Source: an uncultured beta proteobacterium
Lineage (GTDB): Bacteria > Pseudomonadota > Gammaproteobacteria > Burkholderiales > Burkholderiaceae_C
Assembly (NCBI GenBank): GCA_963706655.1
Contig: CAVPNN010000006.1
Span: 74,356-138,355 of the forward strand
DNA length: 64,000 nt
Direction of reading: 5' to 3'
A program made the translations under genes and the position numbers. The notes under the pieces are model-generated. The model had not been told where the DNA came from. It saw only the letters and a list, made by a program, of their open reading frames with translations, and made no database searches. Of the stretch, positions 1 to 64,000 are shown piece after piece. How positions within the stretch are numbered: position 1 is the stretch's first letter; the number at the start of each line of letters is the position of its first letter.

Positions 1-92
1 GCCGCGTGGCGCGCATGTCCGATGGGCAGATCCGGTTCATCGGCCTGATCAGCATCGGCATCGGACTTGCGCTGCTCGCGATCTGGACCTGA
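1..92 (+). CDS. 3' end of a small membrane protein gene truncated by the window edge (possibly DUF2065 family)
   Basis: The frame ending at TGA 90-92 reads ...RVARMSDGQIRFIGLISIGIGLALLAIWT*, a hydrophobic C-terminal helix. The family guess rests only on remembered synteny upstream of hisZ. Confidence 0.3.
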   Translation, partial: RVARMSDGQIRFIGLISIGIGLALLAIWT

Positions 93-155
93 GTCGTCAG
101 CTTGGCGCGGGGTAGGCGCCGGTACAATGCCTGTTTCAACACCCCGCCTCGCCTG

Positions 156-1334
156 ATGTCGTCTGCTTGGCTGCTGCCGGAGCATATTGCCGATGTTCTG
201 CCCACGCAGGCACGGCGCCTGGAAGAGCTGCGGCGGACCCTGCTGGACCGGGCGCACAGTTACGGTTTCGAGCTGGTCGCGCCGCCTTTGCTCGAGCACC
301 TCGACTCACTCCTGACCGGCACCGGCCACGAGCTCGACCTGCGCACGTTCAAGCTGGTCGACCAGCTCAGCGGTCGCACACTCGGTCTGCGCGCCGACAC
401 CACGCCCCAGGCGGCGCGCATCGACGCCCATCTGCTGAACCGCGAAGGCGTGACTCGCCTGTGCTACTGCGGTCCGGTCCTGCACACGCGGCCTGCCGGG
501 CTTTTCGCGACGCGCGAACCGCTTCAGTTCGGGGCCGAGGTGTTCGGCCATGCGGGGCTCGAGACCGACCTCGAGGTTCAGGAGCTGGCGATCGACTGCC
601 TCGTGCTCGCGGGTGTTCGCGATCTGGTCGTGGATCTGTCCGATGCGCGCCTGCTGCGCGCCGTGCTTTCGGGCGTGGCACTCGACGGTGTCGATCTGGG
701 CGAAATCGCCCAGGCCCTGTCGAACAAGGACAGAGCGGGCATAACCGGGCTGACGCGGTCGATGCCGCCCGAGGCGCGAAATGCGTTGCTGGCCTTGCCG
801 GACCTGTACGGCGGTGACGAGGCCCTCGCGGCGGCGCGCAGCACGCTGCCCGGCGGTTCGCTGGTGCAGGACGCCCTGGACCAGATGGAATGGCTGGCCA
901 GCCACCTGCGCCTGGCCCATCCCGATCTGCGCGTCGGCTTCGATCTGTCGGACATGAGCGGCTATGCCTACTACAGCGGCGCGCGCTTTGCGGCGTACAG
1001 CCCGGGGGTGAGCGATCCACTGGTGCGCGGTGGGCGCTACGACGAGATCGGTGCCGTGTTCGGACGCAAGCGCCCGGCGGCAGGCTTCAGCCTGGACCTC
1101 AAGGCGCTGGCCGAGGGCATGCCCAAGGCCGCGCCATGCGACGCCGTGCTCGCCCCATGGGGCGAAGCGCCGGCGTTGCGGGCCGCCGTCAGGCGCTTGC
1201 GCGACCGCGGCGAAACCGTGATCTCGGTCATGCCCGGCGACAAGTCGGATGCCGAAGGATTCGAGTGCGACCGCGAGCTGGCATGTGTCAACGGCGATTG
1301 GGTCCTGCGCGATCGCACGAATGCAACTGATTGA
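156..1334 (+). CDS. hisZ: ATP phosphoribosyltransferase regulatory subunit (HisRS paralogue)
   Basis: ORF 102-1334. N-terminus MSSAWLLPEHIADVLP...FELVAPPLLEHLDSLL and an aaRS-like core are typical of HisZ. ATG 156 is preferred over TTG 102. purA follows directly. Confidence 0.85.
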   Translation: MSSAWLLPEHIADVLPTQARRLEELRRTLLDRAHSYGFELVAPPLLEHLDSLLTGTGHELDLRTFKLVDQLSGRTLGLRADTTPQAARIDAHLLNREGVTRLCYCGPVLHTRPAGLFATREPLQFGAEVFGHAGLETDLEVQELAIDCLVLAGVRDLVVDLSDARLLRAVLSGVALDGVDLGEIAQALSNKDRAGITGLTRSMPPEARNALLALPDLYGGDEALAAARSTLPGGSLVQDALDQMEWLASHLRLAHPDLRVGFDLSDMSGYAYYSGARFAAYSPGVSDPLVRGGRYDEIGAVFGRKRPAAGFSLDLKALAEGMPKAAPCDAVLAPWGEAPALRAAVRRLRDRGETVISVMPGDKSDAEGFECDRELACVNGDWVLRDRTNATD

Positions 1335-1350
1335 CTCCGAGGAAGATTGA

Positions 1351-2694
<1,344 letters not shown>

Positions 2695-2713
2695 AGTCCA
2701 AGGAACCACTGGA

Positions 2714-3235
2714 ATGCTCACTGACGACGGCAAACACCTCTATGTGTCCTGGGATGAGTACCACATGCTCATCGAGCGGCTTGCACTGAAGGTGCACAAC
2801 TCGGGTTGGCAGTGCGACCAGATCCTGTGTCTGGCGCGTGGCGGGATGCGGCCGGGCGACGTGTTGTCACGGGTATTCGACAAGCCGCTGGCGATCATGT
2901 CGACCAGTTCGTATCGCGCCGAAGCCGGGACGATCCAGGGCCGCCTCGACATGGCCAAGTACATCACGCTGCCCAAGGGCGAACTGGCCGGACGGGTGCT
3001 CCTGGTGGATGACCTGTCGGACTCGGGCGTGACGCTGCGCGCGGTCGTCGACCGCTTGCGTGGAATGCCGTCGATCTCGGAACTGCGCTCGGCGGTCATC
3101 TGGGTCAAGGGCGTGTCGAGCTACACGCCCGACTACTTCGTCGAGCAACTGCCCAGCAGCCCCTGGATTCATCAACCCTTCGAGGACTACGACAACCTGC
3201 GCCCCGAGGGTCTCGCACTCAAGTTCAAGGTTTGA
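2714..3235 (+). CDS. phosphoribosyltransferase family protein (purine PRT-like)
   Basis: 173-aa ORF with PRPP-binding loop VLLVDDLSDSGVTL, located directly downstream of purA. Confidence 0.8.
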   Translation: MLTDDGKHLYVSWDEYHMLIERLALKVHNSGWQCDQILCLARGGMRPGDVLSRVFDKPLAIMSTSSYRAEAGTIQGRLDMAKYITLPKGELAGRVLLVDDLSDSGVTLRAVVDRLRGMPSISELRSAVIWVKGVSSYTPDYFVEQLPSSPWIHQPFEDYDNLRPEGLALKFKV

Positions 3236-3326
3236 CGACCTGCCGCGGGGGATGCCCGCAACACGCGCTTGTCAATCGCGCCGGATTCAAGACCTCGGCG
3301 ATGCGCTGGGGCCGGCTTGGCGCTCC

Positions 3327-3360
3327 AAAGCAAAATGGCCGACACTTGCGTGTCGGCCAT
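3327..3360 (-). terminator. rho-independent terminator downstream of tRNA-Leu (may also stop the convergent PRT gene)
   Basis: Perfect 11-bp stem ATGGCCGACAC / GTGTCGGCCAT (3335-3345 / 3350-3360) with a 4-nt loop. On the minus strand it is followed by TTTGCTTTGG. Confidence 0.6.
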
Positions 3361-3381
3361 CATGTCTCAGAACTCTTGATC

Positions 3382-3466
<85 letters not shown>

Positions 3467-3528
3467 TTTCAGGAACCAAGGATCATATCATCAAAGAATC
3501 AGAAATCACAACACGACAGACGCCCCCA

Positions 3529-5769
3529 GTGGCGTTGCTGAGCGAAGTCACCGGCCATGTTCTCGGCCACCGCGACGGGCACGGATTCGTCATTCGAGAC
3601 GACGGTGAGGCCAGCGTCTATCTGGCACCCGAAGAGATGCGCTCGGTCCTGCACCGCGACCATGTACGGGTGCGCATCGTGCGCGTCGACCGCAAGGGCC
3701 GGCCCGAAGGGCGGGTCCTCGAGATCGTGGAGCGGCGCAAGACCCCGATCATCGGGCGCTTGCTCAACGAAGGCGGGCATTGGCTCGTGGCGCCGGAGGA
3801 CCGGCGATTTGGTCAGGACATCCTGATCCCGAAGAACGGCATCGCGCACGCCACTGCCGGCCAGGTGGTCTCGGTCGAACTGACCGAACTGCCTTCCTTG
3901 CACACCAAGCCGGTCGGCCGCGTACTCGAGGTTCTCGGCGAGATCGACGACCCGGGCATGGAGCTGGAAATCGCAGTGCGCAAGTACGAAGTACCGCACC
4001 AGTTTTCGCCCGAGGCCCTGGCCCAGGCTGCCGCACTCCCGGAGCGGATTCGTCCGGCGGACCGCAAGCACCGCGTCGACCTGACCGATGTGCCGCTCGT
4101 GACGATCGACGGCGAGGACGCGCGTGACTTCGACGACGCGGTGTACTGCGAGCCGCTCAAGCGCGGTCGTGGCAAGTCCGCGGTCGAAGGCTGGCGTCTG
4201 ATCGTGGCGATCGCGGACGTCAGCCACTACGTCAAGCCCGGTGAGCCGATCGACCAGGACGCCTACGGGCGCGCGACCTCGGTCTACTTCCCGCGCCGCG
4301 TGATTCCGATGTTGCCGGAGAAGCTGTCGAACGGGCTGTGTTCGCTCAATCCCGACCAGGACCGGCTGGCCATGGTGTGCGATATGGTGGTCGCCAATGA
4401 TGGATCGGTCGACGCCTACCAGTTCTTTCCGGCCGTCATCAATTCGCATGCGCGGCTGACCTACACCGAAGTGGCAGCGGCATTGGCCAATACGAACGGC
4501 CCGGAAGCCCAGAAGCGGGCCGCGGTGCTGCCTCAACTGCTCGATCTGCACGAGGTCTATCGGGCCCTGCTCAAACAACGTGCCAAGCGCGGTGCGGTGG
4601 ATTTCGAAACCACCGAGACGCAGATCATCTGTGACGACAACGGGCGCATCGAGAAGATCGTGCCGCGCACGCGCACCGACGCGCATCGACTGATCGAAGA
4701 AGCGATGCTGGCGGCCAATGTCTGCGCGGCCGACTTCATCGCGCGCGGCAAGCATCCGTCGCTGTACCGCGTTCACGAGGGCCCGACTGCGGAGAAGCGC
4801 ATCGCGCTGCAGGCCTACCTTCGCTCGCTCGGGCTCGGCCTGCACCTGAGCGACGAGCCGGTACCGGCCGAGATGCAGGCGATCGCCAGCGCCACCAAGG
4901 ACCGGATCGACGCGACCCAGATTCACACGATGCTGCTGCGATCGATGCAGCAGGCGGTCTACACGGCGAACAACGAAGGGCACTTCGGGCTGGCGTACGA
5001 GGCCTACACCCACTTCACCAGCCCGATCCGGCGCTACCCGGACCTGCTGGTGCACCGCGTGATCAAGGCCCTGCTGGGGGCGAAGCGGTATCAGCTGTCG
5101 CTGGCGGCGACGGTGGCCGCCGCACCCCAGTTGCGCAAGGTCACGAAGGCCTCGCCGAAGAAGGACGCCAAGCTGCCGAAGGCGGCCAGCCGTGAACTCG
5201 AACTGTGGGAGCAGGCCGGCGCTCATTGCAGCGCCAACGAACGTCGGGCCGACGAAGCGTCACGCGACGTCGAGGCGTGGCTCAAGTGCCGATTCATGCG
5301 CGATCGCCTGGGCGAGGAGTTCAGTGGAACGGTCAGTGCGGCGGCGGCGTTCGGCATCTTCGTGACGCTGGACGAGCTCTATGTCGACGGCATGGTTCAC
5401 ATCAGTGAACTCGGTGGCGACTACTTCCGGTTCGACGAAGTGCGCCAGGAGCTGCGCGGCGAACGCTCCGGCCAGCGCTATGGCGTCGGCACCCGGGTTC
5501 GGGTACAGGTCAGCCGGGTCGATCTGGACAGCCGGAAGATCGACTTCCGCCTGGTTCACGAGGTGAGCGAAGACAAGCCGATGTCCGCGGTCCGCCCGGA
5601 TCGAAAGAGCAGGGTGAGTGCGGTCGAAGAACTCGACGAGATCCGCGCCGCCGACCGTGCCGTGAAGTCCCAACGGGTGACAACTGGCAAGGGCAAGAGC
5701 GCGGCGCCGGCCCGCAAGGCCAAGCACGGTCAGGCGGGGAAGAAGGGCGTCAGCCGCAAGCCGCGCTGA
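3529..5769 (+). CDS. rnr: ribonuclease R (3'-5' exoribonuclease, RNB family)
   Basis: Cold-shock-like GHGFVIRDDG, RNB core (DGEDARDFDDAVY, HFGLAYEAYTHFTSPIRRYPDLLVHR), an S1 domain and a Lys/Arg-rich tail. The ORF opens at 3439 inside the tRNA, so GTG 3529 or TTG 3535 is the more likely start. The start is uncertain. Confidence 0.88.
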   Translation: MALLSEVTGHVLGHRDGHGFVIRDDGEASVYLAPEEMRSVLHRDHVRVRIVRVDRKGRPEGRVLEIVERRKTPIIGRLLNEGGHWLVAPEDRRFGQDILIPKNGIAHATAGQVVSVELTELPSLHTKPVGRVLEVLGEIDDPGMELEIAVRKYEVPHQFSPEALAQAAALPERIRPADRKHRVDLTDVPLVTIDGEDARDFDDAVYCEPLKRGRGKSAVEGWRLIVAIADVSHYVKPGEPIDQDAYGRATSVYFPRRVIPMLPEKLSNGLCSLNPDQDRLAMVCDMVVANDGSVDAYQFFPAVINSHARLTYTEVAAALANTNGPEAQKRAAVLPQLLDLHEVYRALLKQRAKRGAVDFETTETQIICDDNGRIEKIVPRTRTDAHRLIEEAMLAANVCAADFIARGKHPSLYRVHEGPTAEKRIALQAYLRSLGLGLHLSDEPVPAEMQAIASATKDRIDATQIHTMLLRSMQQAVYTANNEGHFGLAYEAYTHFTSPIRRYPDLLVHRVIKALLGAKRYQLSLAATVAAAPQLRKVTKASPKKDAKLPKAASRELELWEQAGAHCSANERRADEASRDVEAWLKCRFMRDRLGEEFSGTVSAAAAFGIFVTLDELYVDGMVHISELGGDYFRFDEVRQELRGERSGQRYGVGTRVRVQVSRVDLDSRKIDFRLVHEVSEDKPMSAVRPDRKSRVSAVEELDEIRAADRAVKSQRVTTGKGKSAAPARKAKHGQAGKKGVSRKPR

Positions 5770-5834
5770 CCCGGTTGGGGCGGCTGGGGCGGTTGCGCAT
5801 TGTCAAGCCGCGTGTCGCAAGCGCATCATCGGGC

Positions 5835-6104
5835 ATGCCCCGCGTGATGTTCACCCCGCAGCTGCGCCGTTTCACCGAAACGCCGCAGATCGATTGCGAC
5901 GCCGCCCGGCTGCGCGATGCGCTCGAGGCCGCCTTTGCGGCCAACCCGCGCCTGCGCGGCTACGTGCTCGACGACCAGGGCCATGTGCGGCCAAACGTCG
6001 TGGTCTTCATCGACGGCCGGCGCAGTGACGACCGCACCGAGCTGGCCGAGCCCCTGGCGCCGGACAGCGAGGTCTACGTGATGCAAGCCCTTTCAGGAGG
6101 ATGA
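5835..6104 (+). CDS. MoaD/ThiS-family beta-grasp protein with C-terminal Gly-Gly
   Basis: 89-aa product MPRVMFTPQLRRF...EVYVMQALSGG*. Size, pattern and GG terminus are typical of sulfur-carrier or ubiquitin-like proteins. The stop overlaps the next ATG (GGATGA at 6099-6104). Confidence 0.7.
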   Translation: MPRVMFTPQLRRFTETPQIDCDAARLRDALEAAFAANPRLRGYVLDDQGHVRPNVVVFIDGRRSDDRTELAEPLAPDSEVYVMQALSGG

Positions 6105-7192
6105 CCATGCAAGCGACGACCAATCACGACCGCGCCTGGGTCGCCACCCGCAAGGGCCTCTTTGAGCTGCGCCTGAGCGGCGGACACTGGGCGATCGCGC
6201 GCACCTCCTTCCTGGGCGAACCGGTCAGCATGCTGCTGCCACCCGACGACCGGGGCCGCATGCTGGCCGCGCTCAACCTCGGGCACTTCGGCGTCAAGCT
6301 GCACCGCTCCGACGACGCCGGCGCCACTTGGACCGAAGTGGCGACGCCGGCCTACCCCGAACAACCCGCCGACGCCCCTGGCGCACCGTGGAAACTGGTT
6401 CAGATCTGGTCGCTCGAAGCCGCGCGTGGCACCGTCTGGGCCGGCACGCTCCCGGGTGGCCTGTTCCGGTCCGACGACTTCGGCAGCAGCTGGCAACTGG
6501 TGCGCAGCCTGTGGGACCGACCGGAGCGACTGGAGTGGTTCGGCGGCGGCTACGACGTGCCGGGCATCCATTCGATCTGCCCGCACCCGGTGAACGCCGG
6601 CGAGCTGCTGCTGGGCATCAGCTGCGGCGGCGCCTGGAAGACCACCGACGATGGCGAAACCTGGGCCCTCAGTGCCGAAGGCATGCGCGCCGACTTCCTG
6701 CCGCCCGAGCAGGCCGGCTACCAGAACACCCAGGACCCGCACCGCATCGTGCGTTGTGCGTCGAACCCCGACGTGCTCTGGTGCCAGCATCACTGCGGCA
6801 TCTGGCGCAGCACCGACAACGCAGCGAGCTGGGTCGAAGTCAAGGCGCCGCTGTCGTCCTTCGGCTTCGGCGTGGCCGTGCATCCGCAGGACCCGGGCAC
6901 CGCGTGGTTCGTCCCCGGCGTGGCCGACCAGCAGCGCGTGCCGGTCGACGGCGCCGTCGTGGTCAACCGCACGCGCGACGGCGGCCAGACCTTCGAGACC
7001 CTGCGCCAGGGCCTGCCACAGCGCGACGCCTTCGACTTGAGCTACCGCCACGGCTTGGCCGTCGCTGGCGATGGCCGCACGCTGCTGATGGGCACGACCA
7101 CCGGCAACCTGTGGGCGAGTGCAGATGGGGGTGACGCCTGGAGCATGGTGTCCGCCAATTTGCCGCCGGTGCATGCGGTGCGGTTCGGCTGA
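6101..7192 (+). CDS. BNR/Asp-box repeat beta-propeller protein (sialidase-like fold, function unknown)
   Basis: Six S/T-x-D-x-G-x-T/S-W/F boxes: SDDAGATW, SDDFGSSW, TTDDGETW, STDNAASW, TRDGGQTF, SADGGDAW. Confidence 0.8.
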   Translation: MTMQATTNHDRAWVATRKGLFELRLSGGHWAIARTSFLGEPVSMLLPPDDRGRMLAALNLGHFGVKLHRSDDAGATWTEVATPAYPEQPADAPGAPWKLVQIWSLEAARGTVWAGTLPGGLFRSDDFGSSWQLVRSLWDRPERLEWFGGGYDVPGIHSICPHPVNAGELLLGISCGGAWKTTDDGETWALSAEGMRADFLPPEQAGYQNTQDPHRIVRCASNPDVLWCQHHCGIWRSTDNAASWVEVKAPLSSFGFGVAVHPQDPGTAWFVPGVADQQRVPVDGAVVVNRTRDGGQTFETLRQGLPQRDAFDLSYRHGLAVAGDGRTLLMGTTTGNLWASADGGDAWSMVSANLPPVHAVRFG

Positions 7193-7202
7193 GGGGGGGG
7201 GG
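7193..7202 (+). repeat. G10 homopolymer immediately after the stop codon of the BNR gene
   Basis: Read directly: TGA(7190-7192) followed by GGGGGGGGGG. Confidence 0.9.
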
Positions 7203-7230
7203 AGAACCTTCGGCGCCCATCCGCCGCCAT

Positions 7231-7252
7231 GACCTGTCAGGGTTGACAGGTC
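7231..7252. promoter_or_regulatory. 9-bp perfect inverted repeat (hairpin or operator) between the BNR gene and the T1SS locus
   Basis: GACCTGTCA gggt TGACAGGTC. No T-tract follows, so it is not a classic terminator. Confidence 0.35.
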
Positions 7253-7308
7253 TCCTCCCCCAAGCTCATGGGGGTAGGCTCCGACGCCGGGTCGATAGAC
7301 TCCTGCCG

Positions 7309-7332
7309 GATTCGAACGTCAAGATTCGAACG
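7309..7332. promoter_or_regulatory. tandem direct repeat GATTCGAACG-N4-GATTCGAACG upstream of the ABC exporter (candidate regulator site)
   Basis: Two identical 10-mers lie 14 bp apart in a locally AT-richer patch about 180 bp upstream of ATG 7514. Confidence 0.3.
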
Positions 7333-7513
7333 CAACGAGCCGTGGAGGGTCCGCGTGTCCGATGCCGGCGGTGGAAGCGTGTCGCGATTTCCCGATCCAC
7401 GGGCGCTCGCCCACGAGGAGCCGCAGCCGGTTGCAGTGCTGCCGCAGACTGAACCGCCGAGGGCCGGAGCGACGAAGTCCGCTGAGCGAAGGGCGCCGGC
7501 ACCGTCAGCGGCA

Positions 7514-9682
<2,169 letters not shown>

Positions 9683-11104
9683 ATGAGCCAACCGGCCAGC
9701 CCGCGCCACCCGGCGTTTGATCTGCTGGCGCGCTACCGCGCCATCTTCAAGGCCGCCTGGGATGCCCGCCATGAACTCGCCGGCCCCAGGCGTCTGGCCG
9801 ACGAAGCTGCCTTCCTGCCGGCCGCCCTGAGCCTGCAGGAGACACCGGTGCACCCGGCGCCGCGGCGGGCGATGGCGGTCATCATCGCGCTCTTCGTCGC
9901 CGCCCTGGCCTGGAGCTGGTTCGGCCAGGTCGACGTGGTGGCGGTGGCCCCGGGCGCATCGTCGTCAGCGACCGCACCAAGCTGATCCAGCCGCTGGAGG
10001 CGGCGGTGGTCCGCGCCATCCTCGTCCAGGACGGTGACCGCGTGGCCGCTGGCCAGGTGCTGGTCGAACTCGATCCGACGATGGCCACCGCCGACCGCCG
10101 CAGCGTCGACGAGCAGACCCAGGCCGCGCGCGACGACGCTGAGCGGGCGCGGGCCCTGCTGCAGGCGCTGAACAGTGGCCAGCCACCGCCTGCGCGGTCG
10201 GGGGCTGCGCCGGCCCAGGCCGATGCCCAGGCCCAACTGCAGTCGGAGTGGGCCGACATCGCCGCCCGCCTGGCCCGGCTGGACGCCGAAGCCGCCGCCG
10301 CGGGGCCGAGCTGAGTACCGTGCAATCCGGCCTGGACAAGCTGCAGACCATGCTGCCGCTGGCCCGCCAGCGCGAGGACGATCTGCTGAGCCTGGCCAGC
10401 GCAGGGTTTCGTGGCCGGCCACGCGGGGCAGGACCGAAGCCGCGAACGCATCGAGCTCGAACGCGACCTGGCCACCCAGCAGGCCCGCCTGGCCGAAGCC
10501 CAGCGCCGCGCTGGTCGAGACCCGCCAGAGCCGCCAGGCCACCGTGGCCGAGACCCGGCGCGTGCTCAACGACCGCCTGGCCAAGGCCACGCTGGAGCTG
10601 GCGCAGCTGCAGCAGCAAGGCGCCAAGACCGCGCAACGCGAACAGCTGGCCCGCCTCACCGCCCCGGTGGCCGGCACCGTGCAGCAGCTGGCCATCCACA
10701 GCCCTGGCGGCGTGGTGACGCCGGCGCAGAACCTGATGGTCATCGTGCCTGACGAAGGGGAGGTCACGGCCGAGGTCATCGTGGAGAACAAGGACGTCGG
10801 CTTCGTGCACCCGGGGCAGGCGGTGACGGTCAAGCTGGAGACCTTCAACTTCACGCGCTACGGCACGGTGCCGGCCATGGTGAGCCGGATGACGGCCGAC
10901 GCGGTGCACGATGAACGGCGCGGCGCCATCTTCCCGGCCACGCTGCGGCTGGCGCGGCACAGCATCGACATCGATGGCAAGGCCATCCGGCTGAGCCCGG
11001 GCATGAACGTCACCGCCGAGATCAAGACCGGCCGGCGGCCGGTGATCGACTTCTTGCTGAGCCCGATCCGGCGTACGGCCAGCGAGAGTTTGGGGGAACG
11101 ATGA
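9683..11104 (+). pseudogene. HlyD-family type I secretion periplasmic adaptor, broken into five reading-frame segments
   Basis: The pieces read colinearly with HlyD. They are MSQPASPRHPAFDLLARYR...GQVDVVAVAPG (frame of hlyB), then RIVVSDRTKLIQPLEAAVVRAILVQDGDRVAAGQVLVELD (10006 frame), then AELSTVQSGLDKLQTMLPLARQREDDLLSLASAGF, then VAGHAGQDRSRERIELERDLATQQARLAEA, and finally ...LTAPVAGTVQQLAIHSPGGVVTPAQNLMVIVP...VTAEIKTGRRPVIDFLLSPIRRTASESLGER*. Breaks lie near 9950, 10303, 10408 and 10503. Confidence 0.85.
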
Positions 11105-11213
11105 GGATGTGTTTGGTGCATACCTTGCCCAAGTGGATAACCGCGTCGCCGATCCCATGGCGACCCGTTCGGAGCCCCCAGGGCCTAGGCAGCGCGATGA
11201 GAAGGGAGAGCGA

Positions 11214-12040
11214 ATGAACGGCTTGATGGTGGTGCTGACCCGCGCGGCCTATGGCGTGCTGATGCTCATGGCCACGGTGTTCGGCTGGCACCGCGCCAAT
11301 TTCGACTGCAAGTGGCGAGTCCCGGCGCATCAGCCCGGCGCCGACGGCGTCGTCGCGGGGCTGTCGAACGGCCGTGTCGGCTGCTGGAGTCCTTCGACGT
11401 GCGTCGCGAAGTCTGGCGAAGGCCTGCGCAGGAGTGGTACCGTGAGCTTCCTGATTGCCATCGTCCTGCCGTTTGTCTACGTGATCGTGGCGCTGCTGGT
11501 CGTGATGCCGGCGTGGAAGCGCGCCGTCGACAAGCAAGGCTCCTACAACAGCGCCTGGATCCGCACACTGATCATGGGCCTGCCTTTCGTGCTGCTCGGG
11601 GCCGAACCGCGCGCGTCGTGTACTGGGCCGACCGAGAGGTGGACGGGCTGTGCGCCAAGGACGGTGGCGTGCACGTCTATGAGACTGTCACGCTCGGGCC
11701 GGAGAACTTTGGGCCCGATGGGACGGTGTTTCCGCAGTACGAGCTTCTTGCGGCGCAGAGGCCGGGGCACGGTCTTCGCTACGGACCTGACTACACGGTC
11801 AAGTTCAGTACTGAGACGTTGCGTGACGGCCGCGGACTGCTCATGCCAAGGCTGACGCGCTCCGTCATCCACGTCGTGCGGGTTGAAGACAGCAAGTTGC
11901 TTGCCGAGCAGGTTGGATACGACCGCTACGGCGGTGACCCACCAGGGCCATGGGCAGCGTCCTCGCATAGCTGCTCTTCTTCGCTGTACCGACCAGGGTT
12001 CGAAAGATTGGTCTTCATCAATTCAGGGAGGCATCAATGA
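11214..12040 (+). pseudogene. hypothetical membrane-anchored protein between adaptor and RTX gene, at least one frame break near 11605
   Basis: MNGLMVVLTRAAYGVLMLMATVFGW... and SFLIAIVLPFVYVIVALLVVMP (TM helices) are in frame 0. The text continues in another frame as RVVYWADREVDGLCAKDGGVHVYETV...FERLVFINSG*. The stop overlaps the RTX start (ATGA 12037-12040). I recognise no family. Confidence 0.4.
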
Positions 12041-13320
12041 GCACAGCAAGCAATCTCTTCCACCAAGCGGCGAACGCACAAGCCGCGTACGCGACCGAGC
12101 TCTTTGGGGAGATGCCGGCCGCCGGGGTTCGCGATCGGCTTACACGGACAGCCGACTTCACGGCCACACAGGCGACGGCATTCGCTGACCGATTTGCCGT
12201 CGTCGTCCAGTACAACGACACGATCGCCGAAGGCGGTCTGGACACGGGCCTGTCGCTGACGGTCTTTCGGGATAAGGCAACCAACGCGCTGACCCTCGCC
12301 ATTCGCGGCACGGTCGACCAGTGAGTTGGGCGATCTGCACACGGATGCCGAGCTCGGCAACGGTGGTGCGGGCTACGACCAGATCGTGTCGCTGTTGAAC
12401 TGGTGGCAGCGGGCGACTGCACCGCCGCGGGACGCGGTCCTCAGTACTTGTTCGTGCTCGACAACACGTTCTACCCCGACGCGTGGCCGGTGGGCAGCGG
12501 GTTCCTTGCGCGCACCCATGACGCCAGCGCCACCGGCACGCTCGTGGCCGCGCTGGCCGCGGCGGGTGGCCGGCGCGACATCACCGGGCACAGCCTTGGC
12601 GTGCACCTGGCGATGGCGTTCCAGGCGCTGTTTCCGGCGTCGATCGACGACGTCGTCGCGTTTAACGCGCCGGGTTTCAAGGCCACGGTGGAGAACCCGG
12701 GCGTTCTTCAAGGCGTTGGGTGGCCGGGACGCAGTGTGCCCAGCGGTGCCGTGCCGGCTGATCAATGTCGTGGCCAATCACGCTTTGGCGGCCGCCGACG
12801 TGCCATTCCAGGGCATCGCGATGCTGAACTCGCGCCCGGGTCTCTGGTGGACGTCCCCATCGAGGATCAGACGCGGGCGGGCGATCCCGACTGGCCTGTG
12901 GCGCTGAACCATTCGCATATGATTCTGACCGATGCGCTGGCCGCCCACGCGCTGATCGAACAGGTGCAGCCGACGCTGTCGGGACTCTGGCATCGACGGG
13001 CTGCTGAAAACGCCTCGAACAAGGACCATGCGGGGCTGGAGCGGCTCGTCGACGCCTTGCAGTCGTTGCTCGGCATCGACTCGACACCGATGCCTGCAGG
13101 CATCCCCAGCCGCGAGTCGATGTATGCCGCCATGAAGGACATCACCGACCACTCGGCGTTCGCCGCCATCGAAGGCAAACTCACCCTGTCCCCCGCCTTC
13201 GACACCAGTGCCGCCCGCACCGACTTCGCCGCATTGCTGAGCCTGACGCTGGGCTTGCCGTTCCAGGCCAGCACCAATGACACGGGCGCCACATCGGCGC
13301 TGGCCGGTGCATGGCAGCAC
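12037..13320 (+). pseudogene. N-terminal class-3-lipase-like (alpha/beta hydrolase) domain of the RTX protein, interrupted by about five frame breaks
   Basis: MSTASNLFHQAANAQAAY...LTLAIRGTVDQ* (RGT motif), then LGDLHTDAELGNGGAGYDQIVSLLNWWQ, then QYLFVLDN...DITGHSLGVHLAMAF (GHSLG nucleophile elbow), then INVVANHALAAADVPFQGIAML, then SLVDVPIEDQ...ALNHSHMILTD. Breaks lie near 12320, 12430, CCCGGG 12696-12701, CCCGGG 12835-12840 and 13308. Confidence 0.75.
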
Positions 13321-16300
13321 TTACGATCTGTGGGAGGACGAGGCCCGACTGCAGGCCGGTCCCGACAGTCTGTCGCTGAACTTCACCGAGGACTACCTTC
13401 GTGACCGGGCGGCGTTCCTGACGGCGCGGGCACACTACAACGCAGCCGACAGCAGCAGCGGCGAGCTTGCCAGTGGCGGCAGGTCGCCTGGCTACCGCAC
13501 GCAGTACGTGGATCTGGCCACGGGTAATACGCTGCTGGTGGGCAGCCCCATCCTGCCGGTGCAGCAGGTGCGATTTGGCGGGGATGGCAATGACACGACG
13601 GGCCTGAATGGGGGCCCGAGGGACGACCGCCTTTACGGCGGTACCGGTGCCGACACACTCAAGGGCCAGGCTGGCAACGATTACCTGGAAGGCAACGCCG
13701 GCGGCGATCACCTCGAAGGGGGTTCCGGCAAGGACACGTTGATCGGCGGCGGCGGCTCCGACAAGCTGGTAGGCGGCGACGAGTTTGACACCTACGTCCT
13801 TGGCCGCCGCGTCGACTACGCCGCCGACCGCGACGTCATCATCGACAGCGATGGGCGGGGGCGGGTCCTGTCCGACGGCATGGACCTGACAGGGGGAATC
13901 AAGGCCAGCGGGGGTGCCTCGAACCGGTATGTCGGAGTCGATGGGTCGACCTATGACTGGTCGGGCGGTGACCTGTTGATCAATGGCAGCGTGACTGTCA
14001 AGGCGTTCAAGAACGGCGATCTGGGCATCTTCCTCGGCGGCCACCGTGTTCCTCCCCCGCCGGGTGGCGGAGGTGCTGCGGGTGGGCCGGCCGGAGGCGT
14101 CGGGCCCGGCGCGGGAGGCGGCTTCAGCGGCGCGCGGGAGTTTCGCCCGCGCGATCCTCTGGCCATCGACATGGACGGTGATGGGCTAGAAACCGTGGGT
14201 ATCGGCAGCAATCCCGTTCTGTTCGATCACAATGCCGACGGCGTCCAAACAGGGACCGGTTGGCTTGCACCGGACGACGCGTGGCTGGCACGGGACCTCG
14301 ATGGCAATGGCAGCATCGATTCGGGGCGAGAACTGTTTGGCGTCGACACCATGCTTACCGACGCTCAAGGGGTCAGCCGCAAAGCCAGCAGCGGCTTTGA
14401 CGCGCTTTCGGCGCTTGACAGCAACGGTGACCTGGTCTTCGATGCCAACGACCTGACGTACCCGGAGGTCCTGATCTGGCAGGACGCCAACAGCGACGGA
14501 GTCAGCCAAGCGAGTGAACTGCGCTCCTTGTCGGATGCAGGCATCCTGGCGATCCACCTCAATGCGACACGGGTCAACCTTGATCAGGGCGACGGCAATA
14601 GGGTGACCGACCTGGCGTCCGTCGTCCGCGCTGATGGCAGTACCGCCAGCGCGGGCTCGATCCAGGTTGCTGCTGGCAACCTGGATCTTGCAGACAACCC
14701 CTTCTACCGGCGGTTCACGACCCCGGTTCCGCTGACCCAAACCGCGTCATTGCTGCCTGATGCCTTGGCCAGCGGCGCCGTCAGGGATTTGCGCGAGGCC
14801 ATGAGTCTGGGCACGCCGCAAGCCGAGGCGCTGGTGGCTGTGGTCACGGCCTACAGTGCTGCCCCGACGCGAGCCGGGCAGATTGCGTTGTTGAGCCCGT
14901 TGCTCGAGGCCTGGGCGGCCACGTCGAGCGTGCTGTCGATCGAGCAGCGCGTGCCCGCCGGCGCGACGCTCGAGTGGGACCCGGGCGCGCAGGCCGTGTG
15001 GTCCGCCAAGATCCACGTCCTGGAAGCTTTCAACGGAGTGCCCTTCTGGCTTGTGCCAGACCCTAACGTCATCGAGTTCTCCGGTGCCTTGGGTATTGGA
15101 TGGGCGGACGACGGTCTTCTCCAGGTGGGTGTGCTTCCCGACCAGACAGGCTTTCTGAACTGGGCCTGGGAGACCCTGGAGAACTCGATCTACGAGAGCC
15201 TGGCGTTGAAGACGCGCTTCAGGCCTTGGATGGAGACCATTCAGCCCATCGTCGTGGACGGGATTCTGACCGCGGACACGTCGCCGTTGATGGCCCTGAT
15301 CGACGCCAGAGTCGCTTCTGATCCGTTGCACGGCGTCGAGGACTTGGTGGAGTTCGCCCGCTTCGCCCAGCCTTCGCTGGTGCAGTACGGCGTCGATCTG
15401 TGGGCCAAGTTCAGCTCGGTCCTTCAGTCCGTGTCTGTCACGCCCGAGATCTCGGCGGTCCTGGCGGGCGCCGGAGTCGAACTGCTGACGTCGTCGCAGC
15501 CCAGCAGTAGCGGATTGAAGGAGGTGGTCATTTCGTTGCGCCCGCAAGGCGTCAACGTCGCGAATGCGCGCGTGGCTATCGGCTACTCGGGTGTCGATCG
15601 ATTGGTCGGCACGGAGTTTGACGATGTCCTCGACGGTCGTGGTGGCAACGACACGCTGGTCGGTGGTGCTGGCTCGGACATCTACGTCTTCGGTCGCGGC
15701 TACGGCAACGACACCATCGAGGAGTACGCAGAGTACAGCCAAGACTCGTTGAATCTGGTCTGGCTGAAGGGGCTGCTGCCTGGCGACCTATTGTTCAAGC
15801 GGGAGGGTGCGGATCTGGTGCTTGCCGTGCGCGGGGCGCCCGATAGTTTGCGACTCAAGCATGTTGTCGGGGATCTCGACCCGCGGCCCGAGTTTCCGGC
15901 TGAGCTCGTGTTCGGCGACGGCTCGCGGTGGAGCTTGAATGATGCCCTGGCTGCGACACTGATCGCGAGCGCCGGCAACGACGTAATTCAAGGGTTTGCG
16001 AGTGACGACGAGATCAACGGCTTGGCTGGCAACGACCTGATTCAAGGCGGCGCCGGCAATGACGTACTTGTGGGAGGCTCGGGCAACGACACGTTGCTCG
16101 GTGAGGCGGGAGACGACGATCTGCAGGGCGACGACGGGGCCGACACGCTGTCTGGCGGTGACGGAGACGACCAGGCGTGGGGTGGTGACGGAGATGATCA
16201 GCTGTGGGGCGATGACGGAGACGATCTGCTCTTCGGCGGCGAAGGTGCCGACAATCTCAGTGGCGACGCCGGCGACGACACTCTGGTGGGATGCGAGGGG

Positions 16301-19300
16301 AACGATTTGTTGATGGGCGGCGAGGGGAACGACACCTTTCTCTTCGGACCAGGGTTTGGGCACGACATCATCACAAGCGACGGCGATCAGGCGGATGTCG
16401 ACCGCATTCGGTTCGAAGCGGGTATTGCTGCGGCGGATGTGGAGTTGACACGCGGTCCCGACGACTCGTTGATCATTCGCGCTGTGGATGGCCAAGCGTC
16501 GATTTCCGTCGTTGAATTCTTTGGCCTCACCGGTTCCCAGGTCAAACGGGTCGAGTTTGCCGACGGCGCCTTCTGGGATGAACCATTGCTGAGGGCGGCG
16601 CACTTCCTCGGCACCGAAGCGTCGGACTGGATCTGGGCCACCGACGGGCACGACACGATCGACGGTCGAGGCGGCGACGACTGGCTGTATGCCGGTGCTG
16701 GCAACGACATCCTGTGGGGCGGCAGTGGCCACGATCGACTCGAAGGTGAAGAGGGCGATGACGTACTGATCGGCGGCACCGGCGACGACGCCCTCGCCGG
16801 TGGCGATGGTAACGATCGCTACGAGTTCAACTTGGGCGACGGCCAGGACACGATCAGCGAGACCTCGGGAACCGATGTCGTGCGCTTTGGCGTTGGGATC
16901 CGGCCGGAGGACGTCGCGGTTTGGCGCGATCAGGAGGATGGGCTGCACCTGAGCCTCGTTGACGACGGCGGCGAGATCTTGGTGGCCGGCTTCTTCGGAG
17001 ACGCAGCCAACGAGATCGAATCGGTTGAGTTCGCCGACGGGACGACCTGGGGCACGGCCACGCTGAAGGCGGTCCGGATGCGCGGCACCGAAGGCGCTGA
17101 CTACCTTTCTGGCACCGCCGGCAACGACGACATCGACGCGCTCGGAGGCAACGACGACGTCGCTGCGGGTGCCGGCAACGACACTCTACGCGGCGGCAGT
17201 GGTGACGATCACCTCGATGGCGAAGAAGGCCACGACGTGTTGATCGGCGGGGCGGGCAACGACCAGCTTGCCGGCGGCAGCGGCAATGATCGCTACGAGT
17301 TCAATTTGGGGGACGGCCAGGACACGATCACCGAAACGTCGGGTACGGACACGATCCGATTCGGCGCGGGCATCAGCCCGGCCAACCTCCTCGTGTGGCG
17401 CGACGCTCAGGGCTACTACTTCGAAGTCCTGGGGACGACGGACCGCATTTCGATCCCTGATTGGTACGCCGGTTCGGCCTATCGCATCGAACGCGTCGAG
17501 TTCGTTGACGGCTCGTTCTGGGATGCTGCAACCCTCAACAGCAAGACCACCACCGCCAGCGAGTACGCCGATTTCTATTGGGGGACCACCGGCGCCAACA
17601 CCTACAACGGCCTTGGAGGCAACGACCGGATCTTCGGCTTTGATGGCAATGACAACCTGACAGGTGGTGCCGGCGACGACTTTATCGATGGGGGCTCCGG
17701 CAACGACGTTATGGCGGGCGGGCCCGGCGACGACACCTTTGTCGTCGACAGCGCGTCGGACACGGTGATCGAACTGCCAGGTGAAGGCAGCGACACCGTT
17801 CAAGCCTTGGTGAGCTACACGCTTGCCGCCGAGGTGGAGAACCTGGTGCTGCTCGACGCTGCTGGCGCGAGCAACGGTACTGGCAACGCGCTGGACAATG
17901 TGATCACCGGCAACAGCAGCGCCAATGCGCTGACAGGCGGCGCCGGTCATGACCAGCTGTTCGGTCTCGGTGGCAACGACACGTCGGACGGCGGGGCAGG
18001 TGCCGATCTGATGGTCGGTGGCCTGGGCAATGACGTCTACGTTGTTGACGATGTCGGCGACGTCGTGGTGGAGTTGGCCGGCCAGGGTACGGACACCGTC
18101 CAGTCCTCGATGAGCTACGTGTTGGGAGAGCATGTCGAGAAGCTGACACTGACCGGTTCGGGCGCCATCAATGGCACCGGCAATGCCCTGAACAACACGC
18201 TGGTCGGAAACGCGGCCGCCAACACGTTGACGGGCGGCGACGGCGACGACAGCCTGAACGGAGGCGCGGGTGCCGATACGATGATCGGCGGCTTGGGGGA
18301 CGACACGTACACCGTCGACAACGCCGGCGATCAGGTGATCGAGGGCGAGGGCGAGGGTACCGACCTGGTCAGGAGCTCGATCGCCTACACCCTGGGCGCG
18401 GCGCTGGAGAACCTGACGCTGACAGGATCGGGAAATACCGCCGGCACCGGCACCGCACTGGACAACGTGATTGTCGGCAACGCCGGCAACAACACCTTGA
18501 CGGGGCTGGCCGGCAACGATCGCCTCGACGGCGGGGCGGGAAGCGACACGATGATCGGCGGCGTCGGCGACGATACCTACGTCTTCGACGTTGCAACGGA
18601 TGTCGCGGTCGAGTTGGCCGGCGAAGGCACGGACACGGTCGAGACGATGGTTACGTTGGCGAGTCTGGCCGCCAACGTCGAGAATCTCGTGCTGCTGGAG
18701 GCCGCCGGTGCCATCAATGGCTCCGGCAACGCGCTGGACAACGTGCTGATCGGGAACTCCTTCAACAACACGCTGAATGGAGGTGCCGGCGCGGACACGC
18801 TGATCGGCAGTGCGGGCGACGACACCTACATCTACGACCCCTTGGACACGATCATCGAGGCCGTCGGCGGCGGCGTCGACACGGTTCAGTCCTCGGTCAC
18901 GGTCGCGGTGCTGGCGGCCAACATCGAGAAGCTCACGTTGACGGGTTCGGCGGCGATCGACGGCGCCGGCAATGAACTCGACAACACCCTGACCGGCAAC
19001 AGCGCAGCCAACGTCCTTGCCGGCGGACTGGGCAACGATGTGTACGTCATCGGCGCTGGCGACACCGTGATCGAACATGGCGGCGAGGGCATCGACACGG
19101 TGCAGACCGCGATCAGCCAAACGTTGGCAAGCCATGTCGAGAACCTGACCTTGACTGGCAGTTCGGCTGTCCACGGAACCGGCAACGAACTCGACAACGT
19201 GCTGGTCGGAAACTCGGCTTCCAACACGCTCACCGGGCTGGCGGGCAACGATCTGCTCGACGGCAAGGCCGGCCCGGACACCTTGATCGGCGGCGCAGGT

Positions 19301-20218
19301 GACGACATCTACGTGGTCGACAACGTTGGCGATCTTGTGATCGAACTGGCCGAAGAAGGCGTCGACAGGGTGCAAGCCAGCATCAGCTACACACTGGGGG
19401 CCTATGTCGAGAACCTGACCTTGATCGGGAGCGCTGCGCTCAACGGGACCGGGAACGACTTGGCCAACGTCATCATCGGGAACAGCGGCGCCAACATCCT
19501 GAGCGGCGGCGCTGGCGACGACTACCTGGATGGTGGTGCGGGCAGCGACACCATGATCGGTGGTCCGGGTGACGACACCTACGTGGTCAACGTCAGCACC
19601 GACGTCGTGACGGAGGCCGCCGGCGAGGGCGTCGACACGGTGCGATCGTCGGTGACGCTGACGCTGGGCGCCAACGTCGAAAGCTTGACGCTGACCGGCA
19701 CCTCCAACCGAAATGGCACCGGCAACAGCCTGAACAACGTGCTGGTTGGCAACACCGGCGTCAACGTGTTGACCGGCAACGCCGGCAACGACGTGCTGGA
19801 CGGCGGCGCCGGCAACGACACCCTGATCGGCGGCCCCGGCGCCGACGACTACCTGTTCGGTCGTGGCTGGGGCGTCGACACGATCCAGGAGAACGACAGC
19901 ACCGCCAACGTGACCGACCGCGTGCTCTTCGGTGCGGGCATCGTGCAGGCCGACACGAACTACGTGAGGAGCGGCAACAACCTGGAGGTGCGCATCAACG
20001 GCAGCGCGGACAAGCTCGTGGTGAAGGACTGGTACCTCGGCAGCAAGTACCAGGTCGAGCAGTTCCGCTACGTCGACGGGTCCATGGTCACCAACAGCCA
20101 GGTCGCCGGATTGATCGGCGCAATGGCCGGCTTTGCCAACGGTGCTGCGGCAGCGTCAGCTTCGCTGGTGCGGCCGCTGCCCATCCAGGGCGGTGAGTCG
20201 GGAGCGTGGTTGATGTAG
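13277..20218 (+). CDS. giant RTX calcium-binding protein (intact 2313-codon ORF; continuation of the lipase-like domain, T1SS substrate)
   Basis: Many GGxGxD nonapeptides (e.g. GGDGDDQAWGGDGDDQLWGDDGDDLLFGGEGADNLSGDAGDD). DxDxDG EF-hand-like loops (DMDGDG, DLDGNGSID, DSNGD, DANSDG). Five modules ending in EFADG/EFVDG-type strands (hemolysin-type Ca-binding related domain). Eight ~90-aa tandem repeats. The first Met of the ORF is not a real start. Confidence 0.9.
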   Translation: MTRAPHRRWPVHGSTYDLWEDEARLQAGPDSLSLNFTEDYLRDRAAFLTARAHYNAADSSSGELASGGRSPGYRTQYVDLATGNTLLVGSPILPVQQVRFGGDGNDTTGLNGGPRDDRLYGGTGADTLKGQAGNDYLEGNAGGDHLEGGSGKDTLIGGGGSDKLVGGDEFDTYVLGRRVDYAADRDVIIDSDGRGRVLSDGMDLTGGIKASGGASNRYVGVDGSTYDWSGGDLLINGSVTVKAFKNGDLGIFLGGHRVPPPPGGGGAAGGPAGGVGPGAGGGFSGAREFRPRDPLAIDMDGDGLETVGIGSNPVLFDHNADGVQTGTGWLAPDDAWLARDLDGNGSIDSGRELFGVDTMLTDAQGVSRKASSGFDALSALDSNGDLVFDANDLTYPEVLIWQDANSDGVSQASELRSLSDAGILAIHLNATRVNLDQGDGNRVTDLASVVRADGSTASAGSIQVAAGNLDLADNPFYRRFTTPVPLTQTASLLPDALASGAVRDLREAMSLGTPQAEALVAVVTAYSAAPTRAGQIALLSPLLEAWAATSSVLSIEQRVPAGATLEWDPGAQAVWSAKIHVLEAFNGVPFWLVPDPNVIEFSGALGIGWADDGLLQVGVLPDQTGFLNWAWETLENSIYESLALKTRFRPWMETIQPIVVDGILTADTSPLMALIDARVASDPLHGVEDLVEFARFAQPSLVQYGVDLWAKFSSVLQSVSVTPEISAVLAGAGVELLTSSQPSSSGLKEVVISLRPQGVNVANARVAIGYSGVDRLVGTEFDDVLDGRGGNDTLVGGAGSDIYVFGRGYGNDTIEEYAEYSQDSLNLVWLKGLLPGDLLFKREGADLVLAVRGAPDSLRLKHVVGDLDPRPEFPAELVFGDGSRWSLNDALAATLIASAGNDVIQGFASDDEINGLAGNDLIQGGAGNDVLVGGSGNDTLLGEAGDDDLQGDDGADTLSGGDGDDQAWGGDGDDQLWGDDGDDLLFGGEGADNLSGDAGDDTLVGCEGNDLLMGGEGNDTFLFGPGFGHDIITSDGDQADVDRIRFEAGIAAADVELTRGPDDSLIIRAVDGQASISVVEFFGLTGSQVKRVEFADGAFWDEPLLRAAHFLGTEASDWIWATDGHDTIDGRGGDDWLYAGAGNDILWGGSGHDRLEGEEGDDVLIGGTGDDALAGGDGNDRYEFNLGDGQDTISETSGTDVVRFGVGIRPEDVAVWRDQEDGLHLSLVDDGGEILVAGFFGDAANEIESVEFADGTTWGTATLKAVRMRGTEGADYLSGTAGNDDIDALGGNDDVAAGAGNDTLRGGSGDDHLDGEEGHDVLIGGAGNDQLAGGSGNDRYEFNLGDGQDTITETSGTDTIRFGAGISPANLLVWRDAQGYYFEVLGTTDRISIPDWYAGSAYRIERVEFVDGSFWDAATLNSKTTTASEYADFYWGTTGANTYNGLGGNDRIFGFDGNDNLTGGAGDDFIDGGSGNDVMAGGPGDDTFVVDSASDTVIELPGEGSDTVQALVSYTLAAEVENLVLLDAAGASNGTGNALDNVITGNSSANALTGGAGHDQLFGLGGNDTSDGGAGADLMVGGLGNDVYVVDDVGDVVVELAGQGTDTVQSSMSYVLGEHVEKLTLTGSGAINGTGNALNNTLVGNAAANTLTGGDGDDSLNGGAGADTMIGGLGDDTYTVDNAGDQVIEGEGEGTDLVRSSIAYTLGAALENLTLTGSGNTAGTGTALDNVIVGNAGNNTLTGLAGNDRLDGGAGSDTMIGGVGDDTYVFDVATDVAVELAGEGTDTVETMVTLASLAANVENLVLLEAAGAINGSGNALDNVLIGNSFNNTLNGGAGADTLIGSAGDDTYIYDPLDTIIEAVGGGVDTVQSSVTVAVLAANIEKLTLTGSAAIDGAGNELDNTLTGNSAANVLAGGLGNDVYVIGAGDTVIEHGGEGIDTVQTAISQTLASHVENLTLTGSSAVHGTGNELDNVLVGNSASNTLTGLAGNDLLDGKAGPDTLIGGAGDDIYVVDNVGDLVIELAEEGVDRVQASISYTLGAYVENLTLIGSAALNGTGNDLANVIIGNSGANILSGGAGDDYLDGGAGSDTMIGGPGDDTYVVNVSTDVVTEAAGEGVDTVRSSVTLTLGANVESLTLTGTSNRNGTGNSLNNVLVGNTGVNVLTGNAGNDVLDGGAGNDTLIGGPGADDYLFGRGWGVDTIQENDSTANVTDRVLFGAGIVQADTNYVRSGNNLEVRINGSADKLVVKDWYLGSKYQVEQFRYVDGSMVTNSQVAGLIGAMAGFANGAAAASASLVRPLPIQGGESGAWLM
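17663..19840 (+). repeat. eight tandem coding repeats of about 270 bp (~72-90 aa per unit) inside the RTX gene
   Basis: Unit pattern is GDDTYVVD..D.V.E...EG.D.V.S.v.Y.L...VENLTLTG....GTGN.L.N.L.GN...N.L.G..G.D.L.GG.G.D.. , read eight times in the translation. Units 4 and 5 are shortened. Confidence 0.85.
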
Positions 20219-20254
20219 CAGCATCAAGGCGGTGGCATGTATCGACGCGCTTGG

Positions 20255-20635
20255 TCAGCGCGAGTCCCCGTCCACATACACCCACCGCCCGTCACGCCGC
20301 TCGAACCGGCTCACCTCGCGCAGGCGCTGCGCGCGCCCGCCGTGCTTGTGGCGGGCGACGAATTCGACCGTTGCGTGGTCGGCGTCGATGACGGTGTGGC
20401 GTTTCACTTCCAGGCCGAGCCAGCGTTGGCCCGCGTCGTTGGGGGCGAGTGTGGCGGGGCAGGTCTCCGGGGCCCACGTGGCACGCAGGTAGTCGAGCCG
20501 GTCTTGCACATAGGCGGTGTAACGCGAGCGCATCAGCGCCTCGGCGTCGGGTGCTTGCAGGTGCAGCGGGCCGGCATGCCAGCGGCCGCAGCAGTCGGGG
20601 TACGCTCGGCCGGTTCCGCAGGGGCAGGGGGTCAT
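20255..20635 (-). CDS. ychJ: YchJ-family protein with SEC-C metal-binding motif (UPF0225)
   Basis: 126-aa ORF starting MTPCPCGTGRAYPDCCG, followed by an NTF2-like body. Confidence 0.85.
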   Translation of the reverse strand: MTPCPCGTGRAYPDCCGRWHAGPLHLQAPDAEALMRSRYTAYVQDRLDYLRATWAPETCPATLAPNDAGQRWLGLEVKRHTVIDADHATVEFVARHKHGGRAQRLREVSRFERRDGRWVYVDGDSR

Positions 20636-20691
20636 GGTCGACGATCATGCCCGACGCCTGCGGGCCTTCATCGCTGGACCGGAGACCCCTG

Positions 20692-21630
20692 ATGCTCGAC
20701 CCTCAAGCGCGCGCCCTCATCGACCTGATGGCCGAACGCGGCGTGCCGCCCACCCACACGCTGGCGCCCGACGAGGCGCGCCGTCTGTACCGCGAGCGGC
20801 GCGGTTTCACGCAACCCGAGCCGCCTGCGGTCGGCACCGTGCGCGAGATCCACATCCCGGGCGCGGCGGGCATCCTGCCCACGCGCCTGATGCGCCCGGT
20901 CGGTGTCGACGACACGACGGCGCTGCCCACGCTCGTCTACTTCCATGGCGGTGGCTGGACCATCGGCGATCTCGACACGCACGACGTGCTGTGCCGCACG
21001 CTGTGCGCGGCCAGCGGCTGCGCGCTGTTGTCGGTCGACTACCGGCTCGCCCCAGAACATCCGTTCCCGGCGGCGGTCGACGACTGCCTGGCCGCGACGC
21101 GCTTCGCGCGTGCCGAGGCGGGGTCGCTCGGGATCGACCCGGCGCACATCGCGGTCGGCGGTGACAGCGCCGGCGGCAACCTGGCGGCGGTGGTCTGCCT
21201 CGCGCTGCGTGATGCGGGGGAGGCGCTGCCCGCGTTCCAGCTGCTGATCTACCCGGCCACCGACATGCGTGCGGTGGCGCCGTCGCACCAGGCGAATGGT
21301 CAGGGTTATGTGCTCACCGCCGACAGCGTGGCCTACTACCGCGGCCACTACATGCCGGACGCGGCCGAGTGGGCCGACTGGCGCGCCTCGCCGCTGCTCG
21401 CCACCGATCTGTCGCACCTGCCGCCGGCGCTCGTGCTGACGGCCGGCTTCGACCCGCTGCGCGACGAGGGGCGGCAATACGCCGATGCCTTGTCCGGCGC
21501 CGGGGTGCCGACCCAGTATGTCTGCTTCGAGCGCCAGATCCACGGTTTCATCACGATGGGGCGGGTGATCGACGAGGCGAACACGGCGCTCGACCTGTGC
21601 GCTGCGGTGCTGCGGCGAGCCCTGTGCTGA
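20692..21630 (+). CDS. alpha/beta hydrolase, hormone-sensitive-lipase-type esterase
   Basis: Oxyanion HGGGW, nucleophile GDSAGGNL, C-terminal DPLRDEG and H; ATG 20692 (MLDPQARALIDLM). Confidence 0.85.
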   Translation: MLDPQARALIDLMAERGVPPTHTLAPDEARRLYRERRGFTQPEPPAVGTVREIHIPGAAGILPTRLMRPVGVDDTTALPTLVYFHGGGWTIGDLDTHDVLCRTLCAASGCALLSVDYRLAPEHPFPAAVDDCLAATRFARAEAGSLGIDPAHIAVGGDSAGGNLAAVVCLALRDAGEALPAFQLLIYPATDMRAVAPSHQANGQGYVLTADSVAYYRGHYMPDAAEWADWRASPLLATDLSHLPPALVLTAGFDPLRDEGRQYADALSGAGVPTQYVCFERQIHGFITMGRVIDEANTALDLCAAVLRRALC

Positions 21631-21649
21631 AATGGGCTTGCCACGATGG

Positions 21650-21665
21650 CTGTATGAACATACAG
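21650..21665. promoter_or_regulatory. LexA (SOS) box upstream of imuA
   Basis: CTGTATGAACATACAG = CTGT-N8-ACAG with an AT-rich spacer, extended as GGCTGTATGAACATACAGTATC. A possible -35 TTGCCA (21638-21643) and -10 TACAGT (21661-21666) overlap it. Confidence 0.8.
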
Positions 21666-21669
21666 TATC

Positions 21670-22452
21670 TTGGTGGAAGCCTCCCCTGCACGTTCTGCCC
21701 CGCGCCCAAGCCCTGAATCGCTGCACCCTGCGCTGTGGCGCGCCGACCAGCTCGGCCGCGCCGCAGGGGCGGGATTGGCGACCGGTTTTGGCGCGCTCGA
21801 TGCCGAGTTGCCGGGCGCCGGCTGGCCATCCGGGGCACTGACCGAACTGCTGCTGCCGCACCCCGGTGTCGGTGAGCTGCGCCTGCTGGCGCCGGCCCTG
21901 GTGCGCGTGATGGCGGGGCAGGGCGGCGGGCCGGACAAGGTCGCGCGCAGCGTCATGCTGTTCGACCCGCCGGCCGAGCCCTGCGCCTGGGCGCTCGGTG
22001 CACTCGGGCTCGATGTGCGCCAGTTGCTGCTGGTGCGTGGGCGCGACGGGCTGCGCGGCCGGGCGCGCACGCTGCTGCCGGCGGCCGACACCCTCTGGGC
22101 GATCGAACAGGCGCTGGCCAGTGGCCATGTCGGCGCCATCCTGGCCTGGTTGCCGGCGCGCCTGCGCGGCGATGCGCTGCGCCGCTTGCAACTGGCGGCG
22201 CAGGCGCACCCGGGGCCGGTGTTCCTGTTCCGCGAGCTCGAGGCGCGCGGCAAACCCAGCCCGGCACCGCTGCGCCTGCAACTCACGGCCGGGGCGCCGG
22301 ACGAGTTGCTGCTGCGCCTGCTCAAGCGGCGCGGCGCACCGCGCGCCGAGCCGCTGCGGCTGGTCCTGCCGGCCGTGCTGGCGGCCAGTGCCAGGGCGCG
22401 TGCCGACCGGGTGCGTGGCCTGCCGGCGGCGGCCGACACCGTGCCGGCATGA
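21670..22452 (+). CDS. imuA: translesion-synthesis cassette protein ImuA (RecA/SulA-like)
   Basis: LHPALWRADQL...TGFGALDAELPGAGWPSGALTELLLPHPGVGELRLLAPAL pattern, LexA box in front and imuB behind. The start is TTG 21670 or GTG 21673, possibly leaderless. Confidence 0.8.
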   Translation: MVEASPARSAPRPSPESLHPALWRADQLGRAAGAGLATGFGALDAELPGAGWPSGALTELLLPHPGVGELRLLAPALVRVMAGQGGGPDKVARSVMLFDPPAEPCAWALGALGLDVRQLLLVRGRDGLRGRARTLLPAADTLWAIEQALASGHVGAILAWLPARLRGDALRRLQLAAQAHPGPVFLFRELEARGKPSPAPLRLQLTAGAPDELLLRLLKRRGAPRAEPLRLVLPAVLAASARARADRVRGLPAAADTVPA

Positions 22453-22462
22453 GGCCCTGGCC

Positions 22463-23974
22463 ATGCTGTGGTTCGCGCTGCACTTGCCGCAGCTGTCGCT
22501 GGAGGCCTTCAGCGCCGCGCTGACCCCCGCGCAGCGCGCCGGGCCGCTCGCGCTGGAGGGCGAGCATCGCATTGCCGCGGTCAATGCGGCTGCGGCGGCG
22601 CGTGGCATCCGCACCGGTCTGAAACGCGCGACGGCGCTGGCGCTGGCCGGCGACCTGCTGCTCGGCCAGGCCGATGCCGCGCGTGACGCGGTGGCGCTGC
22701 AGACGGTGGCCTTCACGGCCCTGGCCTTCACCCCGATGGTGGTGGCCGATGCCGGCCACAGCGTGCTGCTGGAGGTGCAGGGCAGCCTGCGCTATTTCGG
22801 CGGTCCGCTGCGGCTGCGCCAGTGCCTGCGCGCTGCGCTCGCACCGCTCGGGCACCGGGTGCAGATCGCGAGCGCGCCGACGGCGCTCGGGGCGGCCCTG
22901 CTGGCGCGCTGGGGCGCGCAGGACCATGGCGATCTGGAATGGGGGCCGCACAGCACCGCGCTGCCGGCCTTGCACCGGCTGATCGACGCCGCGCCGGTCT
23001 GGTTGCTCGGGCCGGGGCGCGAACATTGGGAGGCCTTGCAGGGCATGGGCCTGCACCATCTGGCCGACCTGCGTGCGCTGCCACGCGCCGGGCTGGCGCG
23101 ACGCTTCGGGGCCTCGCTGCTCGACGACCTGGACCGCGCGCGGGGCGACCGCCCCGACCCGCGGGTGCCACTCGTGCCGCCGCCGGTCTTCGACAGCCGG
23201 CTCGAGCTCTTTGCGCGCGCCGACAGCACGGCCCAGGTGCTGCATGGCGCCGGCGTGCTGCTGGCGCGCCTGGTGGCCTGGGCGCAGGCGCAGCAGGCGC
23301 GTGTGGCCGGCTTCACCTTGCGCATGGTGCATGAGCGGTCGGTGCACGCCGACACCACGGCCGCGCCGCACACCGAGCTGCAGATCGAACTGGCCGAACC
23401 CTCGGCCGACCCGGCACATCTGCAATTGCTGCTGCGCGAGCGGCTCGCCCATTGCGAACTGCTCGCCCCCACGCTCGACCTGCAGTTGCACTGCCAGCAC
23501 CTCGTGCGCCGTGCGGCGCCGAACGGGGAGCTTTTCCCGAGCCGCCAGGGCGAGCGCGAAGGGCTCACGCGGCTGCTCGAGCGCCTGCGCGCACGGCTGG
23601 GGGATGGCCAGGTGTCGTGCCTGCAGGCGCATGCCGACCACCGCCCCGAACAGGCGCACCGGCAAACAGCGGCGACGCGTCTGCCGTCACCGTCGCCAGC
23701 GCCTACCGCGCCCATGGTCCTGCCCTTGCACCGCCCGGTCTGGTTGTTGCCTGCGGTGCAGGCGCTGGTCGAGCGCGGTGCGTGGCCGCTGCTGGACGGG
23801 CGGCCGCTGCAGATCCTGGCCGGGCCCGAACGCATCGAGTCCGGCTGGTGGGACGGGGCCCTGGCGGCGCGCGACTATTTCATCGCACGCGGTGAGGACG
23901 GCGCGCTGGTCTGGATCTACCGCACCCGGCTCGCGCGCGACGCCGGCTGGTATCTGCAGGGACGCTTCGGCTGA
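22463..23974 (+). CDS. imuB: Y-family polymerase-like protein ImuB
   Basis: MLWFALHLPQLSLEAF N-terminus typical of ImuB. 503 aa, 10 nt after imuA. Confidence 0.85.
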   Translation: MLWFALHLPQLSLEAFSAALTPAQRAGPLALEGEHRIAAVNAAAAARGIRTGLKRATALALAGDLLLGQADAARDAVALQTVAFTALAFTPMVVADAGHSVLLEVQGSLRYFGGPLRLRQCLRAALAPLGHRVQIASAPTALGAALLARWGAQDHGDLEWGPHSTALPALHRLIDAAPVWLLGPGREHWEALQGMGLHHLADLRALPRAGLARRFGASLLDDLDRARGDRPDPRVPLVPPPVFDSRLELFARADSTAQVLHGAGVLLARLVAWAQAQQARVAGFTLRMVHERSVHADTTAAPHTELQIELAEPSADPAHLQLLLRERLAHCELLAPTLDLQLHCQHLVRRAAPNGELFPSRQGEREGLTRLLERLRARLGDGQVSCLQAHADHRPEQAHRQTAATRLPSPSPAPTAPMVLPLHRPVWLLPAVQALVERGAWPLLDGRPLQILAGPERIESGWWDGALAARDYFIARGEDGALVWIYRTRLARDAGWYLQGRFG

Positions 23975-23976
23975 GG

Positions 23977-25110
23977 CTAGCGGCGCACGCGTCCGTCGGC
24001 GGTCAGGATCGTCATCTCGACGAAGCGCGAACCGGTGTGCTTGGTGGCACCGAAGTCGACGAAGAACCCACCGAGGTTGAACTCGCGCAGCGACTCCATG
24101 GCCGTGATGAGCGCGTCGGCCGACAACGAACCGCCCGCGCGGCGCAGCGCCTCGGTCATCACCTTGGCGCCGATATAGCCTTCGATGCTGCTGTAGTTGG
24201 GCTGGAAGTCCTTGCCACCTGCGGCCTGGCCGGCCGCCAGGTACTCGGCGGCGATCGCACTGGCCGGCGAGAACGGGAACGGCATCACCTGGCTGACGAT
24301 GACACCGCGCGCCTCGGCGCCCAGCTCATGGGCCAGGGCCTGGGTTCCGACGAAGGAGACGTTGTAGATGCTGCCGCCGAAGCCCGCCTTGCGCACGGCG
24401 CGGATGAACGCGGCGCAGGACTTGTAGGCGCTGATCTGGACGATCGCATCGGGCTTGCCGGCCATGATGGCGGGCACGGCGGCGGCCACGTCGACCGTGT
24501 TGCGTTCGACCGTGCCGAGCGCCACCGGCTCCAGGTCCAGGGTCTTCAAGGCGCGCTGCACGCCGGTCAGGCCGGCCTTGCCGTAGCTGTCGTTCTGATA
24601 GAAGACCGCGATGCGCTTGATGCCCACGGTCGTGACCTGCTTGACGATCTCGGCCGTCTCGTCGAAGTACGACGCGCGCACATGCAGGGCATAACGATTG
24701 AACGGTGCGCGCAGCCCCTCGGCGCCCGTGAATGGGGCCACGAAGGGCACCTTGGCAGCGGTCACGAGAGGCAGCGCAGCCATGCTGGTGGGCGTGCCGA
24801 CATAACCGAACAAGGCCGTCACGCCCTGGTCGATCAGGGCGCGCGTATTGGCCACGCAGCGCTCGGGCTCGTACCCATCGTCGAGGCTGCGCAGTTCGAT
24901 CTTGCGCCCGCCGATGCCGCCGCGCGCGTTGACCGCGTCGAAGTGCAGCATGGCGCCGCGCTTGAGCTGTTCGCCGAGCTGGCTGGCCGGTCCGCTGAAG
25001 GCGGCCGACTGGCCGAGCACGATCTTGCCGGCGGCCTGCGAGCGCACGGCGCCCGACAGACCCACAAGGCCCAACCCCGCGACCGACTGCACGAGATGTC
25101 TGCGTTGCAT
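23977..25110 (-). CDS. branched-chain amino acid ABC transporter substrate-binding protein (LivK/type I PBP)
   Basis: Signal MQRRHLVQSVAGLGLVGLSGAVRSQA, then KIVLGQSAAFSGPASQLGEQLKRGAMLHFDAVNARGGIGGRKIEL. Confidence 0.85.
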   Translation of the reverse strand: MQRRHLVQSVAGLGLVGLSGAVRSQAAGKIVLGQSAAFSGPASQLGEQLKRGAMLHFDAVNARGGIGGRKIELRSLDDGYEPERCVANTRALIDQGVTALFGYVGTPTSMAALPLVTAAKVPFVAPFTGAEGLRAPFNRYALHVRASYFDETAEIVKQVTTVGIKRIAVFYQNDSYGKAGLTGVQRALKTLDLEPVALGTVERNTVDVAAAVPAIMAGKPDAIVQISAYKSCAAFIRAVRKAGFGGSIYNVSFVGTQALAHELGAEARGVIVSQVMPFPFSPASAIAAEYLAAGQAAGGKDFQPNYSSIEGYIGAKVMTEALRRAGGSLSADALITAMESLREFNLGGFFVDFGATKHTGSRFVEMTILTADGRVRR

Positions 25111-25244
25111 GTTTCGCACCTGGTATGAGCGCCCGACCCGGAGCGGGGCGAGGTCCTGCAAGTCGATGGTGTCCGGCGTGTCGGGGTTTGATCGCTGTCA
25201 ATGGACACGAAGGACCGGCCAATTCGACCGATCGCCGGCGGCGC

Positions 25245-25842
25245 TCAGCGCGGCCAGAGCGCGAACAGGCCAAGCACGATGTAGACCGCTGCCGCCAATG
25301 CACGCCCGGCGCGCTCGCTGCGCCGCAGGCGCGATGCCATCCAGCCTGCGCCGAGCACCCAGGCACTGTCGGTGAGCGCGGCGATCGCGACGAAGAGCGC
25401 GCCCAGGCCCAGGCTCTGCAGCACGGCCGACCCGGCCGGGTCCAGAAAAGGGGGCAGGAAGGCGGCGAAGAAGAGGGCTGTCTTCGGGTTCAGCAGGGCG
25501 ACGACGAACCCTTGCCGCAGCGGCGCAGCGGCCGGCGCCTGGCTGCCTGCGGTCGAGGGCGCCGCGCGCCAGGCCGCTGATGCCGAGCCAGACGAGGTAG
25601 AGGCCACCGCCCACACGCACCAGCAGATAGGCCGGCGGCCACAACGCGAACAAGGCCGCCAACCCGAGCGACGCCGCCGAGGCGTTGGCGAGGTTTCCGA
25701 GCGCCACACCAGCGACCGAGGCCAGCCCGGCGCGCCGGCCCTGGGCCAGCGTGCGCGTGACGATGTAGAGCACGCCCGGCCCCGGCGTGATCGCCAGGGC
25801 CAGGCTGGCGGCGGCGAAGGCTGCGATCGACGCGGCGGACAT
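25245..25842 (-). pseudogene. LysE/RhtB-family amino-acid exporter with one frame break near 25555
   Basis: N-part MSAASIAAFAAASLALAITPGPGVLYIV...YLVWLGISGLARGA is in one frame. C-part PSTAGSQAPAAAPLRQGFVVALLNPKTALFFAAFLPPFL...IVLGLFALW* is in another. Confidence 0.75.
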
Positions 25843-25924
25843 GGCGCGACTCTAAGCTGTCGTCTGGCGCGCCGCGCGCGACCTTGCGCTATCGTGGCCG
25901 CAGCCCAATTCGCCTGCACTGCAC

Positions 25925-27322
25925 ATGATCCGAACCCTGCTCGGCGCTGGCCTGATGATGTTGGCGCTGTGCGTCCACGCAGCCCTGCCCACGACCCCGG
26001 CCGGGCAGGTGCTCGGGCGCTGGCTCGAAGCCTTCAATGCCGGCGATCCGGCCCGGATCCAGGCCTTCGACGCGCGCCATGCGGGCACGCCGCGACCGAT
26101 CGAGCAGACCCTCGAGTTCCGCGCCGAGACCGGTGGCTTCACGCTGCTGCGCGTCGAGCGCAGTGAGCCGCTGGCCCTGACCGTGCTGCTGCAGGAGCGT
26201 GAGTCGGACCGGCTGGCGCAGATGGCGATCGAGGTCAGCGCCGACGAGGTGCCGCGCGTGCTCGCGCTGTCGATCCGCCCGGCGCCGCGCCCGCCCGAAC
26301 TGGCGCTGCCGCGCCTGACGCAGGCCGGGGCGTTGGCGGCGCTGGCCGACCGTGCCGATCAGCTCGCGGCGGCCGATCGCTTCGCCGGCAGCCTGCTCGT
26401 CGCGCGCGACGGCCAGCCTTTGCTGCAGCGCCATTGGGGCCTGGCCGACCGTGAGGCGCGCAAGCCGATCACGCCGGACACGCAGTTCCGCATCGGCTCG
26501 ATGAACAAGATGTTCACCGCCGTCGCCCTGCTGCAGCTGGTCGAGGCGGGCAAGCTCGCGCTCGACGACCCGATTGGCAAACATCTGCCGAGCTACCCGA
26601 ACCGCGATGCGGCGGCCAAGGTCACGCTGCGCCATCTGCTGACCCACAGCGGCGGCACCGGCGACTTCTTCGGCCCCGAGTTCGACCAACACCGCCAGAC
26701 CCTGCGCGACCCGGCCGACTACGTGGCGCGCTTCGGTTCGCGTGCGCTCGAGTTCGAGCCGGGCACACGCTTCGAGTACTCGAACTACGGTTATGTGCTG
26801 CTCGGTGCGGTCATCGAGGCGGTGACCGGCGAGCGCTACGACGCCGTCGTCCAGCGCGCTGTCCTTGACCCCGCCGGCATGACAGCGACCGGCGCGGCAC
26901 CCGAGACCGAGGCGCTGGCGCGGCGCGCCAAAGGCTATATGCGCGACCCGCGCGATGGCAGGACCTGGGTCTCGAACGCCGACACGCTACCCTGGCGCGG
27001 CAGCCCGGCCGGCGGCGGCTATTCGACGGTGGGCGATCTGTTGCGGTTTGCCCAGGCGCTGCAAGCCGGCAAGCTGCTGTCGAAGGCGATGCTGGCCGAG
27101 GCCACGCGCGAGCAGCAGCCGGGCTACGGCTACGGCTTCGGGGTCGGCGGCGAGGGCGCGACGCGCCGCTTCGGCCACAACGGTGGCGCGCCTGGCATGA
27201 ACGGTGATCTGCGCATCTTTCCGGCGCTCGGCCTGGTGATCATCGCGCTCAGCAACGTCGACCCGCCGACCGCGACGCGGTTCGTCGACTTCTACACACT
27301 GCGCATGCCGACGACACGATGA
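25925..27322 (+). CDS. serine hydrolase, beta-lactamase/PBP4-like family, secreted
   Basis: Signal peptide, SxxK motif FRIGSMNKMFTAVAL, and an extra N-terminal domain of about 130 aa. Confidence 0.85.
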   Translation: MIRTLLGAGLMMLALCVHAALPTTPAGQVLGRWLEAFNAGDPARIQAFDARHAGTPRPIEQTLEFRAETGGFTLLRVERSEPLALTVLLQERESDRLAQMAIEVSADEVPRVLALSIRPAPRPPELALPRLTQAGALAALADRADQLAAADRFAGSLLVARDGQPLLQRHWGLADREARKPITPDTQFRIGSMNKMFTAVALLQLVEAGKLALDDPIGKHLPSYPNRDAAAKVTLRHLLTHSGGTGDFFGPEFDQHRQTLRDPADYVARFGSRALEFEPGTRFEYSNYGYVLLGAVIEAVTGERYDAVVQRAVLDPAGMTATGAAPETEALARRAKGYMRDPRDGRTWVSNADTLPWRGSPAGGGYSTVGDLLRFAQALQAGKLLSKAMLAEATREQQPGYGYGFGVGGEGATRRFGHNGGAPGMNGDLRIFPALGLVIIALSNVDPPTATRFVDFYTLRMPTTR

Positions 27323-27342
27323 ACGGGATCTGCAGCAGATAA

Positions 27343-27358
27343 CTGTATATAAAAACAG
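27343..27358. promoter_or_regulatory. LexA (SOS) box upstream of dnaE2
   Basis: CTGTATATAAAAACAG, extended as AACTGTATATAAAAACAGTATC. Nearly the full consensus palindrome, 46 nt before ATG 27404. Confidence 0.85.
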
Positions 27359-27663
27359 TATCATGGATCGACCAGCCCCGCCCTTGCGGAGTTGTCTCTG
27401 CCCATGTCTGCCGCCCTCCCTGGTTACGCCGAGCTGCATTGCCGCAGCAACCACAGCTTCCTGCTCGGCGCCTCGCACCCCGAGGAGCTGACCGGCCGCG
27501 CCCATGCGCTGGGTTATGCCGCGCTGGCGATCACCGACGATTGTTCGCTCGGCGGCGTGGTGCGCGCGCACGCCGAGGCCAAGCGCCTGGGGCTGCCGCT
27601 GATCGTCGGCGCCGAGATGAGGCTACAGCGCGAGCCTGGTGACGGCGACGTTCAACGGGAGCG

Positions 27664-27733
27664 TTCCGGATCCGGGTTTCCCGGTCCGGAACACGCCCCC
27701 CGGGGGGCAGCGAACGAAGTGAGCGTGGGGGTC
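27664..27733 (+). repeat. structured insertion in dnaE2: hairpin + C6G6 palindrome + conserved tail (copy 1)
   Basis: Hairpin TTCCGGATCCGGG ttt CCCGGTCCGGAA (27664-27691), then CCCCCCGGGGGG (27696-27707), then CAGCGAACGAAGTGAGCGTGGGGGTC. It lies where DnaE2 homologues as I recall them have only about 9 residues between IVG.EM and VLL. Confidence 0.45.
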
Positions 27734-28872
27734 CACATCTCGTGCTGTTGGCGATGTCGCGCCGCGGCTACGGCAACCTCTCGCAATGGATCACGGTGGC
27801 ACGCCGGCGTGCACCGAAAGGGCAGTACGTGGCGCTGATGGCCGACGTGGAGGGCAAGGTGCCCAATACGCCGACGCTGGCCGGCCTGCCGGATTGCCTG
27901 GCCTTGCTGCTCGCACCGGCCGCACTCGCGGCTGCGCAACCCTTCGAAACCCTGTTCGCCCAGTCCGTCTGGCTGCGCACCTGGTTCGGTGACCGCGCCG
28001 CGCTGGCGCTGCCGCTGCTGCACCGTGCGCACGACGGCCTGCTGGTGGAGATCACGCAGCGCGTGGCCACGCTCACCGGGCTGCCCATCGTGGCCGTGGG
28101 CAGCGTGCTGATGCACACCCGCTCGCGCAAGCCACTGCAGGACATGCTGACCGCCACGCGCCACAAGACCATGGTCGCCGAAGCCGGATTCGCGCTCGAG
28201 CCGAATGCCGAGGCGCATCTGCGCCCGCGCAGCCGGCTCGCTGCGCTGTACCGCCCCGAGTGGCTGGAGGCGACGCTGCAGCTGGCCGGGCGCTGTGCCT
28301 TCTCGCTCGACGAGCTGCGTTACGAATACCCGGAGGAGATCGTGCCCAAGGGCGAAACGCCGACGAGCTGGTTGCGCGAGTTGACCGAGCAGGGCGTCAA
28401 GCGCCGCTTCCCGCTGGGCGAGACCGCGGCGGTGCGCAAGACCATCGAACACGAACTGGCGCTGATCGCGCAGCTGCAGTACGAGCCCTATTTCCTGACC
28501 GTGGCCGACCTCGTGCACTGGGCGCGTGCGCAGGGCATCCTGTGCCAGGGGCGCGGCAGCGCGGCCAACTCGGCGGTCTGCTACTGCCTGGGAGTGACCG
28601 AGGTCGACCCGGCGCGCATGAGCCTGCTCTTCGAGCGCTTCATCAGCGCCGAACGCAACGAGCCGCCCGACATCGACATCGACTTCGAGCACCAGCGTCG
28701 CGAGGAGGTGATCCAGTATGTCTACAAGAAATACGGCCGCCACCGCGCCGCGCTCACGGGCGTGGTGATCAGCTACCGGCCGCGCAGCGCGCTGCGCGAC
28801 GTCGGGCGCGCGCTCGGCATCGACCTGGAGCGCATCGACGCGGTGAGCAAGAGCCAGCACTGGTGGGATGAC

Positions 28873-28910
28873 GACCCCCAGGCTCCTGCGTCGCCACCCC
28901 CCGGGGGGGC
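28873..28910 (-). repeat. second, inverted copy of the C6G6-palindrome repeat inside dnaE2 (copy 2, in frame)
   Basis: The reverse complement GCCCCCCCGGGGGGTGGCGACGCAGGAGCCTGGGGGTC aligns with copy 1 (palindrome plus about 20 of 26 tail positions). It sits in an extra Pro/Gly-rich segment WWDDDPQAPASPPPGGAAPALGRPGGGRGRG. Confidence 0.4.
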
Positions 28911-30782
28911 CGCGCCCGCCTTGGGGCGGCCCGGCGGCGGGCGGGGCCGCGGCATCAATCCCGAGCGCCTGCGCGAGAACGGTTTCGACCCCGGGTCGAA
29001 CCTGTGCCAGCTGTGGATGGAGCTGACCAAGACCCTGATCGGCTTCCCGCGCCATCTGAGCCAGCACCCGGGCGGCTTCGTCATCGCACGCGACCAGCTC
29101 GCACGGCTGGTGCCGGTGGAGAACGCGGCGATGCAAGGGCGAAGCGTGATCCAGTGGGACAAGGACGACCTCGACGCGCTCGGGCTGCTGAAGGTCGACC
29201 TGCTCGCGCTGGGAATGCTGAGCGCCATCAAGCGCGCACTCGTGATGGTGGGCGACAAGCTCGGCGACCCCGATTTCGTCATGCAATCGGTGCCGGCCGA
29301 GGACGAGCCGACCTACGACATGCTGTGCGCCGGCGACAGCGTGGGCACCTTCCAGGTCGAGAGCCGGGCCCAGATGAGCATGCTGCCGCGCCTCAAGCCG
29401 CGCTGCTTCTATGACCTGGTGATCGAGGTCGCCATCGTGCGGCCGGGGCCGATCCAGGGTGGCATGGTGCACCCCTACCTGAAGCGGCGCAGCGGCGAGG
29501 AGGCGGTCGACTACCCGAGCGACGAGGTCAAGCAGGCGCTCGAGCGCACGCTCGGGGTGCCGATCTTCCAGGAGCAGGTGATGCAGCTGGCGATACTCGC
29601 CGCCGACTTCACGCCGGGCGAAGCCGACAAGCTGCGCCGCGCGATGGCGGCCTGGAAGCGCAAGGGCGGCCTCGGCCCGTTCCACGAACGGCTCGTCGGC
29701 CGCATGGTCGCCAAGGGTTACCCGCCGGAATTTGCCGAGCGCATCTTCAAGCAGATCGAAGGCTTCGGCGAATACGGCTTCCCGGAGAGCCATGCGGCGA
29801 GTTTTGCGCTGCTGGTCTACGTCAGCGCCTGGTTGAAGCGTCACCATCCGGACGCCTTTCTGGCCGCGTTGCTCAACAGCCAGCCGATGGGCTTTTATGC
29901 CCCCGCGCAACTGGTGCGCGATGCGCGCGAACATGGCGTGACGGTGCGGCCGGTCGACGTGCGCTGCAGCGAGTGGGCGAGCACATTGGAAGGCGAGGGC
30001 GCGCAGCTCAGACCGGTGCGCCTGGGCCTGAACCGCATCGCAGGCTTGCAGCAGGAAGCGGCCGAACGCCTGCTCGCCGCCCGCGCCGAGGCGCCGTTCG
30101 CCAGCGCCGAAGACCTGGCGCGCCGCGCCGCGCTCGATGCACATCAGCTGCAGCTGCTGGCCGGCGCCGACGCGCTGGTCCACATCGTGGGTCACCGTCA
30201 TCAGGCCGCATGGGCCGTGGCCGGTGTCGACACGCGCGCCACGCCGATGCTGGCGCGCACACGCACCCATGAAGACGTGGTCGAACTGAATGCACCGAAT
30301 GTCGTCGCGCAGACCGTGGCCGACTACCGCGCCACCGGCCTCACGCTGGGCGCACACCCGATCGGCCTGTTGCGCGCGGCGCTGAACCCGTTCAAGGTCC
30401 AGCCGGCGGCCACGCTGAAGACCTACCCGAACGGGCGTCTGGCGCGCGCCAGCGGCCTGGTCACGCACCGCCAGCGGCCCGAGACCGCCAAGGGCGTCGT
30501 CTTCGTGACGCTGGAGGACGAGACCGGCAGCGTCAACGTCATCGTCTGGCCGCAGATCGCCGAGACGCAGCGCCGCGCGCTGCTGGCCAGCACCCTGCTC
30601 ACCGTCTACGGCATCTGGCAATGCGAAGGCGAGGTGCGCCACCTGGTGGCGCGCAAGCTGATCGACCACACGGTGCTGCTGCAGGGGCTGGACGTGAAGA
30701 GCCGGAATTTCCGGTAGCGTCGGACCATGTCCGACCAAGCCACCGCCCCGGTCATGTCGCCAGCTCCGGGCAGATCGACCGC

Positions 30783-31550
30783 ATGCCACGCACCGTGATC
30801 AGCAGCGTCGTCGTGGTCGCGCTCGGTTACCTGGCGTTGTGCACGTTCGTCTTCGTGCTGCAACGCCAGCTCATCTACTTCCCGACTCCGCGGCCGCCCG
30901 GCGGGGGCCCTTCGACGCTGACCTTGAACGTGGACGGTACCCGCATCCAGGTCACCTTGCGACCGCGGCGCGGGACTCAGGCGATGCTGTACTTCGGCGG
31001 CAACGCCGAGGACGTGACCTACAGCCTGGACCACCTGGCCGCCGCATTCCCGCAGCACGCGCTCTACCTGATGCACTACCGGGGCTATGGCGGCAGCGAG
31101 GGCAGACCGTCCGAGGCCGGGCTGATGGCCGACGCGCTCGCGCTCTACGACCATGTGCGCGCCGACCATCCGGACATCGTCGTCGTCGGCCGCAGCCTGG
31201 GCAGTGGCATTGCGCTGCCCTTGGCCGCGGCGCGCCCCGTCGCGCGCCTGGTGCTGGTCACGCCCTTCGACAGCCTGCTGGCGCTGGCCAGGCGCCAGTT
31301 CCCGTTCCTGCCGGTGCGCTGGCTGCTGCTCGACCGCTACGAGTCGTGGCGCCAGGCGCCGAAGATCGACACACCGACGGTCGTGATCGCGGCCGACCAT
31401 GACGAGATCATTCCACGCGCGCGCACGTTGGCGCTGCTCGGCCACTTCCGGCCCGGCGTGGCGACCCTCCAGGTGCTCGACGGAACCGGCCACAACACGA
31501 TCTCCGACAGCCCTGGCTACCTGCCATTGCTTGGTGGCGCGGTCCGGTGA
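30783..31550 (+). CDS. alpha/beta hydrolase with N-terminal membrane anchor
   Basis: MPRTVISSVVVVALGYLALCTFVFVL anchor, nucleophile elbow VVGRSLGSGIA, late D and H (GTGHN). Confidence 0.8.
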   Translation: MPRTVISSVVVVALGYLALCTFVFVLQRQLIYFPTPRPPGGGPSTLTLNVDGTRIQVTLRPRRGTQAMLYFGGNAEDVTYSLDHLAAAFPQHALYLMHYRGYGGSEGRPSEAGLMADALALYDHVRADHPDIVVVGRSLGSGIALPLAAARPVARLVLVTPFDSLLALARRQFPFLPVRWLLLDRYESWRQAPKIDTPTVVIAADHDEIIPRARTLALLGHFRPGVATLQVLDGTGHNTISDSPGYLPLLGGAVR

Positions 31551-31852
31551 AGGTGGCTCGCTTGCGCGACGGGCCACCGGCTGCCGACTCCCGATGACCG
31601 TGCAAGGAGCGAGCCGTCAATTGGGGGATGTCACGGACCGCGCGCCCGGCGTCCGCGGCACCATCGCGGATCTCGTGGGTTGGCTCGGGTCCTGTGCACT
31701 TGGCGCCACGCACCTTGAGCGCCCTCAATTCCGACGCTAGGGCAGCGACACGCTCGCCGGTACATTGCATACAAACGAATAAATGTCCCGAGACTGCCGG
31801 CGATCCCGGCCAGATCGGTTGCTCCTGACGGCGTGACACGGGGTGGGCCTTG

Positions 31853-33284
31853 ATGGTGGATGAGACAGCGCCCCGCGCAGCGCGGCTGGGGCACGGCGAC
31901 TTGCGCATCCTGGCCGGTCTGCTGGCCGGTACCAGTGTCGTCACGGTGGACTTCTTCGCGGTCCTGGCGGCCTTGCCGTTGCTGCAGCAACGGCTGGGGG
32001 CGTCACCGGGGGAACTGCAGCTGATCGTCGCGGGCTATGCGGTGATCACGGCCTGCTTCCTGATCATCGGCGGGCGCCTCGGCGACGCCTGGGGCCGACA
32101 GCGTGTCTTCATGGCCGGCCTGATGCTCTTCTGCGTGGGGGCCATCGGCGGCGCGCTCGCGGGGTCGGTGTCGGTCATCATCGGCATGCGCCTGGTCCAG
32201 GGGCTCGGTGGCGCTCTCCTGCAACCCCAGGTGCTGGGCCTGCTGACCGTCCACTTCGACGCCTCCCAACGGGCGCGCGTGTTCGGCATCTACACGACGA
32301 CGCTGGCGGCGTCGGCCGTGGCCTCGCAGCTGATCAGCGGGGCGCTCGTGCAGTGGCTGCCAGGGCAGCTCGCATGGCGCCTGTGTTTCGTGCTCAGCGT
32401 GCCGCTGTGCCTGATGGCGGCGTGGCTGACCGCCCGGCTCGAAGACGACCCGAGCGAGCGCAGCCCGCGCATCGACCTCATGGGGTCGCTGATCCTGGCC
32501 TGCGCGCTCGGCAGCCTGAGCGCCGCGCTGACGCTCGGGCGCGACCAGAACTGGCCCGCCTGGTCGGGGTATTCGGTCGCAGGCGGACTCGTCTGCCTGG
32601 CCCTGATGGTGCTCTGGCAACGCAGTGCGGGCTCGGCAGGAGGCCCGGTCGCACCGCGTCTGATTCCACCAGGCCTGCTGGGGCTCAACCGGTTCACGCT
32701 GGCGGTGGGTGGCGTGATGCTGTTCTACGCAGGCGTGTCGTCCTTCTATCTGGTGTTCGCCCTGTCGTTGCGGGCCTCGGGCCAGTTCTCGCCAGCCGCA
32801 ATCGGCATGGTGTTCGGCCTGATGGCGGTGGCCGTGGCCGGGACGTCGGCGGCGACGACGCGAGAACGCCGGCGCGCGCGAGCGCTGGCTGGGGCAGGGC
32901 GTGATCCTGCTCGCGCTCGGGCATCTCGTGTGGCTGGAGGCGATGTACCAGGAGGAAGCCCTGGCGCAGGTGATCGGGGTGCTGGTGGCGGCCTTGCTGC
33001 AGGGGTCCGGGCTCGGCCTGCTGATGGGCCGCCTGATGGCCAATGCGGTGTCGCAGCTCAAACCTCACCAGGCGTCGGTCGGTTCGGGCGTCGCGTCGAC
33101 GATGCAGCAGGTGGGCAACTCGCTGGGTGTGCTGCTGATCGGGCTCGCCTACTTCGACGATGCGGGACAGGGGCGCGATCTGGCGGCCGCGGTCGGCTAC
33201 CTCGTGGTCACGCTGGCCGGGCTGTGGGTCATGGTGCGTGCAGCGCACTGGATGCACGCGCGCCGGATGATGCCCGAGAGTTGA
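31853..33284 (+). pseudogene. MFS transporter (14-TM drug/H+ antiporter-like) with one frame break near 32875
   Basis: The N-part through ...GMVFGLMAVAVAGTSAATTRE is in the frame of 31850. The C-part RWLGQGVILLALGHLVWLEAMYQ...VVTLAGLWVMV continues in ORF 32901-33284. Confidence 0.75.
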
Positions 33285-33300
33285 GCACCGGCTGCGGCCG

Positions 33301-35003
33301 TCAGATGGTGGTGGCCAGGGCCGAGTTGACGATCGGCCGGCTCGCGGCGTAGGCCTGGAAAGCCGCCAGTGGCATCGACTTGGCGAACACGAAACCCTGC
33401 ACCGCGTCGCACTTCATGCGGGTCAGCAACTCGACCTGGCCGACCTCCTCGGCGCCTTCGGCGATCACCTCGAGCGACAGCGAGTGCGCCAGCCGGACGA
33501 TCGCCTTGACGATGTTCCGGCTGGTGTCGCTGGTGGCCAGCTCCCTTACGAACGATCGGTCGATCTTGAGCGTGTGCACCGGGAACTGAGCGAGGTAGGC
33601 GAACGACGAGTAGCCGGTGCCGAAGTCGTCGATGCTGACGCGCACGCCCATGCTCGACAGTTCGCCGAGCACGCGCGCGCTGACCTCGACGTCGCGCATC
33701 AACGCACCTTCCGGCACTTCGATCTCGAGCAGCGACGGGGGTACACCGGAGTCGTCGAGCGCGTCGCGCACACGCTGGACCAGGTACAGATCGGACAGCG
33801 AATCGACGGTCAGGTTGATGCTGATCGGCAACTCGTGTCCGGCGCGGCGCAGTTGCGCGCATTGGCGCAACGCGGTCCGCAGGACCCAGTGGTCGAGTGC
33901 GACCATCATCCCGATCTCCTCGGCCACACCGAGGAAGGCACCCGGCATCAGCAGGCCGCGCCGAGGGTGAGCCCACCGGATCAGGGCCTCGCCGCCGATC
34001 ACGGCCCCGGTGCTCAGTGAGACCTTGGGCTGGATCTCGAGGTTGAACTGGTTGCCTTCGATGGCCAGGCGCAGTTCGCCTTCCAGTTCATGGCGCAGCC
34101 TTGCGGCCAGTTCGAGTTCGGTGCGGTAGGCCGCGACCGAGTCACGCCCGTTGCGCTTGGCGTCGCGCAGTGCAAGACTGGCGCGTTGAAGCAGCAGTTC
34201 GTGTTCGCCGCCGTCGCGCGGCGAATCCACGGTGCCCGCGCAGGCGTTCAGCACGACCCGGGTGCCCGCGCGCACGATCGGCTTGCGCACAGCGCCTAGA
34301 AATGCCTGGGCGCGCATGGCCTTGTCACCCACGTCGTCATGGCAGACGACGGCGAACTCGTCGCCATTGAGGCGGAACACGGTTTCGCCGGCAGCGCTGG
34401 CGGACTGCAGCGCCGAGGCCAGCTCCAGCAGGACCATGTCCCCGAATGCGAACCCATGCGAGTCGTTGACCAGGCGGAAGCGTTCGATACCGATCACGAT
34501 GACCGAGAACGGCTGGCCGGTGCTGGTCAACCTGGCAACCTCCTGCTCCATCGCGAGCTTGTTGCCGAGCCCGGTCAATGGGTCCAGCAGCACTTTCTGC
34601 GCCAGTTGCTGCTGCTTGACGACGCTTTCGGAGGCATCGTTGGCCATCATCAACATGCCCGCTGCCGACGGGAAAGACCCGCACGAGCAGCCACCGCTTG
34701 AGCACGGTCGAGAATCCGATACGGGCCATCGGCGCGCGTCTTGCGGCAGGCACGATCGGACTCGAAGAAGATCGATCGGTCGAAGGCCGGGGAAGTCAAA
34801 CGGCGTGCGACCGATCACTTGGCTGCGAGGCAGCCCGACGTTGCGCAGATAGACGTCGTTGCAGAAGCGCACGACCCAGGCGCGTCGACAAACGCGATGG
34901 CCTCGCCGATGTCGTTCAGGACCGAAGTCAGGTCACTTTCACGGATGGCGTCGAGAACGGCATCGTCGGGCGGAAGATACATGACGGTCGATGCTTTTGG
35001 CAT
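33301..35003 (-). pseudogene. PAS-GGDEF-EAL signalling protein (c-di-GMP turnover), frame break near 34878 and possibly two more in the PAS domain
   Basis: GGDEF region LLDPLTGLGNKLAMEQE...RLNGDEFAVV; EAL region EALIRWAHPRRGLLMPGAFL...ISINLT...VSIDDFGTGYSSFAYL...LKIDRSF...EGAEE. The PAS start MYLPPDDAVLDAIRESDLTSVLNDIGEAIAFVDAP is in ORF 34815-35108 and joins WVVRFCNDVYLRNVGLPRSQVIGRTPFDF in another frame. Confidence 0.8.
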
Positions 35004-35093
35004 TCGTGCGTTAGAGTGCGGACCAAACGATGTCAATCCCTTGAACTCGCAGACCGATCCCAGCGGCTCGCGAACACCAAGCATAGCGACAAC

Positions 35094-35548
35094 ATGGTGG
35101 ACTTTCATGAGTTGACGGATCGTCTTGAGCGCATCTACACGCCTAGCTTGGCATTGCGACAGGTCGCGTTGGCTGACGCTGGCCGCTCTTTGCAGCCTCG
35201 CGAATCACGCAGTTCAACGAATATCTCCTGTGGGAGCAACCCGAAAGCGAGTGGTCGGTGCTGGACCGGGTCGACACGATCGTCGAGGCCGCCAGACGCG
35301 GCAAGCTGACTGCTGTATCGGCCGCCGAGCGCGAAACTGGAGCCTGGGTGTCGCTGTTCCGGTTCCAGCCCTACGCGCAGGCGCCGCGAACGGTCGAGAT
35401 GGGCGTCTGGACCCACCACGCTTTTTGGCGCGGGACCTACACCTTTGAACTCGGCAGCGCATGCATCGACGTCGTGTTTTCATTCACAGACGTCGACGAG
35501 CTGATCGCCGCCGCCTCGCCGGCCACGAGCGCTCGCTGCGCTTGTTGA
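35094..35548 (+). pseudogene. hypothetical protein, apparent frame break near 35180
   Basis: MVDFHELTDRLERIYTPSLALRQVALADAGR, then in another frame FAASRITQFNEYLLWEQPESEWSVLDRVDTIVEAARRGKL...YTFELGSACIDVVFSFTDVDELI. The local sequence is visibly lower in GC. I recognise no family. Confidence 0.3.
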
Positions 35549-35995
35549 CCCGCCTTGGCCTGAATCGTCAGGATCGGATCGTGCGCCGACCCTGCGAGAG
35601 TGGCCGGATGGCCGACTTCTACGAACACCGCATGACCCGCGAGACGTGGTCCGTCCTTGCAGGATCGACGACGCTTTCGGGGTTGTCGAAGTCCGGCCAG
35701 CCTTCGAGCGGCAGCTTCGGCACGATCAAGGTGGAACGCCCCGTCCGTGAAGGCCAGCAACGTGTGGAGCTGCCGCGAGCGCCACCGCCAGCAAGGACCA
35801 CTGTCGAGCCGTTGACCATCGAGGTCCGTTCGGGATCGAGACCGAGGTCACGACTGCGCCAGTCCGAACGTCCCGAGGGGACCGGACTGATCCAGGTCGA
35901 CAGCGCCGGCGATTGATGCCGGTGTCGACTGCGGGCGAACCTGAGGCCTGGGCGGCGCTGGCCGATGCGCCGGGCGGGCACCGGAACCCACCGCG

Positions 35996-36511
35996 ATGAG
36001 TCCGGTCGGTCCGTGCGAGGTCCCGAATCCGTCCCTGCTTCAAGTCGTCCGCGACGCCGGCGCCTACGCCGACTGCTATGTCACCGAAGTCGAGCGCGAG
36101 GTCGCCTTGCCGGCCTTCGTCGAAGCCTTCTACACGACGCGTCTGTTCAGGCTCGAGCGCGCCTTGCTCCGATGGTTCGCCGCGCGGCCGTCGTCGGACC
36201 TCGACGCCAGACGGCTGGCCGAAGGTGTCTCGGACTCGTTTGCCGCCTGGCACGTCGAGGGACGGACCACCGATCAACTGCTGCTGGCGGACTTCACCGG
36301 GCGCACGAAGTCCTGGCTGATGGTGGCGCCGGTCGCGGTGTCGGGCGCGCGCACCAGGCTCTACTTCGGATCGGCGGTTGTTCGATCGGCTGGCAAGGGG
36401 ACCGGCAGGTCCGGTTTGGGCAGGGCTTTCCATGCCTTGCTGGGATTGCACCGGATCTACTCCCGACTGTTGCTGGGGGCCGCACGGTCACGCTTCCAGC
36501 GGAGCCCTTGA
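35996..36511 (+). CDS. hypothetical protein (possibly DUF2867-like)
   Basis: 171-aa ORF with ...YADCYVTEVEREVALPAFVEAFYTTRLFRLERALL... The family guess is from memory only. Confidence 0.45.
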   Translation: MSPVGPCEVPNPSLLQVVRDAGAYADCYVTEVEREVALPAFVEAFYTTRLFRLERALLRWFAARPSSDLDARRLAEGVSDSFAAWHVEGRTTDQLLLADFTGRTKSWLMVAPVAVSGARTRLYFGSAVVRSAGKGTGRSGLGRAFHALLGLHRIYSRLLLGAARSRFQRSP

Positions 36512-36577
36512 GGCATCATGTGTCGGGGCCCGATGCCCTGGAGTCCATTCGTTGCTTCGACGTGCGGTGAGAAGGCG

Positions 36578-37030
36578 ATGTTCAAGCTCTTCGCAGTACT
36601 CGTTCTGGCGCTGCATGCAGCTGGCTGCGCCATGACGCCGACCCTGCCGGCCTCGATCGATGCCAGATCCGAAGTCATGGCGGCCGAACGTGCCTTTGCC
36701 AGGACCATGGCGGCGCGCGACCTGGAGGCCTTCACGGCCTTTGTCTCCGAAGAGGCGGTCTTCTTCTCTGCGGCAACCCCGCTTCGCGGCCGGGCCCAGG
36801 TTCGCGCGGGGTGGGCGGGCTACTTTTCGGGCCCGCAGGCCCCGTTCTCGTGGGAGCCGGACGAGGTCGAAGTCCTGCCCTCGGGCACCCTGGCGCTGAG
36901 TTCGGGTCCTGTGCGCAATCCCAGCGGCACGGTGGTGGCGCGCTTCACCTCCATCTGGCGGCTCGAGGCTCCAGGCACCTGGCGGGTTGTGTTCGACAAG
37001 GGCAGTCCCGTTCTTCAAGGGTCTCCCTAG
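36578..37030 (+). CDS. NTF2-like (SnoaL/DUF4440) lipoprotein
   Basis: Lipobox LALHAAGC. Body EVMAAERAFARTMAARDLEAFTAFVSEEAVFF...RFTSIWRLEAPGTWRVVFDKG is typical of the DUF4440 fold. Confidence 0.65.
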   Translation: MFKLFAVLVLALHAAGCAMTPTLPASIDARSEVMAAERAFARTMAARDLEAFTAFVSEEAVFFSAATPLRGRAQVRAGWAGYFSGPQAPFSWEPDEVEVLPSGTLALSSGPVRNPSGTVVARFTSIWRLEAPGTWRVVFDKGSPVLQGSP

Positions 37031-37591
37031 ATGGACACCGAGGTCGGACCATCGGGCGCCGTGGCTGCGACGATCAGGGTGCTCGTGCCCCGCGATGCGA
37101 CGCAATACCGTGCCCTCATGCTGCACGCCTACGAGCATGCGGCGGATGCCTTCACGTCGACGCCACAGGAGAGGGCCGCCGAGCCCGAGGAATGGTGGGC
37201 GATGCGCATCGCCCACCCTGGCGGGTTGAGCGTCGCCTTCGGGGCCGAGCGTGGCGGTGAACTCGTCGGCGCGGTCGCGATCGAGTTCTCGGCCAAGCCC
37301 AAGACCCGGCACAAGGGGCTGCTCATCGGGATGTACGTGCGTGACCCATGTCGAGGTCTGGGGCTGGGGCGGGCGCTGCTGGATGCTGCGGTGCAACGTG
37401 CGCAGATGCGCGACGGCATTCGCCTGCTGCAACTCACCGTGACCGAAGGCAACGAGTCTGCGATCGGGCTCTATCGATCGGCCGGGTTCGAGGTCTTCGG
37501 GACCGAGCCGATGGCCATCCTGACCCCGGGTGGCTACAAGTCCAAGCTGCACCTGTGGCGTCAGCTGACAAGTGCCGACACAGGCGGCTGA
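37031..37591 (+). CDS. GNAT family N-acetyltransferase
   Basis: Acetyl-CoA site MYVRDPCRGLGLGRALLDAAVQRA and LTVTEGNESAIGLYRSAGFEVFG. Confidence 0.8.
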   Translation: MDTEVGPSGAVAATIRVLVPRDATQYRALMLHAYEHAADAFTSTPQERAAEPEEWWAMRIAHPGGLSVAFGAERGGELVGAVAIEFSAKPKTRHKGLLIGMYVRDPCRGLGLGRALLDAAVQRAQMRDGIRLLQLTVTEGNESAIGLYRSAGFEVFGTEPMAILTPGGYKSKLHLWRQLTSADTGG

Positions 37592-37631
37592 TGGCGGGGT
37601 CTCCCGGCCTCGAACAAGGAGGGGGCTGAAG

Positions 37632-37919
37632 ATGGTCGATATGCTCGGTGTGTTCATCGGATGGCCGTTGCTGGCGCTGGTGCCGGCGGTGGTGTTCACG
37701 GTCCTGTATTCGCGCGTCAGGCGGACGCCCGTGCTGGTGGCGGCCTTGGCGTGGTTCGCCTATTGCGCTTATGAGCAGGCGATTCAACTGCGCATCCTGT
37801 GCTCCGGTGAGTGCAACATCCGGGTCGATCTGCTGCTGTTCTACCCCTTGCTGCTGCTGTTGTCGGGCTGGGCCGTCGTGGCCTACGTCCGGCGCGACCG
37901 GGGTTCTGGGCGGGAATGA
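37632..37919 (+). CDS. small integral membrane protein (3 predicted helices)
   Basis: 95-aa product MVDMLGVFIGWPLLALVPAVVFTVLY...LLLFYPLLLLLSGWAVVAYV. The stop overlaps the next start (ATGA 37916-37919). Confidence 0.5.
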   Translation: MVDMLGVFIGWPLLALVPAVVFTVLYSRVRRTPVLVAALAWFAYCAYEQAIQLRILCSGECNIRVDLLLFYPLLLLLSGWAVVAYVRRDRGSGRE

Positions 37920-38647
37920 CGGCGCTTCGCCCCACGCTGGCGTCACTCGCGCGCGATTCGCTCGCTGCGCAGGCCCTGACCTTCGGGCCGGTCGGAGATT
38001 CAAGCTATCCCGCCGCGACCGGGCGGCGCATGCTGGTCGCGTTTGCCGCGGTCGGCTTCGGCTGCTTCTACGGCCTGAGACAGGGTCTGGACGCCGCAGG
38101 TCTGCGCGGTCTGCCGCTGGCCAACCTGGTGTTCGTGCTGGCATTGCTGGCCGCGTTCATGGCCGTCCACCTGACCTTTGTGCGCGCCGCCTGGGCCGAC
38201 ATCGGTCTGCGTCCCTGGTCGCGCTGGTCTCGCCGTGAACGCCTGTATGCGATGCAGGTCATCCCGCTCGCGGTGGTCGTGTTCAGCCTCGTGTTCCGGG
38301 ATCATCTGATGGCCCTGCTGTCGCTGCACGGTGGCGCGGGTTTTCTCTTGTACTCGGTGGCAACGGGGATGCTGTGGGGGGGCGTGCAGGAGTTCGTCTA
38401 CCGGGGCTGGCTGCAGACCGAACTGGTGCGCCGCTTCGGGAGTAGCGTCGGCATCGGGGGCGCGAACCTGGTCTTCACCTTCGGGCCGCTGCACTTCGCC
38501 CAGTTGCTCGGACCCGACGGGTTGCGCTGGCAGTCGGTCGCGGCTGTCTTCGCCATCGGCCTGTTCTTCGGTCTGCTCTACCGCCGCAGCGGCAACCTGT
38601 GGATCGTGGCCTTGCTGCACGGTCTTTGGCCGCTGAACATGGCGTGA
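37916..38647 (+). CDS. CPBP family intramembrane glutamic endopeptidase (CAAX protease/Abi-like)
   Basis: Motif 1 GVQEFVYRGWL, later FGPLHF and ALLHGLWPLN; multiple TM helices. Confidence 0.8.
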   Translation: MTALRPTLASLARDSLAAQALTFGPVGDSSYPAATGRRMLVAFAAVGFGCFYGLRQGLDAAGLRGLPLANLVFVLALLAAFMAVHLTFVRAAWADIGLRPWSRWSRRERLYAMQVIPLAVVVFSLVFRDHLMALLSLHGGAGFLLYSVATGMLWGGVQEFVYRGWLQTELVRRFGSSVGIGGANLVFTFGPLHFAQLLGPDGLRWQSVAAVFAIGLFFGLLYRRSGNLWIVALLHGLWPLNMA

Positions 38648-38670
38648 CCCAGGCACCCGATCCGACCCGA

Positions 38671-39204
38671 ATGACCGTTCCGGCGTCACTCGACACGGCC
38701 CGCCTCACGCTGCGGCAGTTCCGGCACGAGGACTGGCCAGCCATGCACGCGCACTACTCGGACCCGGAGTGCACGGCCTTCACGTTCGGGCGGGTGCTGA
38801 CCGAAGGGGAGAGCTGGCGCGCGATGGCGAGCATGGTCGGTCATTGGGGCCTGCGCGGCTACGGCCCGTACGCGATCGTCGAGAAATCATCGCAGGCCGT
38901 GCTCGGCACCGCCGGGCTCTGGTATCCCAACGACTGGCCCGAGCCCGAGATCAAGTGGGCGCTGGTCCGCCGTCACTGGGGTCAGGGCTTTGCGTCGGAG
39001 GCCGTGCGCGCGGTACAGGCGATGGCCGCCGCGCACCTCGGCCCGGTGATGCCGATCAGTTTCATCAATGCGGCCAACCAGGCTTCGATCCGCCTGGCGT
39101 TGGCGGTGGGCGCAGTGTTCGAGACCGAGCGCTTGTTTCGAGGCGCGCCATGGCGGATCTACCGGCATCCCGTGCCGGCCGGGAGCGCGCGGTCCGTGCC
39201 CTGA
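38671..39204 (+). CDS. GNAT family N-acetyltransferase (RimJ/RimL-like)
   Basis: RLTLRQFRHEDWPAMHAHYSDPE...EIKWALVRRHWGQGFASEAVRAV pattern. Confidence 0.8.
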   Translation: MTVPASLDTARLTLRQFRHEDWPAMHAHYSDPECTAFTFGRVLTEGESWRAMASMVGHWGLRGYGPYAIVEKSSQAVLGTAGLWYPNDWPEPEIKWALVRRHWGQGFASEAVRAVQAMAAAHLGPVMPISFINAANQASIRLALAVGAVFETERLFRGAPWRIYRHPVPAGSARSVP

Positions 39205-39320
39205 TTCGTGCACGCACTGCCTGCGCCGCAGGAGCTTTCTACTTGGCAGGCAACAATGCGGGTCTGAAGCGCGAATGCGCCAACCAAGTTCGACCAACCT
39301 GTAGCATTGAGATCCAGTCC

Positions 39321-39734
39321 ATGAGAACCCCCCTGACCCTTCTGGCGGCCGCCGCCGTCCTGAGCCTCGCGGCCTGTGGCAAGCCCGACGCCCCCGCGCC
39401 CGCTGCCGCCCCGGCGCCTGCGCCGACCACGGAGGCAGCACCTGCAGCCGCACCAGCGGCCCCGGCCGCCGAGATGGCCAGCAATGAGGCTGGCAAGGCG
39501 GCCTACGGCAAGGCATGCGCCCTGTGCCATGCGACCGGCGTGGCCGGTGCGCCCAAGATCGGCGACAAGGCGGACTGGGACATCCGCGCCGCGCAGGGCG
39601 AAGCGCTGCTCTTCAAGCACGCGATCGAGGGCTTCACCGGCAGCAAGGGCGCCATGCCTGCGCGCGGTGGATCGAGCCTGAACGACGACGACGTGAAGGC
39701 CGCTGTGCGCTACATGGTCGAGGCCTCGCGCTGA
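39321..39734 (+). CDS. cytochrome c5-family lipoprotein
   Basis: Lipobox LSLAAC, Ala/Pro linker, heme site GKACALCHATGVAGAPKIGDKADW, distal MPARGG. Confidence 0.85.
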   Translation: MRTPLTLLAAAAVLSLAACGKPDAPAPAAAPAPAPTTEAAPAAAPAAPAAEMASNEAGKAAYGKACALCHATGVAGAPKIGDKADWDIRAAQGEALLFKHAIEGFTGSKGAMPARGGSSLNDDDVKAAVRYMVEASR

Positions 39735-39883
39735 ACAGCGCGTCGACGCAGCCGTGACGCGTCACGTGTTGCGCCGCGTCCGGATGGGAATCGGCGGCCA
39801 CCGATCGCGACGGTCGACGCCCCGCACCGACCCCGATAGAGTCGAAGCCTCGCGACGCCGTTCGTCGCGCAAGGAGGGGCTCC

Positions 39884-40255
39884 ATGATCCTGGACCACAT
39901 CGGCCTGAGCGTCAGCGACGTCGAGGCCAGCAAGCGCTTCTTCTCGGCGGCCTTGGCGCCGCTCGGGATCAGCGTCGTCAAGGAGGTGCGGGGCTGGGTC
40001 GGTCTTGGCCGCGAAGGTCGACCGCAATTCTGGTTCGGCCCCGGTGCTGCGGCCAACGGGCCCATGCACCTTGCCTTCAGCGCGGACGACCGGGCCCAGG
40101 TGCGTGCATTTCACGCAGCAGCCCTGAAGGCAGGCGGACGCGACAATGGCGCGCCGGGCCTGCGCGAGATCTACCACCCGGACTACTACGGCGCGTTTGT
40201 CATCGGCCCTGACGGACACAACGTCGAGGCGGTCTGCCACCAGGCCGAGCGCTGA
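39884..40255 (+). CDS. VOC (glyoxalase/bleomycin-resistance/dioxygenase) family protein
   Basis: MILDHIGLSVSDVEASKRFF...HLAFSADDRAQV...GAFVIGPDGHNVEAV. Confidence 0.85.
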   Translation: MILDHIGLSVSDVEASKRFFSAALAPLGISVVKEVRGWVGLGREGRPQFWFGPGAAANGPMHLAFSADDRAQVRAFHAAALKAGGRDNGAPGLREIYHPDYYGAFVIGPDGHNVEAVCHQAER

Positions 40256-40277
40256 CCCATCGACCAGGAGGTTCCCG

Positions 40278-41123
40278 TTGGAATTCGGATCCGTTCTCTA
40301 CGAAGCCAGCGACCGCGTGGCGACGATCACGCTCAACCGGCCGGAACGCTTCAACGCGATTCACCTCACGATGCCGGACGACATTGCCGCGGCGTTCGAG
40401 TATGCCGGTGACGACGACAGCGTCCATGTCGTCGTGCTCACAGGCGCCGGGCGTGGCTTCTGCGGCGGCTACGACCTGAAGGAGTTCGCCGAATCGGCGG
40501 GCCCGAACCCGGGCATCCAGGACATGCCCTGGGATCCGATGATCGATCACCGCTTCATGCAGCGCTGCACGCAGCGCTTCATGTCGATCTGGCGTTGCCC
40601 GAAGCCGGTGATCGCCAGACTGCACGGCGACGCCATTGCGGGCGGCAGCGACATCGCGCTGTGCAGCGACCTGATCGTGATGGACGAGCACGCGCGCATC
40701 GGGTATCCGCCGGCGCGTGTCTGGGGCTGCCCGACGACCGCGATGTGGGTCTACCGCCTGGGCGCCGAGAAGGCCAAGCACATGCTGTTCACCGGCGACC
40801 TGATCGATGGCAAGCGCGCCAAGGAGATCGGCCTCGTCTTCGACGCGGTGCCCGCCGCAGGACTGGACGACGCGGTGCGCAAGCTCACCGACCGCATCCG
40901 CGGCGTGCCCAAGAACCAGTTGGCGATGATGAAGCTGCTCGTCAACCAGGCCTATGAGCAGATGGGGCTGGCCGGCACGCAGACGATGGCGACCCTGTTC
41001 GACGGCATGGCACGCCACAGTCCGGAGGGTGTGTGGTTCAAGCAGCGTGCCGAGCAGGTGGGGTTCAAGCAGGCGGTCGCGGAACGCGACTCGGGCGACC
41101 CGATTCCCGGCAGCAAGCGTTGA
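40278..41123 (+). CDS. enoyl-CoA hydratase/isomerase (crotonase) family protein
   Basis: TTG 40278 is preceded by AGGAGG. ITLNRPERFNAI...VVVLTGAGRGFCGGYDL...ARLHGDAIAGGSDIALCSDLIV. Confidence 0.85.
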   Translation: MEFGSVLYEASDRVATITLNRPERFNAIHLTMPDDIAAAFEYAGDDDSVHVVVLTGAGRGFCGGYDLKEFAESAGPNPGIQDMPWDPMIDHRFMQRCTQRFMSIWRCPKPVIARLHGDAIAGGSDIALCSDLIVMDEHARIGYPPARVWGCPTTAMWVYRLGAEKAKHMLFTGDLIDGKRAKEIGLVFDAVPAAGLDDAVRKLTDRIRGVPKNQLAMMKLLVNQAYEQMGLAGTQTMATLFDGMARHSPEGVWFKQRAEQVGFKQAVAERDSGDPIPGSKR

Positions 41124-42349
41124 CCCGGGTTCTGGCGGTGCAAACGCTGCCCGACCCGGTCCTGCACTGGACCGAGCAAGGGCAGGACTTTCAGGCCCGC
41201 TGGCGATCGGAGCGCGGCGCAGCGCCACCGGCGCGCGTGTTCGTCGCGGACGACACCTTGCCCGCCGACCGCGCCTACCGGCTGGCCTGCGAAGGCACGG
41301 CGCTGTTGTGGCACGGCGACTTCCAGAACGCACGCCATCTGCTGCAGGCGCTGATCCGGCGCGTCGACCGGCCCGCCCGGCGCAAGCGCCGCCCGGCGGC
41401 GCAGGTGGAGTCGCCAGCGCAGCGCTTCCATCTGCATCGAATGGCCAGGGCGCAGCGCTCGCGCGTGCTGGCGTCCGTGCTGGTGCCGGTCGAGGCCGAC
41501 TACGGCGTGGCGCTGCGGCGGGCGCCGGACTGGCGGCAGGCCTGCATCTGGGCCTGGGGTGACGGCGCGCCCGACCAAGGTCGATCGGTGGTGTCGCTGC
41601 GCGAGTTGCTTGGCGTTGCGAGCGCGGCCGAGTGGCGTCGCACGGGGGTCGAAATCGCCGCACTGGGCGCGCCGCCCGGCAACCGGATCCATCCTCACTA
41701 CGGAGTCTTCTCGCCGGTGCGGGGCGAGTACCTGGACCTGGTGGCAAAGGCGCCGTTGCCGGCAGCGGCGTCCACGCTGACGGCCTTCGACATCGGTACC
41801 GGCACCGGCGTGCTGGCCGCCCTGCTGGCGCGGCGCGGGGTCGCCAAGGTCGTGGCAACCGACCTGGATCCGCGCGCACTCGCCTGCGCGCGCGACAACG
41901 TCGAGCGGCTCGGTGTGCAGGATCGTGTGTCGCTGCTGGACGTCGATCTCTTTCCCGAAGGCCGGGCCGATCTCGTGGTCTGCAACCCGCCCTGGTTGCC
42001 GGCGCGGCCGAGCGCACCGGTCGAAGCGGCGCTCTACGACGAGGACGGCCGCATGCTGCGCGGATTCGTGCAGGGCCTGGCCGACCACCTGGCGCCTGCT
42101 GGCGAGGGTTGGCTGATCCTGTCCGATCTGGCCGAGCACCTCGGCCTGCGAACGCGGGCCGAGTTGCTGGCGCTGTTCGAGGACGCCGGACTGCAGGTGC
42201 TGGACCGGCTCGATGTACGGCCGCGCCATCCGAAGGCGCTCGATCCGGACGATGCGCTGCACCAGGCGCGGGCGGCAGAGGTGACGTCGCTGTGGCGCCT
42301 GGCTGCGCGGCCAAGCGATGTCGGCGCAGGCCCTACACCGAGCGCGTGA
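41120..42349 (+). CDS. class I SAM-dependent methyltransferase with NPPW motif and a long N-terminal extension
   Basis: Motif I AFDIGTGTGVLAALLA, motif IV LVVCNPPWLP. The start is uncertain (TTG 41120 overlapping the upstream stop, or GTG 41138). Confidence 0.7.
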   Translation: MTRVLAVQTLPDPVLHWTEQGQDFQARWRSERGAAPPARVFVADDTLPADRAYRLACEGTALLWHGDFQNARHLLQALIRRVDRPARRKRRPAAQVESPAQRFHLHRMARAQRSRVLASVLVPVEADYGVALRRAPDWRQACIWAWGDGAPDQGRSVVSLRELLGVASAAEWRRTGVEIAALGAPPGNRIHPHYGVFSPVRGEYLDLVAKAPLPAAASTLTAFDIGTGTGVLAALLARRGVAKVVATDLDPRALACARDNVERLGVQDRVSLLDVDLFPEGRADLVVCNPPWLPARPSAPVEAALYDEDGRMLRGFVQGLADHLAPAGEGWLILSDLAEHLGLRTRAELLALFEDAGLQVLDRLDVRPRHPKALDPDDALHQARAAEVTSLWRLAARPSDVGAGPTPSA

Positions 42350-43037
42350 TGCCGCCGTCCACGCGCAGGTTCTGGCCCGTGATGTAGCCCGCACCTGGCG
42401 AGGCCAGGAAGGCGATCACGTCCGAGATCTCGCGCATGCGGCCATAGCGCCCCATGGGGATGCGGGTGCGGAACTCGGCCTTCTCGGGCAGGCTGTCGAT
42501 GAATCCGGGCAGCACGTTGTTCATGCGCACGTTGTCGGGCGCGTAGCGGTCTGCGAACAGCTTGGTGTAGGCGGCCAGGCCGGCCCGGAACACACCCGAG
42601 GTCGGGAACACCGGGTCGGGTTCGAAGGCCGCGAAGGTCGAGATGTTGACGATGCTGCCGGACTTCTGCGCCACCATCAGCGGCGCGACGATGCGCGTGG
42701 CGCGCACGACGTTGAGCAGGTAGACGTCGAGGCCGCGGTGCCAGTCGTCGTCGCTCAGTTCGAGCACCGGGGCACGTGGCCCATGGCCGGCACCGTTGAC
42801 CAGTGCGTCGATGCGGCCCCAGCGCGCCATGACGGCGTCGACCAGGGCTTGCAGGTCGGCGATCGACTGGTTGCTGCCGGTGGCGCCGATGCCGCCCAGC
42901 TCGTTCGCCAGCGCCTCGCCCTTGCCGGATGAGGACAGGATCGCGATCTGGAATCCGTCCTCGGCCAGCCGGCGTGCTGCGTCCGCCCCCATGCCACTGC
43001 CGCCACCGATGACGAGGGCTACCTTGTTCGTTGTCAT
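42333..43037 (-). CDS. SDR family oxidoreductase
   Basis: MTTNKVALVIGGGSGMGADAARRLA Rossmann start, NISTFAA, VRMNNVLPGFIDS, ITGQNLRVDGG. Confidence 0.85.
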   Translation of the reverse strand: MTTNKVALVIGGGSGMGADAARRLAEDGFQIAILSSSGKGEALANELGGIGATGSNQSIADLQALVDAVMARWGRIDALVNGAGHGPRAPVLELSDDDWHRGLDVYLLNVVRATRIVAPLMVAQKSGSIVNISTFAAFEPDPVFPTSGVFRAGLAAYTKLFADRYAPDNVRMNNVLPGFIDSLPEKAEFRTRIPMGRYGRMREISDVIAFLASPGAGYITGQNLRVDGGITRSV

Positions 43038-43164
43038 CGTGCGATCTTGGCACAGCCCCAGTGAGCCCACGCGGAACTGGGATGGTGTGCATGGGCGATC
43101 ATCGGCGAGTCAACGTGTCGGGCCGAATTCGGATCCGGTGCGACACCAAACGTGGAGAACAGCG

Positions 43165-43551
43165 ATGCCGATGTCACGACGTCTTTGGTTCGGGGCCGTG
43201 CTGGCCACCGTCGGTGCGACGGCCGTGGCCGCCAGCGCCCAGCAGTTTCCCGACGTCCTGGAGGTGCGCGTGCGGGCGGCCGGCCCCGATCGTTTCGACT
43301 TCGACGCGACCGTGTCGTCGCCCTATGACACGCCGCAGCGCTACGCCGACGGGTTCCGCGTGCGGGGCCCCGACGGCACGACATTCGGTGAACGCACCCT
43401 GTGGCACGACCATGCCGGCGAGCAGCCCTTCACGCGCGACCTGTACGGGGTCAAGATACCCCGGGGCGTGCGCCAGGTGAGCGTCCAGGCGCGCGACAAG
43501 CAGCATGGCTACGGCGGCCGCAGCGTGACAGTGGACCTGCCGGGTCGCTGA
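43165..43551 (+). CDS. secreted hypothetical protein
   Basis: MPMSRRLWFGAVLATVGATAVAASAQ signal followed by about 100 aa. I recognise no family. Confidence 0.5.
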   Translation: MPMSRRLWFGAVLATVGATAVAASAQQFPDVLEVRVRAAGPDRFDFDATVSSPYDTPQRYADGFRVRGPDGTTFGERTLWHDHAGEQPFTRDLYGVKIPRGVRQVSVQARDKQHGYGGRSVTVDLPGR

Positions 43552-43776
43552 CTACTTCTTCTTGGCGCCGCCTGGGGCCTTGAGCAAGAAGGTGACCTTG
43601 AGGACCACGCGGTACTCGGCGATCTTGCCGCCTTCGACGTTGACCGTCTGGTCCTTGACCCATGCCCCCGTCACGTTGCTGACCGTGTCGTTGGCCCGTG
43701 CGACGCCCTGCTTGATCGCGTCGTCGAAGCTGGTCTTGCTGCTGGCGATGATTTCAATGACTTTGGCAACGGCCAT
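43552..43776 (-). CDS. dodecin-family flavin-binding protein
   Basis: 74-aa MAVAKVIEIIASSKTSFDDAIKQGVARANDTVSNVTGAWVKDQTVNVEGGKIAEYRVVLKVTF, typical dodecin length and pattern. Confidence 0.8.
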   Translation of the reverse strand: MAVAKVIEIIASSKTSFDDAIKQGVARANDTVSNVTGAWVKDQTVNVEGGKIAEYRVVLKVTFLLKAPGGAKKK

Positions 43777-43843
43777 GGGGTTCTCCTTTGTGTAGCGGCA
43801 ACTGATGCAACCCTTTTAGCATGTGCTTCGCCCTTGCTCCGGT

Positions 43844-44608
43844 TCAAGCTTGGGGGAGGTAGCGCGCCGCCCAGACGGCGATCAGATCGGCCGCAAAGCG
43901 CGCGTCTTCGGCTCGGCTGAGAAGGTGGTCGGCATCGTCCAGCGAGACGAAGGACTTCGGGTGGCGGGCCGCCTCGAAGATCTGGCGTGCGCTGTCGACC
44001 GAGACCACATCGTCGCCCGGCGCGTGCAGCACCATCAACGCACGGCGCAGATTGCGGATCCGTTCGAGCTGGGATTGTCCGGCCAGATCGTCGATGAAGC
44101 CGCGGCGAATGGTGAACGGGCGGCCCCCCAGCTGCAGCGTTGCTTCGCCCTCGGACTCGATCACGGCCAGGCCAGCCCCGAACTGCTGCGTCACATGCTG
44201 AGGGTCGAAGGGCGCACCCAGAGTGGCCACGGCCCTGCACTCGGGCACCCGACTCGCCGCGGCCAGCACGGCGGCACCGCCGAGCGAGTGACCGACCAGC
44301 AGCGCCGGCGCCGCGTGGCTGGCACGCAGCCAGTCGGCCGCCGCCACGAGGTCGTCGATGTTGGAGCTGAAATGCGTGTTGGCGAAGTCGCCCCCGCTGC
44401 CGCCGAGGCCGGTGAAGTCGAAGCGCAGCACACCAAAACCATGCTGCGCGAGTGCGCGCGCGATGAAGGCGGCGGCCTTGCTGTCCTTCGAGCAGGTAAA
44501 ACAATGCGCAAACAGCGCCCAGGCGCGGGGAGCGGCGTCGGGCAGGTCCAGGCGGCCTGCCAGCATGGTTGACTGGCTGCCTGGGAATTCGATGCGTTCG
44601 GTAGGCAT
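43844..44608 (-). CDS. alpha/beta hydrolase
   Basis: FAHCFTCSKDSKAA, nucleophile elbow LVGHSLGGAAV, late LDDADHLL. Confidence 0.8.
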   Translation of the reverse strand: MPTERIEFPGSQSTMLAGRLDLPDAAPRAWALFAHCFTCSKDSKAAAFIARALAQHGFGVLRFDFTGLGGSGGDFANTHFSSNIDDLVAAADWLRASHAAPALLVGHSLGGAAVLAAASRVPECRAVATLGAPFDPQHVTQQFGAGLAVIESEGEATLQLGGRPFTIRRGFIDDLAGQSQLERIRNLRRALMVLHAPGDDVVSVDSARQIFEAARHPKSFVSLDDADHLLSRAEDARFAADLIAVWAARYLPQA

Positions 44609-44793
44609 TTGGATTGTCTCGGTGGACTGCGGGTCTTAGGGGGTCGGATGGGGTACAAAGAGCTGACATCCGCGTTGTTCGACGTATATTGCGCCGACGC
44701 GCCCCCAATCGCGAACACCATGTCCAAAACGCCCCGAGTGCCCGACCCTGCACCGCACGCGCCCTATCGCGCGGGCTGGCGTTGAGCGTCACG

Positions 44794-45534
44794 ATGCGCG
44801 ACTTCGAAGAATCCACCCTTTGGCGCCTGAGCGAATACGAGCGCATGTGCGCGCTGACGGGCACCAGCGGCTTCACGCCGCTGTCACGCGAAACGGTGCT
44901 GTCGACCACGCTGACGGCCGAGCTCGGGCGGGTCGAGACCAGTCGCCTGGGGCTGGACCTGCTCGAAGTCGTGGCCGCCTGCATTCGCCACCGTGAGCCG
45001 GCGCTGCTGCTGGTCGAACGCGAGCGCCTGGTCTGGCCGCTGACCTTGTTTCCGGAGCAGACGACGGTGCATTCACCGAACGACTTCGTGGCCAACACGG
45101 CGCAGGGAATCGGCACCGTGCGTCTGCTGTCGATCGAACCGCCTGGTGTGCGGCCCCCGGGCCACTGGCGCAACGACCGGGTCGCCGATCTCGCGCACTA
45201 CCGGCCGCTGGCCCCCCTGCTCTGGCGTCTGGCGATGCTCGGTCCCCGGACGCGGCTGCTCGACGAGATCGCCGGCAAGACGAGCTACCGGGCCCTGCGG
45301 CGCGAGCCCGATGGTGCGGGGCCAGTCGTTTCGTCCGGGGTCGTGGGCGCCGCGGTGGCCCGCCTGCACCGTGAGTCCGCGACGCTGGACGAGGTGGCGC
45401 ACTGGCCCGGCATGGGGCTCGAGCGGGCGAGCCGGATGCTCAACGCGCTGTACCTGACGACCAACCTGATGGTGCTGCGCGGGCCGAGCGCGCGCGCGCG
45501 CGGACGTTCGAACTGGCTGCGCCCCTGGCGCTGA
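44794..45534 (+). CDS. hypothetical protein
   Basis: ATG 44794 (MRDFEESTLWRLSEYERMCALTG...), 246 aa. It is convergent with the tonB-like gene. I recognise no family. Confidence 0.4.
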   Translation: MRDFEESTLWRLSEYERMCALTGTSGFTPLSRETVLSTTLTAELGRVETSRLGLDLLEVVAACIRHREPALLLVERERLVWPLTLFPEQTTVHSPNDFVANTAQGIGTVRLLSIEPPGVRPPGHWRNDRVADLAHYRPLAPLLWRLAMLGPRTRLLDEIAGKTSYRALRREPDGAGPVVSSGVVGAAVARLHRESATLDEVAHWPGMGLERASRMLNALYLTTNLMVLRGPSARARGRSNWLRPWR

Positions 45535-45561
45535 GGCCGGGCCCGGCCGGGCGGGCCGGAT

Positions 45562-46650
45562 TCACGACGGCAGGAAGTCCACCGGCCACGACACGACCAT
45601 CGTGTCGACATCCTTGTTGCCGAATTCGAAACTGCGCACGCGGGCGGTGAGCTTGCGTTCCAGTTCGGCGGCGGCCAGGTCGCTCGAGATCACGCGACAG
45701 TCGATCACTTCGCCGCTGGGCGCGATCCTGAGCTCGAGCACGACCTTGCCCTGCAGACCGGGTTCGTCGCGCAAGGCGCGGTTGTAGAGCGCGTAGATGG
45801 CGCCCTTGTGGCGCTCGAACACGAGGCGGATCTCCTCGATCGACCGTGAGGCCTTGCCACTGCCACTGCGCTTGAGCGCGCCACCGGCCTTGCCGACGCC
45901 GCTGCCGTCGCCCCCGGCTGCAGTGCCACCGCCCGCACCACCGCCCGGGCCCCCACCACCGCCTCCGCCGATCGAGCCTTCGACCAGGGTCGTGGCGCGG
46001 CCTGCGAGGCCGCCACCGCCGGTGTCGCGGCTGTAGGCGCCGGTGGCGATGCCGCCGCTGCCCCGGGTTGCGGTCGAGGTGATCATCGCGCGCGTCGGGA
46101 CCCCGGCCTGGGTGCCGGCGCCCACGCCGGGACCACTGCCCGCCCCGACGCCGGGGCCGGGCTTGATCTCGGCATTGAGCTGCACCGCGACAGGTGCGGC
46201 GCTGAGCTGGTGGATCTGGTCCTTCATCGCGAGCAGTCCGACGCCAGAGGCGATCCGGCGCGCCGACTCGAGGTTCTCTCCCGGCGCCTGGCCCTTGACC
46301 GGGTTGCGTGCGGCGGCCACCGAGGCGGGCTGCGGCTTGGGTCTGGCCACCGGGATCGGTGCTTCTTTCTGCGCCACGGCGTTCTGCGGCGGCGGCGCGG
46401 GTGGCTTGGCAGCCGGCTTGACCGGCAACGGCGCTGCAGGCGGCAGCAGCAGCTTGGCGATGCGAGTCGGAGGCGCCGGTGCCGGCGCGGGGTCGGGCTC
46501 ACGCACCGGCGCGAGCAGCAGCACCGCGCACAACACGACCGTCGTGCCCAGCACCCACTGCTGGATGCGGTGAAACCGCTGTTCGTCGGCCGCGCTGGCA
46601 GACCACGCGAGCACGCCGTGGCGGAAGGAGAGGGCAGAGGCGGTCGTCAC
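45562..46650 (-). CDS. TonB-like energy transducer with Pro-rich and Gly-rich spacers (AgmX/PglI-type C-terminal domain by pattern)
   Basis: GTG start 2 nt after exbD, single TM helix VLGTTVVLCAVLLLAPV, and Pro-rich PDPAPAPAPP...PPAAPLPVKPAAKPPAPPP. The Gly-rich stretch is GGGGGGPGGGAGGGTAAGGDGSG. The C-terminal domain is IYALYNRALRDEPGLQGKVVLELRIAPSGEVIDCRV. Confidence 0.75.
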   Translation of the reverse strand: MTTASALSFRHGVLAWSASAADEQRFHRIQQWVLGTTVVLCAVLLLAPVREPDPAPAPAPPTRIAKLLLPPAAPLPVKPAAKPPAPPPQNAVAQKEAPIPVARPKPQPASVAAARNPVKGQAPGENLESARRIASGVGLLAMKDQIHQLSAAPVAVQLNAEIKPGPGVGAGSGPGVGAGTQAGVPTRAMITSTATRGSGGIATGAYSRDTGGGGLAGRATTLVEGSIGGGGGGGPGGGAGGGTAAGGDGSGVGKAGGALKRSGSGKASRSIEEIRLVFERHKGAIYALYNRALRDEPGLQGKVVLELRIAPSGEVIDCRVISSDLAAAELERKLTARVRSFEFGNKDVDTMVVSWPVDFLPS

Positions 46651-46652
46651 GA

Positions 46653-47114
46653 TCAGACCTCGTTGCGCACCGCGAAGGCGACGTCGACGTACTCGGCCTG
46701 GGCGGCGGTCACCATCACCTTGCGCAGCAGCCGGTAGGGGATGTCCTTGTCGCCCATGATCGTCAGCGTCTTCGATGCAGAGGGCTGCCTGCGGGTCTGG
46801 CTCAACTCGGCTTGCAGTGACGCAATCAGATCACCCTCGGCGCCCATGACCTCGGCCACGCTCGCGATCACCCGGCCGTCGACCAGGATCTGGTCGGCAC
46901 TGATCGCGACGACAACGGTCGGCTTGGGCTCGGCCTCGACCACCGATGTCGGCAGCTTGACGCCTTTGTGGGCCGGCAGGCTCTCGATGCCATTGGCGCT
47001 GGAGAGCAGGAAGAAGAGCAGGATCGTGAAGATGTCGATCAGCGCGACCAGGTTCATGTCCAGGCCCTGCTTGTTGCGCTCGCCGCGTGCGGCGCGTTTC
47101 TGCAAAGGGGTCAT
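46653..47114 (-). CDS. exbD: biopolymer transport protein ExbD/TolR (second copy)
   Basis: MNLVALIDIFTILLFFLL TM helix and periplasmic domain ...TLTIMGDKDIPYRLLRKVMVTAAQAEY. ATGA overlap with the upstream exbD. Confidence 0.85.
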   Translation of the reverse strand: MTPLQKRAARGERNKQGLDMNLVALIDIFTILLFFLLSSANGIESLPAHKGVKLPTSVVEAEPKPTVVVAISADQILVDGRVIASVAEVMGAEGDLIASLQAELSQTRRQPSASKTLTIMGDKDIPYRLLRKVMVTAAQAEYVDVAFAVRNEV

Positions 47115-47605
47115 GGTGCGCTCGCACGTGCCGGTGCGTCGCCGACCGCGATCTCGGGGAACAGTTCGTGCACGTCGCGGCCCTGCAATTCGCGGTGTTC
47201 ACGCACCGCATCCATCACGTGCACGATCTGCTCGTAGGGCGTGTCGGTCTCGGCCAGCACGCTGGCCTGCTTCTCGTCGGGGAACCTGGCCTTGACCTGC
47301 TGCAGCAGGGTGCCGAGCGCGACCACATCGTGACCTTTGGCGGTGTCGGGGATGCGCTGGATCAGGCCGCCGACCCTGTCACCGACCTCGAGCGCGTTCG
47401 GTCGGATCACGATCTCGAGCTGCAGCTTCTCGGCCTTCAGGGTCTCAAGGCCGGGCGCAGCCGCGGCTGGCAACGACAACTCCAGCACCGACATGCGCGT
47501 GAACACGGCGGTCGACAGCAGGAAGGGCACGAGCACGACGATCAGGTTGATGAAGGCCGTGACCTCCAGCTCGGCCGGCTTCTTGTGCAGGCGGCGGACT
47601 CGCAT
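47111..47605 (-). CDS. exbD: biopolymer transport protein ExbD/TolR (first copy)
   Basis: AELEVTAFINLIVVLVPFLL TM helix and ...SVLAETDTPYEQIVHVMDAV. Starts 2 nt after the exbB stop. Confidence 0.85.
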   Translation of the reverse strand: MRVRRLHKKPAELEVTAFINLIVVLVPFLLSTAVFTRMSVLELSLPAAAAPGLETLKAEKLQLEIVIRPNALEVGDRVGGLIQRIPDTAKGHDVVALGTLLQQVKARFPDEKQASVLAETDTPYEQIVHVMDAVREHRELQGRDVHELFPEIAVGDAPARASAP

Positions 47606-47607
47606 GA

Positions 47608-48267
47608 TCAGCCGGCTCTCTGGTTCGCCGGCTCCGGCGCCAGGCGCTGGACCAGGTTCAGGAAGCTGATCTTGGCCGCCTCGAGACCATCGACGATCTC
47701 GGTCGTGCGCGCCTGCAGGAAGGCGTGGATGAGCAGGAAGGGGATCGCCACCATGAGCGCGAACGCGGTGTTGTTCATCGCGATCGAGATGCTCGACGCC
47801 AGCATCTCGGCCTTGCTCGCCGGATCGACCTGGGCCACTGCAGTGAAGCCCTTGATGAGACCGATGATGGTGCCGAGCAGGCCGACCAGCGTGATGACGT
47901 TGGCGAAGGTTGCGATGTAGTGGGTGCGCTTTTCCAGGCGCGGCACGATCTCCATCATGCCTTCCTCCATCGCGGCGTCGATGTCCTCACGCCGGCGTGC
48001 GCTTTGCATGCGGGTCAGACCGTTGTGCACGATCTTGCCGATCGCGGCGTGCGAGGCCTGGGCGACACCATGCACTTCGCTGAACTTGCCGCCCTGGAGC
48101 ATCGGCAGCATCTGGTCCCAGAGCTTGCGGTTCTCGCTGCGCGTGCGGCGCAGGAACAGATGGCGCTCGATGGCGATCGACAGCCCGACCGCCATGATCA
48201 GCATGCTGATGTAGATGAACATGCCTGAGTCCTGGACGAACTTGACGGCGAACTCGAATCCGTTCAT
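47608..48267 (-). CDS. exbB: MotA/TolQ/ExbB proton-channel protein
   Basis: 219 aa, three TM helices, conserved block IATFANVITLVGLLGTIIGLIKGF...SISIAMNNTAFALMVAIPFLLIH. Confidence 0.9.
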   Translation of the reverse strand: MNGFEFAVKFVQDSGMFIYISMLIMAVGLSIAIERHLFLRRTRSENRKLWDQMLPMLQGGKFSEVHGVAQASHAAIGKIVHNGLTRMQSARRREDIDAAMEEGMMEIVPRLEKRTHYIATFANVITLVGLLGTIIGLIKGFTAVAQVDPASKAEMLASSISIAMNNTAFALMVAIPFLLIHAFLQARTTEIVDGLEAAKISFLNLVQRLAPEPANQRAG

Positions 48268-48575
48268 TTCTGAATCTCCTTGGGGGCGGGGGGCGATGCG
48301 GTTGACGTGGGAATGGACTTGGCCAGTTGCGCGTTGAAGCTGAGCTGGCGGCGGAATTCGTCGCGGTCGAGCGGTGCGAGCACCTCGTCGATCACGCTGA
48401 CCGGGGGGCGCGACGACAGCTCACCGGGCAGCGGCTTCTTCCACGGCACGATGTAGAGCACCTTGGGCAACTCGCGGTTGCCGATGATCTGCGTGCGGTC
48501 GATGGCGGCGCGGTCCTGGGCCGATGCCGCGCTGCCGAGCGCGACCAGCAAGGCGCATCCGATGCGGGGGTTCAT
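48264..48575 (-). CDS. small secreted protein of unknown function
   Basis: 103 aa, MNPRIGCALLVALGSAASAQ signal. ATGA overlaps at both ends (48572-48575 and 48264-48267). Confidence 0.55.
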   Translation of the reverse strand: MNPRIGCALLVALGSAASAQDRAAIDRTQIIGNRELPKVLYIVPWKKPLPGELSSRPPVSVIDEVLAPLDRDEFRRQLSFNAQLAKSIPTSTASPPAPKEIQK

Positions 48576-51500
48576 GGGCGGCCCTCCTTGCGACTGACGG
48601 TGATCGGCGGGTCCCTGCGCGTCTTCAGGTCGGCGACCCACTTCGACACCGTCGCGTCGCCGCTCGGCAGCAGGGCCAGATAGCCCTGGTAGAGATCGAG
48701 TGCGCGCGCACGTTGGCCCAGGTAGAGGTCGTGCAGGATGGCCTGGTCGAGCAGGGCGTCGGCATGCATGGGGTTGAGCGCCAGCGCCTGGTCGTAGGCG
48801 TCGCGCGCGCCCTTGAACTGGCCCTGGCGACGGCGCGCGACGCCGAGCGCAGTCCAGCCGGCCGCGTCGCTGGCACCACGCTGCTCGAGCTCGGCCAGCG
48901 TCGCCGTGACCGCGCCGCGTTCGGCCTTGGCATAACGCGCGGGTTTGAGCGTGGCCAGGGCGGCAAAGCTGCGCTGGACCCAGTCGTCGTAAAGGCCGTC
49001 GGCAGCGCGCCGCGCGTTCGCCTCGTGCAGCTCGATGGCCTTTTCCTCGAACGGAAAGGCCTGCTCCTCGAGCATGACGTTGTACTGCTCGAGCGCGGCC
49101 CGGCTCAGCTTGCGCGGGCGCTCGGACTGCATCATGGCCTGACCGAAATGCTGGTACAGGGCAGCGCTGTGGAAAGCGGCGGCGGTGACGGCCTCGGTGA
49201 CGCCGTATTCGGACAGCGTGGCACAGGCTTGCAACGCTTCCTCGAGCCTGGCCTTCTTGAGTTTCAGGCTGCGCTGCAGCGGCTCGACCAGGCGCAACTG
49301 ACGATAAGACTCGAACACCGGTTCGGACAGCTGCAGCGTGGCCCGCGCGGCGAGTGTGCGGGTGCGCTCGCTGCGTTCGTCGGCGCCACTGCGGTCGGCT
49401 TGCTGGATCGCCTTCAACCACGACAGTTCGGTCTTGCGGTCGCCCGCCTGGCGGGCGAAGTCGGCGAGTTGCTGGCGCGCATCGATGGCAGGTGCCAGCG
49501 GCTGCGGGTGCGACGCGACATAACGCTCGAAGGCCCGTTGCGCGTCGGATCGCTGGCCGGCCTTGGCGTACAGCTCGGCGACCTGCCAATGTGCGTCGCG
49601 CGCCGCGGCGGCGTCGCCCAGGGCCGGCGCCATCCGCTCGAGCTCGGCGGCGGCGGGGCCCCACTGCTGCTGCTCCAGATGGGCCAGCGCGAGTTTGGCC
49701 GGGATCTCGGCAGCGAGCGCGTGGCCGGGGAAGCGCTGGCGGAAGTCCTGCAGCGCACGCGTGGCGCCGGGCCAGTCCTTCAGCGCGATCAGCGTGGCCG
49801 CCGCGTCGTACTGCGCGGGCGCCATCACGCTGGTGGCCGAGCCAAGTGCGCTGACCCGGTCGAAATGGGCGACCGCGTCGCGCAGCTGGCCGCCCGACCG
49901 GGCCGCTTCGCCCTGCTTGTAGATCGATGCCGCGAGACGTTCATCGACTTCCGCGCGGGCCTTGTCACTGGCGGGTGTCAGGGCGAGCACCTGCCTGTAA
50001 CCGGCCTCCGCCAGCAGGAAGTCGGCGCGCTCGAAGGCGCCGTGCGAGACGACGGTCCAGGCGACGCGGCGTTGCGCGTCGGGCGCTGGTGGTTTCAGCG
50101 CGAGCACCCGCTCGGCGACGTCGACCGCGGCCTTGCTGTCCTTGAGGGCAAACAGCGTCTCGGCAGCGTGGGTCAGCACCGGGCCGGTGCGCGGGTCGAC
50201 CGGGAAGGCGTCGGCGAAGCGCAGCGCACGTGCCACGCCGACGCGCTGCAGCCCCGCGGGGTCGGTTGCGGCCTGCTCCAGCTTGGTCTGCGCCAGCAAC
50301 ACGGCGTAGCCGGCGTCGGCGCTGCGCGCGTGCAGCGGGTAGTCGTAGGCGACTTGTTCGTAGGCCGTCGCGGCGTCGTCGTAGCGGGCGTTCTCGTACA
50401 GGAGTTCGGCGAGCAGGAAGCGGCTCTGGGCGGCTTCGGGTTCGTTCGGGAACGACGCCAGCCAGGCGCGATACCAGCGCACGGCTTCGTCCACATCTTC
50501 GCCGCTGCGGCTCTTCTGCGCCAGCGCATGGTGGTGGCGCGCCAGTTCGGCCAGGTGGGTCTTGACAAAGGGCTGGGCCGACTGCCAGACCTCGGGGTTG
50601 GCGCTCTGGAATCCGCTGTCCAGGCCGTAACGGGCCACGTAGTCCTTCTTCGACTGCAGCGCCAGCGCGGCAAAGCCGTTCTTCTCGTGGATCTCGATCA
50701 CGTGCGACAGGAAGACCGGCGCCTGGGCGTGCAGCGGGCGAACACGCGCGAACGCGGCGAGGCTGTCGGCAGCGTCCTTGATGCGTTCCTGCTTCAGGTA
50801 GAGCTCGGCCAGGTGGCTGTAGACCTGGGGCTCGAAGACCTGGCGCCGGGACGTCGTGACGTAGGCCGGGATCGACGCGGCGCCCTGCAGGTTCTGCAGA
50901 GCCAGGCTGGTGACGCGGAAGGTGTCTTCGAGCAGTTCGCGGTCGGCGCGTGTCAAGGCCTCGCGCGTGCCCGCGTCGTCGGGTGCGAGCTTGCCTTCGA
51001 GGACGCCGAAGAAGGAGTGCAGGGACTCGTCCAGCCGCCCTTGCTTGAACAGCGACCAGCCGTGCATGAAAAGGGCGCGCTCTCTGAACTGGCTCGCCGG
51101 TTCGGCCCGCAGCACTGCGGCGAAGGCACGCTCTGCGTCCGGATGGCGGCGCGCGGTGAAGAGCAGTTCACCACGCCGGAACTGGACTTCGTCGAGGGTG
51201 GGCGCGGCCGGGAATTCGGCGACCAGGCGGTCGAGTGTGCTGAGCGCCGATGGCGCGTCCGCGCTCAGCTCCTGGGCACGTGCCAGTTGGTAGAGCACGC
51301 GGTGGTTGCCCGGGTCCTTCGGGTAGGCGCGGAGGTAGTCGGTGTAGCGCGCGATGGCAGCGCGGTAGTCAGGTGCCGCGCCGGTCTGTGCGCTGCGGTC
51401 GTCGGTGACGGCCATCTCGAGGTCGCCCAGGCGGCGCGACGCCTCGGCACGCTGGATGGCGTTGGGCGCAGCGGCGAGGAAGGCACGGTAGGCCGCGATG

Positions 51501-51679
51501 GCCTGTTCGGGGCTGGCCTGCACGCCACCATCGGGTGCAACCGTGACCTTGCGGTCGGCCAAGGTGGCCAGCGTGGGTTCGTTGTCCGGTGAGCCTCGCC
51601 TGGGGCTCGCGCAGCCGGCCAACGCCGCGATGGCGACGGCACCGACCATCCAATGACCGGCGTCAACGCGGCGTGGCAT
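48572..51679 (-). CDS. large TPR-repeat lipoprotein (about 1030 aa)
   Basis: Lipobox AIAALAGC near the N-terminus. Helical repeats with A/L/Y/R periodicity throughout (e.g. AIAAYRAFLAAAPN, AIARYTDYLRAYPKDP, VLYQLARAQELS). The start is ATG 51679 or ATG 51649. Confidence 0.8.
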   Translation of the reverse strand: MPRRVDAGHWMVGAVAIAALAGCASPRRGSPDNEPTLATLADRKVTVAPDGGVQASPEQAIAAYRAFLAAAPNAIQRAEASRRLGDLEMAVTDDRSAQTGAAPDYRAAIARYTDYLRAYPKDPGNHRVLYQLARAQELSADAPSALSTLDRLVAEFPAAPTLDEVQFRRGELLFTARRHPDAERAFAAVLRAEPASQFRERALFMHGWSLFKQGRLDESLHSFFGVLEGKLAPDDAGTREALTRADRELLEDTFRVTSLALQNLQGAASIPAYVTTSRRQVFEPQVYSHLAELYLKQERIKDAADSLAAFARVRPLHAQAPVFLSHVIEIHEKNGFAALALQSKKDYVARYGLDSGFQSANPEVWQSAQPFVKTHLAELARHHHALAQKSRSGEDVDEAVRWYRAWLASFPNEPEAAQSRFLLAELLYENARYDDAATAYEQVAYDYPLHARSADAGYAVLLAQTKLEQAATDPAGLQRVGVARALRFADAFPVDPRTGPVLTHAAETLFALKDSKAAVDVAERVLALKPPAPDAQRRVAWTVVSHGAFERADFLLAEAGYRQVLALTPASDKARAEVDERLAASIYKQGEAARSGGQLRDAVAHFDRVSALGSATSVMAPAQYDAAATLIALKDWPGATRALQDFRQRFPGHALAAEIPAKLALAHLEQQQWGPAAAELERMAPALGDAAAARDAHWQVAELYAKAGQRSDAQRAFERYVASHPQPLAPAIDARQQLADFARQAGDRKTELSWLKAIQQADRSGADERSERTRTLAARATLQLSEPVFESYRQLRLVEPLQRSLKLKKARLEEALQACATLSEYGVTEAVTAAAFHSAALYQHFGQAMMQSERPRKLSRAALEQYNVMLEEQAFPFEEKAIELHEANARRAADGLYDDWVQRSFAALATLKPARYAKAERGAVTATLAELEQRGASDAAGWTALGVARRRQGQFKGARDAYDQALALNPMHADALLDQAILHDLYLGQRARALDLYQGYLALLPSGDATVSKWVADLKTRRDPPITVSRKEGRP

Positions 51680-53510
51680 CGGTTTTCACCCGGGCGACCG
51701 TGGCCCGGTCCTGCAACTGGGCGACCGCGAAGCGCGCTTGCGCGCCGTACTCCACCAGCCTCGACTTCTGCGTCAGCAGGGCGGTCACGGCCATCTCCTG
51801 CAAGGCCAGTTGCTGCTCGCCGCGCAACGCGGCAACACGCGGGATCTGCACCTGCAGTTGTTTGGCCAGGGCCGCGATACGCCCGGCCAGGCGGTCGAAG
51901 CGGGCCGGCTCGTCGCGTTGCGCCTGGGCCAGCGCCGCATCGCGCCGCTCGGCCTCGGCCAGCGATTCGTCGATGCTGCGCAGGGACTTCTTCGCCTCCC
52001 AGATCCGCGCCGGGTGCTGGCGCGCCAGTTGCCAGGTCAGGGCACCTGCTATCCGTTCGGCGCGCTGGCGCGCGGTGGCGCTGCGCTCGTCCGGTGGCAG
52101 GGATGCCAGCATTGCCTGCGCACGTGCCAGGCGCTCGATGAGCGCGCGTTCGGATGCGTCGGCGAGCGCGCGGCCATCGGCCTGGCGTTCGGCCGCGGCG
52201 AGTGCCTCGCTCAACTCGCCGCGGCGCTGTCGAAGTGCGCCCAGATGGACCTTGCGGGCCTCGGCTCGAACAACGGGCAGCCGCTCGGCGTAGCCGGTGC
52301 GGCGGTTGTCGAGCATGTCGCCGAAACTGCCGAGATCGTCCGCCCAGCGCTGCAGGTTGGCGAGCAGGAAGCGCAGATCGCGCTGGTCCTTGAGCGCTTC
52401 CTGGAACGCGTGCGACGCGAGCAGCGGCGCGAGTTGCGACGGGTGCGGGATGTCGGGTACGGTCTCGGCCTTCCAGAGCCATCCGAGGTCGGCGCCGGGG
52501 TTCCTGTCCAGCAAGGCATCGACGAGCTTGCCCACGCGCACCGCGACAATCGTCTGGTCGAGCGCATCGATCTCGCGGTCGTAGGCGGCGATGGCCTGTC
52601 GATAGCCCTCATGGGCCTGCCCGTAGGCCTTCAGTTCGGCATAGGCATAGGGCACCGCAAGGCGCGCTTCGAGCACTGCCGGGTCACTCGCGTCACGGGT
52701 GCTCAGTTCCTGCCACGGCACGAGTGCGAGCCCGGGCTGCTCGAGCTTGGCGGCGGCCCAGCCGAAACCGAGCAGGGCCTTGTTGGCATACGGCCCATGC
52801 AGGCGCACACGCTGCAGATGCTCACGTGCGAGCGCCGGTTGATCGTCTTGCAGTGCGCCAAAACCGAGCGCGAGGTTGGCCTTGTCGCGCAGGCTGCGTT
52901 GTTCTTCGTCGGCCGCCGGCATCTTGCCCAGGCCCGCCAGCCATTGCCCGCCGCGGGCCAGGTCGCCGGTGCGCACCAGGGCCACACCCAGGTTGAAGCG
53001 GGCATAGGGCGTGCCCTTGGTGTCGGCCGCCAGGGCGCCGAGCACGTTCGCCGCGCCCGCGTAGTCGGCCGCCGCGATGCGCAGCTGGGCATCGAGCAGC
53101 TGCCGCTCTTCCTGCAACCCGCCCGGCAAGGGCGCCGCGACCTTGGCCAGCGCGCTCGCGGCATCGGCGCCGAGGCCGCGCTGCCAGCGGATCTTGGCCA
53201 GGGTGTACCAGGCCCGGTCGCGCATCGCGGGTGTCGTGCCCTGCTCGGCCAGGCGCGTGAAGATGACTTCGGCATCGCGGTGCAAGCCGTAGGACAGCAG
53301 CAGGCCGCCGCGCAGGGCCTCGCCCTCGTCGGCATGCGGCGGCAGGCGGTCGAACTGCTGTGACGCCATCAACGTCGTCACGGCCTGGAAGTCCTTGCCC
53401 TGGTAGAAGTTGAACAGCACGTCGCCCCAATGCGGCGCACGCACCTCGCCGCCGACGGCCGGGCCGGCCACCAGGGTGGACAGGGCGATGATGGACAGGA
53501 CCCGTTTCAC
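51663..53510 (-). CDS. TPR-repeat periplasmic protein with C-terminal coiled coil (615 aa)
   Basis: GTG start in a GTGA overlap (53507-53510). Signal MKRVLSIIALSTLVAGPAVG, TPR-like N-half, Arg/Ala/Leu-rich coiled-coil C-half. Confidence 0.75.
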   Translation of the reverse strand: MKRVLSIIALSTLVAGPAVGGEVRAPHWGDVLFNFYQGKDFQAVTTLMASQQFDRLPPHADEGEALRGGLLLSYGLHRDAEVIFTRLAEQGTTPAMRDRAWYTLAKIRWQRGLGADAASALAKVAAPLPGGLQEERQLLDAQLRIAAADYAGAANVLGALAADTKGTPYARFNLGVALVRTGDLARGGQWLAGLGKMPAADEEQRSLRDKANLALGFGALQDDQPALAREHLQRVRLHGPYANKALLGFGWAAAKLEQPGLALVPWQELSTRDASDPAVLEARLAVPYAYAELKAYGQAHEGYRQAIAAYDREIDALDQTIVAVRVGKLVDALLDRNPGADLGWLWKAETVPDIPHPSQLAPLLASHAFQEALKDQRDLRFLLANLQRWADDLGSFGDMLDNRRTGYAERLPVVRAEARKVHLGALRQRRGELSEALAAAERQADGRALADASERALIERLARAQAMLASLPPDERSATARQRAERIAGALTWQLARQHPARIWEAKKSLRSIDESLAEAERRDAALAQAQRDEPARFDRLAGRIAALAKQLQVQIPRVAALRGEQQLALQEMAVTALLTQKSRLVEYGAQARFAVAQLQDRATVARVKTDATPR

Positions 53511-54052
53511 TGCCAGACCTTGACCTCGAATTCGGGTTGCAGCTTGGCCAGCTTGTCGTGGATGCGCAGCTCGATGTACTTGGCGCCGGTGGCCTTGTCG
53601 AACTTGAGCGTCGCGCCGCGCCGGTAGTCGCGTTCGTGCGGGCCGCGGCCGGTGAAGAAGGCGGTCAGCTCGTGCTCGCCGCTGCGCAGATTGCCCAGGT
53701 GCAGGCGCTGCACGCCACCGCGGTGCAGGGCCTGCACCTCGAGCGGCGTGTACAGGTGGTTGGCAACCACCTTGTCACCGAGCTTGAGCTGGACTGATTC
53801 GAGCTCGAACAGCTTGCCGACGTCCATCGACAGGAACACCGCGACCTGGGTGTTGGCGGGAAAGAGCAGCTCTTCCTCGAGCACGAGCAGATCGCGGTTG
53901 AGCTGGATGACCTCGGCCTTGACGTCCTGGATGCGGGTGTCCAGGGCTTGCGCTGCCGGCAGCTTGTCCTGCGCCAGCGCGGGCAGGGCGCACAGCGCCA
54001 GTGCGCCAAGCACGAGCTCAGAAACTCGACGAGACCAGGAGCTGAAGGACAT
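53507..54052 (-). CDS. secreted protein of unknown function (coiled-coil segment plus beta-rich domain)
   Basis: ATG 54052 (MSFSSWSRRVSELVLGALALCALPALAQ). LDTRIQDVKAEVIQLNRDLLVLEEELLF, then a beta-rich domain. Overlaps the DUF3570 gene end by 35 nt. Confidence 0.55.
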   Translation of the reverse strand: MSFSSWSRRVSELVLGALALCALPALAQDKLPAAQALDTRIQDVKAEVIQLNRDLLVLEEELLFPANTQVAVFLSMDVGKLFELESVQLKLGDKVVANHLYTPLEVQALHRGGVQRLHLGNLRSGEHELTAFFTGRGPHERDYRRGATLKFDKATGAKYIELRIHDKLAKLQPEFEVKVWQ

Positions 54053-55010
54053 GGGCGTTGTGGGCATAGGGCTGGCCATTGCGGAGGTCGGTGAAGCCGT
54101 TGAAGTCGAAGCGCTTGAACTCGTAGGCACCGACCACCTTGAGGTTCAAGCGTGCCGGCGCGTTCGCGACGGCGTAGGTGACCCGGCCGCCCAGCCCGAC
54201 GCTGTTGAACGCACTCAACTGGCGGTTGCGTGTCAGATAGGTGGTTTCGGTGCTCGCGTTGTCGCTGTAGAAGAGCGCGGCACTCTGGCTGTAGTGGCGC
54301 AGGTAGGCGTCGGCGAGCCAGGTCCGGCCCTGGAAGTAGCGACTGCCACCGACTTCGACGGTGTTCGATCGGATGTCCCAGCTGTCCCAGAAGTAGCGGA
54401 CCTCGGCACGAACCGACGACACCTCACCCACGCTGGTGATCGTGCGCAGCTTGATGGCGCGGCTCGACCTCGTGCGCGGCAAACGCTCCGGGACATAGGC
54501 ACCGAAGACACGCGCTGCGCGGTAGGGGCTGCCCAGGTAACCTTCGTCGGACACGGCCTCCAGGTTGGCGCTGACCAGCCAGCGCGGTGTCAGGATCTGG
54601 GTCAGGCCGACGCGGTATAACCAGTGGCGTGCGGTCTCGTCGAACTGCGGTTCGCTCGACTTGCCGACCTTGTCGCTGCCGCGCGAGAAACCGAGGTTGA
54701 CCGTCGACTGGCCGCCGAACACTTCCTGTGCGACATCCAGGCTGACCGTGTCGGCGCTGTAGTCGGGCTCGCGGCTGCTCGTCATGCCGACCGTCAACAT
54801 CGAGTCCCGAACCGCCATGTCGACGCCCAGGCCGAACTCGGTGCGCGTCTCCTTGAAAGGACTGGCGGTGGTGACCACGTCGATCGACGCGTTGCTGATC
54901 GCGTCCACGTAGTACGAAGCGGTGGCGGACACCCGGTCGGCCAGGCTCTTGCGCACCAGCAAGGCCGGGCCGATCGCGCGCATGCCACCGCCGTCGTAGA
55001 CGTGGAACAT
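54018..55010 (-). CDS. DUF3570-family outer-membrane beta-barrel-like protein (ApbE flavinylation substrate family); true start probably upstream
   Basis: ...YYVDAISNASIDVVTTASPFKETRTEFGLG... with alternating beta-strand pattern and terminal ...LLVSSSF. The same frame stays open upstream to about 55165 and encodes RRSRRWLWLQLGAALSALLRFAGRLAGVLGGAFASAPA (signal-like), but there is no ATG/GTG/TTG there. Confidence 0.7.
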   Translation of the reverse strand: MFHVYDGGGMRAIGPALLVRKSLADRVSATASYYVDAISNASIDVVTTASPFKETRTEFGLGVDMAVRDSMLTVGMTSSREPDYSADTVSLDVAQEVFGGQSTVNLGFSRGSDKVGKSSEPQFDETARHWLYRVGLTQILTPRWLVSANLEAVSDEGYLGSPYRAARVFGAYVPERLPRTRSSRAIKLRTITSVGEVSSVRAEVRYFWDSWDIRSNTVEVGGSRYFQGRTWLADAYLRHYSQSAALFYSDNASTETTYLTRNRQLSAFNSVGLGGRVTYAVANAPARLNLKVVGAYEFKRFDFNGFTDLRNGQPYAHNAHVLQLLVSSSF

Positions 55011-55126
55011 GGCGTCGGCCTGGTCGGGCGGGACATCGACTGCCGTCGCCGGTGCGCTTGCGAAGGCCCCACCCAGGACACCGGCGAGGCGGCCGGCGAA
55101 GCGCAGCAGCGCGGACAGTGCAGCGC

Positions 55127-55351
55127 CTAATTGCAGCCACAGCCACCTCCTTGAACGCCGGTGGCGCCGCGTGCCCCTTCACGCACCACATGCACATGCT
55201 CGCGGTGTTTTTCGAGCAGCGGTTGGCGCGCCAGCTGCATCAGCGGGTCGGCCAGGCGCTCGCGCTCATAGGGCTTGACCCAGGGCTGCACGGCGCAACC
55301 GCCGAGCTGGGCAACGGCGACGATGGCAAGCGTGATCGACAGCGTTCTCAT
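55127..55351 (-). CDS. DUF4266-family small lipoprotein
   Basis: 74 aa, lipobox VAQLGGC, body PYERERLADPLM, C-terminus GARGATGVQGGGCGCN*. ATGA overlap with tlpA. Confidence 0.75.
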   Translation of the reverse strand: MRTLSITLAIVAVAQLGGCAVQPWVKPYERERLADPLMQLARQPLLEKHREHVHVVREGARGATGVQGGGCGCN

Positions 55352-55833
55352 TCCTTCACCAGGGCCCGGACCTGTTGTTCGTAGAGCTTCTCGACGCCTT
55401 CTCGGTAGCCGCGGTGCACATGGCGCACACGCCCGTCGCGGTCGATGACGACGGTGGTCGGCATGGCATCGAGGTCGTACAGGCGGCTCACGCCCTTGCC
55501 CGCGTCGAGCAGGACCGGGAACCTCACGCCAAGCGCCTGGGCGGCGCGGGCCGCGTTCTTCGGGTCGTCGTCCACATTGACGCCGAGCAGCGTGAAGCCG
55601 GTGTCGCGGTACTTGTCGTGCAGGTGGTTCAGGTGCGGCATCTCCTGCTTGCACGGGCCGCACCAGCTGGCCCAGAAGTTGATCATCACGACCTGGCCCC
55701 GTTGTTCGCCCAGGCGCAGGTTCGGGCCGGCGAGCGACTTCAGCGTGAAGTCAGGTGCCGGCTTGTCGGCAAGGGCCGGACCGCACAGCACGAGGGCAGT
55801 GGCCAGGGAGAGGGTGCGCAGGATCGGGACCAT
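55348..55833 (-). CDS. TlpA/ResA-family periplasmic thiol:disulfide oxidoreductase
   Basis: Signal peptide, PAPDFTLKSL, active site FWASWCGPCKQEMP, thioredoxin fold. Confidence 0.88.
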   Translation of the reverse strand: MVPILRTLSLATALVLCGPALADKPAPDFTLKSLAGPNLRLGEQRGQVVMINFWASWCGPCKQEMPHLNHLHDKYRDTGFTLLGVNVDDDPKNAARAAQALGVRFPVLLDAGKGVSRLYDLDAMPTTVVIDRDGRVRHVHRGYREGVEKLYEQQVRALVKE

Positions 55834-55843
55834 GGGTCGTCCT

Positions 55844-56479
55844 TCAGAAGAAGAGGCTGAAGCCGGCGCTGACCTCGAGGTTCTGGGTGCTCTCGCGCTT
55901 GCCCAGCAAGTCGAGCGAGAAGATGTGGTCACGCACGTCGACGCGCAGTGCGCTGCGCTCGCCAAGCAGCAGCCGCATGCCGAACCCGAGGTTGAGGGTC
56001 TGGCGCGACTGCTCGTTGAAGTTCGTGCTGCCGACGCCGCCGAGCACGAAGAAGGACGTGGCCTTGGCGCGGTTGGCGCCGAAGAAGGCCTCGCCCGGCA
56101 GCAGGTTGTAGCCGGCCGACAGGTTGTAGTACTTGAGCGTCTCGCTGCCGGTGGCGAAGATGCCGCCGGGCAGGATCTGGCGGTAGTTGTCGTCGCTGAC
56201 CTTGCTGCTGGCGTAGGCGCCCTCGACGAAGAAGTCCTCGGTGATGTGGTAACCCAGGCGCACACCGACGACGGCGCTCGAGCCGAAGTTCTGCGTGCCG
56301 TAGGTGCCGGCGAAGAGGCCGACCTCGAAGTCGCGCGACGGGATGCGAGGCAACTTCAGATCGCGCCGGTCGACGGCCGGGACCACCGCCTGACCTTCAC
56401 CGGGTTTGCGGTCCTGGGCCAGCGACGGCACGGCGGTCAGGGTGGCGGCACTGGCCAGGGCAAGCAGCAGAGGTCGCAT
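55844..56479 (-). CDS. small outer-membrane beta-barrel protein
   Basis: Signal MRPLLLALASAATLTAVPSLAQ, alternating strands, terminal GFSLFF. Confidence 0.65.
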   Translation of the reverse strand: MRPLLLALASAATLTAVPSLAQDRKPGEGQAVVPAVDRRDLKLPRIPSRDFEVGLFAGTYGTQNFGSSAVVGVRLGYHITEDFFVEGAYASSKVSDDNYRQILPGGIFATGSETLKYYNLSAGYNLLPGEAFFGANRAKATSFFVLGGVGSTNFNEQSRQTLNLGFGMRLLLGERSALRVDVRDHIFSLDLLGKRESTQNLEVSAGFSLFF

Positions 56480-56487
56480 GGTGGCTT

Positions 56488-57240
56488 TCAGAAGAAGAAG
56501 GACAGGCCGGCCGTGAACGCGCGGTATTCGCCATAACGTTCATCGGCCAGAAAGGCGGTGTAGAGCGTGTAGTCGACGCGCACGACGAAGCGGTCGCTCA
56601 GGTAGTAGCGCAGCCCGATCGCGGCGTTGGCCAGGTTGGCATTGGTCGGCACGGCGTTGACCAGGCTCAGGTTGGGCAGGTTGTCGAACCGGCCGACGCC
56701 GATGCCGAAGTAGGGCGACCAGCGGCGGTCGGACCAGGGCTCGCTGGTCAGGTTGACTTGCCAGTAGTCGGTGCCCGAATACAGCCCCTGCACCTGGCCC
56801 AGGCTGCCCTCGATCGCCAAGGTGTCGGCCAGGCGGTAGCTGGCCCACAGCTTGAGCATCGGCTCCTTCTCGAATCGACCCAGCGACGCGCCGAGTTCGA
56901 GACGGCGGCGCAGGTAGTCGTCGACGGCGACGTCGAAGAAGCGCTTGCGCTCGCCACTCGCGGTGAGCGTGGAAGCGAGCTGGGTGCGATGCACCCAGCC
57001 GACCTGGCCGCTGGCGGTGCGCACGCGGTACCAGTCGGTGCGGCGCTGCTCGATCTCGATCCACTCGCTGCGCTCGGCGACATGGAACTTCGGATAGCCG
57101 CGCCCCGGTCCGGTGTGCAGGTCGACAAAGGGGTCGGTGATCTGGAGCCGTTCGACCGGGGGCTCGGCGGCGTGCAGTGGCGCAGCCAGGCCGAGCCACA
57201 GCGACAGTCCGAGCAAGGTCGTGATCAGTCGGTGTTGCAT
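56488..57240 (-). CDS. SH3b-like domain fused to an outer-membrane beta-barrel
   Basis: Signal peptide, SH3-like GYPKFHVAERSEWIEIEQRRTDWYRVRTASGQVGWVHRTQL, then barrel strands ending GLSFFF. Confidence 0.65.
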   Translation of the reverse strand: MQHRLITTLLGLSLWLGLAAPLHAAEPPVERLQITDPFVDLHTGPGRGYPKFHVAERSEWIEIEQRRTDWYRVRTASGQVGWVHRTQLASTLTASGERKRFFDVAVDDYLRRRLELGASLGRFEKEPMLKLWASYRLADTLAIEGSLGQVQGLYSGTDYWQVNLTSEPWSDRRWSPYFGIGVGRFDNLPNLSLVNAVPTNANLANAAIGLRYYLSDRFVVRVDYTLYTAFLADERYGEYRAFTAGLSFFF

Positions 57241-57827
57241 GTGCCTGTCGTCGGATCTGCCGGTGTGAAGAGGTTGTGGCCGGCGCTGCTGAATTCGTCC
57301 TGGCCGCGTGGCATCGGGTGTTCGATCCAGTAGCGAAGCACCTTGACCAGGGGGTCGTCGATGCTGTGGAAGACCAGGCCACCGCCATGCAGCACGTTGA
57401 GCAGCAGCGGCTTGGCGATCAGGCGGCTTTGCAGCGTGGCGCCGAGCACGACTTCGCCTTGAGCCGAGTAGAAGTTGCGGTACATATCGGTGCCACGCAC
57501 CACCTCGGGCGTGTTGGCGGCCAGGCTCAGGTCGACCGGCGCCGCATTCGGCACGATGCGCAATGCGCCGCCGGTTCCGCTGACGTTGTCGTGGCAGCCC
57601 GAGGCAGCGCAGGTATTGATTGCGGTGGCGCCGCTCTGCGTCACCGGCAGGGGTGCCAGCAGGATCGGCTGCACGCAGCGCTGGTAGTAGATGAACGAGA
57701 GCTTCTGACCGTTGCCGGTCGCGGCGCCGTTCACGACCGTGGGCGGATTGCCGAGCGGGTTGTCACCACCGCCGCAGGCGGCGAGCGTGGCCAGGCCCAT
57801 GACCATCAAGGCGAATCGATTGTTCAT
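57225..57827 (-). CDS. lipoprotein with one PSCyt1-like (planctomycete cytochrome c-like) C-x4-CH motif
   Basis: MNNRFALMVMGLATLAACGGG lipobox; YQRCVQPILLAPLP...NTCAASGCHDNVSGTGGALRIV. ATGA overlap with the upstream gene (57824-57827). Confidence 0.6.
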   Translation of the reverse strand: MNNRFALMVMGLATLAACGGGDNPLGNPPTVVNGAATGNGQKLSFIYYQRCVQPILLAPLPVTQSGATAINTCAASGCHDNVSGTGGALRIVPNAAPVDLSLAANTPEVVRGTDMYRNFYSAQGEVVLGATLQSRLIAKPLLLNVLHGGGLVFHSIDDPLVKVLRYWIEHPMPRGQDEFSSAGHNLFTPADPTTGTCNTD

Positions 57828-60814
57828 GGCGTCGGGCATCCGCGCGCGATCCAGTTCGCGATGGTCGTGTAGCCCGCGCTGCCGGTGGGCAGCACGGCCG
57901 CGCCCTGGCCCACCGCGCCCGCCGGATGCGGGATGCGCGAGGGCCGGCTCAGCAAGGTGTTGTTCTGCGGGTTGCAGGTGTCCGTGACCATGGTGAGCGT
58001 GACGTTGAAGTCGCCCCCGGGGTCACCGGTGAGCACGAGCCGGTTGCCTCCCGAACCGAGGCCCGTTTCGCTGCCGACCGGCTGGTGACAGCTGCGCGCG
58101 CAGGTGCTGCGCAGGATCGGGTGCACCTCGGCCGCGAACGTGGCCTCGTTCAGCGTGGTCACGCTGCGGACCTTGCTGGCGGCATCGAAGGGGTCGTTGA
58201 AATACTGGCCACCAAGGTCGATCCATTCGGCCACGAGGCGCTTTTCGGCCTTGTTGAGCAGCAAGGCGTGGTCGGGCGCGATCGCAGGCGGGTTCGGGTA
58301 GGCGCTGCGCGCCGCGCTGCCGGCGAGCAGGGCCTGGCCAGACAGGATCTCGATCAGGCGACTCTTGCGGGCCTGACCGGCGCTGTTGCTGGCGCTGGAA
58401 CTCGTCTGCACCAAGGGCGCCTGGCGCTGCAGCATCGGCACGCCATTGCGGACCACCGTCAGCGGCTGGCCGGTGGCCGGATCGATCGACGGGTCGCCGA
58501 TCAGCAATTCTTCGTACGAAACCAGGCGCCCGCCGCCGGCGATGGTGCCGCGCAGGTCGAGCCTGGCGGTCGCGAGGTGGCAGTTGGTGCAGGTCAGGCT
58601 GCCGCTGGCACCGCGGATGCGCGACCAGATCGGCTGGATGTGCTCGGGGTAGTTGATGACGCCATCGACCGGCGCGACGGTCTGCAGGTCGTCGGCCGGA
58701 TCGGGGTTGCCGGCATAGCGCAGCGAGATCGCGGCACGCGGCCGGGCCGCCGGGCGGGCCGGGTCGGCCCAGACATCGGCAAAGACGGGGTCGGGTTGCA
58801 GCAGCAGCTGGCGGGCATCCAGCCGTGTCCGCAGCGACGCCATGGTCTCGCCCGACTGGTGCTGGGACGCCAGCGCCGCACGCAGCGCGCTCGGCATGGT
58901 GTTGACCACGGTGCCGGAATTGAGCGCGCCACCACGGCGCGGGCTGTGGCAGCCGTCGCAGGTGCGGCGCTCGCCCGGGCGCACCTGGATCCAGTTGGTG
59001 TGGGTCTGGAAGGCACGACCCTGGGCGTCGATGATCTGCAGCGCGAGCGGAACGTCGGCCGGGACCTGGAGCTTGAACGATCCGTCGGGTTCGACCGGCG
59101 CATAGCCGAGGATCTGCTGCTGCTCGAACTCGGTCTCGCCGATGGCGCTGCGCAGGCCCATCGTGCTCGACGGTGGCGCAATCGCACGCAGGGCCCGCAC
59201 AAAGCGCACCGGGTTGCAGCCGTAGGCGGCGTCGGCCGGGTCCTTCATGCGCACCAGGTCGGCGACCATCGGTCGCGTCTCGCTCGGCTCGTCGGGCGGC
59301 GCGGTGGTGGCAATGCCGGTGCTGCAGCCCGCTGGCAGGTCGGCCGCGACGATCATCGGCTCACCCATGCGGCGCAGACCATCGGTGTCGAAGATGCTGC
59401 GCACCTCGATCAGGGCCAGGTCCTGCGCGGCCAGCTGCGGGTCGACATTGGTCGGGTCCGAGGCGGCGGGTTCGGCGCGCGCCTGCAGCGGCACCGGGTC
59501 GGTGTACATGAAGCCCGGCGGCGGTGCGGCCACGATGAGCCAGGTCTGGTCCTTGGGGTCGAACATGTAGATCGCGTAGGACGCGGGCACGTCGTCCTGC
59601 AGCGTGTCGGCAGCCGCTTCGGCGTCGGAGCGGTCGCTGCTTTGCAGGCGCGTGGTCTCGTCGGCGCTGAGGGTGGCGCAGGCGACCACGACGCCTTCCC
59701 GGCGCACCTCGCACGGGCGGTAGGCGACCAGCACGCGGTCGGTGCCGTCCCACAGCGGGTAGGGCGAGCTTGCACGGCCGTTCAGCGACAGGCCGCGCCC
59801 CAGCAACAGCGGCTCGGCCGTGGCTTCCTTCTGTCCGCCCTGGGCCGGCACGGTCCGATTGGCCGGCGTGTTGTGTTCGGAGTAGTTCGTGGCGTCGACG
59901 AACATCAGCGCGCCGCCTTCCTGCGAGCCCGACAGCGGCATCAGCGACGTTGCGAGAAAGCCCTTGTAGGCCCCGGCCGGATCCATCTCGCGTGGATGCA
60001 GAAAGCTGTTGCCGGGGCTCTGCGCGCCGTAGAAGACGAACAGATCGGTGCCGTCGGGCTTGGTGCGAAATACCGCGAATCGGTTCTTGTCTGCCACATG
60101 CTCCCAGCGTGCGAACAGGATGTCGCCGTTCGCCTGCACGACCGGGTTGCGGTCGTGGCTCTGGTTGAAGGTGATCTGCTCGATCCGGCCGCCGTCGGTG
60201 CGGGCGGTGTGCAGGTTCAGCACCCGCTCGCGTTCGTACTCGTCGAGCGCGTAGTAGCTGCGGCCCAGCGCCTGCTTGAGGTGCGACTTGGCCTGCCGGT
60301 TGGAGGCGAACACGAAGCCGCGGCCGGCCGGCAGGTAGGCCGGGTCGACGTCGTCGTCGGTGGTGGACGCCGTGATGCGACGCAGCTTTCCGTCCGTCAG
60401 GGCGCCCGCGCCGATGTCGTATTCCCAGAGGTTCCAGCGCCCGGTGCAGGCCGGCTTGCCGTCGATGGTGGAGCTGTTGGTCGTGGGGCAGCGCAGCGCG
60501 AAGACGATCTTCTTGCCGTCGTAGGAAACCTCGGGATCGGAGGCGTCACCGTTGCCTTGGGTGATGGTTGCGGTGAGGTTGTGCTCGGGTGCGCTGGGCG
60601 ATGACTTCTCGCGCAGCATCAGATCACCGCCGGGGGCGCTGGGCGTGCCGTTGGTGGGGGCGAGCTGGAGTGTGTTGACGCGCTTGACGTAGACCAGCGG
60701 CACATCGCCGTTGACGGTCACGGTGCCTTCGCCCGACGCTGAGCCGCCCTGGCAGCCGACCAGCAGCAGCGACATCGCGCCGACTGCGAACGACGCGATC
60801 GCACCGGGATTCAT
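57824..60814 (-). CDS. large lipoprotein (996 aa): TolB/PD40-like beta-propeller N-half, C-half with CxxCH and PSCyt1-like motifs (HzsA-related type)
   Basis: ATG 60814 (MNPGAIASFAVGAMSLLLVGCQGG). Propeller-like blades (EVSYDGKKIVFAL, GRGFVFASNR, NGDILFARWEH). CDGCH, CTNCH, CARSCH; HIQPIW and VHPILRSTC segments. The 228-codon upstream extension of ORF 57824-61498 overlaps apbE and is rejected. Confidence 0.7.
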   Translation of the reverse strand: MNPGAIASFAVGAMSLLLVGCQGGSASGEGTVTVNGDVPLVYVKRVNTLQLAPTNGTPSAPGGDLMLREKSSPSAPEHNLTATITQGNGDASDPEVSYDGKKIVFALRCPTTNSSTIDGKPACTGRWNLWEYDIGAGALTDGKLRRITASTTDDDVDPAYLPAGRGFVFASNRQAKSHLKQALGRSYYALDEYERERVLNLHTARTDGGRIEQITFNQSHDRNPVVQANGDILFARWEHVADKNRFAVFRTKPDGTDLFVFYGAQSPGNSFLHPREMDPAGAYKGFLATSLMPLSGSQEGGALMFVDATNYSEHNTPANRTVPAQGGQKEATAEPLLLGRGLSLNGRASSPYPLWDGTDRVLVAYRPCEVRREGVVVACATLSADETTRLQSSDRSDAEAAADTLQDDVPASYAIYMFDPKDQTWLIVAAPPPGFMYTDPVPLQARAEPAASDPTNVDPQLAAQDLALIEVRSIFDTDGLRRMGEPMIVAADLPAGCSTGIATTAPPDEPSETRPMVADLVRMKDPADAAYGCNPVRFVRALRAIAPPSSTMGLRSAIGETEFEQQQILGYAPVEPDGSFKLQVPADVPLALQIIDAQGRAFQTHTNWIQVRPGERRTCDGCHSPRRGGALNSGTVVNTMPSALRAALASQHQSGETMASLRTRLDARQLLLQPDPVFADVWADPARPAARPRAAISLRYAGNPDPADDLQTVAPVDGVINYPEHIQPIWSRIRGASGSLTCTNCHLATARLDLRGTIAGGGRLVSYEELLIGDPSIDPATGQPLTVVRNGVPMLQRQAPLVQTSSSASNSAGQARKSRLIEILSGQALLAGSAARSAYPNPPAIAPDHALLLNKAEKRLVAEWIDLGGQYFNDPFDAASKVRSVTTLNEATFAAEVHPILRSTCARSCHQPVGSETGLGSGGNRLVLTGDPGGDFNVTLTMVTDTCNPQNNTLLSRPSRIPHPAGAVGQGAAVLPTGSAGYTTIANWIARGCPTP

Positions 60815-61824
60815 GCGGGCTCCACGAATTCGTGGCGTGCGAGGCCGTTGGAGAAATGCAGGGCACCAGTTGCGTCGACCACGACGGCGTCCGCGTCCGG
60901 TACCGATTCCACCAGGGCCAGTCCACGTTCGACACCCTGCACGAACACGCTCTTGGACAGGGCCTCGCAGGTGAGTCCGTCGCTTGCGAGCACGGTGACG
61001 CTGTGCACATGGTCGGGCGATCGACCGGTGCGTGGGTCGATCAGGTGGTGGAAGCGCCGGCCGCCCTTTTCGAAGAAGCGCTCGTAGTCGCCCGAGGTCG
61101 ACAGGGCGACGTTCTCGAGCGGCAGCACCGCCACCACCTCGCCCGGGCGGCGTGGATGGCGGATCGCGATGGTCCAGGGCCGGCCCCGCCGATCGCCCAA
61201 CACGCGGCTGTCGCCGCCTGCGGCCACCATGGCGTGCGTTATGCCATGCCGGCGCAGCAACTCGATCGAGCAGTCGACGGCATGGCCCTTGGCGAATCCG
61301 CCGAGATCGATTCGAACACCCTCGCGGGCGAAGGCGACGGTGCAGCGCTCGGCGTCGAGCAGCAGATGCTGCCAGCCGACGTTGGCGCGTGCCAGCGCGA
61401 GCGTCTTCTCGTCCGGATGCAGCCCGCGCCGGTAGTCGTACAACTGACCTACGCCGGCGTAGGTGATGTCGAACGCACCTGCGGACCGCTCGGACCATGA
61501 CCGCGCGCGCTGCAGCAGCATGAGCGTTTCGGCGCTGATCGGGACCGGGCCGGCATGCGCCTCTCTATTGATATGCGAGAGCTCGGAGTCCGCCTTGTGC
61601 GGGCTGTACGTTCGATCGATGCGGTGCATCTCCTGCATCACGTCGTCGATCGCGGCCTCGGCCCGGCGCCGGCTCTCGGACCAGAGTTCGACCCGGATCG
61701 AGGTTCCCATGATGGCGTCGTCACGGCGCTGCCAACCGCCGAGCGGATTGGGCCGCACGAGCGCGCAGGGCCTGGCCGCGGCCATGCGCCGCGCCGCTTG
61801 CCACAACGGCAAAGACAGCTGCAT
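60811..61824 (-). CDS. apbE: FAD:protein FMN transferase (ApbE family)
   Basis: MGTSIRVEL..., FDITYAGVG, IDLGGFAKGHAVD, AMVAAGGDSRV, LSTSGDYERFF...HHLIDPRTG. ATG 61824 is preceded by AAGGA. Confidence 0.88.
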   Translation of the reverse strand: MQLSLPLWQAARRMAAARPCALVRPNPLGGWQRRDDAIMGTSIRVELWSESRRRAEAAIDDVMQEMHRIDRTYSPHKADSELSHINREAHAGPVPISAETLMLLQRARSWSERSAGAFDITYAGVGQLYDYRRGLHPDEKTLALARANVGWQHLLLDAERCTVAFAREGVRIDLGGFAKGHAVDCSIELLRRHGITHAMVAAGGDSRVLGDRRGRPWTIAIRHPRRPGEVVAVLPLENVALSTSGDYERFFEKGGRRFHHLIDPRTGRSPDHVHSVTVLASDGLTCEALSKSVFVQGVERGLALVESVPDADAVVVDATGALHFSNGLARHEFVEPA

Positions 61825-62173
61825 CTGAAGTCCTTCTGGAAGAGGGCACGAGTTCGTGGCGGACCTTAGGGGCTGCGGTCGGCGCGAGCGGTGACCGCTG
61901 GTGGCCATGTGTGGTCAGATGAATCAGTTGCGTCAAACGTGTCCGGTTGAGACGGCAGGGTCGCAGCGTCGGGCCGGCAGTCGGTTCGTGAGAAAAGCCA
62001 CGAAGCGCGCGGCAAATGGCATCGATTGACCTGAGGCAAGGGGGCACGCGCAGTGCATCCGGCGGCTTCGCCTTGTTGCGCTTGCTACGTCTGGCCGCGC
62101 CGAGCGAGTTCCTTGCGTGGCCAGCGACAATGGAAGCGAACCGTGGCTGCCCGAGCCCGAACTTCCACCGCCG

Positions 62174-62968
62174 ATGCTCTTCCTTCTGTCACCCGCCAAG
62201 ACCCTCAACTACGACGCGCCGATCGGCGCCGAGACCTGGGCGCGCACGACCCGGCCTGCATTCGTTCCCCGCACGGCGGCATTGATCGATGTGCTGCGCG
62301 CGAAGGACGCACAAGACATCGCGTCGCTGATGTCGCTGTCACCCGCGCTGGCCGAATTGAACGTGGCCCGCTACAAGGCCTGGCGGCCGCGCTTCACGCG
62401 CCACAACAGCAGGCCCGCCGCGCTGGCGTTCGACGGCGAGGTCTATGCCGGGCTGAACGCGAGGGCACTCGATCCGGAGGCACTGGGCTGGGCGCAAGAC
62501 CACCTCGTGATCCTGTCCGGCCTGTACGGCGTGCTGCGCCCGCTCGATCTGATGCAGCCCTATCGCCTCGAAATGGGCACACGCCTGAACACCGCCAAGT
62601 CGCACGACCTGTACGGCTTCTGGGGCAGTGAGCTGTCGAAGTACCTGAACCGCCGCCAGCGCGGCGATCCGGACCGGGTGGTCGTCAATCTCGCCTCGCA
62701 GGAGTACGCGCGTGGGGTGGATCGACGGGCGCTCAAGGCGCGTGTCGTCGACTGCGTCTTCGAGGACTGGAGTGATGCCGGCTTCAAGGTGATCGGCTTC
62801 TTCGCCAAGCGGGCCCGTGGCCTGATGGCGCGCTACGCGATCGACCGGCGAATCGAGTCGGTCGACGACCTGCGCGCGTTCGACGCGTCGGACTACCGCT
62901 GGGTGGCGGGCGCGTCGACCGCCGACCGGTGGGTCTACCGGCGCCGTTTGCCAGAATCGCCTGCATGA
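62174..62968 (+). CDS. yaaA: peroxide stress protein YaaA (UPF0246)
   Basis: MLFLLSPAKTLNYD...LSGLYGVLRPLDLMQPYRLEMG...VVNLASQEY...FFAKRARGLMARY. Confidence 0.9.
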   Translation: MLFLLSPAKTLNYDAPIGAETWARTTRPAFVPRTAALIDVLRAKDAQDIASLMSLSPALAELNVARYKAWRPRFTRHNSRPAALAFDGEVYAGLNARALDPEALGWAQDHLVILSGLYGVLRPLDLMQPYRLEMGTRLNTAKSHDLYGFWGSELSKYLNRRQRGDPDRVVVNLASQEYARGVDRRALKARVVDCVFEDWSDAGFKVIGFFAKRARGLMARYAIDRRIESVDDLRAFDASDYRWVAGASTADRWVYRRRLPESPA

Positions 62969-63810
62969 ACACCGGGCCCTATCGCGCGCAGGCCATGACC
63001 GAGGAGTTGCGGGGCTGGCTCGAGACCCAGTTGCGCGCCGGATGTGGCCGCGCCGAGATCCTGTCCGCGATGCGGGCGAGTGGCTGGTCCGAGGTCGACG
63101 CCGAGCGCGCGCTGGGCGCCGTCTCGACCACCCTGACGCCGGCGCAGCCGGTCCCGGCCGCGGTCGAGGTCCCGCGACCCGATGCGGGGCCGGTCATTCA
63201 CGTCGACGGCCGCGAGGTGCGTGTGCTGCTGTCGATGCGCAGCCCCAGGCTGATGATCCTGGCCGGCCTGCTCAGTGACGCCGAGTGCGAGGCCTTGATC
63301 GAGGAGGCGGCCCCGCGCATGGCGCGATCCGAGACCGTGGCCGATGCGGACGGTACGAGCGAGGTCAATCCGGCGCGCACGAGCGACGGGATGTTCTTCC
63401 TGCGCGGCGAGTCCCCGTTGATCACGCGCATCGAAGCGAGGATCTCGGCCCTGCTGCGCTGGCCCGTGGGGTGGGGCGAGGGGCTGCAGGTCCTGCGCTA
63501 TCCCCCCGGTGCGCAGTACCGACCGCACCATGACTATTTCGATCCGGCGCACCCCGGTTCGGCGGCGGTGCTGGCGCGCGGCGGGCAGCGGGTCGGCACC
63601 TTGCTCATGTACCTGAACACGCCGGCGTCGGGCGGTGCCACGGTGTTTCCCGACATCGACCTGGACATCCCCGCACATCGCGGCCAGGCGGTCTTCTTCA
63701 GCTATGACCGCCCGCACCCGGTGACGCGAACCCTGCACGGAGGTGCTTCGGTGATCGAAGGCGAGAAGTGGGTCGCCACCAAGTGGCTGCGCGAGCGCAA
63801 GTTCGACTGA
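62965..63810 (+). CDS. 2OG-Fe(II) oxygenase, prolyl 4-hydroxylase-like, with an N-terminal extension of about 90 aa
   Basis: YRPHHDYFD (HxD), GGATVFP, HGGASVIEGEKWVATKWLRE. ATGA overlap with yaaA (62965-62968). Confidence 0.85.
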   Translation: MNTGPYRAQAMTEELRGWLETQLRAGCGRAEILSAMRASGWSEVDAERALGAVSTTLTPAQPVPAAVEVPRPDAGPVIHVDGREVRVLLSMRSPRLMILAGLLSDAECEALIEEAAPRMARSETVADADGTSEVNPARTSDGMFFLRGESPLITRIEARISALLRWPVGWGEGLQVLRYPPGAQYRPHHDYFDPAHPGSAAVLARGGQRVGTLLMYLNTPASGGATVFPDIDLDIPAHRGQAVFFSYDRPHPVTRTLHGGASVIEGEKWVATKWLRERKFD

Positions 63811-63828
63811 GGCGACGCGCCGGCGATC

Positions 63829-64000
63829 TCAGGCGGTGACGGTCTCGCCATGTTGGGGCACACGCACCGGCCAGCCCAGCTCGTCCTTGATCCGCATGCG
63901 CAAGGCATCGCTGGCGCCGGGCTCGCCATGCACCACGAAGGTATGGGCCGGCGCATGCTTCATCTTGCCGAGCCAGGCCAGGAGGCCGTTGGAATCGGCG
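63829..64000 (-). CDS. 3' end of an MBL-fold/beta-CASP hydrolase gene, truncated by the window edge
   Basis: The reverse strand reads ...ADSNGLLAWLGKMKHAPAHTFVVHGEPGASDALRMRIKDELGWPVRVPQHGETVTA*. This pattern is typical of the C-terminus of MBL-fold RNA-metabolising hydrolases. Confidence 0.5.
   Translation of the reverse strand, partial: ADSNGLLAWLGKMKHAPAHTFVVHGEPGASDALRMRIKDELGWPVRVPQHGETVTA

Follow-up and report, generated by a model that had tools for sequence, protein, structure and literature searches.

What kind of system is encoded by sixteen consecutive genes that place flavin-, thiol- and haem-related proteins beside TolQ/TolR-type motor genes, and do the two halves belong together? 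The genes lie at positions 45562-61824 of the window, i.e. the whole 64,000-nt stretch of DNA analyzed here, which comes from an uncultured beta proteobacterium. A previous sequence-only reading had proposed that a flavinylation module, cytochrome-like lipoproteins, outer-membrane (OM) barrels and a TPR-ExbBD-TonB-like motor are fused here into one operon, a combined architecture of which it knew no description.

Organization of the gene block

An ORF check recovered all 16 genes on the minus strand in the order given previously, and profile-HMM searches supported assignments to the ApbE, DUF3570, DUF4266, TlpA-type, MotA_ExbB and ExbD families. The features are listed below (coordinates, strand, product and supporting evidence).

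61825..62116, unstranded: divergent intergenic region between apbE (minus) and yaaA (plus), presumed to hold the operon promoter
60811..61824, minus: g01, ApbE-family FAD:protein FMN transferase, 337 aa (PF02424, 267 bits)
57824..60814, minus: g02, OM-type lipoprotein, 996 aa, lipobox LLVGC (PF18582 HZS_alpha, 73 bits)
57225..57827, minus: g03, lipoprotein, 200 aa, lipobox LAAC, conserved C-x4-CH
56488..57240, minus: g04, secreted SH3 domain plus small OM beta-barrel, 250 aa (SH3_3, OMP_b-brl)
55844..56479, minus: g05, small OM beta-barrel, 211 aa, "OMP_myx_plus" (TIGR04565, 136 bits, cutoff 60)
55348..55833, minus: g06, TlpA/ResA-type periplasmic thiol:disulfide oxidoreductase, WCGPC (Redoxin, 110 bits; ResA and TlpA models)
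55127..55351, minus: g07, DUF4266 lipoprotein, C-terminal CGC (PF14086, 81 bits)
54018..55140, minus: g08, DUF3570 protein, predicted 16-strand OM beta-barrel (PF12094, 102 bits)
53507..54052, minus: g09, secreted 181-aa protein, long helix plus beta-sandwich (AlphaFold2 pLDDT 79)
51663..53510, minus: g10, GltC-like periplasmic helical/TPR protein, 615 aa (weak TPR_16 and TPR_19; position and length)
48572..51679, minus: g11, GltD-like TPR lipoprotein with short GltE-like TPR tail, 1035 aa (several TPR families)
48264..48575, minus: g12, secreted 103-aa protein, the "additional gene" of non-myxobacterial cores
47608..48267, minus: g13, AglR-like TolQ/ExbB-type proton channel (MotA_ExbB, 91 bits; counterpart Mpe_A1228)
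47111..47605, minus: g14, first TolR/ExbD-like subunit (ExbD, 50 bits)
46653..47114, minus: g15, second TolR/ExbD-like subunit (ExbD, 58 bits)
45562..46650, minus: g16, GltG-like TonB-type transducer (NF033768 AgmX/PglI; counterpart Mpe_A1231)

These genes form a single compact unit. Eleven of the 15 junctions overlap, and the gaps at the other four measure 8, 10, 2 and 2 nt. Recomputed junctions fell at the positions reported before, including ATGA overlaps at 60811-14, 57824-27, 55348-51, 48572-75, 48264-67 and 47111-14, a GTGA overlap at 53507-10 and longer overlaps of 16, 35 and 17 nt; g08/g09 is among the junctions at which the genes overlap. A scan for minus-strand terminator-like sites found none within the block, in agreement with the earlier observation that it contains no hairpin plus T-tract. 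The block is bordered by the divergent yaaA (62117-62968, plus strand; Pfam H2O2_YaaD) on one side and by a convergent ORF on the other. The apbE/yaaA intergenic region holds a terminator-like hairpin on the minus strand (62013-61997), and no sigma-70 consensus was detected within 61825-62116.

The motor half and the Agl/Glt core complex

The motor half (g09-g16) very probably represents the non-myxobacterial Agl/Glt core complex rather than the ExbBD-TonB-like motor proposed previously. Luciano et al. (2011) described this core as gltC, gltD, gltE, an extra small gene, aglR, aglQ, aglS and gltG, and listed Methylibium petroleiphilum PM1 Mpe_A1224-A1231 as homologues of GltC, GltD, GltE, AglR, AglQ, AglS and GltG (PMC3169522). 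The order of g10-g16 and their near-identical lengths match this PM1 locus, and the synteny of the core is conserved across 160 loci. The grouping with Glt/Agl proteins of M. xanthus rests on the trees of Luciano et al. for PM1 (PMC3169522).

The transducer g16 consists of a transmembrane helix, a Pro-rich and Gly-rich linker and an AgmX/PglI C-terminal domain that scores above the NF033768 cutoff (59.6 bits, cutoff 40), whereas its scores for TonB_C (21.4, cutoff 24.6) and TIGR01352 (23.2, cutoff 27.1) lie below theirs. Its score of 41 bits against the GltG equivalog NF033760 is so far below the cutoff of 650 that we regard it as GltG-like and not as an equivalog; the GltJ model matched weakly, and the GltE equivalog score in this operon is likewise far under its cutoff. 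The best NCBIfam model is TolQ for g13 and TolR for g14 and g15. Aligned with ExbD and TolR of E. coli, g14 shows Asn in place of the transmembrane Asp, the column being N in 26 of 47 loci, whereas the g15 sequences have the transmembrane Asp in all 47. The two ExbD paralogues, the sub-threshold TonB_C match and the absence of a plug-containing receptor from the operon all differ from a TonB-ExbB-ExbD system; the sequence-only reading had itself noted that no TonB-dependent receptor is present.

The scaffold genes follow the same pattern. g10, previously called a TPR protein, matches TPR families in Pfam weakly; it corresponds to Mpe_A1224 (634 aa) in position and length, which is given as a homologue of MXAN_2541 in Table S3 of Luciano et al. 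(PMC3169522). The TPR assignment of g11 was borne out, with matches to the YbgF model and, weakly, to GltE (NF033758, residues 927-1004). Its PM1 counterparts are two proteins, Mpe_A1225 (941 aa) and Mpe_A1226 (243 aa), and in 118 loci its C-terminal part forms an ORF of its own. The GltD-like family comprises at least 1130 clusters at 50% identity (E<1e-30; typically ~940 aa), with more than 590 matches in species-representative genomes. No family match was found for g12 in profile searches; it occupies the unlisted Mpe_A1227 slot, and its position is kept in all 35 Burkholderiales loci and in 36 of 37 gammaproteobacterial ones. g09 has no Pfam match, and its model has no significant PDB fold match; it was formerly taken for a coiled-coil protein, and the model instead shows a single long helix plus a beta-sandwich. 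At least 8000 homologues exist, some misnamed AraC. With 59-66% identity in most gammaproteobacterial loci, versus ~40% for g10 and g11, g09 is among the most conserved subunits, comparable only to the AglR-like g13.

The operon shares with the Luciano core a TolQ-like and two TolR-like proteins, an AgmX/PglI-bearing TonB-like protein, TPR proteins and the small additional gene that separates gltE from aglR; it differs in the fusion of GltD with a short GltE-like part (g11) and in the TIGR04565 barrels that accompany the core. Its likeness to Tol-Pal and TonB-ExbBD extends to a 5:2-type proton-driven stator, an elongated periplasm-spanning transducer and YbgF/CpoB-like TPR repeats in g11, but every equivalog model of these systems stays below cutoff, two distinct TolR-like subunits are present, and Pal, TolB and a TonB-dependent receptor are absent. 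The Myxococcus Agl-Glt and Agl-Nfs machines likewise combine a PMF stator, a TonB-like transducer, a TPR scaffold and small OM barrels beside OM lipoproteins; in Glt, the GltA/B/H barrels connect through GltC to GltD/E/G (PMC11761067, PMC4488436). By contrast, GltF, GltI, GltJ, GltK, CglB and a GltG FHA domain were not recognized here (Pfam and NCBIfam profiles found nothing similar to GltI, GltJ or GltK among the 16 products), and the haem, flavin and thiol proteins of this operon have no counterpart in Glt or Nfs. To our knowledge, no gliding has been described in this group.

Luciano et al. reported the core complex from non-gliding Beta- and Gammaproteobacteria, Geobacter and Fibrobacter, treated it as a stand-alone unit whose function was left open, and described gltA, gltB and gltH as restricted to Myxococcales and Bdellovibrionales (PMC3169522). 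The gliding and sporulation machines of Myxococcus have been proposed to descend from such a core. The accessible text and supplements of that study make no mention of g09, TlpA, ApbE, DUF3570, the barrels or the haem lipoproteins.

Redox proteins and barrels of the distal half

Four families of the distal half correspond to a known flavinylation cluster of ApbE, DUF3570, a thioredoxin-like protein and DUF4266, with or without DsbD, for which the previous reading had correctly cited Meheust et al. (2021, eLife; PMC8238504). All four are present and adjacent here, each with a Pfam score above its cutoff, and DUF4266 carries a C-terminal CxC (g07 ends with GGGCGCN). No DsbD/CcdA electron donor for TlpA was found among the 16 genes and ~20 flanking ORFs scanned, so that the operon resembles the DsbD-less class of 316 clusters in that study (PMC8238504). 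The differences from the published cluster are also clear: ApbE (g01) is separated from DUF3570 (g08) by other genes and lacks a signal peptide or lipobox, SNAS and TTAS replace the two [S/T]GA[S/T] motifs of DUF3570, and the whole is embedded in a motor operon. In Meheust et al., ExbB does not occur and TonB is mentioned solely for PepSY clusters (PMC8238504).

A comparison of the N-termini of g01 and 15 close homologues revealed no hydrophobic core in any of them; Burkholderiales ApbE homologues begin with "MQLSLPLW..." or "MMFGASKPT...", whereas ApbE proteins adjoining Glt-like cores in gammaproteobacteria and metagenomes do have signal peptides. A regex search found no [S/T]GA[S/T] in g08, and DUF3570 proteins of this clade share the pattern D..S[N/S/C]AS....T[T/Q]ASP. 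Since this pattern retains the acceptor Ser and the Ala but not the Gly, flavinylation of DUF3570 is possible but unproven. The region 55011-55126 codes for the DUF3570 signal peptide, as had been suggested, but it offers no in-frame ATG, GTG or TTG. According to an N-terminal alignment, homologues start with M/VAAIER, and the corresponding GTG at 55140 (VAAIRR) lies in the neighboring frame, which implies a 1-nt frameshift near 55122; or else the gene may start at ATG 55010, in which case it would lack a signal peptide. Given the missing motif, the ApbE without a signal peptide and the frameshifted 5' end, simple periplasmic flavinylation appears doubtful. Thus, the families of the proposed flavinylation module were confirmed, while flavinylation itself is less secure.

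The AlphaFold2 model of g08 (pLDDT 81) has 16 strands, and its best Foldseek matches are the PelB, OmpG, PgaA and AlgE barrels, with TM-scores of ~0.5. g04, which matches TIGR04565 weakly, and g05 form an adjacent pair of small barrels, as do GltA/GltB (PMC4488436). The DUF3570 model makes it reasonable to regard the OM barrels as distal partners of the motor, as the earlier proposal had it.

Lipoboxes are found in g02, g03, g07 and g11. g02 contains the haem-c motifs CDGCH, CTNCH and CARSCH and aligns with hydrazine synthase alpha (PDB 5c2v_A, E 4.7e-12) over the middle domain, including the CxxCH haem site, and the C-terminal haem-domain motifs ("EWIDLGGQ"); a TolB-like propeller is hinted at in the N-terminus. 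Its score against NF052339 is 58.8 bits (cutoff 800). We rejected g02 as a hydrazine synthase because the haem ligand Tyr591 has no aligned counterpart in the 5c2v_A alignment, the operon contains no beta/gamma-like partner gene, and only part of the protein aligns; g02 is moreover a lipoprotein. Tyr591 is likewise not conserved in distant non-anammox HZS-alpha homologues (PMC12758564). g03 has no match in Pfam or NCBIfam; Cx4CH is conserved among its homologues (0.91 per homologue), and an SGAT motif is not (0.09). g06 additionally matches Thioredoxin_8 above cutoff.

Linkage of the two halves across genomes

Among Burkholderiales loci with enough flanking sequence, DUF3570, DUF4266 and TlpA accompany the core in 31/31 and g02 in 26/26, and both halves always share strand and gene order. 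All 16 genes occur in order in Aquabacterium sp. A7-Y and Rhizobacter sp. Root1238, and the full set is also present in a Methylibium MAG; M. petroleiphilum PM1 has the listed core. PM1 and the closest matches of the window come from one group of Burkholderiales genera. The full arrangement extends to two distant gammaproteobacterial loci (L035 and L041) and three metagenome loci of 37-54% GC (L083, with 37%, L102 and L155). The same order in dozens of independent genomes argues that the arrangement is not due to chance.

In gammaproteobacterial cores, DUF3570 is found in 3/35 and TlpA in 31/35, and in most other cores TlpA and/or ApbE immediately precede g09. Steroidobacteraceae-type and marine loci have g01-g05 replaced by a Tat-signal protein and other CxxCH lipoproteins, one family with two CxxCH motifs (F15) and one with a single CxxCH (F18). 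The two halves are modular and not obligatorily linked, as most gammaproteobacterial cores lack DUF3570. The earlier view of the block as one unit is supported. No publication describing the link between core and redox module was found in the literature; the motor half had already been described (PMC3169522).

Discussion

The analysis shows which genes are present, how they are arranged as an operon, which folds they are predicted to adopt and that their linkage is conserved. On this basis we favor, with a probability of about 0.6, a trans-envelope machine of the Tol/Agl-Glt type that is encoded by a single operon. The inner-membrane, proton-driven stator would consist of the AglR-like g13 and two different TolR-like subunits (g14, g15), the TonB-like transducer would be the GltG-like g16, and the periplasmic helical/TPR scaffold would comprise the GltC-like g10 and the lipid-anchored GltD plus GltE-like g11, with g09 and g12 as two small secreted core subunits. 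The distal part (g01-g08) would be a lineage-variable OM redox module, joined to the core in the Burkholderiales lineage and including three putative barrels (the 16-strand DUF3570 and the g04/g05 pair), two OM-type haem-c-motif lipoproteins (g02, g03) and TlpA, the DUF4266 CxC lipoprotein and ApbE as candidate maturation or electron-supply enzymes. In Myxococcus, AglRQS, GltG, GltD/E, GltC, the GltA/B/H barrels and surface lipoproteins form a chain in this order (PMC11761067, PMC4488436). By analogy, proton flow through the stator may act via g16 and the TPR scaffold on the OM barrels, and the force might serve the assembly, gating or repositioning of a haem/flavin lipoprotein complex associated with these barrels, while TlpA could keep CxxCH or CxC cysteines reduced. 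It is by such analogy that we infer force transmission, a redox role and a physiological substrate, and because the accessory module varies by lineage, the redox theme could mean cargo maturation and not electron transfer.

Three other explanations were weighed. TonB-ExbB-ExbD uptake of iron or a redox-active substrate, in which DUF3570 or the small barrels replace the receptor and the flavin/haem proteins reduce the substrate in the periplasm, would agree with the MotA_ExbB, ExbD and weak TonB_C matches, with the predicted DUF3570 barrel and with the reported linkage of DUF3570 clusters to iron transporters (PMC8238504). We nevertheless consider it unlikely: the AgmX/PglI domain scores above its cutoff where TonB_C and TIGR01352 do not, two ExbD paralogues with three conserved periplasmic scaffold proteins are typical of Agl/Glt, and the operon lacks both a plug-domain receptor and a transporter for the inner-membrane step, with DUF3570 itself missing from most cores. 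Slightly less probable is the handling of a polymer or polysaccharide, as in Nfs, Pel, Pga or alginate export, by a motor-driven DUF3570 porin with TPR scaffolds and accessory redox proteins. The TPR-plus-porin logic is similar, the DUF3570 model is closest to the export porins PelB, PgaA and AlgE, and the movement of spore-coat polysaccharide is the task of Nfs, a Glt paralogue (PMC3858216); yet the TM-scores are only ~0.5 and any 16-18-strand barrel matches, no glycosyltransferase, polymerase or Wza-type gene is present in the operon or the scanned flanks, and the recurring neighbors are CxxCH lipoproteins, TlpA and ApbE, not sugar enzymes.

We give the lowest credence to the notion that this lineage merely co-transcribes two functionally independent systems, a Glt-like core and a flavin/thiol redox cluster of the DsbD type. 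DUF3570/ApbE clusters without motors do exist (PMC8238504), and 32/35 gammaproteobacterial cores lack DUF3570, but the order is identical in all 31 Burkholderiales loci and in unrelated loci of 37-54% GC, the stop and start codons of g08 and g09 overlap, and TlpA or ApbE stays by g09 also in loci where the other module genes have been swapped.

Beyond the preferred trans-envelope machine, we tentatively suggest a broader possibility, less probable than the operon-level reading, that the ancestral task of the Agl/Glt motor was to energize an OM redox module, with PMF assembling, gating or exposing barrel-associated haem/flavin lipoproteins, DUF3570 acting as a flavin-bearing porin, and gliding and spore-coat assembly being later re-uses. 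If true, electrons or redox substrates could cross the outer membrane by this route.

Research on flavinylation gains the placement of a large DUF3570 clade, as a predicted 16-strand OM barrel, within a motor operon; the Gly-less motifs of this clade together with an ApbE without a signal peptide call its flavinylation into question altogether. The core gains two overlooked conserved components, i.e. g09 as a subunit and TlpA as a near-constant neighbor. The non-myxobacterial Glt/Agl core is widespread, and its linkage to redox genes provides a clue to its function: since it is persistently joined to TlpA and/or ApbE and to exchangeable CxxCH lipoproteins and barrels, a testable hypothesis of function can be formulated, and because cultured relatives exist, genetic work is feasible.

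Organization of the operon

Sixteen consecutive minus-strand genes, as proposed from the sequence-only reading, occupy 45562-61824 in the window; ORF listing and translation bear out both this arrangement and the junctions described there. Seven junctions overlap by 4 nt (ATGA at six of them, GTGA at the other), longer overlaps of 16, 35 and 17 nt join g03/g04, g08/g09 and g10/g11, respectively, and gaps of 8, 10, 2 and 2 nt separate other neighbors. Because a consensus scan detected no minus-strand terminator within the block, in agreement with that reading, and because divergent yaaA (62117-62968) lies 5' and a convergent ORF (44614-45534) lies 3' of it, the block forms a discrete unit. The G+C content is ~68% all along. 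No sigma-70 promoter was found 5' of apbE in a promoter scan. A terminator-like hairpin with a T-tract is present on the minus strand at 61997-62013, in the divergent yaaA/apbE intergenic region 5' of the operon start; it may serve as an attenuator or leader, or be there by chance. Elsewhere in the window, the plus strand encodes an ABC transporter for type I secretion that has a C39 peptidase domain (7268-9985) and, downstream of it, a 2313-aa RTX repeat protein with 24 HemolysinCabind stretches (13277-20218). A 991-aa DnaE-type polymerase III alpha paralogue (27742-30717, plus strand; possibly error-prone DnaE2) and a GGDEF-EAL protein (33301-34872, minus strand) are unrelated to the operon. 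Products of the sixteen genes were assigned by Pfam and NCBIfam profile searches as follows.

Products of the operon genes (45562-61824, minus strand)
g01: ApbE
g02: 996-aa lipoprotein; HZS_alpha middle domain; three haem-c-type motifs
g03: 200-aa lipoprotein; C-x4-CH; no family match
g04: SH3 and outer-membrane (OM) barrel
g05: OM barrel; TIGR04565 'OMP_myx_plus', 136 bits
g06: TlpA/ResA redoxin; WCGPC
g07: DUF4266; C-terminal end GCGCN
g08: DUF3570
g09: secreted protein; no family match
g10: TPR protein, weak match
g11: TPR lipoprotein
g12: small secreted protein; no family match
g13: MotA_ExbB; top model TolQ
g14 and g15: ExbD/TolR
g16: TonB-like

An alignment of g02 with hydrazine synthase alpha (PDB 5c2v_A; E 4.7e-12) spans the middle domain, which binds haem, and portions of the C-terminal domain. 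In this alignment the Tyr591 ligand of hydrazine synthase alpha has no counterpart in g02, which in this respect resembles the non-anammox homologues of PMC12758564, so g02 is a predicted haem protein and not a hydrazine synthase.

The motor half matches an Agl/Glt core complex

Luciano et al. (2011; PMC3169522) described a core complex consisting of gltC, gltD, gltE, gltG, aglR, aglQ, aglS and one extra gene, to which they assigned no function. Its genes cluster, 'possibly as an operon', in a single betaproteobacterium, in several gammaproteobacteria and in Geobacter and Fibrobacter; their species include Marinobacter, Cellvibrio and Shewanella frigidimarina. The betaproteobacterium is Methylibium petroleiphilum PM1, with whose entries in their Table S3 g10, g11, g12, g13, g14, g15 and g16 correspond one-to-one. 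The motor half of the operon (g10-g16) matches an already described entity.

Core-complex entries of Methylibium petroleiphilum PM1
Mpe_A1224: 634 aa, GltC-like
Mpe_A1225: 941 aa, GltD
Mpe_A1226: 243 aa, GltE
Mpe_A1227: slot without a listing
Mpe_A1228: 217 aa, AglR
Mpe_A1229: 170 aa
Mpe_A1230: 163 aa
Mpe_A1231: 371 aa, GltG

For g16, labelled TonB-like earlier, the AgmX/PglI C-terminal domain model passes (NF033768, 59.6 bits against a cutoff of 40) and TonB_C falls below its cutoff; GltG and GltJ models match weakly. GltD-like g11 is fused to a short GltE-like TPR tail (the C-terminal ~110 aa, 48572-48910), which is a separate downstream ORF of ~240 aa in 118 related loci, as is Mpe_A1226 in Methylibium PM1. 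The protein search also returned some representatives of ~1500 aa that look like GltC-GltD fusions. At the column of ExbD Asp25/TolR Asp23, the first TolR/ExbD-like subunit, g14 (47111-47605), has Asn; across 47 loci this column holds Asn in 26 and Asp in 21, whereas the second subunit, g15, keeps its transmembrane Asp in all 47. For part of the family, this difference suggests a heteromeric stator in which a single subunit would bind protons.

Conservation and modularity of the combined architecture

A phmmer search with g11 against 1.84 billion representatives gave 1130 clusters at E<1e-30, whose alignment (A2) served as the query for a scan with a single genome for each species. Relatives are encoded by 593 loci or more, and the 80 best of these were retrieved, each with flanks of 10 kb. 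Among these 80, the closest by g11 (82% identity) is from an uncultured Rubrivivax MAG, and the loci closest to the window come from the set of Burkholderiales genera to which Methylibium also belongs.

Features of the loci, by tblastn of all 16 window proteins (loci with enough flank only)
DUF3570: Burkholderiales 31/31; gammaproteobacterial 3/35
DUF4266: Burkholderiales 31/31; gammaproteobacterial 2/35
TlpA: Burkholderiales 31/31; gammaproteobacterial 31/35
g02: Burkholderiales 26/26; gammaproteobacterial 18/29 (2 on the same strand)
g03: Burkholderiales 27/28; gammaproteobacterial 0/30
Barrel g04: Burkholderiales 28/29; gammaproteobacterial 2/30
Barrel g05: Burkholderiales 30/31; gammaproteobacterial 2/32
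g09: Burkholderiales 33/33; gammaproteobacterial 38/39
ApbE: Burkholderiales 18/26 (at the flank edge); gammaproteobacterial 7/29

All genes of the Burkholderiales loci lie on one strand and in one order, and two gammaproteobacterial genomes, L035 and L041 (Acidiferrobacteraceae), have the same order minus g03. Aquabacterium sp. A7-Y and Rhizobacter sp. Root1238 are cultured carriers of the operon. A second, metagenomic scan, centred on a distant GltD-like protein (A5), recovered the full arrangement in L083, L102 and L155, contigs of 37%, 51% and 54% G+C, along with four other variants: ApbE-g09-core, ApbE-TlpA-g09-core, trio-ApbE-g09-core and trio-TlpA-g09-core. Of the trio, one protein (~410 aa) has a single CxxCH, another is a lipoprotein (~840 aa) that combines two CxxCH with a Laminin_G_3 domain, and the third (~540 aa) bears a Tat-type signal but has no Pfam match. 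In many gammaproteobacterial and marine loci the trio takes the place of g01-g05, and TlpA or ApbE, g09 and the core come after it (5' of g09 in L042, L047-L053, L059, L064, L067, L068, L073, L077, L082-L096, L101, L111, L112, L120 and L131); it is divergently oriented in L090 and L158.

The stable unit is g09 plus the core, and it nearly always comes with a thiol reductase and/or ApbE. The distal module is exchangeable, yet repeatedly made of haem-motif lipoproteins; its most elaborate form is that of the window's lineage. These regularities argue against an accidental adjacency of the two halves. They also show modularity instead of obligatory fusion; the earlier proposal of a single unit is supported in part.

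A conserved secreted subunit with no Pfam domain

Identity of g09 is 59-66% in most gammaproteobacterial loci, versus ~40% for g10 and g11, placing it among the most conserved subunits, with AglR-like g13 alone comparable. The family numbers 8000 members or more and lacks a Pfam domain. Besides a signal peptide, the predicted structure has a helix of 30 residues and a beta-sandwich of eight strands, for which the PDB gave no significant match, only generic beta-sandwiches at E > 1e-3. Some members (P0338, P0366 and P0371 among them) carry the NCBI label 'AraC family transcriptional regulator', almost certainly a misannotation, since the protein is a secreted one of helix and beta-sandwich.

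DUF3570, ApbE and candidate flavinylation sites

The redox half (g01-g08) is also known, as a cluster type of Meheust et al. (2021), who described ApbE/DUF3570/thioredoxin-like/DUF4266 clusters, counted 227 DUF3570-containing clusters in which DsbD is present and 316 clusters in which it is absent, and make no mention of motors beside ApbE/DUF3570 clusters (PMC8238504). Neither the operon nor the scanned flanking ORFs yielded a DsbD-type electron donor.

The 5' end of g08 (55100-55145, minus strand) was re-examined for the region 55011-55126, previously taken as probable DUF3570 signal-peptide coding sequence. The signal-peptide frame is indeed there. No in-frame ATG, GTG or TTG lies 5' of ATG 55010, and the public annotation of this sequence (P0001, 330 aa) begins at that internal ATG. 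DUF3570 homologues begin with M/VAAIER, and the window has 'VAAIRR' at GTG 55140 in the adjacent frame, 6 nt downstream of an AGGAGG Shine-Dalgarno sequence; beyond it, the signal peptide runs on in the DUF3570 frame. Since this start and the signal-peptide stretch are in different frames, one nucleotide must be gained or lost near 55122 (a 1-nt frameshift), be it through faulty assembly or as a genuine lesion. CTG starts at 55136 or 55142 are less likely than GTG 55140 with a frameshift, given the homologous N-termini and the position of AGGAGG.

A DUF3570 model built from 51 sequences (mean pLDDT 81) predicts a 16-strand beta-barrel with an aromatic last residue. Foldseek against the PDB returned OM barrels only, with PelB, OmpG, PgaA and AlgE first and TM-scores of ~0.5. 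DUF3570 had been named as an ApbE substrate family; Meheust et al. showed that the Chlorobium luteolum protein is flavinylated at two [S/T]GA[S/T] motifs (PMC8238504). This motif is never present in the window's clade. Where the two motifs are expected, residues 79-93 of g08 (~54860-54900) read D-A-I-S-N-A-S-I-D-V-V-T-T-A-S-P; the clade follows the pattern D..S[N/S/C]AS then T[T/Q]ASP, and the second position of either motif across 33 homologues is N, S, C, T or Q, never Gly. In the model, the SNAS...TTAS segment belongs to the loop that joins strands 3 and 4, which is predicted with low confidence.

Other candidate substrates were considered and rejected. In g03, an SGAT lies 8 residues ahead of the Cx4CH, but among homologues it is poorly kept (0.09 per homologue, versus 0.91 for Cx4CH). 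No periplasmic core protein of loci with ApbE and without DUF3570 has [S/T]GA[S/T]. The AglR-like proteins have an 'LT[MIV]SGASNR' motif in 8 of the 17 loci with ApbE but without DUF3570 (L044, L060, L100, L105, L107, L126, L137 and L151), compared to 6/80 loci without ApbE. Its position in a loop just after TM1, predicted to be cytoplasmic, and the way it tracks one lineage speak against a flavinylation target, and the motif probably reflects shared ancestry of these loci.

The ApbE N-terminus (61735-61824) is conserved between the window and 15 close homologues and has no hydrophobic signal peptide; in the window and its Burkholderiales homologues it forms an extension of ~30 aa, 'MQLSLPLW...' or 'MMFGASKPT...' (P0391-P0510). 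ApbE homologues beside Glt-like cores in gammaproteobacterial and metagenomic loci carry clear signal peptides. An ApbE lacking one does not fit an enzyme expected to work outside the cytoplasm.

A possible proton-driven outer-membrane machine

In the Myxococcus machinery, periplasmic GltC is bound by the OM barrels (GltA, GltB and GltH) and connects through GltD, GltE and GltF to TonB-like GltG and the AglR5QS stator; the OM lipoproteins GltK and CglB sit on the barrels (PMC11761067; PMC4488436). The operon resembles these layers, with g13-g15 as stator, g16 as transducer, g10 and g11 together with g09 and g12 as scaffold, g04, g05 and DUF3570 as barrels, and g02, g03 and g07 as lipoproteins. 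Because the layers are the same, we propose that proton flow would drive mechanical work on a complex of OM barrels and lipoproteins. The prosthetic groups of this complex would be haem and possibly flavin, and TlpA may keep the CxxCH or CxC cysteines reduced. Our observations comprise gene content, predicted folds and linkage alone, from which we infer the chain of force by analogy.

The sequence-only reading knew of no description of the combined architecture, and full-text literature searches likewise found no paper joining DUF3570, DUF4266, ApbE or TlpA to a Glt/Agl core. Searches on DUF3570, DUF4266, TIGR04565, the Glt core with Betaproteobacteria, and HZS-alpha with lipoprotein turned up no paper linking the two halves; one preprint presents DUF4266/DUF3570/TlpA neighborhoods in another context. 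Each half is known, and what appears to be new is their conserved combination, g09 and TlpA/ApbE as near-constant partners of the core, the recurrent haem-lipoprotein modules and the barrel prediction for DUF3570. The operon matters because it gives a first functional lead for a widespread machine, the core complex, that has had no assigned role.
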